A stretch of 64,000 bases of DNA, from the IMG/VR virus record IMGVR_UViG_3300033068_001847, positions 32,001-96,000 of that record, one strand, 5' to 3'. Below, in pieces: positions 1 through 64,000 of this stretch. This DNA comes from a virus. Its lineage: Duplodnaviria > Caudoviricetes. Position 1 is the first letter of the stretch; every line of letters starts with the position of its first letter. The translations under genes were made by a program, and so were the position numbers. The notes beneath the pieces were generated by a model. That model was not told the origin of the DNA, searched no databases, and saw only the letters and a list, made by a program, of their open reading frames with translations.

Positions 1-2969
1 GTAAATATTAAATTTAATCCATCGGTACTTAATCCAGTAGTATTAGGTAATCCTTGTGTTTCTAAAGCTTTTATGTAATTATAAACTGTAGTATGAGTAT
101 TACCAGATAAGTTCAATTTGAATTTATACGATGGTTTAATTAAATAATCACCATCAGCAAAGCTATAAGCCATTGTTTCGTTAATCTCAACTTCTGGAAG
201 ATAAGTAGGTGTCATTCCAGTAAATGTTTTTGTATGAATTACCGTTGGTTCAAAGAATCTGCTATTAAAATTAAATGGATAAACTGTATATGTAAATTTA
301 TTACCTTCACTTGTTAAAAAGAACTCAGTATTACAATCAAAAATAAAATCAACCTCTTTTGAAGCTTCACTTATGTTATGAATGATAGGTGCTGTTGTTC
401 CAGTAACAATCTTCGAAACCTTCTCCATTGTTAAACATGGTTCACTAATTGAAATAATATCACTATCAATAAATGGTTTAACTCTTAAGATACCTATCTG
501 TTCTGTATTAACAGGTGGTAACGGTGGTGTTGGTGGATCTTCACCTCCCCCATCAGGATTAGGTTCTTCAGGGAAATTTAAATTACTGGTATAAGTAGTG
601 TCAACTTTAGCAAAATCCTCAACATTGAAAATGTATGGTAGGTTAATATTACCTTTTGTATCTACAGTACTTACACTAATATCAGTATTTGCTAACTGTT
701 CAGTTTCAAATTCTGACCCATCATTTTCACCTTGTTTGTAATCAAACTTCTGGCGATCAAATATAGTATTCTTATAAACTACGCCACCTTGCCAAATAGT
801 TGTACTTGGTACAAACTGTTCAACTAGATTAATCCAGAAATCACCAATTTGTTCAATGAATTTAATAACCTTATTAGTATCTAATTTCTTATCACTAACA
901 GCATAATAATCTTCATATAATTTTTTAAGAGTCGGATAACCATTACCATAAGTTTCAATTACCTTCCTATTTTTAACATTAATAAAATTAGTATATATAA
1001 AGTCTGTATATTCTAAGAATGACATCTTAGTTACATCACCTTGAGTAAACTTATTGCTTGGATATGGTACAGGTAAACCAGAAGGATTAATAACAAATCC
1101 TGTTAATTTATTATACTCATATACATCAGTTTCAACTGGTTTTGCGATATTTAAATAAATTGACGCTTCTTTACTATTTAAAATTAATTTATTATTATCA
1201 GTAGTATATTTAGTTGATCTATCAAGAAGAATATGTGAATTATTATCAATATTCCATGATTTGATATTATCAACAGTACGCTCTAATTCAAATCCTTTAT
1301 TTCCATTAAATTCACTGAAATTTTTAAAATATGAACTACCGCCATCGTAATCTCCAGTATGTATACCAATAACAGATAAAAAGTTTTTATCATTAGTAGG
1401 TACAATTTCTTTCTTTGCTGTCCATCCACCCTTCATTTGGAAATAATTATCTGTAGTATTTATTACAGGTTTTGGATATCCCTCAGCATCAAATGGTAGA
1501 TTTAAATCATCATTATTTAAAACCTCATCAACGTTAATTTTATTTTTAGCTATATATACATACTCATTAAAATCAATTAATGATTGTGGTGCTCCAATTA
1601 TTTTGAAAAGAAAATCAATACAATTTCTAGTTCCTTTAGATTTAAATAAAAATGCTGTATTAATAACTAATCTTCTCCATAACTCAATATCAGTTTCCAC
1701 TGGAGTTAAATTCTTAGTTTGACCAGAGAATATAGTTTTAGTATCTTGACCTAAAAAAGATTTCATAAGATCTCGCTCATTCACAGTTGAGAATGTTCCC
1801 CAACCTAAAGTTCTTGCGAAATTCTTCACTAAAACATCAGGCATGTTATCCTTTTTATCGTATGACGTTGTTGATAAATGAGCTAAACCATCAATGTATT
1901 TTTTGATTTCATCGAATTGATATCCGTAGATTTTTAATAACTTATCAACTTTCTTTTCCTCAGTATCGAATTCTTTTATTGAAGATGCTGTAAGGTAACG
2001 TGCAATTAAATTTGTTTTATAATCATCATACTCCTTAGCTAATTTAATTAGTGATTCACTATACTGCTCGAATTCATACGTATCATAATCTAGGTTATAT
2101 CCATCGGTAGTTTTCCAAGTAAAAGTTTCATCAACTAATACTATATTACCTTCATTATCCTCATTAGGTACTTTAAATATTGCACTGTATTTTGGATTAC
2201 TATCTCTGTTTAAAAGATAACTCTGGAAATCATTTAAATTCTTTAGGAAAAGATTGTAGTATTCATAAACAGGTTTAATATGAAATGTTTTTAAAGCTGT
2301 AGAAGTTACACCAGTAAATACATTACCCTTAACTGTTAAATAGATATAATTATCATTTACATCCTGACCAGTAAATTCAACAATTGGATATTCAGTATCT
2401 GAATACCACACCACGTATTTACTGAATGAAGTACTTATATTTCTTAAATTTTCACCATTATCTAAAAAGATATTATCGGTTTTATTAAAGCTAAGATTGT
2501 AGTTATTAGTTATAGCATTAACAGGTACTTTGAAAGTAGCTTTTTCACTATTTACATCATAATTGTAATCTAATACCGTTAACAATACATCATTAAATTC
2601 ATTATTAACAAATAATGAAGCAGGGAATTTTGAAACGATCTCAGTAATGTTGGTTTGGATATTATCCTTTAAAGATCCAAAGTATGAGAAATTAGTAAGA
2701 CTGCTCTTATCAAAATTTAACTCAACGCTGGTTAAAGAACTTTGAATATCTAATTCCGTTTTCTGATCCCTAACTATATCATCAATAGTCACGGGTTGTG
2801 AAAAACTATCAATATACTGATAAATGTTTCTTACATTTCTTTCTTCTAAGTTGGTTTTAATAGAGAAAAAGTCTCCACCTAAAGTAAAAAGATCAGTCCC
2901 TTTAGAGACACCAGTTTTTTTACTAAAGAATTGTTCATCAAAATCAGATCTTCCGTTAATTAAGCCCAT
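1..2969 (-). CDS. Large baseplate wedge/tail structural protein (gp7/tail protein I-like), C-terminus runs off the left edge
   Basis: Not in the ORF track because it has no stop in the window. ATG at 2969 overlaps the upstream stop (TAATG) and begins MGLINGRSDFDEQFFSKK. The frame was open wherever I spot-checked. Contains LFKSKGTRNCIDFLFKIIGAP, a K-x-K-G-T motif typical of baseplate wedge proteins. Confidence 0.7.
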   Translation of the reverse strand, partial: MGLINGRSDFDEQFFSKKTGVSKGTDLFTLGGDFFSIKTNLEERNVRNIYQYIDSFSQPVTIDDIVRDQKTELDIQSSLTSVELNFDKSSLTNFSYFGSLKDNIQTNITEIVSKFPASLFVNNEFNDVLLTVLDYNYDVNSEKATFKVPVNAITNNYNLSFNKTDNIFLDNGENLRNISTSFSKYVVWYSDTEYPIVEFTGQDVNDNYIYLTVKGNVFTGVTSTALKTFHIKPVYEYYNLFLKNLNDFQSYLLNRDSNPKYSAIFKVPNEDNEGNIVLVDETFTWKTTDGYNLDYDTYEFEQYSESLIKLAKEYDDYKTNLIARYLTASSIKEFDTEEKKVDKLLKIYGYQFDEIKKYIDGLAHLSTTSYDKKDNMPDVLVKNFARTLGWGTFSTVNERDLMKSFLGQDTKTIFSGQTKNLTPVETDIELWRRLVINTAFLFKSKGTRNCIDFLFKIIGAPQSLIDFNEYVYIAKNKINVDEVLNNDDLNLPFDAEGYPKPVINTTDNYFQMKGGWTAKKEIVPTNDKNFLSVIGIHTGDYDGGSSYFKNFSEFNGNKGFELERTVDNIKSWNIDNNSHILLDRSTKYTTDNNKLILNSKEASIYLNIAKPVETDVYEYNKLTGFVINPSGLPVPYPSNKFTQGDVTKMSFLEYTDFIYTNFINVKNRKVIETYGNGYPTLKKLYEDYYAVSDKKLDTNKVIKFIEQIGDFWINLVEQFVPSTTIWQGGVVYKNTIFDRQKFDYKQGENDGSEFETEQLANTDISVSTVDTKGNINLPYIFNVEDFAKVDTTYTSNLNFPEEPNPDGGGEDPPTPPLPPVNTEQIGILRVKPFIDSDIISISEPCLTMEKVSKIVTGTTAPIIHNISEASKEVDFIFDCNTEFFLTSEGNKFTYTVYPFNFNSRFFEPTVIHTKTFTGMTPTYLPEVEINETMAYSFADGDYLIKPSYKFKLNLSGNTHTTVYNYIKALETQGLPNTTGLSTDGLNLIF

Positions 2970-3874
2970 TAAATATTTAAGTTATTAAATAACTCATTGA
3001 AATCTTCAGAATCTGTATTATCAATTTCCATTTTAATCTTCTGAGTTATTTTACCAAATTCATCCTTTTCAGTTAATAAGTTGTATTTTTTGTACACTTC
3101 TTTATTATCATCCGCAGTATATACCATTAATTCACCATCTTGCGTTTCAACTTGGTTACCATATATTCCATGTTTAAGAGTTTCTAAAGTAGTATCTACC
3201 ATTTCGATCTCTAACATTATTGGGTTGAAGAAAGTATTATAAATAAGTATCTCTTGACCTACCTCACCAATAAATGGAGAAACTGTAGGTTTTATGTTTG
3301 AAACCGCACTAGGTGTAAGTGTTAAAAACAATAGATTAGATACATCATTAAATCTATACCTTACTGACTTCTGGTTTGTATTTGTTAAATTCTCACTAAT
3401 AGGCTCACATCTATTTGATGAAGTAACTATTCTGAAAGTATTAGGAATTTTATTACCTGTAACTGTATCTATATATTCAATTCTATATCCATCTAAACCA
3501 CCGTTTACAAGAATTGAAACATAACTTGAGAGAGAAACATCGTTTACATCCAATACTATACCTCTGATATCAGGACGTGCTGATAAGACACCATTATCAA
3601 TAATTTTAGTTTTGATAACTTTAGGTGTGATCACAATATTATATATACCTAAATTCGAAAATTCATTAGCAGGTAATTTAAGGTTATATAAACCACCCAA
3701 AACATCATCACTGTCCGAATGTTTAACTGGCGTTAGAACAACGCTAGGATCAAGCCTAGATGCCTTTAAATCAGTTGTAATAACATCTCTTCCTTGTATG
3801 TATGTGTAAAATATATCAATATCGTTAATATTAACGTCTGCTAATCTTACACTGCCGTATGTTCCATTATTCAT
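2969..3874 (-). CDS. Hypothetical virion/baseplate-region protein (301 aa)
   Basis: Long ORF in the structural operon with a TATTTATA motif upstream. Confidence 0.6.
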   Translation of the reverse strand: MNNGTYGSVRLADVNINDIDIFYTYIQGRDVITTDLKASRLDPSVVLTPVKHSDSDDVLGGLYNLKLPANEFSNLGIYNIVITPKVIKTKIIDNGVLSARPDIRGIVLDVNDVSLSSYVSILVNGGLDGYRIEYIDTVTGNKIPNTFRIVTSSNRCEPISENLTNTNQKSVRYRFNDVSNLLFLTLTPSAVSNIKPTVSPFIGEVGQEILIYNTFFNPIMLEIEMVDTTLETLKHGIYGNQVETQDGELMVYTADDNKEVYKKYNLLTEKDEFGKITQKIKMEIDNTDSEDFNELFNNLNI

Positions 3875-3888
3875 TTCTCTTCTATTTT

Positions 3889-3896
3889 TATAAATA
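3889..3896 (-). promoter_or_regulatory. Putative late promoter motif TATTTATA (representative of about 15 intergenic copies)
   Basis: Plus-strand TATAAATA starts at 3889, 8094, 12623, 15871, 31240, 31778, 34797, 42491, 43241, 47841, 49804, 52221, 53159, 55523 and 62852, each shortly upstream of a minus-strand ATG. Confidence 0.7.
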
Positions 3897-3903
3897 TTAT
3901 AAT

Positions 3904-4425
3904 TTACAAAGTTTGGTCATAAACTTTATAATAATTATTTCCAAATCCGTAGATCTCATCAGGTGTACCAATCTGTTGAAGTTTACTAAAACTTTCAATC
4001 ACACTTATGTTTGATCGTTCAATATCAATTTCATTATCAGCAATTACTTTATCAGCTAATCCAATGTTTTGATCTGTTCTTACAAAATTGTTTTTAATGT
4101 AATTATCATCTTGTTTTATTATACTAAATGTAGTTTCATTGGTGACTAAATTTGTTTCATATGTTACATCAGCTATTACATATTGTACTGATGTTGCTGT
4201 AACCTTAGTTACTCCATTAACTCCAACTATATAAGGTGTGTTATAATCATAACTTCTTACATCAGCTAGTTTACTTTCAACATTACCAGTTAACGTGGAT
4301 GTTATTTTTTGTATCGTTGTATTTTCAGACAAATCCTCAGCTAAACCTAAATTTTTAATATTTTGAGTCAAAAATAAATTGAATGATAAATTATTTACCG
4401 TTGTTACTTTTTTTATTACTTCCAT
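3904..4425 (-). CDS. Hypothetical virion protein (173 aa)
   Basis: Translationally coupled ORF in the baseplate operon. Confidence 0.55.
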   Translation of the reverse strand: MEVIKKVTTVNNLSFNLFLTQNIKNLGLAEDLSENTTIQKITSTLTGNVESKLADVRSYDYNTPYIVGVNGVTKVTATSVQYVIADVTYETNLVTNETTFSIIKQDDNYIKNNFVRTDQNIGLADKVIADNEIDIERSNISVIESFSKLQQIGTPDEIYGFGNNYYKVYDQTL

Positions 4426-5144
4426 TATGTTACAACTACTTCTTTAAAATATATATTATCAACTAATACACCATTTACATAAAATCCATAAGTAAAGTCT
4501 TTAAAAAACCTCACTTCCGAATAATATAAACTGTCATTGAACTCCCCGCTATTTAATACAGTATTATTATTATCTTTATCTAATATAAAATAGTGTGCTT
4601 TACCTGTTTTAGCATTTAAGAACATAGCTTTCATATACATTGGTGAATAATCCTCACCAGCAAATGATTTAATATTTTCAAAATTTGAAAAATTTCTATG
4701 ATTATATAAAAAATATAATTCATTTAAAGGATTATTAACAGTAAAGGTTGATGATATTATTCCCGTTAATATATCACACCCCTTTTTACTTTTTTCATTT
4801 GGATAAACAGATAAGGTTTGAGAAAATTTTCTACTCTTATCCGTATCATTAATATAGAACTCCAATAAAAACATGGACTTCTTAAATACATTCTTTTTAA
4901 AGTCCTCACTATTATTGAAACCTGCATATGCGAAATCGGTTAAGTAACTATTTTTATAAAATTTAAAAAATAATTTGTAATCGTTTTTAGGTTTATATGA
5001 TTCTTTTTCAAGATTAAAATTTTCATTTATTTCGACTTCAAAATCATCATTTTCTGAAAAGTATTTTTTATCTATATCAGATGTATCAAAAGAAATTCTT
5101 ACTTCTTTATCATGTTCGCTTTGTAATATTTTATATCTTAACAT
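4425..5144 (-). CDS. Hypothetical protein (239 aa)
   Basis: ORF overlapping both neighbours in the operon. Confidence 0.55.
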   Translation of the reverse strand: MLRYKILQSEHDKEVRISFDTSDIDKKYFSENDDFEVEINENFNLEKESYKPKNDYKLFFKFYKNSYLTDFAYAGFNNSEDFKKNVFKKSMFLLEFYINDTDKSRKFSQTLSVYPNEKSKKGCDILTGIISSTFTVNNPLNELYFLYNHRNFSNFENIKSFAGEDYSPMYMKAMFLNAKTGKAHYFILDKDNNNTVLNSGEFNDSLYYSEVRFFKDFTYGFYVNGVLVDNIYFKEVVVT

Positions 5145-6316
5145 AATCTTTTTGTATTGACTTCATCATTTACTAAATCATCAGCAAATTGATCATTGTT
5201 AAACGGTAATAAATTTTTATAGTCTGCTGCCGTTAATAGCGGTACAACTCTTCGTACAAAAAATTTAATATCTTTATACAAATAATGTAACTTATTAATA
5301 AATGGATAGTCCATACCGTTACTATTTTCGAAGTAACCTATATCCAAAATTTCTTTATAAATAACATCTCCATTATTAAAAACAAAACTATAATCAGGAT
5401 AATCAAATAAATTATCTTTATTACTATCTGTTACCACTTCTGAAGTTATTTTAAATTCAAACTCCATGAAAGGTTTAATATAAAGATCAACACCATCTTT
5501 ATTCATTACATAACTAATTTCTTTTAATTTAGAAATAGTTAGAGTATTCAAGTCAAACTCTACCAAGTCAATTAACTCAGGATCTGATACGATCTCTGTT
5601 CCAAATTCCTTATCATAATATTTTTTAAAACTATTTGGTTTGGCTTTAAGGTATAATGAAGTTATCGGTATATTAAAATTATTTTTTAATCCTTCGATGT
5701 TTATATTTTTAAATGTATTGAATTGAAATATTTGATTACCGTAAATGTTAGTAGAGTACGCTGAATTATATACTTTAAGATAATTAGTAGAATAAATTTC
5801 TTTAAAAAATCTTTTGTACTTACAAACTGAAGGAACAATCTTATGATTAGATGTTATTCCGTCTATACTATCTAATTTTAATTTAAATGTTTTATTAATT
5901 TCCTGTACTCCTAAAACTCTATTAGTTGTAAACTTTCCTAATCTGTAGATTAACACTACATCATTAATCTGGAACTTGGTATCAACTAATACAGAATCAC
6001 TAGATACACTTTTTATGATAATCATATCACTTTCCACAGGTAGAAGTTGGTCAATATATCCTACAGAGATTGTGTAATTATTTGTATTTAAATTATAAGA
6101 ATCACCAGCAAGATCATCAGCTAAAGTTTCTATCTTACCATAAAGCAAGTAATCCTTTGCTTCATTACGTTCTAAGTTGAATTGTTTCAACTCATTAATA
6201 GTCTTACTTATGATTGAGTTTTGATAAAAATTCTTAGTATCATCCAATTGAATTGATACTTGATAATCCTTATCAACCGCTTTTAAATATTCCTTGCGTC
6301 CTAATATTAATTTCAT
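5138..6316 (-). CDS. Hypothetical virion protein (392 aa)
   Basis: Long ORF coupled to its neighbours. Confidence 0.55.
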   Translation of the reverse strand: MKLILGRKEYLKAVDKDYQVSIQLDDTKNFYQNSIISKTINELKQFNLERNEAKDYLLYGKIETLADDLAGDSYNLNTNNYTISVGYIDQLLPVESDMIIIKSVSSDSVLVDTKFQINDVVLIYRLGKFTTNRVLGVQEINKTFKLKLDSIDGITSNHKIVPSVCKYKRFFKEIYSTNYLKVYNSAYSTNIYGNQIFQFNTFKNINIEGLKNNFNIPITSLYLKAKPNSFKKYYDKEFGTEIVSDPELIDLVEFDLNTLTISKLKEISYVMNKDGVDLYIKPFMEFEFKITSEVVTDSNKDNLFDYPDYSFVFNNGDVIYKEILDIGYFENSNGMDYPFINKLHYLYKDIKFFVRRVVPLLTAADYKNLLPFNNDQFADDLVNDEVNTKRLC

Positions 6317-8061
6317 CTAACTATATTCGTTTTTAAAATCTTAAAATTATTAATATCGTTTCTTAACCCTAACAGAAATATTAAGTTGTTACTTCTTGAT
6401 GGTGCTGATTTAGCAGGTGCTGTTGTATTAACAAACCTAATATCTGAAGAAGGTACTTCTAAATAATGTTTAAGAGTATCGTTAACCAGTACTTCTAAAT
6501 AATCTGTAATATCTATAAATCTAGTTTCCATTTTATAGAATCTTCGATCTAATTCATATAAAAGGTTACTTGGTAAATAAGTTTCTTTACTTTTCTGGTC
6601 ACCATCACCCATCTTACCAAAATATAAAAAACAGTTAATCCAATCCTGACCATCGAAATTAAAATTAGGATAATTAACTACATTTACATCAGATGTTTTT
6701 CTGATAGCATACGGGTATGAGGAATCCAAGTGCGGTGAGAATTTCATTGAAGCACTATAGGTTCTGTATCTTGAAAAGATAAAAGGTTGTTTAGTTACGT
6801 CCTGACCTTGATTTTGTATCATATAACTCCAATATGAAGCATAATCAGGAATTGTTCCATCATCTAACAAAACTTGAATACTATATCTACCTGTAGTTCC
6901 AATACCTTTATTATCATCAACAGAGGGGATTTTATCACCAAATTCATCAGTAATAAATTTATCCTGATCACATGGTAAGTAAACTATTAAAGTACCTAGT
7001 TTACTAGTATTTGTTGTTGTTATTATTTTAATAGAATCACTTTCTTCACCTTTGGTTAAGCCTTTATCCCATTTCAAAACTTTTAGATATGGTTCACCTA
7101 AATTAGTACCATCACCATCAGTTACACACGGGAATAAATGATTCATTTTACTTGGTAAATACTTATCGTTACCACTAAACAAGTTATCGGCTGTAACACC
7201 GTTTCTCCTGCCATTATATAACATTAAATAAGTATTATCTTCAATTACCTGTCCTGTTTTACGATCAACGTATTTATCAATTCCGTAATTAACAACAAAT
7301 GTGGCTGTAGGACTTGCTGTAATTGATATTTTGAAATCATACCTAGTAATACCAATCTCGTTTTCTTCAACGTTACCCCATAATGGTTTAACGTCAATGG
7401 TTGTATTTTGCATTACTATTTGAGGAAGTGTTTCTAAATCATTACTCTCCAAAAACTCATAACTATTTGTACCTGTTTTGTTAAATAATTTTTCTGAAAT
7501 ACCTGAAGCAATTAAGTCATTAGGTCGGAAACTTAGCTCACCTATATTTGATAAATCTAAATCCATGTGAAGTCCTGTACTACCAACAGGTAATCCAAAA
7601 ATCATATAATCTCCAGATCCATTTGTTTTAGTTGTAAACTTATAATATTTTTCGTAGATTTCTAAATAAGTATCATTATCCAAGAATTGTTGTTTACTTG
7701 GAAAACTACCTACCTTCATATCTGTAGTAGGTGTGATTAGGTTGTAAGATATACCTACTTTATTTTTATCATAAATTTCAGTATAAGGATAAATACTAGA
7801 TATTAATGAATTATTAACATCTTCATCACTGATTGGTATAAATACAGAAACATTAGCATTAGGGATACCTAATCCATCATTTGCAATTACTCGACCTACT
7901 AGAACTCCGTAGTCGGCTGTGAAATTACGATAGAAATCTTCTTGTTCAATTTTTAAAGACAATATCTCTAAATAATCAAAGTTCTGATCTAACTTGATAT
8001 TTAAATATTTATCTTCCCCACCGGGAGTTGTACGAATTCGAAATGATTTTTTTTCCATCAT
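6313..8061 (-). CDS. Structural protein with N-terminal carboxypeptidase-regulatory/Ig-like domain
   Basis: GVLVGRVIANDGLGIPNANVSVF...TTKTNGSGDYMIFGLPVG is the pattern of carboxypeptidase-regulatory-like beta-sandwiches; baseplate operon context. Confidence 0.55.
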   Translation of the reverse strand: MMEKKSFRIRTTPGGEDKYLNIKLDQNFDYLEILSLKIEQEDFYRNFTADYGVLVGRVIANDGLGIPNANVSVFIPISDEDVNNSLISSIYPYTEIYDKNKVGISYNLITPTTDMKVGSFPSKQQFLDNDTYLEIYEKYYKFTTKTNGSGDYMIFGLPVGSTGLHMDLDLSNIGELSFRPNDLIASGISEKLFNKTGTNSYEFLESNDLETLPQIVMQNTTIDVKPLWGNVEENEIGITRYDFKISITASPTATFVVNYGIDKYVDRKTGQVIEDNTYLMLYNGRRNGVTADNLFSGNDKYLPSKMNHLFPCVTDGDGTNLGEPYLKVLKWDKGLTKGEESDSIKIITTTNTSKLGTLIVYLPCDQDKFITDEFGDKIPSVDDNKGIGTTGRYSIQVLLDDGTIPDYASYWSYMIQNQGQDVTKQPFIFSRYRTYSASMKFSPHLDSSYPYAIRKTSDVNVVNYPNFNFDGQDWINCFLYFGKMGDGDQKSKETYLPSNLLYELDRRFYKMETRFIDITDYLEVLVNDTLKHYLEVPSSDIRFVNTTAPAKSAPSRSNNLIFLLGLRNDINNFKILKTNIVR

Positions 8062-8108
8062 AAGTAATTGAATATATATTATATCCGATTACTTATAAAT
8101 AGTTAAAT

Positions 8109-8528
8109 TTAGTTTTTGAAGTGTTTACAGTCTTTGTTTACATAGTATATTTTTTCAATAATGGAAGTTTCTACATCTCCTTTATTACTTAATATACCAA
8201 TTTCTTTTAATTGATCATCTAAGACCATTATCAATTCCTGTAATTCTATATATTCTTCATGATTAACATACTCGTCTGTCATCTTTAATAGATTTTCATA
8301 ATGAAGCTTAATATTTAAAAGGGTGAGTGATAACTGATACAATCTATGTTTTGTATTATTATTAAAAGTGGTTATGATTAGATCATTTTCTAACATTGTT
8401 TCTAATAATAATTCTTCTTTCTCTTTAATTTGTTTATTTACCAAATCCACTCTTCGTTTAATCATCTTTTTTTGATAAAATGTAAAAATGAGAATTACTA
8501 CGAAAATATAGATTGCGTATTGGTCCAT
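8109..8528 (-). CDS. N-terminally membrane-anchored coiled-coil protein
   Basis: Hydrophobic YAIYIFVVILIFTFY followed by KK and heptad-like helices. Confidence 0.55.
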   Translation of the reverse strand: MDQYAIYIFVVILIFTFYQKKMIKRRVDLVNKQIKEKEELLLETMLENDLIITTFNNNTKHRLYQLSLTLLNIKLHYENLLKMTDEYVNHEEYIELQELIMVLDDQLKEIGILSNKGDVETSIIEKIYYVNKDCKHFKN

Positions 8529-8529
8529 G

Positions 8530-9936
8530 TTAAGTTATTAAATTATCAGTGCGCCCATCTAAAATGATGAAATTAACAGTATCTTTTTTAGTTATAGTTC
8601 CATTACTATGAATTATTATATCCATGTAATAATTTTGTGTGACCATCCATGAAGTATCTAAATAAAAGTAATTTTGATTATATCCTCTATTCACCTTGGT
8701 TTCTGGTATAACATCTATTTTAATATTACCTTGTTTGATGTATATATTATAATATATATTATCAATTATCAAACTATCATTATTAAAAAATTCTTTAGCA
8801 GTTATAATTACTTTTCTTACTTCACCTTTATTAATTCTTTCACCACGTTTTATACCTGTAAAACTAAAAGTAAATTCAGATGGTTCATATATTTCATTAC
8901 CGATATTGAAATAGTTATTATCCTTTAATGTGAAGGTCATATCTACATTAGATAATGTTCTTCCTCCAATTTCTAAACCAGTCCAAACATCAGTAAAATT
9001 CACTAATTCTAATCCATTATAATCTGAAGAAGAAAGTTCTAACTCTACTGAATATACACCCTTACCTTCTTGAGTTACACCAGTTAGTATTAAAATCTGT
9101 TCATCATTCTGATCATAAATTATAACTGATGAAGGTAATTCATCAAGGTTGGTAGGATTTTTATTAACATTAGTATATAAGTATAATTTATTTAATTTAT
9201 CAAAGTAAAATTGATTTCTATCATCCAAAATATTTTCTTCCCAAGTAGTTTCAATAAATGGTTCAAAAAATGTATGTGTATCTTTCCCATAGAAGTTAAC
9301 TCTATAAAAATCTTCAGTAATAAGATCTTCAAACTCCTGCTTAAAAGCTAAACCTAATCCATAAAAGTTACTAGTTCCACTAGTAATTAATTCATTAACA
9401 AACGATGTAATATCTACATTAATATTTTCGTTACCTAAATCAAAATGAATTGTTTCTAATTCGATATATTGATCAGAGGTATTACCTGAAAATATACCTT
9501 CCTCAGTCCAAGTACTTATATTAGTTCTTTGAAACCAGTTTGCTGGAGATGACTTAACATTACCATTTACATCTAATATTGTTCTACCATAATCAAAATC
9601 ATATCCTATACCTTCATCCCATGATTGTGGTACTTGGAATAAAACAAGATCAAATGATGATGCATGATCCTCACTAAATTCTTTTATTCTATGTAATACA
9701 TCAACATTATTAGCAACTGTATTTGTTAAATTTAATGTATGTTTTATATTATTGATAATGGTTTTATCTTCAATCTTTTCTTTAACTTTTTCAATATCAA
9801 ATGAAAAGATACAACGATTATAAAGTTTAGTTGCTCCACCGTAAACTAATTCCATTACTGGATTAAGTCCCGTGTTAACATACTTATCTTTAATAAGCGT
9901 AGTATCTTTAGTAAAATAAGTTCTATATAACCCCAT
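8530..9936 (-). CDS. Virion structural protein, possible DNRLRE/CBM-like N-terminal domain
   Basis: KDTTLIK..NTGLNPVMELVYG..RCIFSFD...QSWDEG pattern; downstream of the baseplate wedge gene. Confidence 0.5.
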   Translation of the reverse strand: MGLYRTYFTKDTTLIKDKYVNTGLNPVMELVYGGATKLYNRCIFSFDIEKVKEKIEDKTIINNIKHTLNLTNTVANNVDVLHRIKEFSEDHASSFDLVLFQVPQSWDEGIGYDFDYGRTILDVNGNVKSSPANWFQRTNISTWTEEGIFSGNTSDQYIELETIHFDLGNENINVDITSFVNELITSGTSNFYGLGLAFKQEFEDLITEDFYRVNFYGKDTHTFFEPFIETTWEENILDDRNQFYFDKLNKLYLYTNVNKNPTNLDELPSSVIIYDQNDEQILILTGVTQEGKGVYSVELELSSSDYNGLELVNFTDVWTGLEIGGRTLSNVDMTFTLKDNNYFNIGNEIYEPSEFTFSFTGIKRGERINKGEVRKVIITAKEFFNNDSLIIDNIYYNIYIKQGNIKIDVIPETKVNRGYNQNYFYLDTSWMVTQNYYMDIIIHSNGTITKKDTVNFIILDGRTDNLIT

Positions 9937-10436
9937 TATTGTATTTTTTTAATATCCTTTATTGTTGATTTATTAAAAATGATAAAATTTTTATATCCTC
10001 TTTCTAATATAATTGCTGCTTGGAAGTTCTTAGCTAACCAGTCAATAACTCCCATTGATTCTTCAATAGCTTCCCACGTATTACTTTGACTTGTTTTGCT
10101 ATTACAGAAGTCTTTAGCGGTCCTGTAATAATCATTATCAGAAGTGAAAACATCAGTATCTACATCAAGATCATAATCATCAAAATACTCTTCTAATTGT
10201 AAATAAGGATCTGCTAATTTAAAACCCTTTGAGTATAGTAATTCAATATGTTTACAGTTAGTAGAATCAAATATCTTAGCAGGATTTAAATCTACTTTAT
10301 ACTCATACTTATGACCATTAGCACCACCGTACACTGCATCATTAGTGAATTTTAAATCAGTAGCTAAAAAAGTGTATGACAGATCTCTTTGAAATCTGTC
10401 ATTATTATTTGATCCTTGGTATAAAGTATATTCCAT
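9936..10436 (-). CDS. Hypothetical protein, possible ADP-ribosyltransferase (ART-PolyVal-like) fold
   Basis: LYQGS..TFLATD..A.YG..YEYKVDL..KIFD and C-terminal AIIL..FIIFNKSTIK resemble phage ART-PolyVal patterns. Confidence 0.4.
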   Translation of the reverse strand: MEYTLYQGSNNNDRFQRDLSYTFLATDLKFTNDAVYGGANGHKYEYKVDLNPAKIFDSTNCKHIELLYSKGFKLADPYLQLEEYFDDYDLDVDTDVFTSDNDYYRTAKDFCNSKTSQSNTWEAIEESMGVIDWLAKNFQAAIILERGYKNFIIFNKSTIKDIKKIQ

Positions 10437-10438
10437 TA

Positions 10439-12244
10439 TTAAGTTGTTTTATTACGTAAGATTATATCCTTAGTAGATTTGATTTCGAACATACTGTTTG
10501 ATTCACCAAAAATAGTATAATCAACTAAAGCAATTTGTCTTGTACTCTCATCAACATATGGTTGATTAATTTCATTTAAGCTATAATCACCTCCTACTTT
10601 ATTATATACCCTGATATCAATGATGTTTAATACGCCCGGAATGTTGTTAATTTTTTCAGTTAAATTACCCAAGTATATATTTTCATTCATATCATGTTTA
10701 CTGATATCCATATATTCTTTAATGACATTAATTACGTTTGTATTAACCTCACTTCTATTGAAAGCTTTATCTAATAAAAGATCTATTTCAAATGCAAGGT
10801 TTATAATTTTACCATCTTCAATTTCAATATAATCATTCATCATCCTATATTTAGAAAGATATTCTGCAATATTTTCTTTCATTATATCATTAGATGTATT
10901 ATTCAACTGACCCTTATCATTTAATGATAGAATTGAAAGAATTATCTTATTTGATTCTTCCCGCCCTGCAACTCTAAATGGAGCACCAAATTTTCCCGGC
11001 ATTTTAAATACTTGAGTTAGATAATCCCTAGTAGTAACACAACGATTCTGAGATGAGAAGTTATAAGATATAAATCTTCGGATTTGTTCAATAGAAGGTT
11101 CATCTGCACCACCTAATGCTGGAAAAATTGGATTATTTACTGTTAAAGAATTCTTAACTGAATTATTATAATCCTGACGTACACCATTAACAATCATATC
11201 AAAAGTACCTAAACCAGTCAATACGTTTTTACCGATATTACTACTAGATCCTCCACCAACTCTATATCTATAGAATATTGTTGAATTCACTTTGGGAATT
11301 TCTCCTAAAGCATCATTATTTAAATAAGTTTGAATATAAGGAATGTTTAAATTTAATGAGTCTATAAAATCATTGAAAATATCATTGCTTGATGTACCTC
11401 CACCAAATATTATTTTACAAAATCCACTTTCAGTATATTCCTTAATAAATTTTTTACTTGCCGTTATATATTTACCAGCTTTAATATCTTTTGAACTCTG
11501 ATCAATATCCTCGACAAATAATTTATCTTCAGCTAGTGCATCTACTTCATAATATCTATCTGAACTTGATAAAAATTGTTGTAATGTTGGATTAGTGGTA
11601 TAATTAGTTCCATTCAAAAGAATTACCTGTTCAATTGATATTACATCATCTTCAGGTATCACTATTGTCATAAATGGTTTATAATCCTCAGCAGTCACTA
11701 TTTTACTTCCTATTTTAGTCACACCATTCTTAACAATTTCTTGTTTTACTATAGTATAACTCTTAATAACATTATTGTTATCAATATTAGGTATGATCTT
11801 CCTATTTGGAATACCTATAGAACTATAATCGCTTGAAAAATCTACATCATCTGTAGTTTCAAAGATTTGACCTGCACCAGTAACTTGTGCCCCGGTTTTA
11901 ATAATAGGTAAGTATGATTTATCGTACATATCACCGTATGGTGGTACTTGAACTGAAAATTCCACTACAGTAATGGATGGTTTTTTATTAGGTATATGTA
12001 AACCTAATGTTCTAGCATGTGCTAATAGGTTTTTCTTCTCCTGAACATTCTCTAACTGAGTTTCTTGGAATTTTCTATCTGTATTGAATGATAGCATATC
12101 CCCCACACCACTAGCAATTTCTACTAATAATAAATCTATAGAAGCTGGAGTAAAGTCTACATCATAGGCACTCTTTGCATAATTTATAAGTTCACTTCTG
12201 ATCCCTTCAAAATCTCTTTTGTAATAATTTATTTTTCCAGCCAT
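10439..12244 (-). CDS. Baseplate wedge subunit (T4 gp6 / baseplate J-like)
   Basis: INYYKRDFEGIRSEL, YRYRVGGGSSSN, ALGGADEPSIEQIR and QNRCVTTRDY are hallmark gp6/J motifs; adjacent to a gp25-like gene. Confidence 0.88.
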   Translation of the reverse strand: MAGKINYYKRDFEGIRSELINYAKSAYDVDFTPASIDLLLVEIASGVGDMLSFNTDRKFQETQLENVQEKKNLLAHARTLGLHIPNKKPSITVVEFSVQVPPYGDMYDKSYLPIIKTGAQVTGAGQIFETTDDVDFSSDYSSIGIPNRKIIPNIDNNNVIKSYTIVKQEIVKNGVTKIGSKIVTAEDYKPFMTIVIPEDDVISIEQVILLNGTNYTTNPTLQQFLSSSDRYYEVDALAEDKLFVEDIDQSSKDIKAGKYITASKKFIKEYTESGFCKIIFGGGTSSNDIFNDFIDSLNLNIPYIQTYLNNDALGEIPKVNSTIFYRYRVGGGSSSNIGKNVLTGLGTFDMIVNGVRQDYNNSVKNSLTVNNPIFPALGGADEPSIEQIRRFISYNFSSQNRCVTTRDYLTQVFKMPGKFGAPFRVAGREESNKIILSILSLNDKGQLNNTSNDIMKENIAEYLSKYRMMNDYIEIEDGKIINLAFEIDLLLDKAFNRSEVNTNVINVIKEYMDISKHDMNENIYLGNLTEKINNIPGVLNIIDIRVYNKVGGDYSLNEINQPYVDESTRQIALVDYTIFGESNSMFEIKSTKDIILRNKTT

Positions 12245-12618
12245 TATAATTGTACTTCTATTAAAATATTATTCACATAAATATCATCACTATCATTTGC
12301 TATGATTTTCAGATTAATTGTATGATCTAATTTCTCAACCTCAATTTCAGTGATTTGAATGGTTGGTAAGCAACTAACTAAAGATGCATTTGCTTCACTT
12401 TTAATATCTGTTAATGTGATATCATCATTAGGTTCGAATAAATACTTATATAAACTTGTCCCGAAAGTAGGATCAAAAAATCTTTCTCCTTTACGTGTAG
12501 TTAATACATGTAAGATATCAGATTTAATTGCATCAGTCGTGGTTTTATTAGAATCGAAATAATAACCTTTGGGACTATCTTTAAAAGGAAATTTAATATT
12601 TATATGTTCTCTATCCAT
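12244..12618 (-). CDS. Baseplate wedge subunit gp25/GPW-like
   Basis: IKSDILHVLTTRKGERFFDPTFGTSLYKYLFEP is the gp25 signature. Confidence 0.9.
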   Translation of the reverse strand: MDREHINIKFPFKDSPKGYYFDSNKTTTDAIKSDILHVLTTRKGERFFDPTFGTSLYKYLFEPNDDITLTDIKSEANASLVSCLPTIQITEIEVEKLDHTINLKIIANDSDDIYVNNILIEVQL

Positions 12619-12637
12619 TTACTATAAATATTAAATT

Positions 12638-13498
12638 TTAATTTATTTTGATGCTTGGAGCTATTATTTTATTTAAATCGTAATTAATAATCTCAGGAAC
12701 TTTACCAAATCCTTTGTTAGCTGGTAAATTTTGTGGGTGAACGTGATTTGCAACAAAATTTTGCATAAGTTTTAAGAATTCTACAATAGGTTCTGCATAG
12801 GCTGCTGAGAAAGCTGTTTCAACTATCTTTTTTAATTCTTCTTCGTCCAGAATAGTATTATATTTCTTAGCACCATCGTAAGTAATCAAACAAATTTTAT
12901 CTCCTACTACAGAACTGTAAGATCTTTGTCCATTAGTACTTAATTTTAGTTGTATATATGAAGGATTTTTATTATTTACCTTAGTTTTATCATTAAAAAT
13001 GAATTTACCTGCTCTAATTAATACTTCCTTATCCTTAAAAATTAAATCTGTATTATCCCGACCCTGAATTGCCACATCTTTATCATTAACGTATGCATCT
13101 TTTGCAGTTGGTATTTTACTAAGACTCTTATTTGGAGTTACTTTTGAAATATCTTGATTAGATTGTGCTGTTTTAGCACTCTCAAATGTTAAATTATTGA
13201 ATGATGTGATAACTGGTCCAATCCATTCACGTTTATTCATTAAATCACTCTTACTCGGAGTGAATATCTTTACCATTTCACCAACTTTAGGGTTAGTAAT
13301 AGTAAATAATGGTAAAAATGGAGTACACCAAGGCAAAGAACTATCAGGTGTTTTATCATCAATACCTTTGATTCTAGCTCTTACTCTTTTAGAATCGTTT
13401 GGATCAGCAATATCCACAACAATAGCATAATAAAAAAATACGTGATCGTTATTTTTATCCTTACCTGTAGTTTGTAAATGGCTATTTTGTTCAAACAT
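12638..13498 (-). CDS. Baseplate hub/central spike protein (gp5 N-terminal OB fold)
   Basis: AIVVDIADP..SKRVRARI..LPWC.P..PKVGEMV matches the gp5/VgrG OB fold; C-terminal HVH metal-binding tip motif. Confidence 0.8.
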   Translation of the reverse strand: MFEQNSHLQTTGKDKNNDHVFFYYAIVVDIADPNDSKRVRARIKGIDDKTPDSSLPWCTPFLPLFTITNPKVGEMVKIFTPSKSDLMNKREWIGPVITSFNNLTFESAKTAQSNQDISKVTPNKSLSKIPTAKDAYVNDKDVAIQGRDNTDLIFKDKEVLIRAGKFIFNDKTKVNNKNPSYIQLKLSTNGQRSYSSVVGDKICLITYDGAKKYNTILDEEELKKIVETAFSAAYAEPIVEFLKLMQNFVANHVHPQNLPANKGFGKVPEIINYDLNKIIAPSIKIN

Positions 13499-13665
13499 TA
13501 TTTTCGCTTCTTTAATTCAGTCATTAATTCCAAATACTCATTTTCTGTCACATTTAAGACTTCATGTAGAATTAATATCTCCTGTTTCAATTTTTCATGA
13601 TTTACACAAATATTATTAATCATTTCAATTAATTCGTCATTGGATAATTTAGAAATATCTTCCAT
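13498..13665 (-). CDS. Small coiled-coil hypothetical protein (55 aa)
   Basis: Below the track cutoff. MEDISKLSNDELIEMINNI...ELKKRK fills the gap exactly, with TAATG overlaps on both sides. Confidence 0.65.
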   Translation of the reverse strand: MEDISKLSNDELIEMINNICVNHEKLKQEILILHEVLNVTENEYLELMTELKKRK

Positions 13666-14069
13666 TATTGTATAATTGCATTTCCTTTACCAATGCTAGT
13701 AGTTACACCTTTAATAATCACAGGTATACCATTAGCTGTTGTACCTTGAGCTAGAATACTTATTCCCGGTCTGATAGCTACTGTAGTACGTGCATCAACT
13801 GATATAGCGTTTAAATATTCTTCGGCTCTAATAATTTCAATCACCTCATCAGGATTAACTTGACCATCTGGAAAACTACCTACAGGTAAACCAGCTTCCG
13901 CTCTTCTCCTAATAATAGTAGCTGCCAACTTCTGAGCACTCATTCCTGATCTACTTTTAGATGCTAGTACTAAGTAAGGTGATACTTCTGGATCTCTAGG
14001 TTTAGGTATTGTAAGTAAATCTAAAACTCCTGATAAAATTGAGTTTACATTTGTAAAATCTATATCCAT
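13665..14069 (-). CDS. Hypothetical virion protein (probable start MDIDF at 14069)
   Basis: Track ORF 13665..14120; the ATG at 14069 follows the upstream stop directly. Confidence 0.55.
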   Translation of the reverse strand: MDIDFTNVNSILSGVLDLLTIPKPRDPEVSPYLVLASKSRSGMSAQKLAATIIRRRAEAGLPVGSFPDGQVNPDEVIEIIRAEEYLNAISVDARTTVAIRPGISILAQGTTANGIPVIIKGVTTSIGKGNAIIQ

Positions 14070-14070
14070 G

Positions 14071-15345
14071 TTATATTTTTTTAAATAATCCCTGTATAAT
14101 TTTTTTATACTTATCTGCACTCTCCTGAATATACATAGTAGCTATTGCAGAAACTATTTTTAATAGATCTCTTTTTAACATATTAAAGAGACTCTTCATC
14201 AAACTATTTATTATCGACTTGATAATACACTTGATTAAACTTTTATTAGCTCTGATGTCAGCTATGGGAGTTAAAAGGTTATTATTTGTATTGTTATTAA
14301 CCATTCCATATAAAAGGATCACTTGCGGTGATAATATAAAATTCTTAACAATATTATTTTTCAATGACACCATAAACTTTGATAGAAATCCATTTGCCAT
14401 AGATTGTCTGTCTTTATGATCCACACTAGTATTTAGTTTTTTAATAACATCAGTAAAAAAACGACTATTATATCCACCATATTTCTTAACTGCTTTTAAT
14501 AGATCAGCGTTACTAATATTAGTACCTATTTGATCAGATCCAATATCATTATAATATGTGTAATTCATTGATATCTTTTCATTAATCAATTCAGTTTCAC
14601 CATCATTAAATTTATAATATGAATCATCTTCCTCTGTTTCGATAATAATGTTATTCAACACAATATCTATCTGTTGATTCAGAATTTGTTTTTCTTTACT
14701 TAAGTTTTTACCATTAAAGAGATCACTAAAACTATTACCTACGATTGTAGAAGTATTTACCAGATTAACATTATCTATAAATGAATATAGAAAATCTTTA
14801 TACTTAACAGTAGAGTTTAATGGATAAAAAGTAAAATATCCGTCTTGGTTATTAAATGAACATTCAATAATATCATTAACTCTTTTTCTAGTGTTAGGAT
14901 TTTTAACAGCATCCTGTAACTTCAACTGGAATTCGCTTAAATATAATTCGTGCTCAGGTGTATTTTCCTGTATAAATAAATCGTTATTAAAATCTAATTT
15001 ATTTAAATGGATCTTATACCCACCCGTAATAAATGATGGAATTGTAGAATCATTCTTATCACCACCAATTGTATTAGTTATTTCTTCTTTGATTTTATCT
15101 TTGAAAGTAGCGTCAATATTACCAATATTACCTACCATGTTTTTAACTACTTTATTAATACTATCTGATCCAGAAACAACGGTTAATAAATCAATTAGAA
15201 ATATAAAGGGATCTTTATTTATTTTACCGTTTAGTAAAGAAGTGGATTGATTTTTCAATAGATCTCTATTAACAACAATTTCGTTAGCTGTTTTTAGTAT
15301 AGCGATCTGCTCAAATACATTTTTCTTTTTAGATAAAATTGACAT
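14071..15345 (-). CDS. Hypothetical protein (424 aa), probably structural
   Basis: Long ORF in the operon with baseplate genes. Confidence 0.55.
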   Translation of the reverse strand: MSILSKKKNVFEQIAILKTANEIVVNRDLLKNQSTSLLNGKINKDPFIFLIDLLTVVSGSDSINKVVKNMVGNIGNIDATFKDKIKEEITNTIGGDKNDSTIPSFITGGYKIHLNKLDFNNDLFIQENTPEHELYLSEFQLKLQDAVKNPNTRKRVNDIIECSFNNQDGYFTFYPLNSTVKYKDFLYSFIDNVNLVNTSTIVGNSFSDLFNGKNLSKEKQILNQQIDIVLNNIIIETEEDDSYYKFNDGETELINEKISMNYTYYNDIGSDQIGTNISNADLLKAVKKYGGYNSRFFTDVIKKLNTSVDHKDRQSMANGFLSKFMVSLKNNIVKNFILSPQVILLYGMVNNNTNNNLLTPIADIRANKSLIKCIIKSIINSLMKSLFNMLKRDLLKIVSAIATMYIQESADKYKKIIQGLFKKI

Positions 15346-15347
15346 TA

Positions 15348-15854
15348 TTAAAATCCTGCGTCAGTTATATCACTCTCTTCCTGACTTGATTCATCAGTAC
15401 CTTCAATGATATTTTTAATTTCCAAATCCTCGTTCTCCTGCATTTCATCAATTGATAATACAGTTTCTTCTTCCTCCGCTTCCTTATTATTAGCACTATT
15501 GAAAATTGCAAAGATTTGCTTTTTCTCATCTTCCGTTACTACGGATGCCTTACCTGATCCATCATCAGTAGCTTTTTGGTCCTTCTGTAGATAATCTTTA
15601 ATTAATCGGGCACATGATATTTTCTTTTCAGAAGTATCATTTATTGTTTTTAAAAAGTCAACGTTGATTTTACCGATCATTGCAACATCGTTATTATCAA
15701 CAGTTGACTTAATTTGTTTATTATATTGTTGAGTTGCTTTTATTTTTGTTTCTTCAACTTCATTCCATATGTTTTTCAACATTGATTCTAAAGCTTCTGG
15801 TGTTAATTCAACATTTACTTTTCTTGGTCTCCCACCTACATTTCTTGAACTCAT
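15348..15854 (-). CDS. Hypothetical helical protein with acidic tail (168 aa)
   Basis: ORF preceded by TATTTATA; basic GGRPRK N-terminus. Confidence 0.55.
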   Translation of the reverse strand: MSSRNVGGRPRKVNVELTPEALESMLKNIWNEVEETKIKATQQYNKQIKSTVDNNDVAMIGKINVDFLKTINDTSEKKISCARLIKDYLQKDQKATDDGSGKASVVTEDEKKQIFAIFNSANNKEAEEEETVLSIDEMQENEDLEIKNIIEGTDESSQEESDITDAGF

Positions 15855-15892
15855 ATTTAAATCCTTTATTTATAAATATTTAAATAATGATT

Positions 15893-16609
15893 TTAGTCAT
15901 TATAAACATCATCCTTAATTAATTGGTAAAGAATTTTGAATTTTTTAAGTGAATTTCTAACCTCTTTTGAAGTTAAAAATGAAGTTTCCCGAATATAATA
16001 CAGGATCTTATTTCTTTCTAACATATTACTTTTACCTTCAGGATCAATAAAATTCTCCCAATTTTCAAGTAAATCAATAACAGCTAGTCCGACTTTTATA
16101 TCATTAGGTTTCAGTTTTTCATTTGTTTCAATTTCTAATTGTAACTTATCAATAAGAACCTTAATGAAATCAAATGTTTCAACTTTCTCTTCAATATCTA
16201 ATTCATATGTATACCTTTCATTCTCTTCTAAATCCGAAGAAATATCTTCATATGATAAGTACCTGTTTTTATTCTTTGAATATTTTAATAATTGAGCTTT
16301 TAAATAATTTACTGATATTGTCCCATAATATGAATAAGCTTTCTTATTCTCTCCGGGATCAAACTTTGAAAATTTAGTTAGGAGGAATGATAAAGTATCG
16401 TTTTTTAAATCATCAATACTAATATCATCCCTCATTAACCTGTACCGCTTGATAAGACTTTCGATCATCTTATTTAACGGCTTATTTAATTTTTCATTAA
16501 AAACTTTATCTCTGTTGGCTGGATCACCATACAAATATTCAATTACTGCCTTTTCTTCTGGTTCATCAAAATAATTTTTCGGTGAATTTTCTGACTTTTT
16601 TCTACCCAT
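15893..16609 (-). CDS. Phage RNA polymerase sigma factor, T4 gp55 (late sigma)-like
   Basis: NYF..EE..V..Y, then DLKNDTLSFLLTKFSKFDPGENKKAYSYYGTI, which parallels the sigma region 2 / gp55 FDP..K..AY.YF.I pattern. Confidence 0.7.
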   Translation of the reverse strand: MGRKKSENSPKNYFDEPEEKAVIEYLYGDPANRDKVFNEKLNKPLNKMIESLIKRYRLMRDDISIDDLKNDTLSFLLTKFSKFDPGENKKAYSYYGTISVNYLKAQLLKYSKNKNRYLSYEDISSDLEENERYTYELDIEEKVETFDFIKVLIDKLQLEIETNEKLKPNDIKVGLAVIDLLENWENFIDPEGKSNMLERNKILYYIRETSFLTSKEVRNSLKKFKILYQLIKDDVYND

Positions 16610-16627
16610 TATACTTTCTAACAGATC

Positions 16628-17455
16628 TTAACCTAGATCTGCTGGAGAGTATACAATATCACGTTCAATTTCATTTGGATTAAACAAATACTCTTTTTTT
16701 GCAGTTTCTAAGAAAAACTTACCTTCTTCAGGTTTAATTCCAGTACTGGCATCTTGGTATTGATTAAACAATGAACCTTTTCTATTTATTAAATGTTTGT
16801 AACTGATTTTTGGGATTACTACACTTTCATGATCGTTATTGATAAAACGTAATAGGAACTCATAAATGAAGTGTACTTTAATGTTTGCTTTTAAACCACC
16901 TACTTCTTCAAAAGATTCTTTATTAATAATAGCTCCACTGATCATAAAAGAGTTGTGTGTAAGTAACGTATTAAGATCTAATTTACCATGTACTTCAGAA
17001 AATCCTTGTGCCCATACACCTTCATTAATGAACTGTATCAATTTACCATCTCCATCTACTAAAACCGTAAGTGGGATAAACATTGCAGTATCTTTATATT
17101 CCTTACTCTCAGAATAAAGTTTAACGTTATTGAAATATGTTTTTGAATATTCATCATCTAACTCTAAAATTGAAAAATATTTCGTTTCAACCTTAGAAAC
17201 CCCAAAATTTACTTGAGTACAGAAATCAGTTGATTTAAGATGTTTTACAATTTCAATTTCAACACCTACTTTACTAGCAACCTTTTCAATTTCATCAACT
17301 AATGTTTGTAAGTCTGGACATACAACTAGGATTTTTGAAATTTTAGTTTCTTGATCAACTACACTAGATAATGCTTTTCCAAACAAATCTTGAGTAGTTT
17401 CATCATATAATTCATGTACTGGTACTAATACCGTTATGTCTAATTTATTCTCCAT
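16628..17455 (-). CDS. Glycosyltransferase family 2 (probable start MENKL at 17455)
   Basis: ITVLVPVH, NFGVSKVETKYFSILELDD (DxD-like) and FEEVGG motifs. Confidence 0.85.
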   Translation of the reverse strand: MENKLDITVLVPVHELYDETTQDLFGKALSSVVDQETKISKILVVCPDLQTLVDEIEKVASKVGVEIEIVKHLKSTDFCTQVNFGVSKVETKYFSILELDDEYSKTYFNNVKLYSESKEYKDTAMFIPLTVLVDGDGKLIQFINEGVWAQGFSEVHGKLDLNTLLTHNSFMISGAIINKESFEEVGGLKANIKVHFIYEFLLRFINNDHESVVIPKISYKHLINRKGSLFNQYQDASTGIKPEEGKFFLETAKKEYLFNPNEIERDIVYSPADLG

Positions 17456-17711
17456 TTTTTTCTCTTCTTTTAACTTCACGTTTTAACATTTTAACATCCT
17501 TTTCTAAATCAACACTTCCTTCGAAGGTTTCACCAGCTTTATTCGGTTTAGATTTAGAAACATGAAAAAATTCTCCTTTTAAATGTTCACGAATTGCCTT
17601 AACTCCTTCAGTTCTTAATTTTCTGTAATCCTCGTAAGACATATTCTGCGGTCTCTCATTAAGAATTAATATTTCTTTATTAATATCTTGTGTGGTTTCT
17701 ATATTATCCAT
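17445..17711 (-). CDS. Hypothetical protein (88 aa)
   Basis: Coupled ORF between two GT genes. Confidence 0.55.
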   Translation of the reverse strand: MDNIETTQDINKEILILNERPQNMSYEDYRKLRTEGVKAIREHLKGEFFHVSKSKPNKAGETFEGSVDLEKDVKMLKREVKRREKNGE

Positions 17712-18774
17712 CTTTTTTCTCGTTTTTTAGTTGTTCAATTAATTTACCTATTTCTTCTTTTCTAGTTTCAATATATCCACTGTAGATATTCTCTACGTTT
17801 ACATCTTCATCTTCTTTAGTGTAAAGTTTAGCTAGTTCTTTGATACCATCCAAAATTTCTTGAGGTTCACTATCTTCTAACCACATTCCAGTATATTGAG
17901 CAACTAGATCAGCTAAATCAATTATATTATTAGTCCAGATACCTTTAGTATCTTCAGCATATTCTGGAATGATATCAGGTACTAGTCCAATAAAAGGAGT
18001 ATTAGTTTTAGCACATTCAATTGGGAAAGTACCAAAACCAGCAACTCTATCAATCCAAACACCTAAAAAACATTCATCTAATTTTGATGCGAAATCACTT
18101 CTCTTCATATCACGCATATCCTTGAATGAAATCATTTGATAGTGTGGGTATGCTGCATAGAAATGTTTTGCTAATGTTAATAACTGAGATTGATCCCTTG
18201 CAGAAACTGCAATAATAGGTTTCTTGATTTTACCTGATGGTTTAAAAATAGAATCATCAATAGCTGGTGGACATATTTTAATATCGAATTGGTTTTTAAA
18301 TACCTTTTCAAGATATTCCTGTAGTGGTTTTTGTACAACTACAACATTCCTTATTCCAAAATTTGCCCAAGATATCCCCGGCATTAATGATTGTAATACA
18401 TATAGATAAGACTGACATAACACAACTTTAATACAAGGTAAATTTTTAGTTTGTTCCATGATATTAGAGAACCCTTCTGGATAAACTAATAGGTCATCGA
18501 AATTAACTGTCATCTTACTCTTATCTAAAGCAACGTGTTTTAGATTACAATACTCTTCCCCTAACCATGTCGGTTTAACATAGTCTTTATTATCATGAAT
18601 GATCATTGTATCATAACCTAGATCTGTTAACCTTTTAACATGTGAATAAACTACTCCAATACCTCCACTGGCTTGTGGAACTGATGGTAAATAAAACATA
18701 AGCTTGTTTAGCTTATTTTCTATGTTATGAATCGTTAATTCTAATTTCTCAATTTTTTCTTTGTTATCTTCCAT
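17704..18774 (-). CDS. Glycosyltransferase, GT-B fold (GT4-like)
   Basis: SGGIGVVYSHVKRLTDLGYD, LVYPE and GFGTFPIECA (EGFG..P.E-like) motifs. Confidence 0.8.
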   Translation of the reverse strand: MEDNKEKIEKLELTIHNIENKLNKLMFYLPSVPQASGGIGVVYSHVKRLTDLGYDTMIIHDNKDYVKPTWLGEEYCNLKHVALDKSKMTVNFDDLLVYPEGFSNIMEQTKNLPCIKVVLCQSYLYVLQSLMPGISWANFGIRNVVVVQKPLQEYLEKVFKNQFDIKICPPAIDDSIFKPSGKIKKPIIAVSARDQSQLLTLAKHFYAAYPHYQMISFKDMRDMKRSDFASKLDECFLGVWIDRVAGFGTFPIECAKTNTPFIGLVPDIIPEYAEDTKGIWTNNIIDLADLVAQYTGMWLEDSEPQEILDGIKELAKLYTKEDEDVNVENIYSGYIETRKEEIGKLIEQLKNEKKDG

Positions 18775-18807
18775 TTATTTTAATATTAATTTAAAAATAA
18801 TTTTTTA

Positions 18808-19386
18808 TTATAAGTTTTTAAAGTCTATTATCTTAATATCTCCACCCACTACTGACTTTTTACCTACGAACGATGCATCCCAATATTCAGAATATAATTC
18901 TTCAGTATCTTTGACGAATAAAATCCTATTAATCTCACATCCACACTTTGAAAGGAAAAATAAAGTAGATGACTTAGCTTTACCTTTCGCTGTTGAGAAC
19001 AGGGTTATATCAATATTATTTTCTTCATTCTTATTTTGTTCATTCAAATAATTTACTACATTTGTACTAGTTTCTTTTGCATGACCGAAGATCTCCAACA
19101 CATTATCAAACATAAACTTGTTAAATAGTTCCTCATTCGGTATATACTCTGCATCCTCATCAATTACCACAACAGTTTCTACAAATCCATCATACATCAA
19201 ACCTTGATCATCGTGTTCTTTTGTTATTTCTTTATACTGTGGGAAATTAAAATGTTTCCATAAATCATGTGGTTCTACGTCACTTATATCACCAGTCCAA
19301 TCATCTATCTGAGTATTGTATGCTTTTATTAGAGTTGGATACCAGTCTCTTATCAAATCAATATCTATTGCTATTTTCTTCTTCAT
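18808..19386 (-). CDS. HAD-superfamily 5'(3')-deoxyribonucleotidase-like protein
   Basis: N-terminal KKIAIDID HAD motif I and ITLFSTA motif II. Confidence 0.55.
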   Translation of the reverse strand: MKKKIAIDIDLIRDWYPTLIKAYNTQIDDWTGDISDVEPHDLWKHFNFPQYKEITKEHDDQGLMYDGFVETVVVIDEDAEYIPNEELFNKFMFDNVLEIFGHAKETSTNVVNYLNEQNKNEENNIDITLFSTAKGKAKSSTLFFLSKCGCEINRILFVKDTEELYSEYWDASFVGKKSVVGGDIKIIDFKNL

Positions 19387-19675
19387 AATTTAATTGTTTT
19401 ACCACTTTATCAAAATGGATTATTTTGTTTTTTATATCATCTATTGAATAATCTCCTAAAGAAAACCATTCACCTGCTTGCCTGCAATGTGTTAAATATC
19501 TATGCATCATTTTTTCCACTTCCTTTGCATAATCAGTTGTATATTCCCACACTGTAGCAATCTTCAATGAATTACCTGTTTGACATTGTTTTAATCTACC
19601 TTTAGATGAATTAGATTTAGTATGCCCAATCTTATATTCCCAAGTTCCTTCAGCATTTAAAATATATATAATCAT
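19358..19675 (-). CDS. GIY-YIG / T5orf172-family protein (probable start MIIYIL at 19675)
   Basis: IYIL..YKIGHT..RLKQCQTGN..EKMMH..GEWF signature. The track's longer start overlaps a promoter and a terminator. Confidence 0.8.
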   Translation of the reverse strand: MIIYILNAEGTWEYKIGHTKSNSSKGRLKQCQTGNSLKIATVWEYTTDYAKEVEKMMHRYLTHCRQAGEWFSLGDYSIDDIKNKIIHFDKVVKQLNYEEENSNRY

Positions 19676-19679
19676 GAGT

Positions 19680-19710
19680 GAAAAATAAAATATAGGTACT
19701 CGAAAGTCAA
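19680..19710 (-). promoter_or_regulatory. Putative host-type promoter, variant TTG-N20-TATTTTTC
   Basis: Minus strand reads cTTGACtttcgagtacctatattttatttttc just after a terminator. Confidence 0.4.
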
Positions 19711-19714
19711 GTAT

Positions 19715-19748
19715 AAAAAAAGTCACCTATAAATTAATATAGATGACT
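19715..19748 (-). terminator. Rho-independent terminator after phoH
   Basis: Stem AGTCATCTAT/ATAGGTGACT followed by a T run on the minus strand. Confidence 0.75.
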
Positions 19749-19771
19749 AATATGGATTAGAGTGTATTATC

Positions 19772-20578
19772 TTATTTTCCTTGTTCTTTGAACCTATCTA
19801 ATATTACTGAAATTATCTTATTTCTTACAATATCTTCTTTTCCAAATTCGAAAGTACCAATTCCTTCGATTCCTTGTAAATGTTCTACAACAAATGCTAA
19901 ACCACATTCATGTAACTTACTTTGTTTAAATCTATCACTTTGATCCATATCACCAGATAAAATGAATTTACAATCAGTACCTATTCTTGATAAAAGTGTT
20001 TTGATTTGTGGTATTGTGGTATTTTGTATTTCCTCACCTAACAATATTGCATTATCAATGTTTATACCTCTTAAATAACCTAAACCATAGATAACAATTA
20101 CTTTTTTATCAATCAAAGTTTTCATTGCTGATTCACCAATTATCTTTTTCATAAGATAATAAGTTGAGAAAACATATGGATCTAATTTCTCTTCAATAGT
20201 ACCCGGTAAAAATCCTAGTTTTTCATCAGCTTCAACTGCTGGCGTAGTAATAATAATTTGTTCGTAATTATTATTTAAATCAGATAATAATTGAAATGCT
20301 TTGTAAACAGCTAAATATGATTTTCCAGTACCTGCTGGACCTTTACATAAAGTGATTTCATTATCTTCAATTAATTTAAGAAAAGCTCGTTGTTTATCAC
20401 TTCTTGCTTTAACTCTAGGTAACTCACCACCTAGTGCTCTGTGAAAAATTGTTTTATTACTCAATTCAACCCCATTCAACCTATTTTCAATTTCCTTACC
20501 TGCTCTTTTTGAGATTTTTTCAGTTTCATCAGCTAATTTATATGCTGGTATCTTTGTTTTATTACGTGGTCCTGCCAT
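19772..20578 (-). CDS. phoH: PhoH-family ATPase
   Basis: GPAGTGKSYLA, LGFLPGTIEEKLDPY, YLRG, EIQN and GDMDQSD motifs. Confidence 0.93.
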   Translation of the reverse strand: MAGPRNKTKIPAYKLADETEKISKRAGKEIENRLNGVELSNKTIFHRALGGELPRVKARSDKQRAFLKLIEDNEITLCKGPAGTGKSYLAVYKAFQLLSDLNNNYEQIIITTPAVEADEKLGFLPGTIEEKLDPYVFSTYYLMKKIIGESAMKTLIDKKVIVIYGLGYLRGINIDNAILLGEEIQNTTIPQIKTLLSRIGTDCKFILSGDMDQSDRFKQSKLHECGLAFVVEHLQGIEGIGTFEFGKEDIVRNKIISVILDRFKEQGK

Positions 20579-20680
20579 TTAAAAAATTATTAATTAATCT
20601 TATATCCAAAATATAATAGATGATTACAATTGTACAGTACAATTAATTTTTCATTTTTATATACTTGATCTTCAATAAGA

Positions 20681-21778
20681 TTATTTTATAAGTTTCACAT
20701 CTTTTATGAAACTTAATGCTGATCCAATTACTTGATGCATATCATAGTATTTATATTCAGCCAATCGTCCACCAAACTTTACATTATTCTCCAATTTAGA
20801 TAACTCTTTATATTTGTTATATATTTGCTGATTCTCTTCGTTATTAATTGGGTAAAATGGAGTTTCGTCTTTTGTCCATGTTATTGGATATTCCTTTGTT
20901 ATATATGTAAAAGGAGCTTTTTTATTTTCAAAGTGTTTCCATTCACTAATTCTAGTAAATGGTACATCTTCGTGTGTATAATTAATCACACTATTACCTT
21001 GAAAATCTTCAATTTCTAATCTTTCTGTTTCGAACCGTAATGATCTATAATTTAATTCACCAAATTGATAATTGTAGTATTCATCTATCCTACCAGTGAA
21101 TATGATATTTTCTGATAATGAATTTAAGTAATCCCTATCAAGAAAATAATCTGTATTTAATCGAACTTCTATTCCATCTAATAAATTTTCAAATATCTTA
21201 GTATAACCATCTTCAGGGATACCTTGGTAGATATCATCAAAATAATTATTATCAAAATTAGTTCGTATAGGTATTCTCTTTATAATAGATGCTGGTAACA
21301 GTTTTGGATCTGTCATCCATTGTTTTTTAGTATAGCCGTATATAAAAGTTTTATATATCTGTTCACCTACCATAGAAATAACATAATCTTCTAAATTTTT
21401 AGGATTATGTATTTCAATTTTTTCGCTATTAAGTTTCGCTATTGCCTGCTCTGGAGTTTTAACACCGTAAAGCTGGTACAGAGTAAATAAATTAATGGGA
21501 AATGAATATAAATTATCTTGGTAATTTACAATCGGGGAATATTTGAATTGGTTGAATGTAGTAAATCTATTTACGTAATCCCAAATTCGTTTAGAAGATG
21601 TGTGAAATATATGTGGACCATATTTATGTACATTTATACCATCCTTGTTCTCTGTATAACAATTACCACCTATGTGATCTCTTTTATCTATCACTAAACA
21701 CTTGTAACCTAAATCAGTTAATTCACGAGCACAAACAGAAGCATATAGACCAGAACCAATAATTAAATAATTATACAT
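20681..21778 (-). CDS. glf: UDP-galactopyranose mutase
   Basis: IIGSGLYA FAD motif, HIGGNCY, HKYGPHIFHT, YTKKQW and GRLAEYKYYDMHQVI. Confidence 0.95.
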   Translation of the reverse strand: MYNYLIIGSGLYASVCARELTDLGYKCLVIDKRDHIGGNCYTENKDGINVHKYGPHIFHTSSKRIWDYVNRFTTFNQFKYSPIVNYQDNLYSFPINLFTLYQLYGVKTPEQAIAKLNSEKIEIHNPKNLEDYVISMVGEQIYKTFIYGYTKKQWMTDPKLLPASIIKRIPIRTNFDNNYFDDIYQGIPEDGYTKIFENLLDGIEVRLNTDYFLDRDYLNSLSENIIFTGRIDEYYNYQFGELNYRSLRFETERLEIEDFQGNSVINYTHEDVPFTRISEWKHFENKKAPFTYITKEYPITWTKDETPFYPINNEENQQIYNKYKELSKLENNVKFGGRLAEYKYYDMHQVIGSALSFIKDVKLIK

Positions 21779-21786
21779 ATATTACA

Positions 21787-22056
21787 TTACCATCCTTCAA
21801 CAACTTTAATAAAGTGTACAACTTCTTTACCTGCTTCACCCTGATTTTCCAGTATCTTAACAATATGTCTTGAATCAAACTGAGCTACAGATAGTATATC
21901 ATAAAAGAATCTATAAATATCTACTTCGGAACATTTTCCATTTTCAACATCATGAACAAAATTTATTAAATCAGATGACATATGATTTATTTGTTGTTCT
22001 TCTTTAGTATATATTTTTCTCATATTATTTTCTAAACGTCCAAAAGTTGTTCTCAT
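21787..22056 (-). CDS. Hypothetical protein (start may be MRKIY)
   Basis: Fills the gap between glf and the methyltransferase. Confidence 0.5.
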   Translation of the reverse strand: MRTTFGRLENNMRKIYTKEEQQINHMSSDLINFVHDVENGKCSEVDIYRFFYDILSVAQFDSRHIVKILENQGEAGKEVVHFIKVVEGW

Positions 22057-22672
22057 AAATAGTTAGCTTATCAATTCCAACTACTGTTGCAAATTCATTT
22101 ACTGCTTTTTTAACATCTTGCCATGCTTCATAATCATCACCGAATATTATACCGTTAGGTGTAAGTAAATCGTAGTAAGCTTTAATATCTCTTATTACAT
22201 CCACATAATCATGGGATGCATCAATATAAATTAACTCAGCTTTCATTTTCTGGCTCTCGAAATATTTAGCTCCGATTAATGAAGTCATGGGTAATGGGGT
22301 AATGTAATCTTGAACTTCGTTATGTACTACATTTGATAAAAATTGATAATATATTTGGGGGTATCCGTTTTTTAATAAAAGATTACGTTCTGGTGTATCT
22401 TTTAGATCACCCCAAAACTCTAAAGCTCCAAGCCATGTATCTACACAGTAAATTTGAGTACTTAGTTTATTATCTTTGCAGTACTTACCCATATTTATTG
22501 CCGACTGACCTTTCCAAGTACCTACTTCAATAATAGTATCTGGATTACTTTCTTTAATTAAATCATGAAATATTGTAGATGATCCATTCCATCCCTGTAA
22601 ATCTTCAGTTAATAATTCTAAATTATTATATATGTCTTTTGTTATTATATTCATTATGCTTCTATTACCCAA
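22025..22672 (-). CDS. Class I SAM-dependent methyltransferase (Methyltransf_24-like)
   Basis: IIEVGTWKGQSA, YCVDTW, LIYIDASHDY and GIIFGDDY motifs. Confidence 0.88.
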   Translation of the reverse strand: MGNRSIMNIITKDIYNNLELLTEDLQGWNGSSTIFHDLIKESNPDTIIEVGTWKGQSAINMGKYCKDNKLSTQIYCVDTWLGALEFWGDLKDTPERNLLLKNGYPQIYYQFLSNVVHNEVQDYITPLPMTSLIGAKYFESQKMKAELIYIDASHDYVDVIRDIKAYYDLLTPNGIIFGDDYEAWQDVKKAVNEFATVVGIDKLTIYENNFWTFRK

Positions 22673-23295
22673 TCCCTAACAAACCAGTTAGCTTTATATT
22701 TTATAAGTTCAATTTCTGGACAAACATTTATTTCTCGCTTAACATTATCAGAATATATATATTTATATGCTTCAATAATTGGTAATAGAGAAAAAGCATT
22801 TTTTGTTTTATCTACAAAAAATGCATCTTCATGTTTAACATAAAAATCTTTAGATTGATTTTCAATATTTATATTAGGTATTTTATGTTGAATAAAATCT
22901 ATTATATAATCACGTTTATATAAACCTATATTTGATGAAGGATATGTGGCAAATAAAGCTTTAGTAATTGTATTTTCATCAATTCTATTTTCTATTTTAT
23001 CTTTAAAATTTTCACCTACCTCACAGGTATCATGTAATAAAAAGAAATAATCATATTCTGGAAATAAATCATGTTTCACACATTCAATTAATGAAGTTAA
23101 ATCAAATGAATTTGTAGTAACATTTTTATGTTCGATCCAATTAAGATCATAAAAATCATTATTATCTTGACCTCCAACTGCTACAAAAATATCTGATTTA
23201 GGTATTTTAGCTTGTATTAATGAATGAAGTAATTTACCTATAGTTGTAGAATAATAATTTTTATGTGAACTTATTATATATTTAATCTTAGCCAT
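22654..23295 (-). CDS. Putative GT-A fold glycosyltransferase
   Basis: YIISSH..LLHSL and YDYFFLLHDTC (xHD in the DxD position); located in the GT cluster. Confidence 0.55.
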   Translation of the reverse strand: MAKIKYIISSHKNYYSTTIGKLLHSLIQAKIPKSDIFVAVGGQDNNDFYDLNWIEHKNVTTNSFDLTSLIECVKHDLFPEYDYFFLLHDTCEVGENFKDKIENRIDENTITKALFATYPSSNIGLYKRDYIIDFIQHKIPNINIENQSKDFYVKHEDAFFVDKTKNAFSLLPIIEAYKYIYSDNVKREINVCPEIELIKYKANWFVRDWVIEA

Positions 23296-24044
23296 TATAA
23301 TTTATCTCTGTTTTCTAAATAAAATTTCTCATAAGGGTATTGTTCATGCGTTTCATTTAATATTAATTTAGCAGGACAAATACCATGTTGTACTCCATAT
23401 ATCTCATCTATTGTAAATATTGTCTCATACATTATTTTGTTATTTAATAATGAATATTTGCCTTGTTTTATAACTTTAGTATTAGTAGGATTATGAGACA
23501 TATCTACATAATTAATAACTCCTAAGACGTAAGCCTGTTGAAAATTCTTTTTATAAGTATCAAAATACTTCCATTCAAAAAATCCATCTTCTTCACCAAT
23601 ACCTAATAATCTTTCATCAAAGAATCCGACATCCATGACCTCTTGTTTTTTAAGAACAACGTGACTCCAGCTATTATTAATTTTAAATGATGTTTGATGT
23701 TCTTCTATTAAAAGCTTTATATTATGTAAAAACCCTGCACTGTTAATAGCGATATCATCATTTAACATTAAAATATAATCTCCACTAGTATTAATAATTA
23801 TACTATTCCATAATTTACTCAATCCTCTGAATTCAGTAAACATAATCGGATATACCTGATCATAATTAGCGATTGTAGTTAAGATATCTTTTCTATAATT
23901 AGAATCAAATTTTTCCTTATGTTCCCCATTAATTGCTACGATAATTTCTAAGTCAGGTTCGTATTCATGAATTTGTGCCAGTAAAGGTTTGAAATATTTT
24001 TCAAACCTGTATTTAAATGTTGTTATTCCTATTGTTAATTTCAT
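23295..24044 (-). CDS. Glycosyltransferase family 2
   Basis: LTIGITTF, GLSKLWN, YILMLNDD and VGFFDERL..GEED motifs. Confidence 0.85.
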   Translation of the reverse strand: MKLTIGITTFKYRFEKYFKPLLAQIHEYEPDLEIIVAINGEHKEKFDSNYRKDILTTIANYDQVYPIMFTEFRGLSKLWNSIIINTSGDYILMLNDDIAINSAGFLHNIKLLIEEHQTSFKINNSWSHVVLKKQEVMDVGFFDERLLGIGEEDGFFEWKYFDTYKKNFQQAYVLGVINYVDMSHNPTNTKVIKQGKYSLLNNKIMYETIFTIDEIYGVQHGICPAKLILNETHEQYPYEKFYLENRDKL

Positions 24045-24220
24045 TATTTTTTAATCTTGAATTTTTTAGCTTCACACCACTCTTCGAATGTCCAATTTTC
24101 TAATTCTTCATACCTAGGTAGAGTTTCAAGTTGTCGTTTCATTGTTCTTACCCGTTCACTCATTGTTATTTGAAAGATAGTGAATTCAGCTTTTAATAGT
24201 TTTAAAGGTCTTTCTGTCAT
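24044..24220 (-). CDS. Small hypothetical protein (58 aa)
   Basis: Below the track cutoff. MTERPLKLLKAEF...WTFEEWCEAKKFKIKK, with ATGA and TAATG overlaps. Confidence 0.55.
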   Translation of the reverse strand: MTERPLKLLKAEFTIFQITMSERVRTMKRQLETLPRYEELENWTFEEWCEAKKFKIKK

Positions 24221-25074
24221 AATAATATTTCTTTTAATTTTTCATATAAATTATGTTGTTCGAAATATATTTCCTTATTTAAGATCGGAAAATGTTTCTT
24301 TATAAATGTTTGACCTATAATAGTTTTGATATCATCAACAATAGTTTCTGAATCTAAATTTATCAATTCGTGTCCAATTGGATTATAAACCTCTTCAATA
24401 TTCGGTGCTCCGTTGTATATGGGAATAGTATTACATAATACACAATCAATATATTTCTCAGTAATGTAATTTTTTTCATTACTGTTCTCAATAGCAATTG
24501 AGAATTCATATGGTAGTAATCCCTGAAATTTATTTTCTATTGCACCTTTGATTCTTTTATCTGTAAATGGTAATCCTCTACCGAAAATATCAATATCTAA
24601 ATCACTATTTAGAATCTGCTGAACAACGTTAATTCTTTTAGTATAATTAGCATAAGTCATATTCAAACCAGATACTATCATACTAATCTTTTTCTTTTTC
24701 TTTACTTTATCTGTACCTTTAAAGAAATTGTAGTTTACATGATCATGAAACCACATATAAGATGGAGTCTCAATTACACCAAGAAAATCTTCATCTTTTA
24801 TATTGAACAATGATTTATCATGTACAAGGATATAATCAGCATACGTATTGAATCGTTCATTCTGCCAAACAGGTGACCAACTAGGTTCTTGTACAATACA
24901 TATTACTTTAGCATTAGGATTATAACCTTCGATAAACTTGTTAAACACTACAGCTACCTCATAATCTTCACCAGTGGTGAACTGTAATAAATCATCATTA
25001 ATCGGATAATTATCCTTAAATCTTTTTAATAAAGAATCTGAAGAATCGTAATTACTAAAAAACTTTATTTTCAT
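24217..25074 (-). CDS. Glycosyltransferase family 10 (alpha-1,3-fucosyltransferase-like)
   Basis: YEFSIAIENSNEKNYITEKYIDCVLCNTIPIYNGAPNI is the GT10 fucosyltransferase motif. Confidence 0.85.
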   Translation of the reverse strand: MKIKFFSNYDSSDSLLKRFKDNYPINDDLLQFTTGEDYEVAVVFNKFIEGYNPNAKVICIVQEPSWSPVWQNERFNTYADYILVHDKSLFNIKDEDFLGVIETPSYMWFHDHVNYNFFKGTDKVKKKKKISMIVSGLNMTYANYTKRINVVQQILNSDLDIDIFGRGLPFTDKRIKGAIENKFQGLLPYEFSIAIENSNEKNYITEKYIDCVLCNTIPIYNGAPNIEEVYNPIGHELINLDSETIVDDIKTIIGQTFIKKHFPILNKEIYFEQHNLYEKLKEILL

Positions 25075-25076
25075 TC

Positions 25077-25760
25077 TTAAAGGTTTAACATATCCACTTG
25101 TTTTTTATATTGTTCTTGATCTTCAGGTTTCAAAGAATGATCATGCGGTAAATGATAAGGAACTATTGGTAGAAGCTTCTTCTTAAAACCTTTACCTTGC
25201 AAGCGATAGGATAGATCATTATCTTCACCACCCCAAACAATAAAATCTTCATTAAATTTATTTTCATTCAGAATTTTATTATTCATGATGAATAAACCAC
25301 CTAAATCTGGTTCAAACTGTCGTCCTAATGAATGTAACTCCTTAAAATTTACTGTTTCATTTTCAAAATCAATACCTGTTAAATTCATAACATCATTAAC
25401 CTTAAATACATAAAATTCATTATCCTTAATTTTCTTAAGCAAGTATATTAATGCATCATAATCTACAGGATCTATCAAAAGATCTGAGTCCATAACCGCT
25501 AGTATACATTCAGGTTCACTATGATAAACAATTACCTTATTTATCTTCTCAGAGCGTTTATAAGCCTTGTTCGGATATGGGATGTGAATTGCACCACCTA
25601 ACACATTAACCTCGCTGAAATCGAAGATAAATGATTCTATATCCAAACCTTTATCCTGAGCGTATTGTGTAAATTTATTAAGGTAACACCAAGAAAGATT
25701 AGTGTTAGCTAACCTCTTCTTGTCTGTCCCCCAAAATAAAATATTAATCTTTATTTTCAT
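25077..25760 (-). CDS. Glycosyltransferase (GT2 / GT7 C-terminal galactosyltransferase-like)
   Basis: VMDSD (DxD), FNEDFIVWGGEDNDLSYRL and YHLPH motifs. Confidence 0.82.
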   Translation of the reverse strand: MKIKINILFWGTDKKRLANTNLSWCYLNKFTQYAQDKGLDIESFIFDFSEVNVLGGAIHIPYPNKAYKRSEKINKVIVYHSEPECILAVMDSDLLIDPVDYDALIYLLKKIKDNEFYVFKVNDVMNLTGIDFENETVNFKELHSLGRQFEPDLGGLFIMNNKILNENKFNEDFIVWGGEDNDLSYRLQGKGFKKKLLPIVPYHLPHDHSLKPEDQEQYKKQVDMLNL

Positions 25761-25935
25761 CTAATTCAATTTCCAACTTAATTATATAATCATCAACAAT
25801 ATGATCGTAAGACGTTATTATTTTTAATACTTTTATAGGTATATAAACTTCATTTCTACTATCATCTACATATTTCAATTTTAATTCCCTTGTTGGGAGA
25901 TCAAATAAATCAGCATATTTATTTAATTTGCTCAT
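25744..25935 (-). CDS. Hypothetical protein (63 aa)
   Basis: Coupled small ORF. Confidence 0.45.
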   Translation of the reverse strand: MSKLNKYADLFDLPTRELKLKYVDDSRNEVYIPIKVLKIITSYDHIVDDYIIKLEIELDENKD

Positions 25936-25936
25936 T

Positions 25937-26437
25937 TTAATGAAATGAATCTGTATCTCTGATATCTTTATTATCTATTACCTGTGCTGGAAAAAACTCT
26001 TTCTCAGCTTCTTTTTTACTCATCTCAACTACATCAGTCCAACTAGCTTTATGTATTTCTTGATCAACAATTATTTTCAAGTTTGGTGGTGTATATAAAT
26101 CTGACTTCATAACTTTACCATTTTCTTTATATAATACGTTACCATCAACATCTAATTTTGACATATTAGATCTTTGTACTTCATCAAATAATTTTTCAGC
26201 AATACCATGTAATCCAAATTCATTGTGACTACCTAATACTACATAAAGTAAATCAGTAAGTGCATCGGCTACACCTACAATATCATTTTCTAAATATGCT
26301 TCTTTAAGCTCTTCTAATTCTTCAGCTATTAAATCATATCTTAACTGACACCTCTCAATTGATGGGATTTGTGGTTTATCTAAAATTGGTTGTCCGAATG
26401 TTTTGTGGAATAATTTAACTTGATCTAATTGTTTCAT
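25937..26437 (-). CDS. MazG-like/PRA-PH family nucleoside triphosphate pyrophosphohydrolase
   Basis: VKLFHKTF, LIAEELEEL, VADALTDLLYV, EVQRSNMSK and GKVMKS motifs. Confidence 0.88.
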   Translation of the reverse strand: MKQLDQVKLFHKTFGQPILDKPQIPSIERCQLRYDLIAEELEELKEAYLENDIVGVADALTDLLYVVLGSHNEFGLHGIAEKLFDEVQRSNMSKLDVDGNVLYKENGKVMKSDLYTPPNLKIIVDQEIHKASWTDVVEMSKKEAEKEFFPAQVIDNKDIRDTDSFH

Positions 26438-26441
26438 ATAT

Positions 26442-26645
26442 TTATTTTTTATTTTTTATGTAATTTGTTACTCCGAAAATAATCGCAAAGCCTATCGTTA
26501 AACCTATAATTCCTATAATTAATGTAAATACTATAACAAGCGGTAACCATAATGGACATGTTACTATCCACCATGACCAATCCATTATACCTGTTAGTTT
26601 TAATATTAAAAAAATTAGGAATAAAATATGCTGCCCATTTTTCAT
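26442..26645 (-). CDS. Small membrane protein
   Basis: LIFLILKLTG..WSWWIVTCPLW plus a long hydrophobic helix; a common small phage membrane protein pattern. Confidence 0.7.
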   Translation of the reverse strand: MKNGQHILFLIFLILKLTGIMDWSWWIVTCPLWLPLVIVFTLIIGIIGLTIGFAIIFGVTNYIKNKK

Positions 26646-26650
26646 TTATT

Positions 26651-27448
26651 TTAATTTATCCATCCATCTACAGGAGGAATTTCTTCTTCAGGTTTAAGTG
26701 ATTCTAATAAAGCTGAAGCAATCCTTTTAACATCTGGTGTGAAAGAAGTATCTTCACCTAACATCCACTCAAGGAATCCCGGTTCTGTTATTGCTTTTTT
26801 ACCTTTATGTTTAACACCAAAATTAATTACATAATCACCGTCTTTATCCTTAATAAATTTACCAGAGATATCAACTAATTCCTTATCGTAATTTGCTATA
26901 AAAGCTAACTGAGCAAGATCATCAGGTAATTCATATTTTTCTAATTGTGCTTCTAATACTTCTAATGTAGCTTCAATATCAGCTTTTGCTCCATGTGAAT
27001 CTACTAAGTCTTTACCACAATAAAACTCATATGCTTTTGTTAATGTACGTGGTTCAAATTTTTTAAATAAATTACCAATATCAATTCTTTGAACAGTTGA
27101 ATAATCCCATTCTAAACCTGCTCTTAAGAATTCTGAATATAATAATGGGAAATCAAAACTGTTACTATTGAAACCAGCAACATCACAACCATCAATTAAC
27201 GCTAACATACTTTTAGATACCTTTTTAAAGGTAGGTTCGTTAGCCACCATCTCGTTTGTAATACCGTGTAGTTCGCTTGCTGTTTCAGAAATAGGTATTT
27301 CAGGATTTAATCTTCTAGTCTTAATTTCTTTTTTACCGTCTGGAAAATACTTTAGAATAGCTATTTCAACTATTCTATCTGTAGAAGTATCCAGTCCAGT
27401 AGTTTCTAAGTCAATAAAACAAATAGGTCTTTTTAATTTCAGTTTCAT
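26651..27448 (-). CDS. DEDDh 3'-5' exonuclease (DnaQ/DNA pol III epsilon-like)
   Basis: FIDLETTG, GFNSNSFD and HGAKADIEAT motifs; MKLKLKRPI start resembles Bacteroidota homologues. Confidence 0.9.
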   Translation of the reverse strand: MKLKLKRPICFIDLETTGLDTSTDRIVEIAILKYFPDGKKEIKTRRLNPEIPISETASELHGITNEMVANEPTFKKVSKSMLALIDGCDVAGFNSNSFDFPLLYSEFLRAGLEWDYSTVQRIDIGNLFKKFEPRTLTKAYEFYCGKDLVDSHGAKADIEATLEVLEAQLEKYELPDDLAQLAFIANYDKELVDISGKFIKDKDGDYVINFGVKHKGKKAITEPGFLEWMLGEDTSFTPDVKRIASALLESLKPEEEIPPVDGWIN

Positions 27449-27463
27449 TAATTACGTTTTAAA

Positions 27464-27493
27464 CTAAAATAGATCATAAAGAAAAAAAATCAA
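27464..27493 (-). promoter_or_regulatory. Host-type promoter TTG-N19-TATTTTAG
   Basis: Plus strand ctaaaata at 27464-27471, 19-nt spacer, caa at 27491-27493; upstream of the exonuclease. Confidence 0.7.
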
Positions 27494-27509
27494 GTGATTA
27501 ACTTGATTT
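27482..27509 (-). terminator. Terminator overlapping the -33 element of the next promoter
   Basis: Stem AAATCAAGT/ACTTGATTT followed by a T run on the minus strand. Confidence 0.55.
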
Positions 27510-27524
27510 ACTTTATCAACCTTA

Positions 27525-27734
27525 TTATTCTGTAGGTGGTTTAGGCTTTCTTTTAGCAACAAATTTCTTTGATTTTACAGAAGGTTTTTTTAATTTAACA
27601 CCTTCATAAAAAACTTTGTCACCTGAATCAATTACTTCTTTAACGACATCTTCTTTTTTACAAGAACAATTAACACATTTACATTTTTTATTTGTCCTAA
27701 AAAGATTTAGGAATTGTTCATACAATTTTTTCAT
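27525..27734 (-). CDS. Small basic Cys-containing protein (69 aa)
   Basis: CKCVNCSC motif; ATGA overlap. Confidence 0.5.
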   Translation of the reverse strand: MKKLYEQFLNLFRTNKKCKCVNCSCKKEDVVKEVIDSGDKVFYEGVKLKKPSVKSKKFVAKRKPKPPTE

Positions 27735-28621
27735 AATTTTTTACTGTTTTTAATTTTCTTTATTTCTTCTTCATCCCTTGCAACATAAATTGGATATTTG
27801 AATTCCTTACTTTTTTCTACTTGTTTTTTATATAAATCATCAAAATCTTTTGGTTTTTGAATTAAAGTATATCTATAATCAGTACTTATTCTTAGATCAG
27901 GTTTAAGTTGTAATAATACATATTCGTTAGATTCTAATTCTTTAACAGTTATTTTATCTTCAATTGTGGGATCATAATGTTTTATAGTTTTTAAAAATTC
28001 AGGACTTAACTGAGTTTCATAGTAAATAATTTCATAACTATCTGATCCAAACACATCAGTTTCAATAAAACTACGACCACCTGTAGGTTTTAATCTATCA
28101 GCCATCCTCAATTGTCTAATTCTTTCAATAACAAATGGTGGTGTATGATCAAGATCTATATTTACAGGTAACCCGTTAATAAAACTAATATTATATTTTT
28201 TGAATAACTCCATGTCATCCAATTCAATATATTCATTCTGTTTTCTATTCTCAATTTTATATAACCATTCTCCAAACTCTTCTGAAGCTTTTTTATCTCT
28301 TTCTTCGTATTTAACATCAATTATCTCAGTACGCCTTTTTTCATGGTCGTAATCACCGAGATCTAAACCATCATCAGATTTAATATTCCTTACAGTATCT
28401 TCAGGTTTAATCTCGAAAATAATTTCTTTTTTTTCCTTACCCTCTTCAACTATAGAAATTAATGGTACTTCTTGTGATAATGTTTGATTTTCCTTCTTTA
28501 AAAAAACAATTTCCTCAAATAATTCCAAAGAATCATCTTCTAAACACAATTTCTTTAGCTCAGTTATTCTTAAATTATTACTATCAATTCTAGCTTGAAT
28601 ATATTTTGGTAATTCTGGCAT
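27731..28621 (-). CDS. Hypothetical protein (296 aa)
   Basis: Long coupled ORF. Confidence 0.55.
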   Translation of the reverse strand: MPELPKYIQARIDSNNLRITELKKLCLEDDSLELFEEIVFLKKENQTLSQEVPLISIVEEGKEKKEIIFEIKPEDTVRNIKSDDGLDLGDYDHEKRRTEIIDVKYEERDKKASEEFGEWLYKIENRKQNEYIELDDMELFKKYNISFINGLPVNIDLDHTPPFVIERIRQLRMADRLKPTGGRSFIETDVFGSDSYEIIYYETQLSPEFLKTIKHYDPTIEDKITVKELESNEYVLLQLKPDLRISTDYRYTLIQKPKDFDDLYKKQVEKSKEFKYPIYVARDEEEIKKIKNSKKL

Positions 28622-29169
28622 TATTTTGTATTTTTAAGGTGATTATACATCTCACCGTAATTTACGGTAGGTTCACTTATAATATTATCTTTCTTTGGTT
28701 TTATTTTTTTAAGTTTTGGATTCACCTCATACCTTGTCCTTGTAGTAATACCATTATCAATTTTACTATCAATAGCTACAAAATGACTTTCTTTACCATT
28801 GGATGGGTAAATTTCTGTATCTTTAATATTTTTCCAAAGTTCTTTTTCTTTGACAATTAATTGATTTTGATCTTTAAACGGACCTTTTTTATTCAAGAGC
28901 ATTTTAGCTATCTGTGAATTACTATACTTTGGTTTCTTTTTAAGTTTAGGTAACTGAATTTCAATTTTAAAATCAGTACCCTCTGAAATAGTATATCCAA
29001 ACCAGTTTAATATCGTTTCAAATAATCTTTTAAAAAAACCTACATTTTTTTTCTTAGGTAAATTCTTCAGATTTACTTGACTTGTATAGTAAGTTTTACT
29101 CTTAACAATATCTGTAGATTCGGTTTTTTTACCACTTAATAAATCTTTTAATAATTCTTCTTTTTTCAT
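28621..29169 (-). CDS. Hypothetical Lys-rich protein (182 aa)
   Basis: Coupled ORF. Confidence 0.55.
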   Translation of the reverse strand: MKKEELLKDLLSGKKTESTDIVKSKTYYTSQVNLKNLPKKKNVGFFKRLFETILNWFGYTISEGTDFKIEIQLPKLKKKPKYSNSQIAKMLLNKKGPFKDQNQLIVKEKELWKNIKDTEIYPSNGKESHFVAIDSKIDNGITTRTRYEVNPKLKKIKPKKDNIISEPTVNYGEMYNHLKNTK

Positions 29170-30356
29170 TTTATAATACTTTTATAAAAATCTGCTCTAT
29201 CAGCAGATACTTTTCTTAAATCATATTTATCTTTTACACTTTCGTAAAGTTTTTCGCCCATCTCTTTTCTAAGTTCTGGATTATCTATTAATTTCTTAGC
29301 ATAATATGACCAATCCTTATTAGATTTATCTTTAACTAAAAATCCATTCTCACCATGTTTAATATCAATCTGATAAGGTATAACATCAGAACAAATTACA
29401 GGTTTTTTGAAAAAACCAGCTTCAATTACTTTTAACTGAGATTTAGCTAAATTGAATTTATTATTTTCTAATGGTATTAAAGATATATCAAAAAGATTAT
29501 AATTCAAGCTATACGTAGATATAGGTTTAGTCCATACTCTTCTATATGGTAATTCTTGTATATCAGGATATTCTTCACGTTTAAAATCCATTAACCAGTT
29601 TAGATAATCCTTATGATTTTCTAAACTTTTGTAATCGGATGTAAAGATTTTTTCATATAAGAACCAAGGTGTTTCAGTAGGTTTTATTGGTCTTTCGTAA
29701 ATATTACCATATCCATCACGATCCTGAACATTTCCTCTGATATCATAACCACATAATACACTTTGAATTCTATTTTTATATTTTTCATTGATAGAATTAA
29801 ACATCGGTCTTAATAACTGTAAATCAAATAAATGTGAACTACCACCTAACCAACCTAATCTAACCTTATCTGATTCTTCTGGTTTAATTTGATATTTTTT
29901 AGAGGTTGGGTCAACCGCATTAGGAAATACTATAACATTATTATGGTGTTTACGAATATCTTTTGCAAAATGCTCCGTAGTTGTCGTGACATAATCTACT
30001 AAACTAAAATATTCAATACTAGTTTCAGCATGTTTAATTTTCTTAGCTAATTCATATTGTGGATGTTTAGGTGAAATCTCCCAATGATCATCAATATCTA
30101 AAATTATGATTTTACCCCTTTCTCTTAGTTTTGGTAAAAATATTTTAGCATGTTCTAAACTTAACATACTCTTACTTCCAAATATTATCTGAAATTTATC
30201 AAAGAATGCTTCATTATTCCAATCTGGTGCTGGTGTAATATCAATATAAAAATCGTTTCCAAACTGCTTTTGAATCTCAATATGTGGTTCTATAAATCTA
30301 AACGATCCAACTCCATAATTATCCTGATTAATTACTAAAATATTTATTTTACTCAT
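29166..30356 (-). CDS. Glycosyltransferase, GT-B fold (GT4-like)
   Basis: GVGSFRFIEP, ILDIDDHW, LGWLGGSSH, DISLIPL..FN.AKSQLKVIEAG..PVICSD and IKHGENGFLV motifs. Confidence 0.88.
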   Translation of the reverse strand: MSKINILVINQDNYGVGSFRFIEPHIEIQKQFGNDFYIDITPAPDWNNEAFFDKFQIIFGSKSMLSLEHAKIFLPKLRERGKIIILDIDDHWEISPKHPQYELAKKIKHAETSIEYFSLVDYVTTTTEHFAKDIRKHHNNVIVFPNAVDPTSKKYQIKPEESDKVRLGWLGGSSHLFDLQLLRPMFNSINEKYKNRIQSVLCGYDIRGNVQDRDGYGNIYERPIKPTETPWFLYEKIFTSDYKSLENHKDYLNWLMDFKREEYPDIQELPYRRVWTKPISTYSLNYNLFDISLIPLENNKFNLAKSQLKVIEAGFFKKPVICSDVIPYQIDIKHGENGFLVKDKSNKDWSYYAKKLIDNPELRKEMGEKLYESVKDKYDLRKVSADRADFYKSIIK

Positions 30357-30405
30357 GTTCTTTTATTTGAATAAAATATAATTGAAGTAATTAAGATTTT
30401 AAATA

Positions 30406-31236
30406 CTATTTTTTCTCTAAATCTTTAATTATCAAATCTCTTATATATTCAGACATTGTTACATGTAATCCTTGTTCAATAGATAATTCTTTTAATCTAT
30501 CAACAACATCATTATATATCTCTTTTTCCACACGTACTGGTGGTATTTTTAACGGTTTAAGGGTTACATTATTAATAAACTCACCTAATATTTCTCTTGT
30601 ATACATTTTATCTCTATCACCATTCATATAACGTTTTTTAACATCTGAATCTTCATGAAATAAAGGTTTAAGTGAAAGTTTATGAAAGTAATTACTTTCA
30701 TTAGTAAACATTTCATAAAACCAACCCTTCTTTTCCATCGGTGTAGATATAACAATAAGTTTACCTCCTGTTGATAACATCGGTAATAAGGAAATCCAGA
30801 AATTATCAAGATTCTTTATAAAAGCAGCCTGATCTATAATTACTATATCTGGTGTATATCCACAAAGTCCTGATTCATTAACAGTTCTAGCTTCGATACT
30901 ACCTGCTAAAAACTCTCTTCTAAATAAATTTTTATAAGTGATATCATCATTACCGATCTTATCAATTTTAGCTAAAAAATGTTTACCGTTTTCTTGTTTA
31001 ACACCAAAATATAAAATAGATTTATCATAGTGGAGTACTGCATAAGCTGCTGCGAAAGTAGAACATCCTGTTTGTCTAGGTGATTTAATTATAGTGAACT
31101 GGTTATTTTCAACAGCATCATAAAATAATAAAGCATTTTCTTCATTTAATTTATATCTTTCTTTTTCAAATTTCTGATTATTAATTGATATAGTTTTCTC
31201 TATATTTTTAATATACATTTGTTTTTTTAAATCCAT
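30406..31236 (-). CDS. Degenerate terminase-large-subunit ATPase domain fused to a C-terminal ribbon-helix-helix-like segment
   Basis: KSPRQTGCST (Walker A with K to C), IVIIDQAAFI (Walker B with E to Q), LIVISTP; no nuclease domain; C-terminal PVRVEKEIY...MSEYIRDLIIKDL. Confidence 0.7.
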   Translation of the reverse strand: MDLKKQMYIKNIEKTISINNQKFEKERYKLNEENALLFYDAVENNQFTIIKSPRQTGCSTFAAAYAVLHYDKSILYFGVKQENGKHFLAKIDKIGNDDITYKNLFRREFLAGSIEARTVNESGLCGYTPDIVIIDQAAFIKNLDNFWISLLPMLSTGGKLIVISTPMEKKGWFYEMFTNESNYFHKLSLKPLFHEDSDVKKRYMNGDRDKMYTREILGEFINNVTLKPLKIPPVRVEKEIYNDVVDRLKELSIEQGLHVTMSEYIRDLIIKDLEKK

Positions 31237-31262
31237 AATTATAAATAGTAAGATTTAAAAAA

Positions 31263-31296
31263 TTTGTAATACCTTTTTGTATTTATGTATTACAAA
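31263..31296. promoter_or_regulatory. 10-bp perfect inverted repeat (TTTGTAATAC-N14-GTATTACAAA), candidate operator
   Basis: Read directly; lies just upstream of the promoter motif of the RHH-containing gene. Confidence 0.45.
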
Positions 31297-31325
31297 AAAC
31301 CCTCAGAGTTTTAATTCCGAGGGTT
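31294..31325 (-). terminator. Rho-independent terminator
   Basis: AACCCTCGGA-attaaaac-TCTGAGGGTT followed by TTTT on the minus strand. Confidence 0.8.
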
Positions 31326-31326
31326 C

Positions 31327-31356
31327 ACCGTAACATTAACTAACGGTCCTAAGTCA
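31327..31356 (-). ncRNA. Candidate small RNA/3'-UTR element complementary to 23S rRNA helix 69
   Basis: Plus strand ACCGTAAC-ATTAAC-TAACGGTCCTAAG versus 23S GCCGTAAC-TA-TAACGGTCCTAAG; directly 5' of the terminator on the transcribed strand. Confidence 0.45.
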
Positions 31357-31377
31357 AATTAATGTTTATTTTAAATA

Positions 31378-31773
31378 TTATTGTTCTTTACCGTATTTTT
31401 GTTCCCACCTATCTTGTACTAATTTCAAAGCTGCTACACCATCTTTCTCATCACAAAGTAACCTGATAGCTGTAATTTTAGCTTTATCTCCTTCAACAAA
31501 TTTAATTGCTGAAGCTCTATGGTGACCATCTAATATATGATCCTTCAAAGAGATGTAAATAGGTTTTGCTGTTTTTATATCGGTTTGTTTAGACATTTTC
31601 TTAATTTTATCTAAATCAACTTCTTTTTGTAATGGTTTAAGTTGTCCTACAGATACAATCACTGGTCTTACGTGTATATCAAATTCAAGTAGCGTATCCT
31701 TTACAAATCTGAAAGGTGCACTTACTTGCGGTAAATAAAACGGCTGTATCGGCTTCTGTTTTTGTTCTTCCAT
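31378..31773 (-). CDS. ParB/sulfiredoxin-like domain protein
   Basis: LKPLQKEV..KI..KPIYIS..HILDGHHR motif. Confidence 0.75.
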   Translation of the reverse strand: MEEQKQKPIQPFYLPQVSAPFRFVKDTLLEFDIHVRPVIVSVGQLKPLQKEVDLDKIKKMSKQTDIKTAKPIYISLKDHILDGHHRASAIKFVEGDKAKITAIRLLCDEKDGVAALKLVQDRWEQKYGKEQ

Positions 31774-31787
31774 TTCCTATAAATATC

Positions 31788-32204
31788 CTAATAAATACAT
31801 ATTACATGTTTAGGTTTAATATCTACTGTAATTACAGTGACTCCATCAGCATCAGTATAATCACAAACACCAAAATCAATATTTAATTCATCAATTATTA
31901 TTTGCATTTTTGAAATTTCAGTACCTGTTAGATCTAAGTCATGTATGAAAAAAGAACACTCATTTTGATTTTCAAAGCTATTAATCAAATTAAAGATTTT
32001 TTGAGTTGTTGAAGGAGCTACGTAGTCATATAATTTAATTTCAATATTAGACCAGACACCATTTTTATAAGTTGGTTTAGTTATACTACTCACCATCCAA
32101 GATTCAATACCAGTAGATACATCAAACTGTACAATAAATCGACAAATCTTTTTTAATTCGCATTCAATAAATAAATGACCAGTAGATGTTCTAAAATTAT
32201 TCAT
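31788..32204 (-). CDS. Tail tube protein (T4 gp19-like) paralog
   Basis: RFIVQF..GIESW..KP..WSNIEIKLYD..PST.Q..LD.TG..I..IDFG.CDY pattern of gp19-like tube proteins. Confidence 0.6.
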   Translation of the reverse strand: MNNFRTSTGHLFIECELKKICRFIVQFDVSTGIESWMVSSITKPTYKNGVWSNIEIKLYDYVAPSTTQKIFNLINSFENQNECSFFIHDLDLTGTEISKMQIIIDELNIDFGVCDYTDADGVTVITVDIKPKHVICIY

Positions 32205-32205
32205 A

Positions 32206-32451
32206 TTATTCTATTCCTGCTAATCCACTAAGGACATGTATATTCCAATTTGAGTCTCTTCCAGATTTACTTAAAAAGTAAGCTACAGATTCTTCATTAT
32301 TTGGTAATGATTCAGTTTTAATAAATTCATTATAACTTGGTAAAGTATAGTGTTTCATATTACTTACAATCTGTTGTAAATTAACTTCAGTTATTAATTC
32401 TTTTCTATTTAATTGAGTGAACTGATTTTCTGTTAATAATATCTTCTTCAT
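32206..32451 (-). CDS. Hypothetical protein (81 aa), possible internal head protein
   Basis: MKKILLTENQF N-terminal motif. Confidence 0.55.
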   Translation of the reverse strand: MKKILLTENQFTQLNRKELITEVNLQQIVSNMKHYTLPSYNEFIKTESLPNNEESVAYFLSKSGRDSNWNIHVLSGLAGIE

Positions 32452-33086
32452 TATCCTTTTAATGCTTTTGTTAATTTAAGGAATGTAACCGCTTCTTCTA
32501 TTCTAGCTTTGATTGTCTCTTTATCTTTCAAATTTTCATTTACTACTCCAACCATACTACCTAAAATATCATATACACAATTTTCAACTAAATCTACAAA
32601 ATCTGAAGTATTTGTTGGTAATTGTCCGCTAGGTTGTGATGAAGGTAAAACTGCTTCAGTTAATTTAGTAGTAGTTCCTTTAATTCCTTGGGAACGTCTT
32701 TTCATTTCTTCCCTAATATCAAATATAGGTGCAACCTGTTTAGTTGCAGATGGTGAGGATTGTTGTTTTTGTCTAAGTTCTTCCTTAATAACATTTGGTT
32801 TTTTTCCACCTATTAATCCTAAAATTGCTTCTGGATCAACACTGTTATACCCTTTGGCATCAGCTACACTACCCACTTCAACCATTTGAAGTGTACCATT
32901 AGATCCAGCTACTTGTTTAAAATTCAATTCAGTTGCTGAAGGTAGATTTGATTCGTTAATTACTTGTGCTGCAACACGAGGATCTACCGCTCCTGTAGTT
33001 TTAGCTCTCATCAGTTCAGTTTCCTTAGTAACTGTTCCTGCCATCATAGCTGCAAGCATTGCTTTCGCACTTTGTTTATTATCCAT
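32451..33086 (-). CDS. Hypothetical protein (211 aa)
   Basis: Long ORF; TATTTACA promoter variant upstream (33115-33122). Confidence 0.6.
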   Translation of the reverse strand: MDNKQSAKAMLAAMMAGTVTKETELMRAKTTGAVDPRVAAQVINESNLPSATELNFKQVAGSNGTLQMVEVGSVADAKGYNSVDPEAILGLIGGKKPNVIKEELRQKQQSSPSATKQVAPIFDIREEMKRRSQGIKGTTTKLTEAVLPSSQPSGQLPTNTSDFVDLVENCVYDILGSMVGVVNENLKDKETIKARIEEAVTFLKLTKALKG

Positions 33087-33122
33087 AATATAATATATAT
33101 TTATTTAATATTTATGTAAATA

Positions 33123-33797
33123 TTAAATTTTGTCCTTATCATTTTTACCAAAGTTTACTATATTTTTGAATTTATTTCCAAACTTTGTAAACCATGACGG
33201 TGTTGAAGATGTATCAGGTGTAGGAGTACTACTAGTCGTACTTGTAGACGGTGTAGGAGTCGCTGTACTTGGCTGTTTACTAAATGGTGAAGTAGTAGAG
33301 CTTTGTGGGGTAGCTGGTGATGTGGGTGTCCCTGTAGGTGCTACCTGTTGAGCTTGACTATTACTTCCAAATGTTGCTGCCTTAAAGATAATCTTCATAT
33401 CTTTATCATTAGGGTTATACTTAGGTCTAGGTGAAGTAAACCTATCATTACCTGTTTCATTCATGGTTTTAATACCATCAATTCGAAACATACGCCAACC
33501 GGGAGTATAAGTTAATGGATCTACTTTACCCCCATTAGAACCATTCTTTCCCGGTGGATAACTATAACTCACACCATGTACTTCCCAAGCTCGTAAAACT
33601 GCATTATCGTACTGATTGATTCCATAACAGAATGGTTCTATTCGTCTCCATCCTTTTACGTAATCAGGTTTATCAGCATCAAAAGGTGATTCATAGTAAA
33701 TAGTAACCAAACGCTTATCTTCGATAGCCTTGATTATTTTATTACGTTCAACAGTTTCAGTTAATAACTCTTGATATATGTTGGTTAGTTTCAACAT
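33123..33797 (-). CDS. WYL-domain protein with Ser/Thr/Pro-rich tail
   Basis: IIKAIEDKRLVTIYY..RRIEPFCYG..LRAW..WRMFRIDGI is the WYL fold signature. Confidence 0.8.
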   Translation of the reverse strand: MLKLTNIYQELLTETVERNKIIKAIEDKRLVTIYYESPFDADKPDYVKGWRRIEPFCYGINQYDNAVLRAWEVHGVSYSYPPGKNGSNGGKVDPLTYTPGWRMFRIDGIKTMNETGNDRFTSPRPKYNPNDKDMKIIFKAATFGSNSQAQQVAPTGTPTSPATPQSSTTSPFSKQPSTATPTPSTSTTSSTPTPDTSSTPSWFTKFGNKFKNIVNFGKNDKDKI

Positions 33798-33800
33798 TAA

Positions 33801-34007
33801 TTAAATAGCATTAATATCGTAAGGTTTTTGTTTTGTCCATTCATTACGAGCTAGTTGACTTTTCCTTTCGTTTTTATCTAAAGAACTACCATCAACATTT
33901 TTTGTTGTTTCGTTAATGTTGTAAGGTGTTGCAACAGTTCTTTTGTTACGAGCTAACTCAGCAAGTCTTTCAACTTCTGCAATTTGTGATAATTTAGATT
34001 TTGCCAT
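33801..34007 (-). CDS. Hypothetical protein (68 aa) with an internal duplication
   Basis: ER..LARN..T..PY.IN occurs twice. Confidence 0.55.
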   Translation of the reverse strand: MAKSKLSQIAEVERLAELARNKRTVATPYNINETTKNVDGSSLDKNERKSQLARNEWTKQKPYDINAI

Positions 34008-34012
34008 TTTAT

Positions 34013-34783
34013 TTATTTTTTATTTTCTTCAATATTATTTTTGATTTTACTAGTTAGGATTGCATTAATCTTCTTAATTTCTTCCTTAGTTTTCATAATC
34101 AAATCCTTTTTTTCTTTTAACATCTCCCGAAGTGCAACTACCTTATATTTATTAAAATCTTCACTTTCGTTGATTAAATTAAATTGCTCTTCAGTAACTA
34201 TTAACTTTACTTTCATTTCTTCATTCATTGATAAGGGTGTTAGATTGCTGTTATAATCCTTATCATGTGTTTTTCTAAATCTATTTTCCATACCAATTTC
34301 CATTGTAGTACGTTTTTGATTATCCACCATATTTCTATCTGTTGATAACACTGAATTGATCCAAGTTATTGCTGGAGTCCAGTCATCTTGGTATTCATTT
34401 TCAATATCATGTTTGAACCGTTTTACTTGTTCATAATTCATTGTAGGGTTTTGTAAAATACCTTGGATTCTTCTATTACCTTCCCCACTCTTAGATTGTA
34501 AAAACTCAACAACATTATGTGGAACATGGTATTTTTTACCAGTTATTGCTGAATTAGTTTCAACCAATTCATCTTCTTCCAAGAAAGTTGTAAGTAATCT
34601 ATTCTTACCAACTTGTTGCCTTGTAGCATCTACATAACTATCAGTTGTTGCATTAGTTTTTATCTGTTCAGGTGTTTCAACATCATCATTATTACCTATG
34701 ATATTTAAATGACTATCAATTATTTCATTAACAGAAACGTTCTCATTCAATTTTTTAAGTAATTCAGCCTTAGTTATTCTCAT
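34013..34783 (-). CDS. Hypothetical protein (probable start MRITK at 34783), possible head protein
   Basis: The track start (34825) lies in a terminator; TATTTATA at 34797-34804 precedes the ATG at 34783. Confidence 0.6.
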   Translation of the reverse strand: MRITKAELLKKLNENVSVNEIIDSHLNIIGNNDDVETPEQIKTNATTDSYVDATRQQVGKNRLLTTFLEEDELVETNSAITGKKYHVPHNVVEFLQSKSGEGNRRIQGILQNPTMNYEQVKRFKHDIENEYQDDWTPAITWINSVLSTDRNMVDNQKRTTMEIGMENRFRKTHDKDYNSNLTPLSMNEEMKVKLIVTEEQFNLINESEDFNKYKVVALREMLKEKKDLIMKTKEEIKKINAILTSKIKNNIEENKK

Positions 34784-34814
34784 CAAAGTATTTTTATATA
34801 AATAGTATAAACAT

Positions 34815-34842
34815 AAAAAAAGCAACCTGTTACAGTTGCTTT
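34815..34842 (-). terminator. Rho-independent terminator after DNA polymerase
   Basis: AAAGCAAC-tgtaacag-GTTGCTTTTTTT on the minus strand. Confidence 0.75.
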
Positions 34843-34864
34843 ATTCCTCAAATTCTAAAAGTTA

Positions 34865-37800
34865 TTATACACATATTACCTCATTGTAAATATCTTTTTC
34901 TATAACTTCTAAATCTTCGAAAGATCCGAATTCAAATTTTGATAATACCCACCTCATTTCATCTAAAGGCGTTACTATCTCTTCCATTGTTGTTTCATCT
35001 AGTTTAACTAATTTGTTCGTATACTTTATAACAAGATCACCACTTAATAAATAATTCAATTCATTTTTAACTTCAATATCATTTGATTTGAAGAATTCAA
35101 TTATTCTTCGCTCTTGTTCATTCTTAATACTATTTTCTTCGGGTGTTAATAACTTAACATCAGTAAAATCCAAATGGAAATCGTTAAATATCTCTCTAGG
35201 ATCTTTTCCTTTAAGATTCCAGAATTTTACTTCTCGCTCTTCCATCTCAAATAATGGAACATTTTCATGTAACTTTGGATCATAATCCTCAGCAAATAAC
35301 ACGTCCTGTTCACTTTCACCATCCTTATTCAACGGCATACCACTAACTAATTCCATTTCTTTATCAGTAAATCTACCTCTTTTAGTTGGATCAGTTACAA
35401 TCAAATTCTCTCTAACTTCAGGACCGAAACATACGGTAAACATACTCATTCTATTATTGAAGTTGGCTATTGCACGAGGAACATTATACACCCCTGTTTT
35501 AGTTGGGTTTGTTATAATTTCCATTTCATCAATTAAATAACTATGACCAAGATCAGCATGTGATTTACGTGTTCCGTTATTTATATAATACACATTCTTA
35601 CCTAAATCAGGATCTAAATTTGCTGCAATTAATAATTCCATATGGGCTTGTCTGGACATTCCCCTACCATTTTTGTTCTTTTTATGTTCTAAATCGTATT
35701 TGTAATTTGCTACCTTTTGTTTTACTCTACTTTTATTAGCAATCTCTACAAGTGGAATCTGTTGATTATATATCCTTTCTAATTGAGAATAGTAGAGTTC
35801 AATAAATCCTTTTCCATCTCCATCTAATAATAAAGCAATTCCTGTTTTAAAGGTATTTTCAATATAAGCTTGTAATATACTGGATTTTAAACTGTTTCCT
35901 GTTATCTTAATTTTACCTTTTGGTGATTTAGTTGCGTAATTTTTACGAGCAATATTAATGGATGAAGTAAAAATACCATCCTCTTCAAGTTTCATTACAC
36001 CCTTCATATAGGTTTCATTAAACTCAGCTAATACCGCCAAATATCCTGTAATTTCTTCACCAGCTTTATTTACGTATTTAATATCATCAACATTATCAGG
36101 TAAATTAAAGTTAGCTCCATCCGTATCAATAACGATAGGTGTAAAATTATATTTCATGAAATGAGCTATCATTAATCTCAGGTACTGACGACCAGTACAA
36201 GTAATTTCCTCACCTACAATATTATCACCCCAATTAAATATTAAAGGTGATGATAATGCACCGAACTGCGAGTTCGCTAGAATTTTAATAGGTAATTGTT
36301 TAGTATTATATAATGAAGCCAATTCCTTATCTAATGGATTTCCAGTTTCCTCATATAATGCTTGGTGCTTTGCAGATAGTACTTGATATTCAATACGTCC
36401 ATCCCTGAAGTAAGTTAACATATCTTCAAGAACGTTTGTTATATCTAAAGTTGGGAAAACATCATGAGTTAATTGTATTGACGGGTATAGGGACTTGAAG
36501 TCCATTTTTAAAACGTTTGTTTTATATCCTGTTAAAAACAATCTTGATAAACCTCCCACAATGTCTCTCTTTCTATCAACAACAGGTATGGCAACATTAT
36601 TCTCATAAGAATATGTAACCATTAACATTTTCCACTTACCAGCATTACCCATTGTACTGGATCTTACATATGTAGTAGGCATTATACCACCCATCATGAA
36701 ATTTGATTGACTAAATTCATTGTCAACCATTTCAGTTTCAGTTAAGTCATCCAGAAGATACTGTTTTACGACTTCCTTACCTGTTATTAACTCAACATTA
36801 TTTTCATCATCTCCAAAAAATTCACTTATACTTACTAATTTTGGTAGGAGTGTAGATTTATCAGGACTATTCGATACCTTTCTAACTATATCCTTTAATT
36901 TAGTAATATACTCATCAGCTTTATCTTGATATTCGGTTGGAATTATATTATAATTATTGTTTACTTTGTTTATATAATAATTTTTATTATCCTTCCAGAT
37001 GGTATAGATCATATCACCCTTTACATACATACGATTTGGTTTTGCAAACCCTTTGTACTGACAAATATATTTTAGACCCCAACCTTTGATATCACTATTA
37101 ATCGCCTTAGTAGCTCTAACAGCATGGGAAATATCAATAACATTAATTCCCCACATTACTGTTTTTAAATAATTCTCAACTTCTCCACCAAACTTAATGG
37201 TAGATTTTTCACGTTTTAGTGGGCGATCTATATTTAATGAAGTTCTTACATCATAACTGATATTACCATCCTCATCACGAGTACCTAAATCAATTCCTAA
37301 TATATTAGCTCGTTTAATGATAAATTCAAAGTCAAACGCTTCAGAATTATATCCTGCAACAATTGCTGGTTTTAGATCATATATTGTTTGGAAAAATTCA
37401 ATGATCATCTTTTTTTCACTTTCAATAGGATCGTCTAAATCAATTTCAAGAACTTTTGCAAATCCTCTATTATCTTTCATTCCTATAAGGAATATGTTAC
37501 CATCTTCACCTTTTAATGAAGTGGTCTCAATATCAAATAAAAACTTATGAACTGAATCGTAAGATGTGAAACCTTTGAATAATCGTTTCCCTGTAGAAAT
37601 TAAAAATTGTTCTAAACCTGAATAGCTTAGAAACATATTATTTGGATCTTTATGGATTTTATAACCAGCTTTGAAGAAAAACTGCATTAAACTACCGAAA
37701 TTCTTATCAGTACTTACTTTATATTTAAAACCATGTTCTAATCTTGGATGATCATCAGTTCTAAGGGTGGTTACGGTAATACCATGATATTTCATGGCTT

Positions 37801-38041
37801 TATTTAATTCAACTCTATTACCGTATAATTTTTTACCTGCTTTTTTGAAATCTTTAATAAATAAAAATGGAGTAAACTTTTGTTGCTCCATGTATTTACC
37901 CTTTTCAGGGTGATCTATCATTAAAAATACTTCATTACTAGCGTAATCCCCTTCAATACCTGTAATGTACTTTTGTTCGTCTCGTCCCTCTAAGAACGTT
38001 TTAATTTTTGCAATTTTTTGTGATTTTTCTTCCTCTGTCAT
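34865..38041 (-). CDS. Family B DNA polymerase with 3'-5' exonuclease
   Basis: ExoI FDIETT, ExoII GYNSEAFDF, motif A DFKSLYPS, motif B KILANSQFG, motif C IDTDG, and KNYA. Confidence 0.95.
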   Translation of the reverse strand: MTEEEKSQKIAKIKTFLEGRDEQKYITGIEGDYASNEVFLMIDHPEKGKYMEQQKFTPFLFIKDFKKAGKKLYGNRVELNKAMKYHGITVTTLRTDDHPRLEHGFKYKVSTDKNFGSLMQFFFKAGYKIHKDPNNMFLSYSGLEQFLISTGKRLFKGFTSYDSVHKFLFDIETTSLKGEDGNIFLIGMKDNRGFAKVLEIDLDDPIESEKKMIIEFFQTIYDLKPAIVAGYNSEAFDFEFIIKRANILGIDLGTRDEDGNISYDVRTSLNIDRPLKREKSTIKFGGEVENYLKTVMWGINVIDISHAVRATKAINSDIKGWGLKYICQYKGFAKPNRMYVKGDMIYTIWKDNKNYYINKVNNNYNIIPTEYQDKADEYITKLKDIVRKVSNSPDKSTLLPKLVSISEFFGDDENNVELITGKEVVKQYLLDDLTETEMVDNEFSQSNFMMGGIMPTTYVRSSTMGNAGKWKMLMVTYSYENNVAIPVVDRKRDIVGGLSRLFLTGYKTNVLKMDFKSLYPSIQLTHDVFPTLDITNVLEDMLTYFRDGRIEYQVLSAKHQALYEETGNPLDKELASLYNTKQLPIKILANSQFGALSSPLIFNWGDNIVGEEITCTGRQYLRLMIAHFMKYNFTPIVIDTDGANFNLPDNVDDIKYVNKAGEEITGYLAVLAEFNETYMKGVMKLEEDGIFTSSINIARKNYATKSPKGKIKITGNSLKSSILQAYIENTFKTGIALLLDGDGKGFIELYYSQLERIYNQQIPLVEIANKSRVKQKVANYKYDLEHKKNKNGRGMSRQAHMELLIAANLDPDLGKNVYYINNGTRKSHADLGHSYLIDEMEIITNPTKTGVYNVPRAIANFNNRMSMFTVCFGPEVRENLIVTDPTKRGRFTDKEMELVSGMPLNKDGESEQDVLFAEDYDPKLHENVPLFEMEEREVKFWNLKGKDPREIFNDFHLDFTDVKLLTPEENSIKNEQERRIIEFFKSNDIEVKNELNYLLSGDLVIKYTNKLVKLDETTMEEIVTPLDEMRWVLSKFEFGSFEDLEVIEKDIYNEVICV

Positions 38042-38095
38042 TATTTAGAAATTTTAGTTATATACATATTTAAGACCCTGTACCGGGAGTGCTAA

Positions 38096-38125
38096 CTAAA
38101 ATACTACAGAAAGAAAAAAAATCAA
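38096..38125 (-). promoter_or_regulatory. Host-type promoter TTG-N19-TATTTTAG
   Basis: ctaaaata at 38096-38103, 19-nt spacer, caa at 38123-38125; upstream of the DNA polymerase. Confidence 0.7.
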
Positions 38126-38128
38126 GTT

Positions 38129-39961
38129 TTATTTCACTTCATAAGAGAATGTAAATGAATAAATGTATGCTATATCTGTACTAGTTGTGTATGTAAAAGA
38201 TGCAGTATCATTAACTGTATTAGCTATTAATGATACTGGATTAGCTGTACTTACAGGTCCAAAACAAACACCATTTAAATCTGTTGCAACTGTAAAGTTA
38301 GATGATATTGGTAAACTTATTTCCACTGTTGTAACTGTACTAGTTCCATTTGTTGCATCAATTTCCATTTTACCATATACAGTTACTATATTATCTACTC
38401 TTGTATATTGACATTTATATGCAGTAGTACTAGTAATATTAGCAACATTTGTTAATGTCGGTGTATAAGTACCTCCAGTCATGTTTCCACCTGAACCGCT
38501 AGAAACACTACCATCAGCCATTAAATATTGACTAGAAGTTCCACCTGACTTAACAAATGATAATGCAGTTAATGTACCTGAATCACTAAGTATTATTTTA
38601 CTTACTCCATTAGTTCTAGCATTTAAAAAATCTCCAGAAGCACCACCAGTATTCTCAACAAGTAGATTATATGTTGTACCAGTACCATTATTAATGAATC
38701 TAGCGTTTTGAGTTTTTTTATAATTATTTGATTGTATGTTTGTGGGGTTATTACTTCCACCATTATTCTTTATATCTATACCATATGTTCCACCATTATT
38801 ATTTATAACTAATGCTGTATTAGCTTTATTTGTTATTGTTGCAGTCCCATTATAGTCTATACTAAATATAGTACCGTTATTATTAAATGAATTTTCAATA
38901 AAAAGACTATTCGAAAAGTTTCTAAGTCTAAAATCAGTCCTACCAGTATCTCCATATGTTATACCTGATGTAGTAAAATCAATTGATGATGATGATCCAC
39001 TTGACAATCTATTAAGTTCAATTTTTGTTGTTGTGCCTGTACTTGAAAATCGCTTAACCCCAACAAAAGTTTGATCTATAGTTGTCATTATACCACCGAA
39101 AGAAGATGATGCTGGTTCTAAATTTAATATTCCTGATGATAATGTTAAACCTGAAGCATTCGGTGTATTACCAATAATTTCTGTACTAACTCCACCACCT
39201 GTACTAACAGATCCATCTGCCATTAAATATTCTGATGATGTACCTCCTGATTTAATGAAAGCTGGTGATGTAAATGTACCCGAAGTTTTTACATTTCCGT
39301 TTAATCCTATATTAAAATAAGCATTACCTCTAGTGATATGAAAACTATTACTAGCAACACTCATAAAAGCCGCTATACCGCTACTAGGCATACCAATAGT
39401 CCAATCATCACTATTGGGACTTAATGTACCGAACGTAAGTCCAGCAGTATATCCAGTGGTAAATCTATGTATAGCTACTATAGTATTGCCACTAGGATTT
39501 TGAAAATAACTATTAGAACTGCTAAAAGTTTTAGATCCACCGATTGATTGATTTAGTGTTGTTAATATACCTCCGTTAGTTAATGAAGCTGGTTGTAATA
39601 TTAATGTACCTCCAGATATAGTTACACCTGATGAATTAGGAACGTTTCCTATAACACCTGCTGTTATTGATCCACTATCAGTAGATACACTTCCATCAGC
39701 CATAAGATACTGACTAGATGTACCTCCTGATTTAACAAATGAATTTGCTTGTATTGTAGTACCAGTTAATCCATTAGTTAATGTTCCACCTGTTAACGGT
39801 AACAATAATGTTAAACCAGAAGCTATCACATCAACATTTTCTTTTGTTAAATTAGCTAGTTCTGTAAATGTATTTCCAACATTATAAGGACTAATAGATT
39901 TATTTTTAGTCTTACTTGTAATGTTTACGGTTACACCCGTTAAAAAGGAGTTTATATTCAT
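38129..39961 (-). CDS. Tail fibre/adhesin-like protein (610 aa)
   Basis: G/S/T-rich; three KSGGTSSxYLMADGSVS-type repeats; C-terminal GTYTPTL..CQYTRVDNIVTVYG domain shared with two paralogs. Confidence 0.72.
   Translation of the reverse strand: MNINSFLTGVTVNITSKTKNKSISPYNVGNTFTELANLTKENVDVIASGLTLLLPLTGGTLTNGLTGTTIQANSFVKSGGTSSQYLMADGSVSTDSGSITAGVIGNVPNSSGVTISGGTLILQPASLTNGGILTTLNQSIGGSKTFSSSNSYFQNPSGNTIVAIHRFTTGYTAGLTFGTLSPNSDDWTIGMPSSGIAAFMSVASNSFHITRGNAYFNIGLNGNVKTSGTFTSPAFIKSGGTSSEYLMADGSVSTGGGVSTEIIGNTPNASGLTLSSGILNLEPASSSFGGIMTTIDQTFVGVKRFSSTGTTTKIELNRLSSGSSSSIDFTTSGITYGDTGRTDFRLRNFSNSLFIENSFNNNGTIFSIDYNGTATITNKANTALVINNNGGTYGIDIKNNGGSNNPTNIQSNNYKKTQNARFINNGTGTTYNLLVENTGGASGDFLNARTNGVSKIILSDSGTLTALSFVKSGGTSSQYLMADGSVSSGSGGNMTGGTYTPTLTNVANITSTTAYKCQYTRVDNIVTVYGKMEIDATNGTSTVTTVEISLPISSNFTVATDLNGVCFGPVSTANPVSLIANTVNDTASFTYTTSTDIAYIYSFTFSYEVK
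38847..39202. repeat. 356-bp perfect direct repeat, copy 1
   Basis: Identical base for base to 49246-49601 (offset 10,399). Confidence 0.92.
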
Positions 39962-39970
39962 TTCGTATTA

Positions 39971-40435
39971 TTAATTAAATTCTTCGGTAAATGTATTATT
40001 GAAAATATCATTTCCACTTCTATTACTTCTATTATATTCATTAAATAACGAGCTTACAATATTAATATATAGATCATCGTTTATTGGAGCTATAAAAGTT
40101 CCAGTTATATTACTTTCTTCAGTGTCATAAAATTCAATTTTAAACTCACCTTTATATCTACCTATCTTATTAGTATCTTTTTCAGAGAATTTATAGTAGA
40201 TATAATATTCTTCTTCTTTCACTAAACAATCCACGCAAGGTTCTTTTAATATTATACCTGCCCTTTGTTTAGTAATTCGGTAACTATTATTTTCAACATC
40301 AAACATGGAAAATGTAATAGTACTATTTTCTAATGCGTTGTAGAATTCTTCATATAAAAAATAATTATCTTTATTTAATCGCATTACTAAAATAGGTAAT
40401 GTAGCTCCTTGTTTAATATTAAACTCTTGTATCAT
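39971..40435 (-). CDS. BppU N-terminal-like virion protein
   Basis: FNIKQGATLPIL..ITFSM..YYKFSEKDT..GRYKGEFKI pattern. Confidence 0.6.
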   Translation of the reverse strand: MIQEFNIKQGATLPILVMRLNKDNYFLYEEFYNALENSTITFSMFDVENNSYRITKQRAGIILKEPCVDCLVKEEEYYIYYKFSEKDTNKIGRYKGEFKIEFYDTEESNITGTFIAPINDDLYINIVSSLFNEYNRSNRSGNDIFNNTFTEEFN

Positions 40436-40436
40436 T

Positions 40437-41786
40437 CTATTTAGTTAAATTTGAATTAATAATTATTTCTGATCCACCAAAATTCTCTGGTCTCCTATAA
40501 ATATCTTTGAATGTATAATAATTTCTAATAATTTCAGGAATAGTTAGGGGTCGGCTGTACATGGATGCTACTGAAATTCCACCTATAAATGATCCAGAAA
40601 ATTCACGTTCCATAAAAAGTCCAGTATCTTCACTATCAACCCCATCAAAGGTTATACTTTCAAGTAATCCTTGAGTACCACCACCGATTGAAATATTAAA
40701 GGGTACACCTTGTTGTTTACTACGATGTAATTCTAATTCTCTGAATATTGGTTCTTCAATCATTGTTTTATATACTGGTCTACCATTAACTAAGAAAGTT
40801 AATTTACCCTTTTGAGTATCTGGTATATCTTCGAATGATGTACATTCCTCTATATAATCAGCACAAAAACTTGTTAATCGTTGATTACGCTTGAATATGA
40901 TAGTTACGTTAATCCAACTATTTTCAGTATCTCCCGTAAAAATTAACGGTGTTTCTTCTTCCTTTATAGATGTAAGTGTATTACCTGAAATATCCTTGCG
41001 AACTATTACTGATTTATATCCTAGCTTATTATCTTTATAAAAGAATCCAATCCCATTTACATCATTAACAGTTGTTCCAGTATCATAGGTTAAACCTGTA
41101 CTAATTAAACTTGTATCACCCGTAACTGGTGATATTAATGTATTTTCTGAAGTAGTTTTTCCAGTTTCATTATCAATAATATTATGAAATTTATTCTCGG
41201 ATCTTGATCCCATGAAGAAAAAGAAACCCTTATTTTCTGGATAAATGCTATTCAATGAATTTGTATTTGTAGATACTTCTTGAGGGTTTAGCCAGAAATT
41301 TAAGGTAAATCCTTCCTCAGTTCTATTAGGTAACATTAAATAAGGGTAATCATACAATTTGTAAAATCCTTGATAAAATCCTCCGTCTAAACTTAAATAA
41401 CTCTTATGAATGTAAGTGTCATTTTCAAAGCTAAGATTATAATTATATGTTGATCCTGTAACTGGTTTAAGTAATAAAGTAGATCCAGTGGTGAATGTTA
41501 CAGTATCACCAGTTATGTTTTGCATATAACCAGTATCTACACCACATAAACCTAGATCTGAAATAGTAAATCCTGAACTTGTTCTACCTGTATAATTATA
41601 CAAACTGGTGATATTATTTACATCAGAGTACTCTGCAAAATCATAATAGAAAGTAAGATCATCAGTTATTAAATAACTTTCTGCTAAACTTCCTTTCTCA
41701 AAATCTAAATCCTTATCATCAGTTAAAACTAAATCAAAAGAATATATATTAACAAAATCAAATTGTAAATTTTTTGAATTATCCAT
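40437..41786 (-). CDS. Virion protein with LamG/concanavalin-like features
   Basis: FTLNFWL, WINVTIIF, TFLVNG and FIGGIS..MYSRPLT..EI..NY are LamG-like motifs. Confidence 0.55.
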   Translation of the reverse strand: MDNSKNLQFDFVNIYSFDLVLTDDKDLDFEKGSLAESYLITDDLTFYYDFAEYSDVNNITSLYNYTGRTSSGFTISDLGLCGVDTGYMQNITGDTVTFTTGSTLLLKPVTGSTYNYNLSFENDTYIHKSYLSLDGGFYQGFYKLYDYPYLMLPNRTEEGFTLNFWLNPQEVSTNTNSLNSIYPENKGFFFFMGSRSENKFHNIIDNETGKTTSENTLISPVTGDTSLISTGLTYDTGTTVNDVNGIGFFYKDNKLGYKSVIVRKDISGNTLTSIKEEETPLIFTGDTENSWINVTIIFKRNQRLTSFCADYIEECTSFEDIPDTQKGKLTFLVNGRPVYKTMIEEPIFRELELHRSKQQGVPFNISIGGGTQGLLESITFDGVDSEDTGLFMEREFSGSFIGGISVASMYSRPLTIPEIIRNYYTFKDIYRRPENFGGSEIIINSNLTK

Positions 41787-42479
41787 TTATAGTATTACAC
41801 CTAGTTTCTTTAAAGTTTCTGTACCAACAATACCATCTGCTGTTAAACCATTTTTAGATTGAAAGTCCGTAACCGCATCATGAGTACCCTTACCAAACCA
41901 GCCATCATTAATTAAATTATAACCATGCTTATTTAATGCATTTTGGATCTTAATTATATTACCATCCTTCATGTAAGGATTTCTTAATTTATATAAAGTT
42001 TCTTTCTTTAAAACATCACCATGTAATATTGTGAATGTATAAATTTTATTATCTTTAAATAATCCTCTAAAATCTTCTTGCATACTACCTTGAATCCAAT
42101 TCATTACTGGAGTACCATCAATATATTTTTTACCTTCAAGCTTTGTATTTTTATATTGATTTTTCGCAACTAGAATACATCCTTCGGTATCAAGATTGGT
42201 CATCCCACCATGTACTCTAACACCCTCCCATTTATCACCATTTTCAGCTATAATGGTTAATGTTTTATCATCATTATATAATAAAGGCATATCTTTCTTA
42301 TATTTTGGGGAGTAAGTCATTTTTATTTTATATTCACCATATGGTATACAAGTTTGTGCCTTGATTTTAGCATCTCTTACCGCATCTTCGATAGTTTTAC
42401 AATATTCTTTACCATCAAGAGTTATATAACCTAAAGTATCATAATCAGTTCCGAATGTTCTATATAATTTAAAATCCAT
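41787..42479 (-). CDS. DUF5675-family putative cell-wall enzyme with a C-terminal peptidoglycan-binding domain
   Basis: TLG..CKTIED..TCIPYGEY..SPKY..GVRVHGG..DTEGCILV, then IQNAL..DGWFGKGT..AV..FQ..GL.ADGIVG.ET (PG_binding_1). Confidence 0.82.
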   Translation of the reverse strand: MDFKLYRTFGTDYDTLGYITLDGKEYCKTIEDAVRDAKIKAQTCIPYGEYKIKMTYSPKYKKDMPLLYNDDKTLTIIAENGDKWEGVRVHGGMTNLDTEGCILVAKNQYKNTKLEGKKYIDGTPVMNWIQGSMQEDFRGLFKDNKIYTFTILHGDVLKKETLYKLRNPYMKDGNIIKIQNALNKHGYNLINDGWFGKGTHDAVTDFQSKNGLTADGIVGTETLKKLGVIL

Positions 42480-42519
42480 GAGTCTTTTTCTATAAATAGT
42501 TTACAGGAGATTTATAAAC

Positions 42520-42551
42520 AAAAAAAAAGTATCACCAAATGATGATACTTT
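42520..42551 (-). terminator. Rho-independent terminator
   Basis: AAAGTATCAT-cattt-GGTGATACTTTTTTTT on the minus strand. Confidence 0.7.
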
Positions 42552-42594
42552 CTCATGAAATAAACAACTACTCAGGATGAGTTTCTTTTCTAAT

Positions 42595-43020
42595 TTACTC
42601 TTCGACTACTACAGTTGTTGTGGTAATACCAGTTAAAATTACATTTAACTTATTTTTTAATCCATAATATACATCACTTATAGTATTCCCTGTAAGTGTT
42701 ATAGAATGAAAATGTGAAGGTAAATTTCTTGGTTCAATATCTACAGGTGTAGGTACTTGTAAAAAATTAGATGTATTAAAATTAAAATTACGTTCACCTG
42801 CTAAATAATCAGTATAACTTTTAAAATAATTTACTGTTACAGTTCCTGTCATTGGTGTGATCACTTCAGGTGTAATAGTAAATGCACCTTCAGGGGTATC
42901 ATGATATACAGATTGCATTATTGTAAAGTTTACAATTTTTGCAATGGGTTGTAACACTATAAATCCACTATCTACTTTACCTTCTAAAGGTTTAACATTA
43001 GTACCTATTTGTAAATACAT
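42595..43020 (-). CDS. Hypothetical virion protein (141 aa)
   Basis: ORF in the fibre cluster. Confidence 0.5.
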   Translation of the reverse strand: MYLQIGTNVKPLEGKVDSGFIVLQPIAKIVNFTIMQSVYHDTPEGAFTITPEVITPMTGTVTVNYFKSYTDYLAGERNFNFNTSNFLQVPTPVDIEPRNLPSHFHSITLTGNTISDVYYGLKNKLNVILTGITTTTVVVEE

Positions 43021-43024
43021 CTTA

Positions 43025-43195
43025 TTATTTCTTTGCTTCTGGTGCTTGTTCAGCTACCTCTAATTGTTTAATAATACCATCTAGTGTTTGTAATGCTATG
43101 ATTATATGTTGGTGATCCTGACGTGATAATTGCACGGTACTTGTTACTCTGTCTAAAATTTCCAAAGCTTGTTTTGGTGTCATTTGTTGTTCCAT
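43025..43195 (-). CDS. Small hypothetical protein (56 aa)
   Basis: Below the track cutoff. MEQQMTPKQALEILDRVT...APEAKK; TATTTATA at 43241-43248 upstream. Confidence 0.6.
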   Translation of the reverse strand: MEQQMTPKQALEILDRVTSTVQLSRQDHQHIIIALQTLDGIIKQLEVAEQAPEAKK

Positions 43196-43248
43196 AATTA
43201 TTTTCTTAATTTATATTAATATAATTTTTAATTTATTTTTTATAAATA

Positions 43249-43515
43249 CTATTTCTCCCAATATTTTTTTGGACAAGAAGATGCATATGGTGAAAATATT
43301 TTTTTTGATAAAACACATCCACATGCTCCACATTTAAACTGATTTAATAAAGCATTTTTATCAGTCATTGCTTTTAATAAAGCATTATCTAATTGAACCT
43401 TAAAGGGACAAGCATCACATATAGTTGCTCTATAATTTGCAATTTCTTGTTGTTCTTTACTTGGGTTAAATGAGGTAACCCATGCTGTAAATATTTCACT
43501 AATTTTAGCAATCAT
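43249..43515 (-). CDS. Small Cys-rich metal-binding protein
   Basis: R..ICDACP..CGACGC.L..K..SSCP..W motif. Confidence 0.65.
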   Translation of the reverse strand: MIAKISEIFTAWVTSFNPSKEQQEIANYRATICDACPFKVQLDNALLKAMTDKNALLNQFKCGACGCVLSKKIFSPYASSCPKKYWEK

Positions 43516-43556
43516 ATAAATAATATATATTTATTTATTTAATATTTAAAGTTTAT

Positions 43557-43982
43557 TTATAATAACTCACTAAAACATTCAGTAGCTTGTATAATATATC
43601 CAGTTCCACTATCAATTGTTATACCTGTAGTATATTCAGCACAAACAGATACATTACCTTCAACAGGTACACTTCCATAAGTATATCCTCCCTCACAAAT
43701 TCTATAACCAAAAATAAGTTCTGTTAAACCTGTATTATAAATTGTAAAAGTATAACAAAGTGTTGTAGAACCAGATCCTATAGGACAAGATGTTAAATCC
43801 TCATAAGGTGCTATATAATCAGGATCTGAAAATGTGTTTGTTTTAGTTGCCTGTGGGAGACCAGAAATTCTAATAGGAACATCATAAATATCCAAAGGCT
43901 CTTGATATAATGGATCTTCTATATCTACTATATCTGTTCTTACTCTTTTTAATGTAAGTACTTCTCTATTACCTGTATTCAT
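43557..43982 (-). CDS. Hypothetical Cys-containing virion protein (141 aa)
   Basis: ORF downstream of the main fibre gene. Confidence 0.5.
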   Translation of the reverse strand: MNTGNREVLTLKRVRTDIVDIEDPLYQEPLDIYDVPIRISGLPQATKTNTFSDPDYIAPYEDLTSCPIGSGSTTLCYTFTIYNTGLTELIFGYRICEGGYTYGSVPVEGNVSVCAEYTTGITIDSGTGYIIQATECFSELL

Positions 43983-44007
43983 ATTTTTTTATATTAATTA
44001 TTTTTTT

Positions 44008-44325
44008 TTAATCAGATTCACATCTTGAAGTAGCTTCTATCCATCCTCCAGTTATTACTACTGAATCATCTACACAATAAGAAGTACCTTCTATCCATCC
44101 TCCAGTAACTGCATCTACTGGTAAAAATGTTCTTTTTGGAACTAAATAATTATCACCATGACCAGCCATATTTGTACTATCAAATACATACTTTTCAATA
44201 GCTTCTGATTTAGTTACTGGTTCTTGTGAAGTCACATGGAACTGTCCCGGTTTTAAATCAAATCCACTAGTTTGTAAATCTGTAAATGTCACCATATATT
44301 TAAGACCTTTATCTACCCAAGCCAT
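44008..44325 (-). CDS. Hypothetical protein (105 aa) with a tandem TGGWIE repeat
   Basis: VTGGWIEGTSYC and ITGGWIEATSRC. Confidence 0.5.
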   Translation of the reverse strand: MAWVDKGLKYMVTFTDLQTSGFDLKPGQFHVTSQEPVTKSEAIEKYVFDSTNMAGHGDNYLVPKRTFLPVDAVTGGWIEGTSYCVDDSVVITGGWIEATSRCESD

Positions 44326-47300
44326 TTAATTGTTCTTTTAATTTTTTTATTTCATCTTCTAAATCCTCTACTTTAGCAACAAGTACTGCTGTATAATTTA
44401 TTGATAGAAAACCATTGTTATTAGTAAATACTGCTTCAGGCATATAATTTTGTACTTGTTGTGCAGAATATCCATAATTAATATTAGTGCCTTTAATTGC
44501 ATCTTTCCATGTCCAAGCAATTGCTGTAATACCATTTGCACTGAATTTCTTATTAACTATATTTTTAAGTCGTATATCAGAAGTTTCAATAAAATTATCT
44601 GCTGTTATATCAGAACCTACTGTCATTGCACCATTTACGTTAGCAATAGATACTCTTGTTGTCCAAGTTCCTGTTCTAAATGTTTGAAGCTGCATATCAC
44701 CATCATCACCTAGATGAAATGCTGCACCTCTTGTAGCTGTTACAGAGTCATTAAGTTGTAACCTCGCTCCAGTTGATAGATCATCATCTGCGGCTTTTGT
44801 TATAAAAACCTGCCCGTTTTCAATACCTAAATTTTTATTGAATGCCGTATTACCTCTTCCAAGTACAGTATCTATTGTATCTACCTCAGTAAAAGAAGTT
44901 AAATAACCCGCATCATTTGTGAAATAACTAACTCCAGTAGGTTTACCAGTTACATCAGTCCATGCAGGTACATAACTTATAGATTTATATAAACCAGCAT
45001 GATTACCCCAACTATAGGCTGTATTACCATTTGAAATATCTGTAGTAGTTGGAATTACATAACCTGCTGTTAAAGTAAGTGCTAGAGTACCTGATGTTGT
45101 GATTGGATTACCTGCTATACTTAAACCAGTAGGTACACTCATATTTACTGATGTCACTGTACCTGCATTACTAGTATATCCGTTTGGATTACTTGCTAAA
45201 TAATATGTAGAGTTATCGTAACTTATTACACCTCCTGTACTTTTAACAAAACCTGTTCCTATTAAAGCATCTTGTTTTCCATGCCAAATAACAGATGATG
45301 ATATATAAGTATCAGCAATAGGAGTTCCTTGCCAAGTACCTGTACCGATTGTACCTAATGTTGTAATTGAGGTTTGACCTACATATGTTGATGCTATATC
45401 AATTGTAGGTGTTAATCCACCACCCCCTGAAACAGTTATTCTATTAGGTGTTCCAGTAGTTGTTATTGTCCAAGTTCTATCAGTTGTTAAATTTTGAGTT
45501 GAACCATTAATAGTTATATTAGTTGCAGAAGTTGTATATGTAGTAGAAGGTATTTCTTCATATGCATTGGTTGAATTATTTTTAACTACTAATGTATATC
45601 CTCCTGAACTATATGTTGTTGGATCATTGTAAATCGTTGCTTGGAACGTTTTAGATCCACTAAATGTTTGAGATCCAGTAGTTACATAACCTGAATCACT
45701 TGCACTAGCAGGAATGGAGCTTATAATACCTGTACCTGAACTATAAAATATAGGGTATGTTGCAGATAAATCAATATCTGCTCGAACTTCAGCACCAGTT
45801 CTAAATTTTAAATCACCTCCATCAGATACAATAAACTTATCAACATCTGTTGTAGCAGCCTGTAAATTGGTTATAGTGATATTAGGTGTAGTAAATCTAC
45901 CTATATCACTAAGTGTTGTTGTTGTAACTGAATTTTTAGTATATGTAAATGGGTTACCTGTAGCTGCTGTAGCATGATTTATGTTAATAGACTTTGCACC
46001 AGCAAGAGTTGTATTAATATCAATAGCAGTTCCACCTGTATTAAATATACGCACACCTGTACCAGTTGAAGTATTTGCAATATCTATACCTATACTGGTA
46101 TTTATATTACTTACATAAATACCTTTACCACTTGTATTATTACTTACACTATAACCATTCCCTGAAGAGGAATTAGAAACATGTACACCATTACCACTAC
46201 TACCATTAAAAAGATCAATACCAATACCAGTACTACTATTAGTTACACTTATACCTCTACCAGTATTTGTATTATCTACATGTAATCCTCTAGCTGTATT
46301 ACTATTGGTCAATTGGAAACCATATCCATTACTAGAATTATTTAAATAAATACCATAACCAGTACTACTATTATTAATATCTATTCCTATTCCACCAGAT
46401 ATATTATTAATATATGTTGCTTTACCTGTAGAACTATTTGTTACATCAATAGCATTATCAGTACCTGAATATATTATAGTATGACCGTAACCTGTAGTTA
46501 TTGTTTGAAGTATACTGTGGTTAGTTCCTAAATCAATATTTTTAGTTGCACCAGTATAAGGAACATATAAATCATTACCTTGACCTAATGTTATAAATTC
46601 ATCTAATTCAATAGCATCATCACCAATTACTCTTCCACTGAATCTTGCTGATATCAAATCAGTAGTAAATAAATCTAACTTATATGTGGGTGATATCCCA
46701 AATCCAATTTTATGAGTTGTATCACCTATTAAAACAACGTTATTGACTGAACTGGATAGATTATGACCAATTAATATATTATTGGTTAAAGTACTACTAG
46801 CATTAATATTATTACCAACATAAATACTATCAGATCCTGATGTAATACCGCTTGCAGTATAAGTACCTATACCAATATTTCTTGATCCAGAGGTGATTCC
46901 ACTAAAACTACCTTGACCGATACCAATAACTGAAGCACCAGTATTTGAAACATTCAAATTACCAGCATTAACACCTAAATAAAGACTAGTTTCATTAAAT
47001 GTTCCTGTAGTATGTAATATTCTATTACCATTTTTCCAAAGTGTTTTACCATAATAAAAATGATCACCTACAGTTGCATTTCCACTGATTCTAAATTTTT
47101 TATTTTCTATTACAGCATCTTGATTTCTTATAAAATTTAAATCAGCTTCTGGTTTACTATATGTATAACCAGATTGAATATATCTACCATCTAAATTTAC
47201 AATTACATTAGTTTCATCATTTTTTTTCTTTAATGTTAAATCACCATTATTAACATTAAATGTTGCTCCTGTTAAATAGATATCAATTGGTGGTGTGTAA

Positions 47301-47779
47301 GGATCTGAGTCAATTAATAACTCTCTCCATATAGTCTCTAAACGAGTCATAGGAGGATAATAAGTACCAGTGTCTATACCACCTAATTTTCCGCTAGGTA
47401 TGTTTGTAGTTAATCCAGAAAGTAATACAGGAGATTCAGATGTAGTTGCACCTGATAACATTGTAAAAACTAAAGAACTTCCAGAAACAATAACAACGTG
47501 ACCTTCATAACCTGAATAAGTAAATGGTGTATCAGTTAATTGTAAAAAACTAGTTGCACCTGATGTACCTATTCCACCAGTCATTCCACTAAGTGGTGCA
47601 GATAGTACTAAACCATATTCATCAGTAAAAAGGATGTTTGGATTATTATAACCGCCAAGTCTTGCAACTCCCGGTAGTATTAGATTTTCACCTAAATTAA
47701 TTGATCCCGCTAAAATTGCAGTTTTACCTGTTTCGATTCTAGCCTGCTTAGTTAAGTCGAGCTTTGTTATATATGCCAT
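44309..47779 (-). CDS. Long tail fibre/spike with beta-helix-like repeats and a C-terminal intramolecular chaperone (peptidase S74)
   Basis: N.S.G.GI.I repeats; TSDIRLKNI..YGYSAQQVQ..PEAV..LSINY..coiled coil is the S74 chaperone pattern. Confidence 0.85.
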   Translation of the reverse strand: MAYITKLDLTKQARIETGKTAILAGSINLGENLILPGVARLGGYNNPNILFTDEYGLVLSAPLSGMTGGIGTSGATSFLQLTDTPFTYSGYEGHVVIVSGSSLVFTMLSGATTSESPVLLSGLTTNIPSGKLGGIDTGTYYPPMTRLETIWRELLIDSDPYTPPIDIYLTGATFNVNNGDLTLKKKNDETNVIVNLDGRYIQSGYTYSKPEADLNFIRNQDAVIENKKFRISGNATVGDHFYYGKTLWKNGNRILHTTGTFNETSLYLGVNAGNLNVSNTGASVIGIGQGSFSGITSGSRNIGIGTYTASGITSGSDSIYVGNNINASSTLTNNILIGHNLSSSVNNVVLIGDTTHKIGFGISPTYKLDLFTTDLISARFSGRVIGDDAIELDEFITLGQGNDLYVPYTGATKNIDLGTNHSILQTITTGYGHTIIYSGTDNAIDVTNSSTGKATYINNISGGIGIDINNSSTGYGIYLNNSSNGYGFQLTNSNTARGLHVDNTNTGRGISVTNSSTGIGIDLFNGSSGNGVHVSNSSSGNGYSVSNNTSGKGIYVSNINTSIGIDIANTSTGTGVRIFNTGGTAIDINTTLAGAKSININHATAATGNPFTYTKNSVTTTTLSDIGRFTTPNITITNLQAATTDVDKFIVSDGGDLKFRTGAEVRADIDLSATYPIFYSSGTGIISSIPASASDSGYVTTGSQTFSGSKTFQATIYNDPTTYSSGGYTLVVKNNSTNAYEEIPSTTYTTSATNITINGSTQNLTTDRTWTITTTGTPNRITVSGGGGLTPTIDIASTYVGQTSITTLGTIGTGTWQGTPIADTYISSSVIWHGKQDALIGTGFVKSTGGVISYDNSTYYLASNPNGYTSNAGTVTSVNMSVPTGLSIAGNPITTSGTLALTLTAGYVIPTTTDISNGNTAYSWGNHAGLYKSISYVPAWTDVTGKPTGVSYFTNDAGYLTSFTEVDTIDTVLGRGNTAFNKNLGIENGQVFITKAADDDLSTGARLQLNDSVTATRGAAFHLGDDGDMQLQTFRTGTWTTRVSIANVNGAMTVGSDITADNFIETSDIRLKNIVNKKFSANGITAIAWTWKDAIKGTNINYGYSAQQVQNYMPEAVFTNNNGFLSINYTAVLVAKVEDLEDEIKKLKEQLNGLGR

Positions 47780-47861
47780 GTTTCTGAATTATGTGATTTT
47801 ATATAAAATCATAAACCTTAAAAAGGATGTAATTCTTTTATATAAATAGTTCAGAAAATTA

Positions 47862-49790
47862 TTATTTAATTATATAACTAAAAGTAAATCTATGATTTTC
47901 TGATCCTAGACTATATAAAAAGCTTGTAATATTTAATAAAGCATTATCATTTGATGTATCTGCCATTATAGTTAAAACTACACTATTGTTTAAATTTGTC
48001 CATGCACCTAAACCAGATAAATCATCAGTATGTGTAAAATTTGACGGAATTGGTAAGGATAAATTTATAGTTGTTGTAGTACTGTTAGCATTAACGTCAA
48101 AATCTAAATTTCCATATACCGTTACAACATCTCCAACTCTAGTGTATGTACATGTATGGGCACTACTTGAGGTTATATTAGTAGCATTAGATAAAGTTGG
48201 AACATATGTTCCACTTAATAAATTATTAGCAGATGTATTTCCTGTTACAACTAAATTACTATTAATTTGTGTAGTACCTGATCCAGTATAATGAAATTTT
48301 ATATTACCATTACCATCCGAAATTATAATATTATCTGATATATTACCTAACATATAATTACCTGCACCAATAACAGTATTAGCTGATCCAGTACTTATCC
48401 CATTTATGTTAAATCCTACAAACGTATTCCTAATACCAGTGTTAATATTTGTACCACTACCACCACCAATTACTGTATTATATGAACCAGTACTTATTGA
48501 TGATATATTAAATGCACCTATACCGACATTCTGTTCACCACTGGTTAAATAACCACCTAATACATTACTACCAATAGCTATATTATAATTACCTGAAGGA
48601 GTACCACCAGTAGCATTTCTTAATGCACCTTCACCAAATACTAAATTTCCACTACCACCATTATCTCTACCAATACCAACGGTAATATTACCTCCAATTA
48701 AAATATTTCGATCACTTGTTAAATGTAAAACACTAGTAAAAGTATTTCCAGACCTACTAAAACCCATTCGTAATTCACCAGTACTTGCAGTTGTACCTTG
48801 AACTGGTAATGTCCAAATTCTCCATTCATTATCTTCTGGACCATTACTTGTAGTATATGCGTTACTTGTAAATCGAAGTGCTGGTGCTGGTCTTTGAGAA
48901 CCATTACTTGCTACGGTGTAATTGTCATTAGCTAATCGAAGTCCATCTGCTAATGTTGCTCCACTAACATTTAAAAGAACTAATAACCCATCATCTTGTA
49001 TTTTTAATCTTTCTACTGAAGATTTACTATAAACAAAGGGTGCACCAGTAGCTGAAACACCGTTATCAATTCTTAATCCTTCACCACTACCTATATTATA
49101 TATACCTACATTTCGACTAGCTTTATAATTATAAGATTGAAAATTAATTCCATTTGAACCATTATTATTACTAATATTTATACCAAATGCACCTTTATAA
49201 TCTACATATAATGCTGTATTTGATTTTGTATTTAAAGTAACAGAACCATTATAGTCTATACTAAATATAGTACCGTTATTATTAAATGAATTTTCAATAA
49301 AAAGACTATTCGAAAAGTTTCTAAGTCTAAAATCAGTCCTACCAGTATCTCCATATGTTATACCTGATGTAGTAAAATCAATTGATGATGATGATCCACT
49401 TGACAATCTATTAAGTTCAATTTTTGTTGTTGTGCCTGTACTTGAAAATCGCTTAACCCCAACAAAAGTTTGATCTATAGTTGTCATTATACCACCGAAA
49501 GAAGATGATGCTGGTTCTAAATTTAATATTCCTGATGATAATGTTAAACCTGAAGCATTCGGTGTATTACCAATAATTTCTGTACTAACTCCACCACCTG
49601 TTGAACCAGTAGAAGCTGTGAAATCAGCACTTAGAAAACTGCCATCACCTAAACCTAATAAAATAGTATTTGTACTTGTACCTGTAATGTTTAATGAAAT
49701 TGGTCTCTTATTATAACCAATTGTCCAATTTTCAGCAAGCGATCTAGTAACGTAATTTGGTATATCAGAAAGATTACTATTTAAACCCAT
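47862..49790 (-). CDS. Tail fibre/adhesin-like protein (642 aa)
   Basis: YadA-head-like NIAIG/NTVIG repeats; C-terminal domain shared with paralogs; carries repeat copy 2. Confidence 0.72.
   Translation of the reverse strand: MGLNSNLSDIPNYVTRSLAENWTIGYNKRPISLNITGTSTNTILLGLGDGSFLSADFTASTGSTGGGVSTEIIGNTPNASGLTLSSGILNLEPASSSFGGIMTTIDQTFVGVKRFSSTGTTTKIELNRLSSGSSSSIDFTTSGITYGDTGRTDFRLRNFSNSLFIENSFNNNGTIFSIDYNGSVTLNTKSNTALYVDYKGAFGINISNNNGSNGINFQSYNYKASRNVGIYNIGSGEGLRIDNGVSATGAPFVYSKSSVERLKIQDDGLLVLLNVSGATLADGLRLANDNYTVASNGSQRPAPALRFTSNAYTTSNGPEDNEWRIWTLPVQGTTASTGELRMGFSRSGNTFTSVLHLTSDRNILIGGNITVGIGRDNGGSGNLVFGEGALRNATGGTPSGNYNIAIGSNVLGGYLTSGEQNVGIGAFNISSISTGSYNTVIGGGSGTNINTGIRNTFVGFNINGISTGSANTVIGAGNYMLGNISDNIIISDGNGNIKFHYTGSGTTQINSNLVVTGNTSANNLLSGTYVPTLSNATNITSSSAHTCTYTRVGDVVTVYGNLDFDVNANSTTTTINLSLPIPSNFTHTDDLSGLGAWTNLNNSVVLTIMADTSNDNALLNITSFLYSLGSENHRFTFSYIIK
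49246..49601. repeat. 356-bp perfect direct repeat, copy 2
   Basis: Identical to 38847-39202. Confidence 0.92.
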
Positions 49791-49855
49791 TTATCTCTTT
49801 TATTATAAATATTATCATTTACAATTTTATAAGGGATAAGTTAATTAATAGTAAT

Positions 49856-52216
49856 TTATACTAATATTTCATAACTAAAACTAAATGTATATAATTGACT
49901 TACACTTGTTTGATCAAAAAATGCACTTATTTCATCATTTGTAGTATCAGCAGTTAATGAACCCAAAAAATTGTTAGGTTTACTAACCATAAGTCCATTT
50001 AAATTTTCAACAGATGTAAAATTAGAAGGTATAGGTAAACTCATTCTCATCAATCCAGTACCTGCGCCATTACTTTGAATATTAACTGATCCATGAACAG
50101 TTACAATATTACCTATTCTAATAAATTGACATATATGTGGAACTGTTGCTGTTATTCCAGATATGTGTGTTGTTGTTGGAGTGTATGTTCCTCCTGAGAT
50201 ATTATTTGCTGTTACATTACCACTAAAAGTAGCTGTTTGACCTGAACTAATTACTAATGCCTGAGTTTCGTTAGTATAAACATACCAATCAGTCCCTGAA
50301 TAACCATAATTTACTAATCCATTACCAGATGTATAAATATCCCATTTATTAGCACCAGAAGTTTTAAATTTAATTTGACTATTAGAACTTCCGTCTAATA
50401 TTAAATTTGGAGTTGAAGTTCCACTTATTGTAATATTATTACCATATAAACCAGTACCTGTTACTATAGTATTTCCAGAAACATATAATTTTTCAGTAGG
50501 TGAGGTATGGTTAATACCTAAGTTTCCATTACCATTTAAAATCATTCTGGTAGATCTAGTTTGGACTGAGTTACCTGAAGATAAAGTTTGAGATGTTCTG
50601 AATTCAATATTACTAGTTCCTGTTCCTACTCCAATACCTGCTAATAATTGTAAAGTACCTCCTGCAAGGTTATTACTACCACCACCTTGTGTTGAACCAG
50701 CACCTATTGTTAAAATTTGTCCTACAACTGTATTACTGGAATTAGTAATACCAATACTCTTACCAGCACCATTGGTAAACTCCAAATTAAAGTTAGGTGA
50801 TGTTGATATTGTACCAATACTCATATTTCCGGCAATACCGAAATGTCCTGCTGCCTGAACTTCTGCTAATGGTGTACCACTTGGTGTACCGCTAAGAATT
50901 AAAGTTTTAGTTTGTGTTTGAATGGAAAATGTTCCTGTATTATCAAAAACAAATGATGATTTTAATGCACCTGCTATTAATGCAGCAGCTTTACCAGAAC
51001 TATTATCTACTATAAATGCGGCATCTGGTGAACGAGATACTGTAAGATTACTTGTAAACCTTTTAGCTCCTGCAAATGTCTGAGCACCTGTCGTTGTAAT
51101 ACCACCAAATGATGTATTAGCGGGTTGTAAATATAAAGTATTTCCAGAAATAGTTGCACCTGAAGCATTTGGAACACTATCTATTATACCCATACTTAAG
51201 TTATATCCAGTAGAAACTGAACCGTCTGCCATAAGGTACTGACTAGATGTTCCACCAGATTTTATAAATGAATTTGCTGTTAAAGTACCTGTTAAAGTAC
51301 CACCAGTTAATGATAAGTAATTTAGTGGTGGTATCGTTGTCAAATACGTATTTGAGTCTACAGAACCATCTGCTTTAAGAAATTGTGAACTTGTACCACC
51401 TGATTTTATAAATGAATTTGATAATAAATCTCCGCTTTTACTCATTGAAGATCTTAATTGTCCATTATGTCTCCATTCTTGTATAGCACCGATCCCGGTA
51501 TTAGCTGTATTATCTGCAATGAATGTAGGTGTTGTTGTTCCTACATTTGAAACTCTTAGAGCATGACTACTATTACTTGGATAATTTATTTCTAATGAAC
51601 CTGTTGTTGATTTATCTCCTGTTAGTCCTGATTGATCCGTATTAATAGTCCAACTACCACTTGTTGATCCAGTACTAACAGTTCCATCAGCCATTAAGTA
51701 CTGCGAACTTGTACCACCTATTTTGATAAATGAATTGGCTGTAATATCTCCACTTAAACCTATAGTTGTACCTGATAATAAATTAGTAAGTGTTCCACCT
51801 GATAAGGGTAAATAAGAACCTGATGTAATTCCAGTAAGATCACTTAAAAATGCAATTGTACCACCTTTATTAGGCATAGTTACATTCCAATTAGATGAAA
51901 ATGTACCTGTTAGGAAAGATCCGTTTGTATCATCTTGACTTTTTAAACCTAAACTTTTAGTTCCAATACCATCTCCACTGATTGCTGTAAAACCACTAGT
52001 GAATGTATTTGTTACCATTAACGTAGCAAATGATGACACCATATTAAGATCACCAGTTAACGTACCACCTGTTAAAGGTAAATAATCTGATAAATCAGGA
52101 AAAGTAACAATATTTGTATGACCCGATATTGCAGATATAGGTAAAGTAGATCCTGTAATTTGAGAACCTTTTAATTTAAGTTCAACTATTTGTTCTTGTC
52201 TTATTAACGATGCCAT
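49856..52216 (-). CDS. Tail fibre/adhesin-like protein (786 aa)
   Basis: YLPLTGGTLTG fibre motifs, three SFIKxGGTSSQ repeats, GNLGINHTSP and the shared C-terminal domain. Confidence 0.75.
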   Translation of the reverse strand: MASLIRQEQIVELKLKGSQITGSTLPISAISGHTNIVTFPDLSDYLPLTGGTLTGDLNMVSSFATLMVTNTFTSGFTAISGDGIGTKSLGLKSQDDTNGSFLTGTFSSNWNVTMPNKGGTIAFLSDLTGITSGSYLPLSGGTLTNLLSGTTIGLSGDITANSFIKIGGTSSQYLMADGTVSTGSTSGSWTINTDQSGLTGDKSTTGSLEINYPSNSSHALRVSNVGTTTPTFIADNTANTGIGAIQEWRHNGQLRSSMSKSGDLLSNSFIKSGGTSSQFLKADGSVDSNTYLTTIPPLNYLSLTGGTLTGTLTANSFIKSGGTSSQYLMADGSVSTGYNLSMGIIDSVPNASGATISGNTLYLQPANTSFGGITTTGAQTFAGAKRFTSNLTVSRSPDAAFIVDNSSGKAAALIAGALKSSFVFDNTGTFSIQTQTKTLILSGTPSGTPLAEVQAAGHFGIAGNMSIGTISTSPNFNLEFTNGAGKSIGITNSSNTVVGQILTIGAGSTQGGGSNNLAGGTLQLLAGIGVGTGTSNIEFRTSQTLSSGNSVQTRSTRMILNGNGNLGINHTSPTEKLYVSGNTIVTGTGLYGNNITISGTSTPNLILDGSSNSQIKFKTSGANKWDIYTSGNGLVNYGYSGTDWYVYTNETQALVISSGQTATFSGNVTANNISGGTYTPTTTHISGITATVPHICQFIRIGNIVTVHGSVNIQSNGAGTGLMRMSLPIPSNFTSVENLNGLMVSKPNNFLGSLTADTTNDEISAFFDQTSVSQLYTFSFSYEILV

Positions 52217-52228
52217 TACTTATAAATA

Positions 52229-53107
52229 TTATGATACCTTATAATCAGCAATAATATCATCAGTTGGGAAAGGTGGAATGGTGAAGGTTATTTCATCACT
52301 TCCAGTTTCGGTATATTGATCATCACGTATTTGACGAATACCATTTAAATATATTTTTGAAGATCCAGATACAAAATTATAAGTGGTGGTAAAAACAGTA
52401 TTTACACCATCTAATACACCAGTTAATCCATAATCACTATATTCATCACCACCACTAAGACTATACCTGCCATCTAAATTTGTAATAAAAGACCCTAAAA
52501 GAGTGGTAAGAGTTAAATTACCATTTGTTGCATTAAAATCTAAATCGGTAATACTACCTCCACCACTTCCACCACCTGCACCGGGGACATAAATTACAAT
52601 ATCTATTATTTGGTCATCACTTAATGGTTCATTTAAAATAATATTATGACTAAGAGTAGTGGTATATTCACTCTCGTTTAATCTCGCACCGTTAATAAAA
52701 ATATCTAGGTAATCACTATTGAATGGAACTACTGTAGTAATTGTAGTTTGACCGTCTGTAGAAATATAGGTTTCAACAACCCTTCCAAGTCCAGACGTTG
52801 ATCCTGTTCCGATATCAGTATTATAACTAGTAATTAATACTTTATCATTATTTAATTCAATTGAGATATTCGGACCAGCTTCTAACGTATAGAACATGCG
52901 ATCTTCGAAATCAAAGGTTTGAATTAAACCTTCATCGTTTACTGATAATACTCTATTTTCTATAGATCCGTTTAATACATATGTTAAGGATGTATTACCA
53001 CTAACTACTAAATTTTCATCTAAGGTTATACTACCTCCAAAATTTGCAGTAGTACCTGATAAAATTTTTGCTTGGCGGGTTAAGTCTAATAAAGTAGTAT
53101 ATTTCAT
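52229..53107 (-). CDS. Virion protein/fibre adaptor (292 aa)
   Basis: N-terminus homologous to the 1156-aa fibre; two [FY][IL]NG.R Ig-like repeats. Confidence 0.6.
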   Translation of the reverse strand: MKYTTLLDLTRQAKILSGTTANFGGSITLDENLVVSGNTSLTYVLNGSIENRVLSVNDEGLIQTFDFEDRMFYTLEAGPNISIELNNDKVLITSYNTDIGTGSTSGLGRVVETYISTDGQTTITTVVPFNSDYLDIFINGARLNESEYTTTLSHNIILNEPLSDDQIIDIVIYVPGAGGGSGGGSITDLDFNATNGNLTLTTLLGSFITNLDGRYSLSGGDEYSDYGLTGVLDGVNTVFTTTYNFVSGSSKIYLNGIRQIRDDQYTETGSDEITFTIPPFPTDDIIADYKVS

Positions 53108-53110
53108 TTA

Positions 53111-53163
53111 TTATAAATGAGGAAAAACTACACTCAGTAAATGTAATTTTTCCTCATTTATAA
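53111..53163. repeat. 17-bp perfect inverted repeat (long hairpin) between nrdA and the fibre cluster
   Basis: TTATAAATGAGGAAAAA (53111-53127) / TTTTTCCTCATTTATAA (53147-53163). Confidence 0.8.
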
Positions 53164-53191
53164 ATATTAAGAAAAGGGAATTATTTAATTA

Positions 53192-55519
53192 TTATGCTGA
53201 ACATCCTACACATTCGTAGTCACCATCAGAGGATTTTGTTTGTTCAGTTTTAGTTAAATCAACACCTAAGTGCTTACCCTTCATTTCAATAGGTTCTGAT
53301 CTAAGATAATACATACCTGTTTTCAAACCTTTAGAGTGTGCATAAAAATGTGAAGAAGATAATTTACCTACTGTTGGAGTTTTCATAAAAATATTCATTG
53401 ATTGAGATTGATCAATGAAAGGTCCACGATCAGCAGCCATGTCAATCAATTCTTTCTGAGAAATTTCCCAAACTGTTTTATATTTATCTTTTATCCATTT
53501 TTCAATTACTGGAATATCTTGAATTGAACTATTATTTTTAATTATTTCATTAATTACTTCTTCAGTCCATAGACCTTCTTTTTCAAGATCTTCAACTAAA
53601 TACTTATTTGAAATTGTATAATCTCCACCTAATACTTTTCTACTATATAAATTATAATTAAATGGTTCAAAACATTCATTAGCACCTGTTAAAATGGCTG
53701 AGGATGCGGTAGGCATACCAGCACAAAATAATGAATTTACAACACCATATTTAATTACATTTTTACGTAACGATTTCCAATCCCACATACCTGACAACTG
53801 ATCTTCTGTAACTCCCCACATATCAAACTGGAAGATACCTTTACTCATTGGAGATCCTTCAAAATATTTATAAGTTTCACCAGTAGCTTTAGCAGTTTCC
53901 ATTGATTGTTCAACTGCTGCAAAGTAAATAGTTTCAGCTATTTTTTTATTTAAATCCCTAGCTTCAAGTGAAGTAAATGGTAAGTTTAATAAAGCAAATG
54001 TATCTGCTAATCCTTGAATTCCAATACCCATTGCTCGTTGTTCTAATCCACCTTTTTTACCCTCTTTGGTTGAGTATGAATTAATGTCTATTACTTTATT
54101 AAGATATTTTGCAACTATTTTAGTTTTTTCATACAATTTTTGAAAATCAAAAGCTCCATCAACTACGTAGTTTTTAAGAACTAAAGAAGCTAACGTACAA
54201 ATAGCTGTATATTCTTCATCTGTTAATACATCCTTACCAGTAGCTTCAACAATCTCATTACATAAATTTGAAGATTTAATTGTTGATATGTTTTGGTGAT
54301 TTGATTTCTTATTAATATTATCTTTAAAAGACATATAAGGCATACCAGTTTCAATTTGAGAGTCTAGGATTTTTAACCATAACTCTTTTGCAGAAACTTG
54401 AGTACCTATACCTAACTCAACCGCTTTATTATATTCAGTTTCATATTCTTCACCGTAAATTTCATATAAAGGTTTTAAACCTGCTTTCTTAATATCATCA
54501 GGACAAAATAAATACCACTCAGTGTTATAATATACTGCTTTCATAAAATTATCTGGAATCCATAAAGCAGTAAATATATCTCTTGCTCTTAATTCATCTA
54601 ATCCACCGTTTTTACGTATATCCAATAAATCTTCAATATCCTTATGCCAAGGTTCTAAGTATACTGCACATGATCCCGGTCTTTTACCACGCTGATTAAA
54701 AAATCGTAAAGCTTCGTTAATCATTTTAACGTACTTTAGCAATCCACCAGCTTTACCATCTTCTTTACCTACGTTACTTTCCTTAGAACGTATATTATGT
54801 AATGCGATTCCAATACCTTCAGCTTTTGCTGAAGATCTGCAAACTCTGTTATGTAAATCAAGTAATGAATCTGAATCATCATTACCTAACATACTTAAAT
54901 TACAAGATGCATATTGAGCATCAATAGTTCCTGCATTTAATGTAGTTGGAGTTGCACTAGAAATTTCATGTAATGATAAACTATCATATAACTCTTTAAA
55001 GTCCTCGAATGTATCAGTAACTGATAATGCAACACGAATATACATGTGTTGAGGACGTTCTAGGTTGTTCTTGTTTTTATCCTTTAATAGATAAGTACTT
55101 CTTAATTTTCCATATCCGAAGTAATCAAATAAGAAATCTCTTTCGTGTTGAACTACTTCATTAATTTGTGTATGATATTCTTTTACCTTATTTAAATACT
55201 CTTCTGTTACAATCCCTAATTCAAATAATCTTTTTGTAACCTTGTAAATATCTTCAGGTATTTCTTTATGTAGTCTCGAAATACCAATATTACCAGCTAA
55301 TCTGGAATAATCAGGATGTTTGAGGATCATTCCAGCAGCAGTTTGTCCAATAAGTTCATCTAACTGCTTAGTGGTCATGTTTGTACCAATACCTTGAGTG
55401 ACTTTTAGAAAAATTGTGTCACTATCAACTTTTAAATTCTCTGCTTGTTTCTTGATTCTATTTAAGATTTTACTTGGATTAAAATCTACTTCTGTACCGT
55501 TTCTTTTTATTATCTTCAT
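53192..55519 (-). CDS. nrdA: Ribonucleotide reductase class Ia alpha subunit with ATP cone (probable start MKIIKRNG at 55519)
   Basis: ATP cone IIKRNG, SATPTTLNAG, SSNLCNEI, MPTASSA, KTGMYYLR and C-terminal CVGCSA. Confidence 0.96.
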   Translation of the reverse strand: MKIIKRNGTEVDFNPSKILNRIKKQAENLKVDSDTIFLKVTQGIGTNMTTKQLDELIGQTAAGMILKHPDYSRLAGNIGISRLHKEIPEDIYKVTKRLFELGIVTEEYLNKVKEYHTQINEVVQHERDFLFDYFGYGKLRSTYLLKDKNKNNLERPQHMYIRVALSVTDTFEDFKELYDSLSLHEISSATPTTLNAGTIDAQYASCNLSMLGNDDSDSLLDLHNRVCRSSAKAEGIGIALHNIRSKESNVGKEDGKAGGLLKYVKMINEALRFFNQRGKRPGSCAVYLEPWHKDIEDLLDIRKNGGLDELRARDIFTALWIPDNFMKAVYYNTEWYLFCPDDIKKAGLKPLYEIYGEEYETEYNKAVELGIGTQVSAKELWLKILDSQIETGMPYMSFKDNINKKSNHQNISTIKSSNLCNEIVEATGKDVLTDEEYTAICTLASLVLKNYVVDGAFDFQKLYEKTKIVAKYLNKVIDINSYSTKEGKKGGLEQRAMGIGIQGLADTFALLNLPFTSLEARDLNKKIAETIYFAAVEQSMETAKATGETYKYFEGSPMSKGIFQFDMWGVTEDQLSGMWDWKSLRKNVIKYGVVNSLFCAGMPTASSAILTGANECFEPFNYNLYSRKVLGGDYTISNKYLVEDLEKEGLWTEEVINEIIKNNSSIQDIPVIEKWIKDKYKTVWEISQKELIDMAADRGPFIDQSQSMNIFMKTPTVGKLSSSHFYAHSKGLKTGMYYLRSEPIEMKGKHLGVDLTKTEQTKSSDGDYECVGCSA

Positions 55520-55558
55520 TTTTATAAATATAAAATTTACCTGATTTATTATTAAAAT

Positions 55559-55600
55559 ATTTCCAAGTAGTGCCCTATAAAAAGACAACTACTTGGAAAT
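55559..55600. repeat. 13-bp inverted repeat between nrdB and nrdA
   Basis: ATTTCCAAGTAGT / ACTACTTGGAAAT. Confidence 0.65.
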
Positions 55601-55606
55601 TAAATA

Positions 55607-56566
55607 CTAAAATTCTTCATCAAAATTTAGTTCACCAGTTAAATCAGGTTTTTTATATTCTGTAGGTCTACCCTCGAAAAAATTCTGCTTAGATTTCAAT
55701 GCAATTTGGTTCATAAAATCTAAAGGTTGACTAACATTGAACTCAGGAGTACAACCCATTTGTATTAAAAGTTGATCTGTTACATATTCCAGATACTGAA
55801 TCATTAACTTACTGTTCATTCCTATCAGTGGCACTGGTAGAGCTTCTGTAGCGAACTCTTTTTCTATTTCCAATGCTGATAACATAATCTCTTTTATACG
55901 AGCTTGTGAGGGCTTATTTACAACATGATTATTTAATAAATGAATTGCAAAATCACAATGTAAAGTTTCATCACGTTGGATCAATGCGTTTGATTGACAT
56001 AAACCTTTCATTAATCCTTTTGATTTCAAAAAGAAAATTGATGCGAAAGAAGCAGCGAAGAAAATTCCTTCAACAGCAGCAAAAGCAATTAACCTGTCAC
56101 TGAATGAATCACTTTCAATCCAATTCAGTGCCCAATTAGCTTTTTTAGCTACAATAGGCATATTTGTGATTGCATTAAAACACTCATCCTTTTCTACAGC
56201 ATTTTTGATATAATTATCAATTAACTCTGAATACATTTGTGAATGAATATTCTCCATCATGATTTGGAATCCATAAAAGAATTTTGCTTCACTATATTGT
56301 ACTTCTCTTACAAAATTCTCAGCAATATTTTCACTTACAATCCCATCAGATGCAGCAAAAAAAGCTAAAGTATTTTTAATGAAAAATCTTTCATCATCAC
56401 TTAAATTATTCCAATCTTTTTGATCTTCACTAATATCTATTTCTTCTACCCTCCAAAATGCACTTTCCTGTATCTTATAATAATCCCAAATATCATGATG
56501 TTGAATTGGATATATTACAAATCTATTTTCTTGTTCTTGTAAGATTGGTTCTTTAATTACTGTCAT
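55607..56566 (-). CDS. nrdB: Ribonucleotide reductase class Ia beta subunit
   Basis: FFAASDGIV, MENIHSQMY, VEGIFF, RDETLH and KQNFFE motifs. Confidence 0.96.
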   Translation of the reverse strand: MTVIKEPILQEQENRFVIYPIQHHDIWDYYKIQESAFWRVEEIDISEDQKDWNNLSDDERFFIKNTLAFFAASDGIVSENIAENFVREVQYSEAKFFYGFQIMMENIHSQMYSELIDNYIKNAVEKDECFNAITNMPIVAKKANWALNWIESDSFSDRLIAFAAVEGIFFAASFASIFFLKSKGLMKGLCQSNALIQRDETLHCDFAIHLLNNHVVNKPSQARIKEIMLSALEIEKEFATEALPVPLIGMNSKLMIQYLEYVTDQLLIQMGCTPEFNVSQPLDFMNQIALKSKQNFFEGRPTEYKKPDLTGELNFDEEF

Positions 56567-57995
56567 TTCCTTGTGTTGTATTATTATTATTTTCTCTTAA
56601 TTTTCTTTCTTTTTGATCTTGTATTAATTTTAAAGCTTTACCAGCTTTATCTTTTCTTTCAGCTTCTAACGTATCACTCTTTTCCTGATCATATGTTAAT
56701 TGTGATACTAAACTACTAGTTGCTGTATCAAAATAAATGATATCGTTTCTGAAAGTCATATCTTTGAAGATAATACCATCTCCACCAAACCTAGATTTCA
56801 AGATTGCCATGTTAGCTAGATTCGCTGCTTTTTGCTCATTACTTTTAGCAGCCGATATAATTAAGTGAGCTACTTGAGCACGTTTAATTGATCCTTGAAT
56901 TTGATCTGATGTTACAACATCAGCACTGATACCAGATCTGTTTGTTTGGATTGCAACCCAAATTGCAATATCAAATTCATCAGCAATTGTTTCCAATTGT
57001 CTCATAATTAAACTTTCACTAGCTGTTATATCATCAGCAGTTTTACCAGCAACTAAACAATCTAAATAATCAACAATCAACATATCAATTTTACAACCCT
57101 TATTTTGTTGGAAGCGTAAATATTGTTTAATATGTTGAGTTGTTGTTGAATCTGATGGACATTTTTTAAGTATAAGTCTACCACCAGCTTTCCTTTTCTC
57201 AGCAGCAGCAGCTTTAGCTGTATCTACGTGTTTACCAATATCATTTAAAGGTATTCCAGTATTACATGAAGCATGTTTACGTTGAATGGCTTTTTTAGGA
57301 TCTTCAAAAAACATTTGAAGTACATTGAACCCTCTACTGTATGCAGTATTAGCTACTTTAGTTAGAAAAGTACTTTTACCAACACCAAGAGGTGCTAAGA
57401 ATGCAGCTAATTCACCCCTACCTAAACCTCCACCAATTTCAGCATCAATACCGGGAATTCCAGTAGGAATTGGTTTTCTGTAATCATCGGCTAATGCTTC
57501 ATCTAAATCTTCATCTACTTCTATAGAGTCATCTGTTTTATCTGCAACAGTAAGTGCCTTTCTAACAATATCTTCAATAAGATCATAACTTTCAAAGTTA
57601 CCTTTCTTGATAATGTTTTGTACTTGAGTTATTGCCTTTACAATTTCTTGTTGCTTACAAAATTTAAGTGCTAAATCTTGAGTTGATTTATCATCTTCGA
57701 GGGATTTATTCTTTACTTCATTTAGAATTTCTAATAATGAAGCTTTTTGAATATCATCATTCACCTCAGCTAGGATTGCTTCTTTTAATCCAGTAACTGT
57801 AGGTAGTGAGTTATCATATTTTTGATTCCAATCTTTAATGATTGAAATAATATGTTTACAATACTGGTTTTCAAAATACTTTGCCTGTAGTGTAGTGATT
57901 ATATTTAATCCGAATTTTCTATCACATAATATTTGGGCTACTAATTTAAGTTGGAAATCATTGCCAAGATATCCAAAATCTTTTACATCTGTCAT
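56553..57995 (-). CDS. Replicative DNA helicase (DnaB/T4 gp41-like)
   Basis: GGGLGRGEL..APLGVGKST, IVDYLD, AIQTNR and ILKSRFG motifs. Confidence 0.92.
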   Translation of the reverse strand: MTDVKDFGYLGNDFQLKLVAQILCDRKFGLNIITTLQAKYFENQYCKHIISIIKDWNQKYDNSLPTVTGLKEAILAEVNDDIQKASLLEILNEVKNKSLEDDKSTQDLALKFCKQQEIVKAITQVQNIIKKGNFESYDLIEDIVRKALTVADKTDDSIEVDEDLDEALADDYRKPIPTGIPGIDAEIGGGLGRGELAAFLAPLGVGKSTFLTKVANTAYSRGFNVLQMFFEDPKKAIQRKHASCNTGIPLNDIGKHVDTAKAAAAEKRKAGGRLILKKCPSDSTTTQHIKQYLRFQQNKGCKIDMLIVDYLDCLVAGKTADDITASESLIMRQLETIADEFDIAIWVAIQTNRSGISADVVTSDQIQGSIKRAQVAHLIISAAKSNEQKAANLANMAILKSRFGGDGIIFKDMTFRNDIIYFDTATSSLVSQLTYDQEKSDTLEAERKDKAGKALKLIQDQKERKLRENNNNTTQGNDSN

Positions 57996-58074
57996 TAAAT
58001 TTATTAACTAATAGTTAAATAATATATTATAGGTATCTTATATTATATACAGTGTTACCTATAATATTTTTGGG

Positions 58075-58269
58075 TTACATTGATTCTAAAATCGAAGTGA
58101 TCTTAGCTCGAATCTTTTTACTTTGTTCTATTGATAGAGCTTCTGAATCGAATCTGCTAAGTGTACGACATAGGTTATCAACAGCATGGATACTTTTTAT
58201 CAAAATATCTAACTTAATTGTTTCGCTTTCTAGTTTGAGATGTTCTAATCTCAATTCATCATCATTCAT
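58075..58269 (-). CDS. Hypothetical protein (64 aa)
   Basis: Small ORF in the replication operon. Confidence 0.5.
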   Translation of the reverse strand: MNDDELRLEHLKLESETIKLDILIKSIHAVDNLCRTLSRFDSEALSIEQSKKIRAKITSILESM

Positions 58270-58271
58270 AA

Positions 58272-58559
58272 TTACTTATTTTGTTCTTCTACAAATTTCT
58301 TAGCTGACTTAATTTCGTCACGCCATTTATTCATGAATTGGTTTTCACGCAAATCATATTTACCATACATGAAGTCAAAATCACGTCTTTTCAGATCACT
58401 CTTGATTTGCTCCGTAATACTTTCTACTAGATCTCTAATATCTACAGAGTTTCTTATTTTAGGATTATAAACATCCGCATCAAAAAATCTACTACAAATC
58501 TTAAAATCATTAACAAATAGTGCAAACTCAAATTTGTTCTCTTTTCTTTTCTCTGCCAT
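58272..58559 (-). CDS. Hypothetical protein (95 aa)
   Basis: ORF downstream of a TTG-N19-TATCTTAG promoter. Confidence 0.6.
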   Translation of the reverse strand: MAEKRKENKFEFALFVNDFKICSRFFDADVYNPKIRNSVDIRDLVESITEQIKSDLKRRDFDFMYGKYDLRENQFMNKWRDEIKSAKKFVEEQNK

Positions 58560-58591
58560 TTTATTTTATATATTTCTTATTGTTTCTTATA

Positions 58592-58621
58592 CTAAGATAA
58601 CCTGCATTTAAAATAAATCAA
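58592..58621 (-). promoter_or_regulatory. Host-type promoter TTG-N19-TATCTTAG
   Basis: ctaagata at 58592-58599, 19-nt spacer, caa at 58619-58621. Confidence 0.65.
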
Positions 58622-58627
58622 GTGGTG

Positions 58628-59701
58628 TTATTCACTTTCTTTCAAATATTTTTGGTATATTGCTTTTTCTTTTTTTACTATGGGTAGAAACTCTACTAAA
58701 AAGTCTTTATATCCATCAGCACCTCCCGGTAATGAATGAATAAAACCATCCTCAACCATTAATCTTAGTAAGTTTTTACCCCCACGTTCTTCATCAGACA
58801 TTGGAGATTTGGTTTGTGATTCAATTTCTTCAATACAAAGTTCAGTTAAAAAAGGTTCTTTAAGATTCACTAGTTTATAATTTAATTCAAATAAATGCTT
58901 ACCATTATAAACGTTATCAACTTTCACTGTAGTTTTTCCATCAATTAAATTTTGTAAAGCTATTAATGGTTTTTTCCTAGACTTATTAATTTCAATTGCT
59001 CGTTCATAAATATGATTAAATTCAACCTTACCACTTATTAATTCAGGAAAATGTTTCAATAAAGTTTTTTCACCAATACCATCCACACCATAAATTTTAT
59101 CTGAATCACACCCTTCAATAGCTTTAATTAAACTTGAATTATCTTGATGATAGTTAAAATATAACCAGTAATTTTTTGGAGTTACTATACTCTTTTTATT
59201 TAATAGATATAAATAAACATTATCTGATATAAGTTGACAGAAATCTCTATCGTTACTTAATATGATACATAATTCACCAGATTCACGTAGATTATCAACA
59301 TAGTAAGCTAAACAATCATCCGCTTCACAGAATTGATCTTCTATTTGTCTTATGAATAATTCTTCCGCATATTGTTTAATTCGTTCTCTTTGTTTTAATA
59401 AAGATTTATCACTATTTTCTTCCCTATCAATATCTTTTTGTGAAAGGATCATTTCACCATACCAGTTCTTATTACGATCATGTTTATATAAAGGATATAT
59501 ATCATATCGTAATCTTCCTGAATTTGCTCCATCCCAAAACAAAATAACCTTAGTTACTTGTTGTTCCATTATAATCCTTCTTAATATTTGATAGAAAGTA
59601 ATTATTGCACCGATATATCCAAAAGAAGTGTAAGTTGTTTTATTACCGTGAAACGAATACTTTAGAATATTTTGAGCATCGACACAAAGTGTTTTTTCCA
59701 T
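58628..59701 (-). CDS. 5'-3' exonuclease / flap endonuclease (T4 RNase H-like)
   Basis: LCVDA.N, WDG, R..IYP.YK..R, EADDC, SNDRDF.QL and GCDSDKIYGV.GIGEKT motifs. Confidence 0.92.
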   Translation of the reverse strand: MEKTLCVDAQNILKYSFHGNKTTYTSFGYIGAIITFYQILRRIIMEQQVTKVILFWDGANSGRLRYDIYPLYKHDRNKNWYGEMILSQKDIDREENSDKSLLKQRERIKQYAEELFIRQIEDQFCEADDCLAYYVDNLRESGELCIILSNDRDFCQLISDNVYLYLLNKKSIVTPKNYWLYFNYHQDNSSLIKAIEGCDSDKIYGVDGIGEKTLLKHFPELISGKVEFNHIYERAIEINKSRKKPLIALQNLIDGKTTVKVDNVYNGKHLFELNYKLVNLKEPFLTELCIEEIESQTKSPMSDEERGGKNLLRLMVEDGFIHSLPGGADGYKDFLVEFLPIVKKEKAIYQKYLKESE

Positions 59702-59713
59702 TTTCTTTGTTAT

Positions 59714-59743
59714 AAAAATGGTGAGCTATTTCTAACTCACCAT
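59714..59743 (-). terminator. Putative terminator hairpin
   Basis: ATGGTGAG/CTCACCAT stem followed by a T run on the minus strand. Confidence 0.55.
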
Positions 59744-59751
59744 CTATTAAA

Positions 59752-60819
59752 TTATTCTAGGTCTGAACCTAATTCTTCAGCGAAGGTTAAATCAACATTA
59801 CCTGAAATACCTAGTTTATCTAAGATGAATTTTTTATTCTCTTTTTTGTAAGCTTCAACTTCTGTAGGTAAAATAAAACCATGTGCTGTTGAAATTAATT
59901 CACCTTTATAAGATGTTCCATTTATGTGGTTTTTTTCAACAGCTACTTTGGTTTGAGTACCATAACAATAATCTTTACCATCAGCTTTTGCAAATAATTT
60001 CTTAGTTGCATGAGATTGAATACCACCGAAGTGTATGATTAATCTTGAAGCGTAGAAAAATGCTTCCCCGCCTTTATTCTTAATAACACCAGCACCTTGC
60101 ATATTATCCAACCATATTTTATTAACAACCACCATTGTGTTTGTATATGGTTTATTTTCTTTACGAGATCCGGGAATTCTTGCATTAATTAAAGATTTAA
60201 ACGCTGCTTCAATAGCACCTGCATTCCACTGATTATTACTTGATTTTGATTCAACTGATTTATCACAATCTAAAGTACCAACTGAATCCCAAAGGAAACA
60301 TACTTCACATTCTAAATCACCTTTCATCTGATCATCTAAAATTTTGTGACAGAATTGGGCAACATCTTCAATAACCGCTTCTTCCCTATCCTTACCCATT
60401 CTCTTTTTTCCAAACTCGTTAATTAAGTGATCATTATTTATATAAATAAAGAATCCATCATAATTAACGATCTCACCAGTAGATTGGTCCACAATCTCTT
60501 CATATTCAAATCCCATATCACCAGCATGTTTCCAATTCCAACCATTCTCTGTATCTATTATCACTGGTAATATTCCTTGACGTTGACAACCTATAGCTGC
60601 TTCAATTAAAGCTGTAGATTTTCCTGTATTAGAAAAACCTCTTAAAATTGTAACTGATCCTTTTGGTATACTAATACCAGTTACTGTTTGAAAGGCTGAT
60701 GATAACTGAATCCATTCTAATTCTTTATCCTTAACACCATCATCTAATTTATTTACTGCTTTGTAAGCTGATAAGTTAAAATTCTTTTTAACCAATGGCT
60801 TAACTTTCTTTTCTGACAT
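59752..60819 (-). CDS. RecA/UvsX-like recombinase
   Basis: IPKG..ILRGFSNTGKST, IIDTE, FLWDSVG, KGGEAFFYAS and VEKNH motifs. Confidence 0.88.
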   Translation of the reverse strand: MSEKKVKPLVKKNFNLSAYKAVNKLDDGVKDKELEWIQLSSAFQTVTGISIPKGSVTILRGFSNTGKSTALIEAAIGCQRQGILPVIIDTENGWNWKHAGDMGFEYEEIVDQSTGEIVNYDGFFIYINNDHLINEFGKKRMGKDREEAVIEDVAQFCHKILDDQMKGDLECEVCFLWDSVGTLDCDKSVESKSSNNQWNAGAIEAAFKSLINARIPGSRKENKPYTNTMVVVNKIWLDNMQGAGVIKNKGGEAFFYASRLIIHFGGIQSHATKKLFAKADGKDYCYGTQTKVAVEKNHINGTSYKGELISTAHGFILPTEVEAYKKENKKFILDKLGISGNVDLTFAEELGSDLE

Positions 60820-60840
60820 TTATTAATTTTTTATTTAGAG

Positions 60841-60870
60841 AATAAAAGCCCCATTTCTGGAGCTTTTATT
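60841..60870 (-). terminator. Rho-independent terminator (possibly bidirectional)
   Basis: AATAAAAGC-CCCA..TGGA-GCTTTTATT. Confidence 0.65.
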
Positions 60871-60893
60871 TTATACTTTACCTATTTTAGAAA

Positions 60894-61790
60894 TTAAAAT
60901 GGTAAGTCGTCATCATCAATATCATTCGAAACTATATTAGTTTCTTCGATAGCTTCACCCTTCATTAAAGGATTTTTGTCTACACTATTTGATACTGGTG
61001 CTTTACTTTCTTGAGAAGTATTATTATCGACAGGTACTGCAACACCATCTTCTCCGGGTCTTACATATTTTTTCAATATATCATCCCAATATTGTGCTCT
61101 ACCTAATACAACATCTTCAAGATCTTGTTTAGATTTTGGTCTGAACACATCTTTCCAAGTAGTATCATCTTCAATTAAACTTTTGATCTTTTCTGGAGTT
61201 GAAGCTAAGGGTGTTTTTTCAACACAAGAGATATCTTTAACTAAAGAATTTCCACGATCATCTAACCCGCAAGTTAAAATTAAATCATATCCAGTTTCTG
61301 GATGAATAATGTTTCCATAAACATCAATTTTTGCATCAATTTTATCGAAATCACCATTTCCTTTAAAGTTCTTTTTGAACCTCCAGAATTTAACACCTTC
61401 TTCTTCTTTATTACGATCAATACCTCTAACGATATAAAACGTAGATGATCTATATTTTTTAGCTTCTTCTTTATCACCTGTAGCAACTAATCCTTGATAG
61501 GTATCACATAAAGGGCAATCATGTCCATGTTCTTCCAAACATAAAAGTTTTTGCCATTTAGTTCCAACCTTCATGTAGTGAAATTTCACTTCTTTAAAAG
61601 GAGTTCCACCTTCTTTGTTAGGAATAATACGGAATTTAAAAGTCGAATTTGTTTGACCTTTAGGTACAATCGGGAAAAAGTACTTTTTTAATAATTCACT
61701 GTTTGTGAATTTCTGATCTTCCTTTTTAGGGAATTTTTGATTTTGACCTTGAGCTTTAATAGCTGCTAAGTCATCATTGTAATCACTCAT
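60894..61790 (-). CDS. Single-stranded DNA-binding protein (T4 gp32-like)
   Basis: FRIIP..PF..FH..C..CPLC zinc site, GYDL and acidic tail DDDDLPF. Confidence 0.85.
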   Translation of the reverse strand: MSDYNDDLAAIKAQGQNQKFPKKEDQKFTNSELLKKYFFPIVPKGQTNSTFKFRIIPNKEGGTPFKEVKFHYMKVGTKWQKLLCLEEHGHDCPLCDTYQGLVATGDKEEAKKYRSSTFYIVRGIDRNKEEEGVKFWRFKKNFKGNGDFDKIDAKIDVYGNIIHPETGYDLILTCGLDDRGNSLVKDISCVEKTPLASTPEKIKSLIEDDTTWKDVFRPKSKQDLEDVVLGRAQYWDDILKKYVRPGEDGVAVPVDNNTSQESKAPVSNSVDKNPLMKGEAIEETNIVSNDIDDDDLPF

Positions 61791-61852
61791 TTGTTTTAAT
61801 TTATTTGTTTGTATATATTAATTGGCTAAACCGCCTTATCTAATTCCACTTA

Positions 61853-61882
61853 CTAAAATAGTCCACTTTTGAAATTTTTCAA
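61853..61882 (-). promoter_or_regulatory. Host-type promoter TTG-N19-TATTTTAG
   Basis: ctaaaata at 61853-61860, 19-nt spacer, caa at 61880-61882; upstream of SSB. Confidence 0.7.
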
Positions 61883-61918
61883 GTGCGGGACTGTTTTTTT
61901 ATTTTTAATATCTCTGAC

Positions 61919-62656
61919 TTATTTTAAATCAGAGATATTTGTTTGTTCTGTTATATTTAAAGATTGTTTTATTTTGGTTGGATCATAGTTATCTATGTCG
62001 GCTTGTGTTAAAACATATTCTTTTTCTTTTGCTTCTTTGTCAGCTTCTGCATCTTCCCATCCCCAATAATCACTCAATTTAATATTATATGGATATGAAT
62101 TTTTTGAAATCATATCAAATTGTTTTTCTGGTGAAGGATTTGCAATATCTTCAACTTTTTGTGCTACTTGATCAATTTTTGAATTAACTCCTTGAATCGC
62201 TCCTAAACTGTTTTGTAATTGAGTTACTACGTTTAGTACTTCTTGAGTTTTTTGTATTTGATCGTTTAATTTAATTTCTAAATCATTAGTGTCGGCAACT
62301 GCTGGTTCAGGCATCGGCTCAGGAGCAGGTGCGGGTTCTGGAACAGGTGCTGGAGCAGGTTCAGGAGCGGGTGCTTGTTGTTGCTCTGGTGCTGCTGCTT
62401 GTTGTTGAGGTTGTTCTTGTGGAACACCTACTTCATCTTCTGGTTTAGTTGGCTCGTCCTCATCAATAATTACCTCATCACGATATTCTTCAAAAGTTGG
62501 GAAGTCGTTTTCTGTATTAGAATATTTATCTCCTATTTCTGAAAACTTAACGGGATTTTCCTCATGCATACCTCTTTCACTACCAGTAGCTTTAAAGTGA
62601 TATTCATTCAGATATTTAATTTTATTAAGAGTTTCGGTAATTAAAGTTTTTTTCAT
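61919..62656 (-). CDS. Acidic Pro/Ala-rich coiled-coil protein (probable start MKKTL at 62656), possible head scaffold/internal protein
   Basis: APAPEP repeats and a coiled coil; start set by the upstream small ORF. Confidence 0.55.
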   Translation of the reverse strand: MKKTLITETLNKIKYLNEYHFKATGSERGMHEENPVKFSEIGDKYSNTENDFPTFEEYRDEVIIDEDEPTKPEDEVGVPQEQPQQQAAAPEQQQAPAPEPAPAPVPEPAPAPEPMPEPAVADTNDLEIKLNDQIQKTQEVLNVVTQLQNSLGAIQGVNSKIDQVAQKVEDIANPSPEKQFDMISKNSYPYNIKLSDYWGWEDAEADKEAKEKEYVLTQADIDNYDPTKIKQSLNITEQTNISDLK

Positions 62657-62657
62657 A

Positions 62658-62837
62658 TTATTTACTTTCGAAAAGTTGTTCTTTAAGTAATTGGCGACCA
62701 TCTTCTAAAACTAACGTTTTGTCAATGCGTTCAACCAGACCAGTTTTAGCAGGTATTACTACTTCCTTTTTTTCCTTTGTTTCAGGTTTTGATTCTTCCA
62801 AAAAGTTTTCTAAATCTTGTTTTAAATCCTTATTCAT
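62658..62837 (-). CDS. Small hypothetical protein (59 aa)
   Basis: Below the track cutoff. MNKDLKQDLENFL...GLVERIDKTLVLEDGRQLLKE; TATTTATA at 62852-62859 upstream. Confidence 0.65.
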   Translation of the reverse strand: MNKDLKQDLENFLEESKPETKEKKEVVIPAKTGLVERIDKTLVLEDGRQLLKEQLFESK

Positions 62838-62875
62838 GATATATTATTTACTATAAATATCACGATAATGGATTT

Positions 62876-63511
62876 TTAACACTTTTTAGTTTCTAAAAGA
62901 GGAATGTATTTTTTTTCGAAATCAATATTTAATATTTTCTTATAGGATTGATATACACCATCATCAGTATAATCTTCGGTAAGTGTAATATCAGAAGTAC
63001 CTAGCAGTACAAAAGTTATTTTATCAATATTAAATCTTAATTTTTTATAATAATTGATATCAATACCTAATATAAGTTTTTCTTCTTCGTTGAACATGTA
63101 AATAAAATCTTCAGTAAGATAAACACAATCATATTTATCATTATTACTATATCTTAAAACATGATCTATATTTATTATATTATCAATAATTGGATCAATA
63201 AATTGATACTTATATGGTTTAATTAAATCTTTATATAATTTTTGAACGAATTTTTCCGTATCTTCATTGAAGTATTGTAGTTTTTCATTCGGTGCAAATG
63301 TCCAGTATAGGTTAGGTTTAATTGTTCTTTTTAATATTGAGACCTGATCTCCAAACAATTCCTTACATTTATACCAGCCGATTATAAGGGTTGGACACGA
63401 TAAATCTTCAGTATACTCAGTTTCTACTGTTACTATCGTTATATTTTTCTTACTTAAAAGTTCTTTTATAGTATTATCAGATACTATAATCCTACCCAAA
63501 ATTAACTTCAT
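62876..63511 (-). CDS. Hypothetical protein (211 aa)
   Basis: ORF directly downstream of a host-type promoter. Confidence 0.6.
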   Translation of the reverse strand: MKLILGRIIVSDNTIKELLSKKNITIVTVETEYTEDLSCPTLIIGWYKCKELFGDQVSILKRTIKPNLYWTFAPNEKLQYFNEDTEKFVQKLYKDLIKPYKYQFIDPIIDNIINIDHVLRYSNNDKYDCVYLTEDFIYMFNEEEKLILGIDINYYKKLRFNIDKITFVLLGTSDITLTEDYTDDGVYQSYKKILNIDFEKKYIPLLETKKC

Positions 63512-63515
63512 GGAG

Positions 63516-63545
63516 CTAAAATAGGGTAGGATTTAAATTTATCAA
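63516..63545 (-). promoter_or_regulatory. Host-type promoter TTG-N19-TATTTTAG
   Basis: ctaaaata at 63516-63523, 19-nt spacer, caa at 63543-63545. Confidence 0.68.
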
Positions 63546-64000
63546 GTTAATGGTATTTTTGTTCCATCAAATTCTACGTTGTTAATACTACCATATTTAG
63601 CAATAGCTTTATCATATAATTTTGATGTTACATATCTTGTTCCAGTAGGTGATGCTATTTCAAAATGTACTGGATCATAATAATTAGGGAAATCACCACC
63701 CCATAAGAAACCTAACGATTTAGCTAAATCAACAACACCTGTAGATATCCATATACTTTTTGATGTTTCTGAAGTAATATCTTGATTACCTCTACTTAAA
63801 TTAACATCAATAGCTAATCCGTAATTATGTGTTGAGAATCCCGGTTGTGCATTTCTGTTATCACCAGCCTGTTGAACCATTTGTTTTTCAATACCTCTGT
63901 ATGATGATGTAATTATTACTTTATAATTAGTTTCATTTTGAATAGAATGTATTAATGATATAAATTTAGATTGAACTTCAGGACGTAATTGATTTATATA
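63542..64000 (-). CDS. Peptidase M15 (L-Ala-D-Glu/D-Ala-D-Ala peptidase) domain, N-terminus beyond the right edge
   Basis: The frame continues upstream of the track start (IITSSYRG); GFSTHNYGLAIDV, WGGDF and DPVHFE Zn-peptidase motifs. Confidence 0.88.
   Translation of the reverse strand, partial: YINQLRPEVQSKFISLIHSIQNETNYKVIITSSYRGIEKQMVQQAGDNRNAQPGFSTHNYGLAIDVNLSRGNQDITSETSKSIWISTGVVDLAKSLGFLWGGDFPNYYDPVHFEIASPTGTRYVTSKLYDKAIAKYGSINNVEFDGTKIPLT

Follow-up and report, generated by a model that had tools for sequence, protein, structure and literature searches.

To our knowledge, the only phages with established particle glycosylation are some mycobacteriophages, in which it is confined to the ends of capsid and tail-tube proteins. 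Bacteroidota have a general protein O-glycosylation system, which modifies exported proteins outside the cytoplasm at the sequon D-(S/T)-(A/I/L/V/M/T). SdgA/SdgB act on Ser-Asp repeats, SdgB being a GT4 enzyme that glycosylates serine-aspartate repeat proteins, and GtfA/GtfB act on serine-rich repeat proteins of Gram-positive adhesins. For mycobacteriophage Che8 and its relatives, virion O-glycosylation has been shown by chemistry (Freeman et al. 2023, Cell Host Microbe, cited in PMC12619734 and PMC12801897). TibC heptosylates a Ser in the NSGGAV loop of the TibA β-helix, in the cytoplasm (PMC4358343). Here, we report an excess of the motif [ST]-G-x-T in the outer tail proteins of an uncultured giant phage, seen in a 64,000-nucleotide stretch of an IMG/VR record (hereafter, the window; source record about 53% complete), together with the distribution across related phages of a glycosyltransferase (GT) that may act on it.

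Compared with the Bacteroidota system, the locus has in common a short candidate O-glycosylation sequon and the probable host group of its clade; however, the Bacteroidota sequon is not in excess but depleted here (22 versus 39.4 expected, z −2.9), and the GT4 proposed here would act in the cytoplasm rather than outside it. With SdgA/SdgB and GtfA/GtfB, the likeness lies in the GT4 family and fold, a soluble enzyme, a nucleotide sugar and a very short, repeated Ser acceptor, but SdgB ranks about 43rd among the fold matches of our enzyme (14 to 15% identity), and its acceptors and those of GtfA/GtfB are long low-complexity repeats, whereas ours would be scattered loops in folded domains. Like the mycobacteriophages, this phage encodes its own GTs (Pfam supports five, plus UDP-galactopyranose mutase [Glf] and a methyltransferase, where the initial annotation had counted about seven GTs), and virion proteins in the infected-cell cytoplasm are the proposed targets. 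As the accounts cited above describe them, mycobacteriophage glycans sit on C-terminal ends of capsid and tail-tube subunits, in hosts and phage lineages unrelated to ours, and those accounts report no defined sequon of this kind; here the sites would be internal four-residue loops of fibres, sheath, baseplate and a lectin-fold protein, and the system is deduced from sequence rather than shown chemically. TibC and AAH, acting on TibA and AIDA-I, offer many O-glycosylated Ser, short Ser-Gly loops between β-strands and a repetitive adhesin (PMC4358343), and a Ser-Gly loop between β-strands, as in BAHT acceptors, is matched here in sequence and secondary structure only. TibC, however, is GT9-like, assembles as a dodecamer, carries an iron finger and modifies Ser and not Thr (PMC4358343); here the candidate is a GT4, Ser and Thr interchange, Thr at +3 appears to be needed, and GT9 was not found in the clade (no match to PF01075 in G000, G005, G025 or G013, and matches only in the unrelated megaphage LR756501).

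Motif excess in the tail proteins

The virion proteins of interest in the window are as follows, with [ST]-G-x-T counts against expectation.

3..2969, minus strand: baseplate-wedge-like protein, N-terminal 989 of 1324 aa (gene continues before the window); 5 motifs in the window (TGVT, SGQT, TGTT, TGMT, SGNT)
8530..9936, minus strand: 468-aa protein; 2 motifs (SGNT, TGVT) versus 0.41, alone not significant
38129..39961, minus strand: 610-aa fibre protein; 17 versus 3.2
39971..40435, minus strand: 154-aa protein; no motif
40437..41786, minus strand: 449-aa concanavalin-like (jelly-roll lectin fold) protein; 11 versus 0.8
42595..43020, minus strand: 141-aa protein; 2 (TGNT, TGIT) versus 0.2
43557..43982, minus strand: 141-aa protein; 3 versus 0.3
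44309..47779, minus strand: 1156-aa long-tail-fibre-like protein with C-terminal S74 chaperone domain; 11 versus 4.9
47862..49790, minus strand: 642-aa tailspike-like fibre protein; 10 versus 2.4
49856..52216, minus strand: 786-aa fibre protein; 18 versus 4.0
52229..53107, minus strand: 292-aa protein, N terminus similar to that of 44309; 3 versus 0.9

Across 16 fibre, baseplate, sheath and lectin-like proteins, the motif occurs 107 times versus about 22 expected from shuffled controls (about 5-fold, z about 18), and the remaining 239 proteins hold 18 versus 19 expected. The fibre cassette contributes 75 (16.7 expected, z 14), the baseplate block upstream 22 (3.2 expected) and the sheath with one further protein 10 (1.9 expected). 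In the sheath, a motif-rich stretch covers about residues 120 to 200. The complete 1324-aa wedge-like protein, which matched no Pfam family, has 9 versus 1.06 expected. Every tetrapeptide listed in the initial annotation was recovered from the protein named, as were the many motifs that it reported for the four fibres; the scarcity that it noted elsewhere also held (none in polymerase, helicase or GTs, one in ribonucleotide reductase). It had called the motif-bearing structural proteins unrelated, which is right insofar as several folds are represented, but modules of fibre 38129 recur in 47862 and 49856, with repeated blocks across the three. Nine mid-sized open reading frames (281 to 599 aa) outside the window have at most one motif each.

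The excess in outer tail proteins is real and goes beyond composition. Fibre proteins are rich in G (11.6%), S (11.1%) and T (13.6%) and three of them have repeated blocks in common, so an artefact of composition or duplicated modules was considered; its probability is close to negligible, since shuffling whole proteins or blocks of 10 to 100 residues (the latter giving 23 to 27) yields 22 to 27 motifs against the 107 observed, 93 of the 107 matches have unique contexts (common fibre modules account for just 14), and permuted controls stay near expectation ([ST]G.S, 1.09×; NG.T, 0.92×; [AVLI]G.T, 0.67×; the reversed motif T.G[ST], at 1.35×, was counted as not enriched). In an unbiased scan of 48,000 gapped three-residue patterns, SG.T ranked first and TG.T second. 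The N-glycosylation motif N-x-S/T showed no excess (158 versus 154.2 expected).

The lectin-fold protein at 40437 carries TGRT, SGFT, TGDT (three times), TGST (twice), TGKT, TGLT, TGTT and SGNT. Its 120 homologues hold 1,345 motifs versus 112 expected (12-fold), 75% of them in common alignment columns, where position 1 is almost exclusively S/T, position 2 is G, and T at position 4 is far above S and V/I. Most sites exclude D/N at position 1; column 159, unlike these, alternates with D/N. Motif flanks are hydrophobic at −1/−2 and alternate hydrophobic after the Thr, like any strand-turn-strand element. In the one protein for which a folded model was inspected, motifs lie in coil immediately ahead of β-strands and outside strand cores, and this check for ordinary buried β-turns did not tell against a glycosylation signal. 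No solved structure was found for this family or for the fibres (the one match, to a Bdellovibrio fibre protein, was weak), nor any cultured relative of the family. The 154-aa neighbour family adjoins it in 76 of 80 related loci.

No homologue and no motif excess in fibres was found in T4, phiKZ, P-SSM2 or a crAss-like phage; T4 gp36/gp37 and phi92 fibres show a mild 2- to 3-fold excess (phi92, about 2.6-fold) without known glycosylation, and the motif was rejected as a general property of tail fibres. Some instances here fall within fibre modules (KSGGTSSQ[FY]L.ADGS, the ...GGT[LM]T[GN]... type) that are shared with a crAss-like phage whose fibre protein shows no motif excess, which counts against an acceptor role.

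A conserved GT4 and its distribution among relatives

The glycosylation-related genes are as follows.

29166..30356, minus strand: GT4 (GT-B, retaining-type) glycosyltransferase (Pfam Glycos_transf_1, phrog_7162), a core gene of the clade
16628..17479, minus strand: GT2-like glycosyltransferase of the variable glycan island (weak Pfam matches to PF10111/PF00535), candidate elongating enzyme
20681..21778, minus strand: Glf (Pfam GLF, 8e-78)
22025..22672, minus strand: methyltransferase of TylF/sugar O-methyltransferase type (Pfam)
23295..24044, minus strand: GT2-like gene (Pfam), first of three adjacent GT-like genes spanning 23295..25760
24217..25074, minus strand: GT10 fucosyltransferase-like gene (Pfam)
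25077..25760, minus strand: GT7C-like gene (Pfam)

The GT4 matches PF00534 (1.4e-08, 34.9 bits against a cut-off of 26.4, residues 309 to 370 only) and phrog_7162, "glycosyltransferase" (7e-42). Its AF2 model (pLDDT 92.6) has a GT-B fold with two Rossmann-like domains, and the top Foldseek matches are MshA, GlgM, PglA and BshA (TM 0.57 to 0.66). The fold is uninformative on the acceptor, and small molecules or lipids are the substrates of these best counterparts; this, and the position of the gene near the DNA polymerase gene and outside any fibre operon, speaks against a protein acceptor. The enzyme is a candidate initiating protein O-glycosyltransferase because its presence tracks the motif across relatives. 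DNA glycosylation as its role gained no support within the roughly 53% complete record: the sole thymidylate-synthase-like gene scores as a true ThyA, and no hydroxymethylase was seen.

The phage falls in a large clade of uncultured phages that keep the GT4 (more than 150 loci examined; more than 595 IMG/VR matches by pattern). Single-protein scans of viral contigs found no close relatives, but alignment queries did recover relatives; against cultured phages, the polymerase gave distant matches only. In 56 of 80 loci, a GT4 homologue (40 to 47% identity) is encoded no more than 10 kb away; of 5 further loci, 4 have it at another position on their contig. It is present in all complete motif-positive genomes tested (G025, G026, G027, G031, G032 and G033), and a profile search of 30 further records found no complete motif-positive genome without it; two motif-positive records, each 61% complete, in which it was not found weigh against the link. 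Glf is far more patchy, with homologues in just 3 of 80 related loci (tblastn).

One subclade (16 rows, 99% support) has 0 to 2 motifs in its 40437 homologue, and the GT4 was absent from 10 of 10 of its records searched, including the 100% complete, 339-kb G013 (a genome scan with Pfam PF00534 was too insensitive for this GT4 and was left out of absence calls). Equal enrichment in relatives without the key GT would have told against a glycosylation signal, and none was seen: genome-wide counts in GT4-less genomes are 58 versus 48.4 expected (G013) and 31 versus 31.0 (G012), compared with 115 versus 37.8 (G031), 50 versus 14.5 (G023) and 25 versus 7.4 (G025) among proteins of at least 600 aa in GT4-bearing sisters. 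At three sites kept in sister clades, the GT4-less clade retains G in 47 of 48 cells, while S/T at position 1 falls from 91/117 to 1/48, with N, D, K, E or Y in its place; of the three sites, one has lost the T at position 4 and the other two show it relaxed. On the tree, GT4 loss and motif loss form one event, perhaps two, and a phylogenetic sign test had no power because only two to five independent pairs are available. A possible second GT4-less lineage (L156) was discarded, being without close relatives and from a record just 11% complete.

Among about 250 families, 7 match the GT4 presence/absence pattern: the GT4, a thioredoxin, an OmpA-domain protein, a NADAR protein and three of unknown function; this genome has only the GT4 and the thioredoxin. 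Motif-free relatives still carry GT2 genes, so the suggested co-occurrence of motif and GT cluster survives for the single conserved GT4 and fails for the GT island as a whole.

Interpretation

We give about an even chance to the reading that the clade-core GT4 O-glycosylates proteins at [S/T]-G-x-T, with the motif as its acceptor tag. The motif would mark short loops entering β-strands on outward-facing tail proteins (fibres, the lectin-fold protein, the outer baseplate and an insertion in the sheath); its first Ser/Thr would be the acceptor, Gly and the +3 Thr would be recognition elements, and the GT4 would transfer the sugar from a nucleotide donor in the cytoplasm; the variable island (GT2, GT10, GT7C-like, Glf and methyltransferase) may then extend that sugar. 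The reading is drawn from a roughly 5-fold excess that is seen only in surface proteins of the virion, across several folds, and that leads an unbiased pattern scan, and the motif is probably a sugar-attachment tag because relatives without the GT4 are also without the motif. Its support is partial, since the link is to one GT4 through one evolutionary event. The virion sequon put forward in the initial annotation thus gains from excess, specificity, conservation and GT4 co-distribution and loses its tie to the whole island; the sugar itself, the protein as GT4 substrate, the modified residue, elongation and biological role are what we infer, and glycan shielding is pure conjecture.

A purely structural origin, in which an ST-turn plus Gly opens a β-strand and has been passed down and multiplied in the fibre blocks of the clade, seems to us unlikely but is the main contender. 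The GT4 would then have another target (e.g., DNA, a host surface glycan or a small molecule), and motif loss in the subclade would be a coincident lineage-specific change, which a single independent loss event permits. The hydrophobic flanks, the placement ahead of strands in the model, the D/N alternation at column 159 (as Asx- and ST-turns do), the turn formers N/D substituted in the GT4-less clade and the mild excess in T4 gp36/gp37 and phi92 all fit. Yet a turn would be expected to accept N/D, as well as V/I at position 4, whereas NG.T and [ST]G.S stay at chance and D/N are excluded at most sites of the 40437 family. Nor does the concanavalin-like fold need the motif, as GT4-less homologues keep the Gly and its neighbours while position 1 varies freely; the excess spans unrelated folds but not the fibres of T4, phiKZ, P-SSM2 or the crAss-like phage, and whole proteomes of two GT4-less genomes are at chance level.

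Less probable still is a tag role unrelated to this GT4, in a function that disappeared along with it. Candidates are a different modification, another enzyme encoded in the half of the genome that the record lacks, a factor for assembly or chaperoning, and a ligand-binding loop. The incomplete record and the six further co-distributed families leave room for such a function, and megaphage LR756501, with the same excess, carries GT9-type enzymes and gives no clean pointer to a GT4. Hydroxyl-acceptor chemistry is nevertheless confined to the GT4 among the co-distributed families, only the thioredoxin accompanies it in this genome, and no GT9 gene was found in G000, G005 or G025.

If acceptor use of [S/T]-G-x-T by the GT4 is correct, phage particle glycosylation would gain its first defined acceptor sequon and its first example on tail fibres; a short readable motif would let such systems be predicted from sequence alone. 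The link to one conserved enzyme provides a simple test pair (the GT4 and a motif-bearing domain), and the motif-free sister clade a natural control for glycosylation questions. Glycans on fibres and receptor-binding proteins could alter how the phage recognizes its host, how stable the particle is and how well it evades proteases, antibodies or grazers. More tentatively, and with slightly less than an even chance, a large global clade of uncultured jumbo phages may run sequon-directed virion O-glycosylation, in which the GT4 would initiate on fibres, sheath, baseplate and receptor-binding lectin domains, GT islands would build lineage-specific glycans, and the entire system would have disappeared from one gut subclade. 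Clade members come from aquatic, rumen and gut samples, and their hosts are probably Bacteroidota, as indicated by MAG bins and, for similar phages, by PMC12619734.

The source contig (184,209 bp, 28% G+C; the window is bases 32001 to 96000) comes from a record about 53% complete (CheckV). No close cultured phage was found; the DNA polymerase had only distant matches and the 449-aa concanavalin-like protein at 40437-41786 (-), here called the 40437 protein, had none. Features of the window, with individual glycan island genes assigned by Pfam, are as follows.

1-15 kb, baseplate-like genes
16.6-30.4 kb, glycan island
16628, GT2
20681, Glf
22025, TylF-like methyltransferase
23295, GT2
24217, GT10
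25077, GT7C-like gene
29166-30356 (-), GT1/GT4 glycosyltransferase, here GT4
34865-38041, family-B DNA polymerase
38129-53107, fibre cassette with endolysin
After the fibre cassette, RNR, helicase, RecA/UvsX-like gene, and gp32

The endolysin-like gene within the cassette (41787-42479) has DUF5675 and a peptidoglycan-binding domain.

Matches to [ST]G.T were counted in 255 called ORFs over the whole contig, not the window alone, and expected counts were obtained by shuffling each protein. The initial annotation had described dense recurrence of this motif in virion proteins; every tetrapeptide it named was present, and recurrence exceeded composition, with 107 of 125 matches concentrated in 16 proteins (8 fibre-cassette genes, 6 upstream of or overlapping the window start, and 2 downstream).

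Table. [ST]G.T matches in the contig
Protein set; observed; expected
Fibre cassette; 75; 16.7
Upstream block; 22; 3.2
Sheath and one more protein; 10; 1.9
Other 239 proteins; 18; 19.0

Shuffling inside blocks of 10 to 100 residues gave 23 to 27 expected matches against the 107 observed, so the excess is not a matter of local composition. It was specific to this pattern (controls: reverse motif, 1.35×; [ST]G.S, 1.09×; NG.T, 0.92×; [AVLI]G.T, 0.67×; [ST]A.T, 0.83×). Among all three-residue patterns at six spacings, SG.T ranked first (z, 15.6) and TG.T second (z, 10.3); the third (z, 8) came from a repeated fibre module. Dropping near-identical contexts left 93 of 107, so shared fibre modules account for little of the excess. 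The Bacteroidota O-glycosylation sequon was depleted, and N-x-S/T was neutral. The 63 window genes outside the virion set held 1 motif (6.4 expected); since the genome-wide nonvirion set had 18 against 19, any depletion there is local and weak.

Motifs were flanked by hydrophobic residues at −1 and −2 and followed by T-hydrophobic-T-hydrophobic, a context predicted to be a loop running into a strand. The 40437 protein has 11 motifs (0.8 expected), most of them placed in coil immediately ahead of strands by its AlphaFold model (pLDDT 82; input with 120 homologues), which Foldseek set among concanavalin-like jelly rolls (neurotoxin binding domains, the PilC lectin module, and a cyanophage tailspike). 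A protein search yielded 955 homologues, and the 119 relatives listed held 1345 motifs (112 expected), 75% of them in shared alignment columns, where position 1 was nearly exclusively S or T (D or N rare), position 2 was G, and position 4 was T, then S, with V/I rare. Some ten copies of a four-residue pattern with two obligatory hydroxyls are unusual in a nonrepetitive jelly roll. Five of the motifs lie in residues 125 to 191 of the tail sheath (Pfam; an 881-aa product at 77509-80154 in window numbering, past the window end), a segment likely to be an insertion domain at the surface.

Scanning IMG/VR and GTDB genomes with alignment queries found >150 distinct related loci, whose common neighbourhood comprises a 40437-like gene, the polymerase, two small genes, and a GT4 homologue. 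The polymerase gene directly adjoins the lectin-fold virion-type gene (40437-41786) in most clade members, an odd but conserved arrangement. Of the first 80 loci, 56 had a full-length GT4 homologue (40 to 47% identity), and 4 of 5 others tested had one farther away on their contig; Glf homologues occurred in only 3 related loci, so the remainder of the glycan island varies among phages. GT4 is a GT4-type GT-B enzyme (phrog_7162; model pLDDT 92.6) with MshA, BshA, PglA, and PimB' as best fold matches and SdgB further down; the modelled fold gives no indication of its acceptor. In three records (G041, G042, and G044, of loci L137, L138, and L143), the orthologue is split by an in-frame insertion of ~1 to 1.5 kb (open frames, 780 and 1167 aa) that looks intein-like or homing-element-like.

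A subclade of 16 rows (99% support) among rumen and gut members had chance-level motif counts in the 40437 homologue (0 to 2) and no GT4 within 10 kb. Whole-record searches found GT4 in 0 of 10 of its records, including G013 (339 kb, terminal repeats, 100% complete) and four that were 65 to 77% complete. Sister clades had 2 to 6 motifs (0.2 to 0.4 expected), with GT4 in all 6 complete genomes tested. No complete motif-positive genome lacking GT4 emerged when 30 further records were searched with a profile; the GT4-negative, motif-positive records were fragments or ~60% complete.

Table. [ST]G.T in proteins of at least 600 aa from relatives
Record; GT4; observed; expected
G031; present; 115; 37.8
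G023; present; 50; 14.5
G025; present; 25; 7.4
G013; absent; 21; 15.9
G012; absent; 15; 12.4

Over all ORFs, G013 had 58 (48.4 expected) and G012 31 (31.0 expected). Of ~250 G023 families, seven were shared by the three gut genomes that have GT4 and missing from the two that lack it. Two of these, GT4 and a thioredoxin, also occur in the present genome; the other five, comprising an OmpA-domain protein, a NADAR protein, and three unknowns, do not. GT4-less genomes retain GT2 genes, and three have a weak GT1-like gene of another kind, so the motif tracks GT4 itself; the association with phage glycosyltransferases proposed initially held for GT4 and failed for such enzymes in general. The GT1-like ORF (388 to 391 aa; G012, G014, and G015) adjoins a GT2 gene and could be a replacement enzyme of other specificity. 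Loss of GT4 and of the motif is one event on the tree, with a possible second at L156, whose record is just 11% complete. The contingency table (89, 1, 2, 6; Fisher p = 2e-07) has related sequences as entries, and a paired test on the tree was without power.

Glycosylation is the best-supported explanation of the excess, with roughly even chances of being correct. The main rival is a structural turn motif. At three sites retained in sister clades, the GT4-less clade keeps the middle residue and, in 47 of 48 cells, Gly. Position-1 S/T falls from 91 of 117 cells in sister clades to 1 of 48 (now N, D, K, E, or Y); position-4 Thr is replaced by Asn at one site and less constrained at two. The turn thus persists without the hydroxyls, as would be predicted had a modification-specific constraint been lost. 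GT4 may instead serve DNA modification; against this, the sole ThyA-like gene in the ~53% complete record scores as a true thymidylate synthase.

The proposed system would be akin in kind to mycobacteriophage virion glycosylation but differs in targets, sites, and lineage. TibC/AAH heptosylation of Ser-Gly loops in beta-helical adhesins (PMC4358343) follows similar logic but uses a GT9 enzyme, and none was found in the four clade genomes searched (G000, G005, G025, and G013).

Among outgroups, T4 fibres were not enriched (gp34, 0 against 2.0 expected; gp12, 1 against 1.1; gp37, 6 against 2.1), a crAss-like fibre protein had 2 motifs (2.6 expected), both inside known fibre modules, and phiKZ had no enriched ORF. 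A collagen-like GPT/GPP repeat protein (25115-26794; AY939844) was the sole [ST]G.T-rich ORF of P-SSM2, a phage that carries many other GTs. Phage phi92 has a GT4 homologue (27% identical) in a four-GT cluster adjoining its polymerase, and its fibres show ~2.6× motif excess. The 735-kb uncultured megaphage LR756501.1 had 16 strongly enriched ORFs (background, 348 against 345.9 expected) and a GT4 homologue (33% identical), and also two GT9-type/heptosyltransferase-like genes, so it does not point to GT4 alone. One of its enriched ORFs is collagen-like, with GPT repeats.

Follow-up and report, generated by a model that had tools for sequence, protein, structure and literature searches.

A predicted 3′ UTR element of a large uncultured phage as a reduced member of a class of RNAs complementary to the H69-H70 region of 23S rRNA

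The spacer that follows a 131-aa gene on the minus strand of the window (the whole 64,000-nucleotide stretch of DNA analysed here, corresponding to bases 32001-96000 of a 184-kb IMG/VR virus record; GC 29%) contains a two-hairpin element whose conserved core is complementary to helix 69 (H69) of 23S rRNA and to the linker joining H69 to H70. We propose that this is a phage 3′ UTR element, reduced in comparison with the other members of a large class of phage RNAs, which would base-pair with host 23S rRNA that is not locked in 70S ribosomes, and we put the probability of this reading at about 0.5. The likeness to H69 had been pointed out in an earlier note made from the letters of the window alone, which gave plus-strand positions 31327-31353 as ACCGTAAC ATTAAC TAACGGTCCTAAG; the reading is accurate, and comparison with E. 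coli rrlH assigns TAACGGTCCTAAG to 23S positions 1917-1929 and CCGTAAC to positions 1908-1914. Since the neighbouring genes and the terminator are on the minus strand, the transcribed strand is the complement of H69, and the description of a minus strand antisense to H69 and the adjoining linker, followed by a strong terminator (hairpin plus U run), agrees with our findings. The same note had cautioned that a 13-mer match could be fortuitous, and with good reason, shuffled windows scoring equally well: exact runs of at least 13 nt shared with E. coli rRNA occur in the window four times for 23S and three times for 16S, and the gapped 22/26 alignment at the site has a score of 14, which is the median top score of 60 Markov-shuffled windows (range 13-17). 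The 13+7 match by itself is not above chance, and the significance of the element derives from comparative evidence only.

The source is a distantly T4-like, large, uncultured phage, the window coding for a family-B DNA polymerase and a distant gp17-type ATPase fragment, and the completeness of the record is estimated by CheckV at about half. All genes around the element are held by the minus strand. The 131-aa ORF (31378-31773, minus strand), of which the element forms the 3′ UTR, has an invariant DGHHR motif and nine homologues of 84-50% identity in a large protein collection, the nearest being P0002 (84%), P0003 (72%), and P0004 (67%). Over the ten homologues of this protein the motifs QPxYLPQ and LDGHHR are invariant; a designation as 'ParB/Srx-like' is not established by Pfam, which returns only faint matches to ParBc_2 and DndB, in single members. 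The gene after the spacer is a TerL-ATPase-like ORF of 276 aa (30406-31236, minus strand), starting at 31236, whose similarity to gp17-type large terminases is confined to their N-terminal ATPase part and for which no homologue of similar length was found among 5.8 billion proteins. Scans of IMG/VR with the 131-aa and the 276-aa protein, each used singly, gave no matches. Outside the window, at about 163020-163160 of the record (G000:C1), a 17-nt unit, AAATAAAAACATAACTA, stands in three tandem copies before an ORF, and a 16-nt identity to E. coli 16S positions 165-180 inside the ORF after these repeats was taken as chance.

A promoter-like motif, (C)TATTTATA, is about 9-fold enriched upstream of genes and stands before about 40 of them, nearly all on the minus strand. 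Its distance to the ATG is usually 3-18 nt and often just 3-4 nt, which suggests that the late mRNAs are leaderless or near-leaderless. One late-promoter-like TATTTATA is located 4 nt before the ATG of the 131-aa gene (31778-31785, minus strand), and another before the 276-aa gene (31240-31247, minus strand), the latter showing where the next transcription unit begins. As each of the two genes thus has its own copy, the element is assigned to a short transcript, probably late and monocistronic, as its 3′ UTR. An RNA element belonging to the 3′ UTR of a phage mRNA, as the earlier note had considered, is accordingly well supported at this site by position, co-orientation, and terminator, as far as the sequence goes.

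The spacer between the 131-aa and 276-aa genes is 141 nt long and forms three hairpins on the minus-strand RNA. Hairpin 1 (31333-31365, minus strand) consists, in both MFE and centroid folds, of a 12-pair AU-rich stem with one bulge and the loop UUAGGACC (31345-31352). Module 1, CUUAGGACCGUUA (31341-31353, minus strand), is a perfect complement of 23S 1917-1929, that is, of the 3′ strand of H69 and the linker to H70; it begins 24 nt past the stop codon of the 131-aa gene, and in the fold most of it lies within the lineage-specific stem of hairpin 1. The segment GUUACGG (31328-31334, minus strand), identified by sequence comparison, is the complement of 23S 1908-1914 in the 5′ strand of H69 and is able to pair with module 1 as an alternative stem, ACCGU/ACGGU. 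The earlier note had taken this pairing for a retained H69 stem, a proposal that holds in part: the complementary segments recur in the relative L154, described below, and in one large family of the class, but the MFE folds of the window, L154, and the second relative, L155, differ from it, forming a lineage-specific stem that places UUAGGAYC in the loop. Downstream of hairpin 1 is an intrinsic terminator (31294-31326, minus strand), predicted as an 11-pair hairpin (31297-31326) with an 8-nt loop and then a U6 run, the 5′ side of the loop being GGAAUU (31313-31318, minus strand), a complement of 23S 1937-1942 that is interpreted below as the remnant of module 2. A third hairpin, AU-rich and of 10 pairs with a GUAAUAC/GUAUUAC core (31263-31296, minus strand), is followed by a U run and sits between the terminator and the next promoter.

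Several more ordinary identities of the spacer were tried and rejected. The spacer does not represent a promoter or terminator motif that the phage repeats, since GACTTAGGA occurs once in the 184-kb record and the two other copies of TTACGGTGAA are coding. A mini-ORF attenuator (AUG UUA CGG UGA and analogues) is not conserved by the other class members. A tRNA-like element, or a mimic of the tRNA-Leu(UAG) anticodon arm with the loop CUUAGGA, was set aside on the grounds that ARAGORN finds no tRNA in the window, that the predicted loops are of 8-9 nt and not 7, and that the flanks form no expected stem.

The nearest comparative evidence comes from two syntenic loci of JGI metagenomes, L154 and L155, which were reached only via alignment of the 131-aa protein (51% identity), with no rRNA criterion, the family comparison comprising three sequences including that of the window. 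In both loci the two-hairpin element recurs on the gene strand, at a place downstream of the gene homologous to that of the 131-aa protein; in L155 an extra 59-aa ORF is located between this gene and the element, and the syntenic position in L154 is without the 276-aa ORF, a glycosyltransferase coming there directly after the RNA element. Independent folds of the three sequences agree on the two-hairpin architecture (z-scores of -4.6, -3.7, and -2.3), and in L154 and L155 the terminator follows directly after hairpin 1, beginning with GAA(A)CC..GRAAUU. Hairpin 1 has a stem of unrelated sequence in each of the three family members, and the core GACUUAGGAY is invariant in all of them, as is GACUUAGGA in and beside the hairpin 1 loop. 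The motif singled out in the earlier note is therefore kept in relatives, both in L154 and L155 and in the large class of phage RNAs described below. IMG/VR relatives that share no more than 44% identity with the 131-aa protein are without the element, and a scan with a family-specific three-block pattern gave three chance matches only.

The changes seen within module 1 are of a kind that would preserve pairing. L154 has a C-to-U change opposite G1922, where a G.U pair is possible, and L155 has one extra U (a one-base bulge) and then CGUUAU, which would pair with 23S 1916-1921; that these changes keep the complementarity to 23S is, at n = 3, suggestive only, and L154 retains just 10 pairing positions. 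In a weakly discriminating duplex-energy scan of E. coli rRNA, the H69 site comes first, by small margins, with the window and L155, and only fourth with L154. Immediately 5′ of module 1, the conserved GA is not complementary to 23S G1930/U1931. With regard to the second block, the terminator loop of L155, GGAAUUCGCUAC, is the antisense of 23S 1930-1942 less one A (12 bases), and the identical loop is found in L049 and 13 other terminator-type class members. Since L155 was found by protein and not by rRNA match, its second block is independent of the selection made in the earlier note. At the corresponding place the window has GGAAUU (then AAAAC) and L154 has GAAAUU, in comparison with the full 12 nt of L155, and GUUACGGUGAA is common to the window and L154. 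From these sequences, the window and L154 appear to be sister lineages in which module 2 has been lost and module 1 kept.

Beyond this family, an exact-14-mer scan of IMG/VR gave 114 matches, about 30 of which are non-coding and belong to at least five unrelated families. Nearly all of these non-coding matches continue with the next 23S base, and on the 23S-like strand most show GGTAGCGAATCC at a distance of 40-60 nt; the genes to either side lie on the opposite strand in 12 of 12 representatives. The same 14-mer is also present in frame in a conserved ORF of about 1900 aa (L008, L014, L039, and others), where its conservation reflects coding and has nothing to do with the RNA class. With a two-block pattern (CTTAGGA, 25-55 nt, ATTCGCTAC), IMG/VR gives at least 120 matches, and at least about 100 contigs among the 111 unique matches listed form one class. 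Its module 1, conserved as CUUAGGACC(G), is complementary to 23S 1920-1929, and its module 2, (A)UUCGCUAC(C), complementary to 23S 1930-1937, is placed in a hairpin loop 25-55 nt downstream. Conserved flanking bases extend the complementarity to 23S, to about 1920-1931 for module 1 and 1929-1937 for module 2: C at -1 is shared by 92 of the 111 matches listed and CC at +8/+9 by 101-102, G is present at +10 in 84, and 80 have A or G opposite U1931. A control with the reversed pattern yielded, among the matches listed, unrelated sequences with flank information of about 0 bits, as against up to 1.5 bits for the real pattern. The stems vary between members with pairing kept, as read by eye.

The orientation of the class is equally consistent. 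Among the matches listed, the nearest long ORF is on the antisense-RNA strand upstream of 88 of 98 class members and downstream of 81 of 97; members located within a long ORF number only 6. For one large family a small opposite-strand ORF was considered and rejected, since compensatory stem changes and strand bias point to conservation as RNA rather than as protein. In a large IMG/VR family, UACGGUGA comes after module 1. The upstream genes are unrelated between class members (the RNR large subunit and unknowns), and no partner gene is conserved beside the RNA. In 8 of the 16 class members checked, no more than 14 nt separate the element from the end of the upstream same-strand ORF, the distance in the others being 26-232 nt. 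In 58 of the 111 matches listed, there is in addition a middle hairpin with the loop CGGCUGCUG, complementary to 16S 519-527 (the 530 loop). A conserved 3′ tail, AAAGUGAGCA, to which no rRNA segment is clearly complementary, is a further feature of fuller members (IMG/VR loci L163-L281, e.g., L164:3447-3506). In the terminator-type members (n = 14 among the matches listed), module 2 is the loop of the terminator, as in L155. Judged by its differing stems, its strand bias, and its terminators, the class is a real RNA-level element. It is also apparently undescribed, neither an Rfam 15 family nor a paper having been found: the Rfam search proposed in the earlier note gives no family, with noise only for window positions 30000-33000 at E up to 10, no match at gathering score for ten class-bearing loci, and noise around one full-length member, and phage RNAs with complementarity to 23S or H69 were not met with in a search of the literature.

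The place of the window copy within this class was assessed with a covariance model, R1, of ten terminator-type members from other IMG/VR lineages, the window's family being left out. R1 matches the window over its full length (model positions 1-73) at 31288-31357 on the minus strand, with 35.2 bits and an E value of 2.9e-6, and this is the only match in the window and in the whole 184-kb record; L155 has 37.2 bits (E 1e-6) and L154 23.0 bits (E 0.0016). There is some circularity in the R1 score, the site having been chosen by its module 1 13-mer, and independent support for the window copy is provided by the terminator spacing, by GGAAUU at the start of the loop, by the UGA plus GUUAC context, and above all by the homologous L155. 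Module 1 of the class is present in the window as CUUAGGACCGUUA (31353-31341, minus strand), and the position is that of the class, intergenic and co-oriented with the flanking genes; the terminator loop has only GGAAUU and not the full module 2, and the middle hairpin with CGGCUGCUG (the 16S module) is absent from the window, from L154 and L155, and from the 14 terminator-type members listed. Because module 2 is only GGAAUU in the window and full in L155, the window copy is regarded as a reduced derivative and not as a full member.

Related sequences are also carried by phages in culture. A 51-nt 23S sequence used as probe led, rRNA contamination being set aside, to five cultured Vibrio phages (the PWH3a-P1 group), which have an identical 24-nt antisense of 23S 1907-1930 on the gene strand in an unannotated gap (NC_020863 80887-80910 in Vibrio phage PWH3a-P1; L162:1501-1524); both mismatches are G.U-compatible, and GUCGCUACC lies downstream. 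In Vibrio phage ICP1, an ORF-less gap (NC_015157 80097-81107; L283:10098-11108) contains near its upstream end, on the strand of the flanking genes, ACCUUACGACCGUUAU, which is antisense to 23S 1916-1931 at 15 of 16 positions, and 55 nt later UCGCUACC. The most abundant transcript of ICP1, non-coding and about 800 nt long, comes from this ORF-less gap, the text giving neither its strand nor its 5′ end (PMC7567579). This transcript may resemble the window element in that the module 1 match is on the strand of the flanking genes, within the most highly expressed region (PMC7567579); it is unlike the window element in being much longer and in having one core mismatch, and the two are likened by sequence matches only. 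Megablast of the window locus against cultured phages gave no match, and blastn of two full-length class members against them gave nothing relevant.

In the ribosome, H69 forms bridge B2a, touches tRNA and the release and recycling factors, and adjoins a toxin cleavage site. In the mechanism that we propose for the window element, the loop and 3′ arm of hairpin 1 would offer 13 bases complementary to 23S 1917-1929, the target being nascent 23S rRNA or the free 50S subunit, and the acting form being either the UTR itself or a 3′ fragment of about 70 nt processed from it. The exposed loop would make the first contact, and the pairing would affect, by disturbing or exploiting it, the H69/bridge B2a region. 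This pairing in the cell and its effect, which we infer from the sequence, find support in the location of the element between stop codon and terminator on the gene strand; the conserved GA left unpaired with 23S and the decay of module 2 in the window and L154 speak against them. As positions 1920-1924 are paired inside H69 and the linker is partly buried in the mature 50S subunit, the access of the element to its target is uncertain, and a late transcript fits action on nascent rRNA poorly. For the class as a whole, we advance the tentative view, to which we would give a little less than even odds, that RNAs or UTRs of many unrelated phage lineages pair with the H69-H70 region of 23S rRNA (and, in fuller members, with the 530 loop of 16S rRNA) to control host ribosomes, the window holding a minimal one-module version that is under selection. 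Such control might consist in blocking subunit joining or 50S maturation, or in shielding a toxin-cut segment. Toxins of the MazF-mt6 type cut 23S rRNA between UU and CCU, in the UUCCU site at 1939-1943 (PMC4756823); shielding of this site fits the window copy poorly, because its module 2 is vestigial.

The shrinkage of module 2 to GGAAUU in the window and GAAAUU in L154, where L155 has all 12 nt, is also what would be expected of a decaying relic, derived from the class but no longer acting on rRNA and left with the functions of a 3′ stabilising hairpin and terminator; the missing 16S-type module and the enclosure of most of module 1 in a lineage-specific stem are in keeping with such decay. 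We nevertheless consider a relic unlikely, in that GACUUAGGAY has remained invariant at 51% identity of the flanking protein while the surrounding stems have wholly turned over, and in that the window has a perfect 13-nt complement, longer than the class core. Another role would be that of a cis-acting tether, the UTR pairing with the 23S rRNA of free or just-released 50S subunits and thereby keeping ribosomes on late mRNAs, much as plant-virus 3′ translation enhancers complementary to 18S rRNA would do. The short distance of 14 nt or less to the upstream ORF end in half of the 16 members checked, and the fact that the window element is part of an mRNA and not a stand-alone gene, would suit a tether; it is rendered distinctly unlikely by the unrelatedness of the upstream genes and by the position of the window module, 24 nt past the stop codon, and we know of no such mechanism of ribosome tethering by a 3′ UTR in bacteria.

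A conserved loop on variable stems is typical of protein operators as well, and the conserved GA 5′ of module 1 is unexplained by 23S pairing, so that the hairpin could be a site of protein binding or RNase processing with incidental complementarity to 23S. This is quite improbable in view of the two class blocks mapping to adjacent, overlapping 23S positions (1920-1931 and 1929-1937), a very unlikely accident, and the RNA has no conserved partner gene beside it. That an ordinary hairpin near a terminator resembles rRNA purely by chance might be argued from the expectation of matches of such size in any 64-kb window, yet L154 and L155 conserve the element, L155 has the second module in full, and R1 matches nowhere else in the record, all of which makes chance very improbable. 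Hardly credible, finally, are the H69 mimic or decoy RNA and the DNA decoy for an rDNA-specific homing endonuclease that the earlier note had put forward, inspired by the resemblance of the plus strand to H69, hairpin included, and by a 13-mer that we take to overlap the I-CeuI site. The H69-like strand is not co-oriented with genes and terminators, being the non-transcribed one here and in roughly 85-90% of the class members listed; the identity stops at 13 contiguous bp, and the 23S-like blocks are permuted across the class. A homing site of the LAGLIDADG (I-CeuI) type would need about 19-26 bp, and after the 13 bp the window continues with TCAAAT, where 23S has GTAGCG.

The proposed pairing element is worth comparing with known systems. 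Bacterial small RNAs derived from 3′ UTRs, such as CpxQ and SroC, act by base pairing and have, like the window element, a short conserved pairing segment between the stop codon and their own intrinsic terminator, with the rest varying; the window element likewise sits in an mRNA 3′ UTR, shares the terminator of the mRNA, and has a conserved seed, whereas its complementary target is a universally conserved rRNA and not an mRNA. In the loop-presenting plasmid antisense RNAs CopA/CopT and RNA I/RNA II, as in the window element, the antisense bases are in a hairpin loop, with complementarity running into one arm, and by analogy this arrangement suggests that a kissing contact could be followed by extension; these plasmid RNAs are cis-encoded and fully complementary, whereas the phage element has a putative host rRNA target and a complementarity of 10-14 nt only. 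The box C/D and H/ACA guides of archaea and eukaryotes (e.g., PMC2377435, PMC4644070) are similarly small, with short, sometimes bipartite complementarity to conserved rRNA sites. The phage class, unlike these guides, has no such boxes, and its modules are permuted and overlap on the target. To our knowledge, neither guides of the C/D or H/ACA type in phages and bacteria nor a partner enzyme for the phage class is known. The 3′ cap-independent translation enhancers of plant viruses resemble the element as viral 3′ UTR structures with a conserved host-rRNA complement; they differ in being eukaryotic and in having the small-subunit 18S rRNA as target, a pairing that is itself debated.

The window instance carries the class into a distantly T4-like large phage of 29% GC, presents it as the 3′ UTR of a late mRNA in which the module is shown in the loop by a lineage-specific stem, and documents the loss of module 2 with retention of module 1. 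The cultured carriers, the PWH3a-P1 group and ICP1, make the hypothesis directly testable. The strategies of phages against the translation machinery of which we know are all based on proteins, and the bacterial and phage antisense RNAs known to us have mRNA targets. An RNA class whose only invariant bases complement 23S H69-H70 would thus, if the proposal is true, be a new viral way to touch the ribosome.
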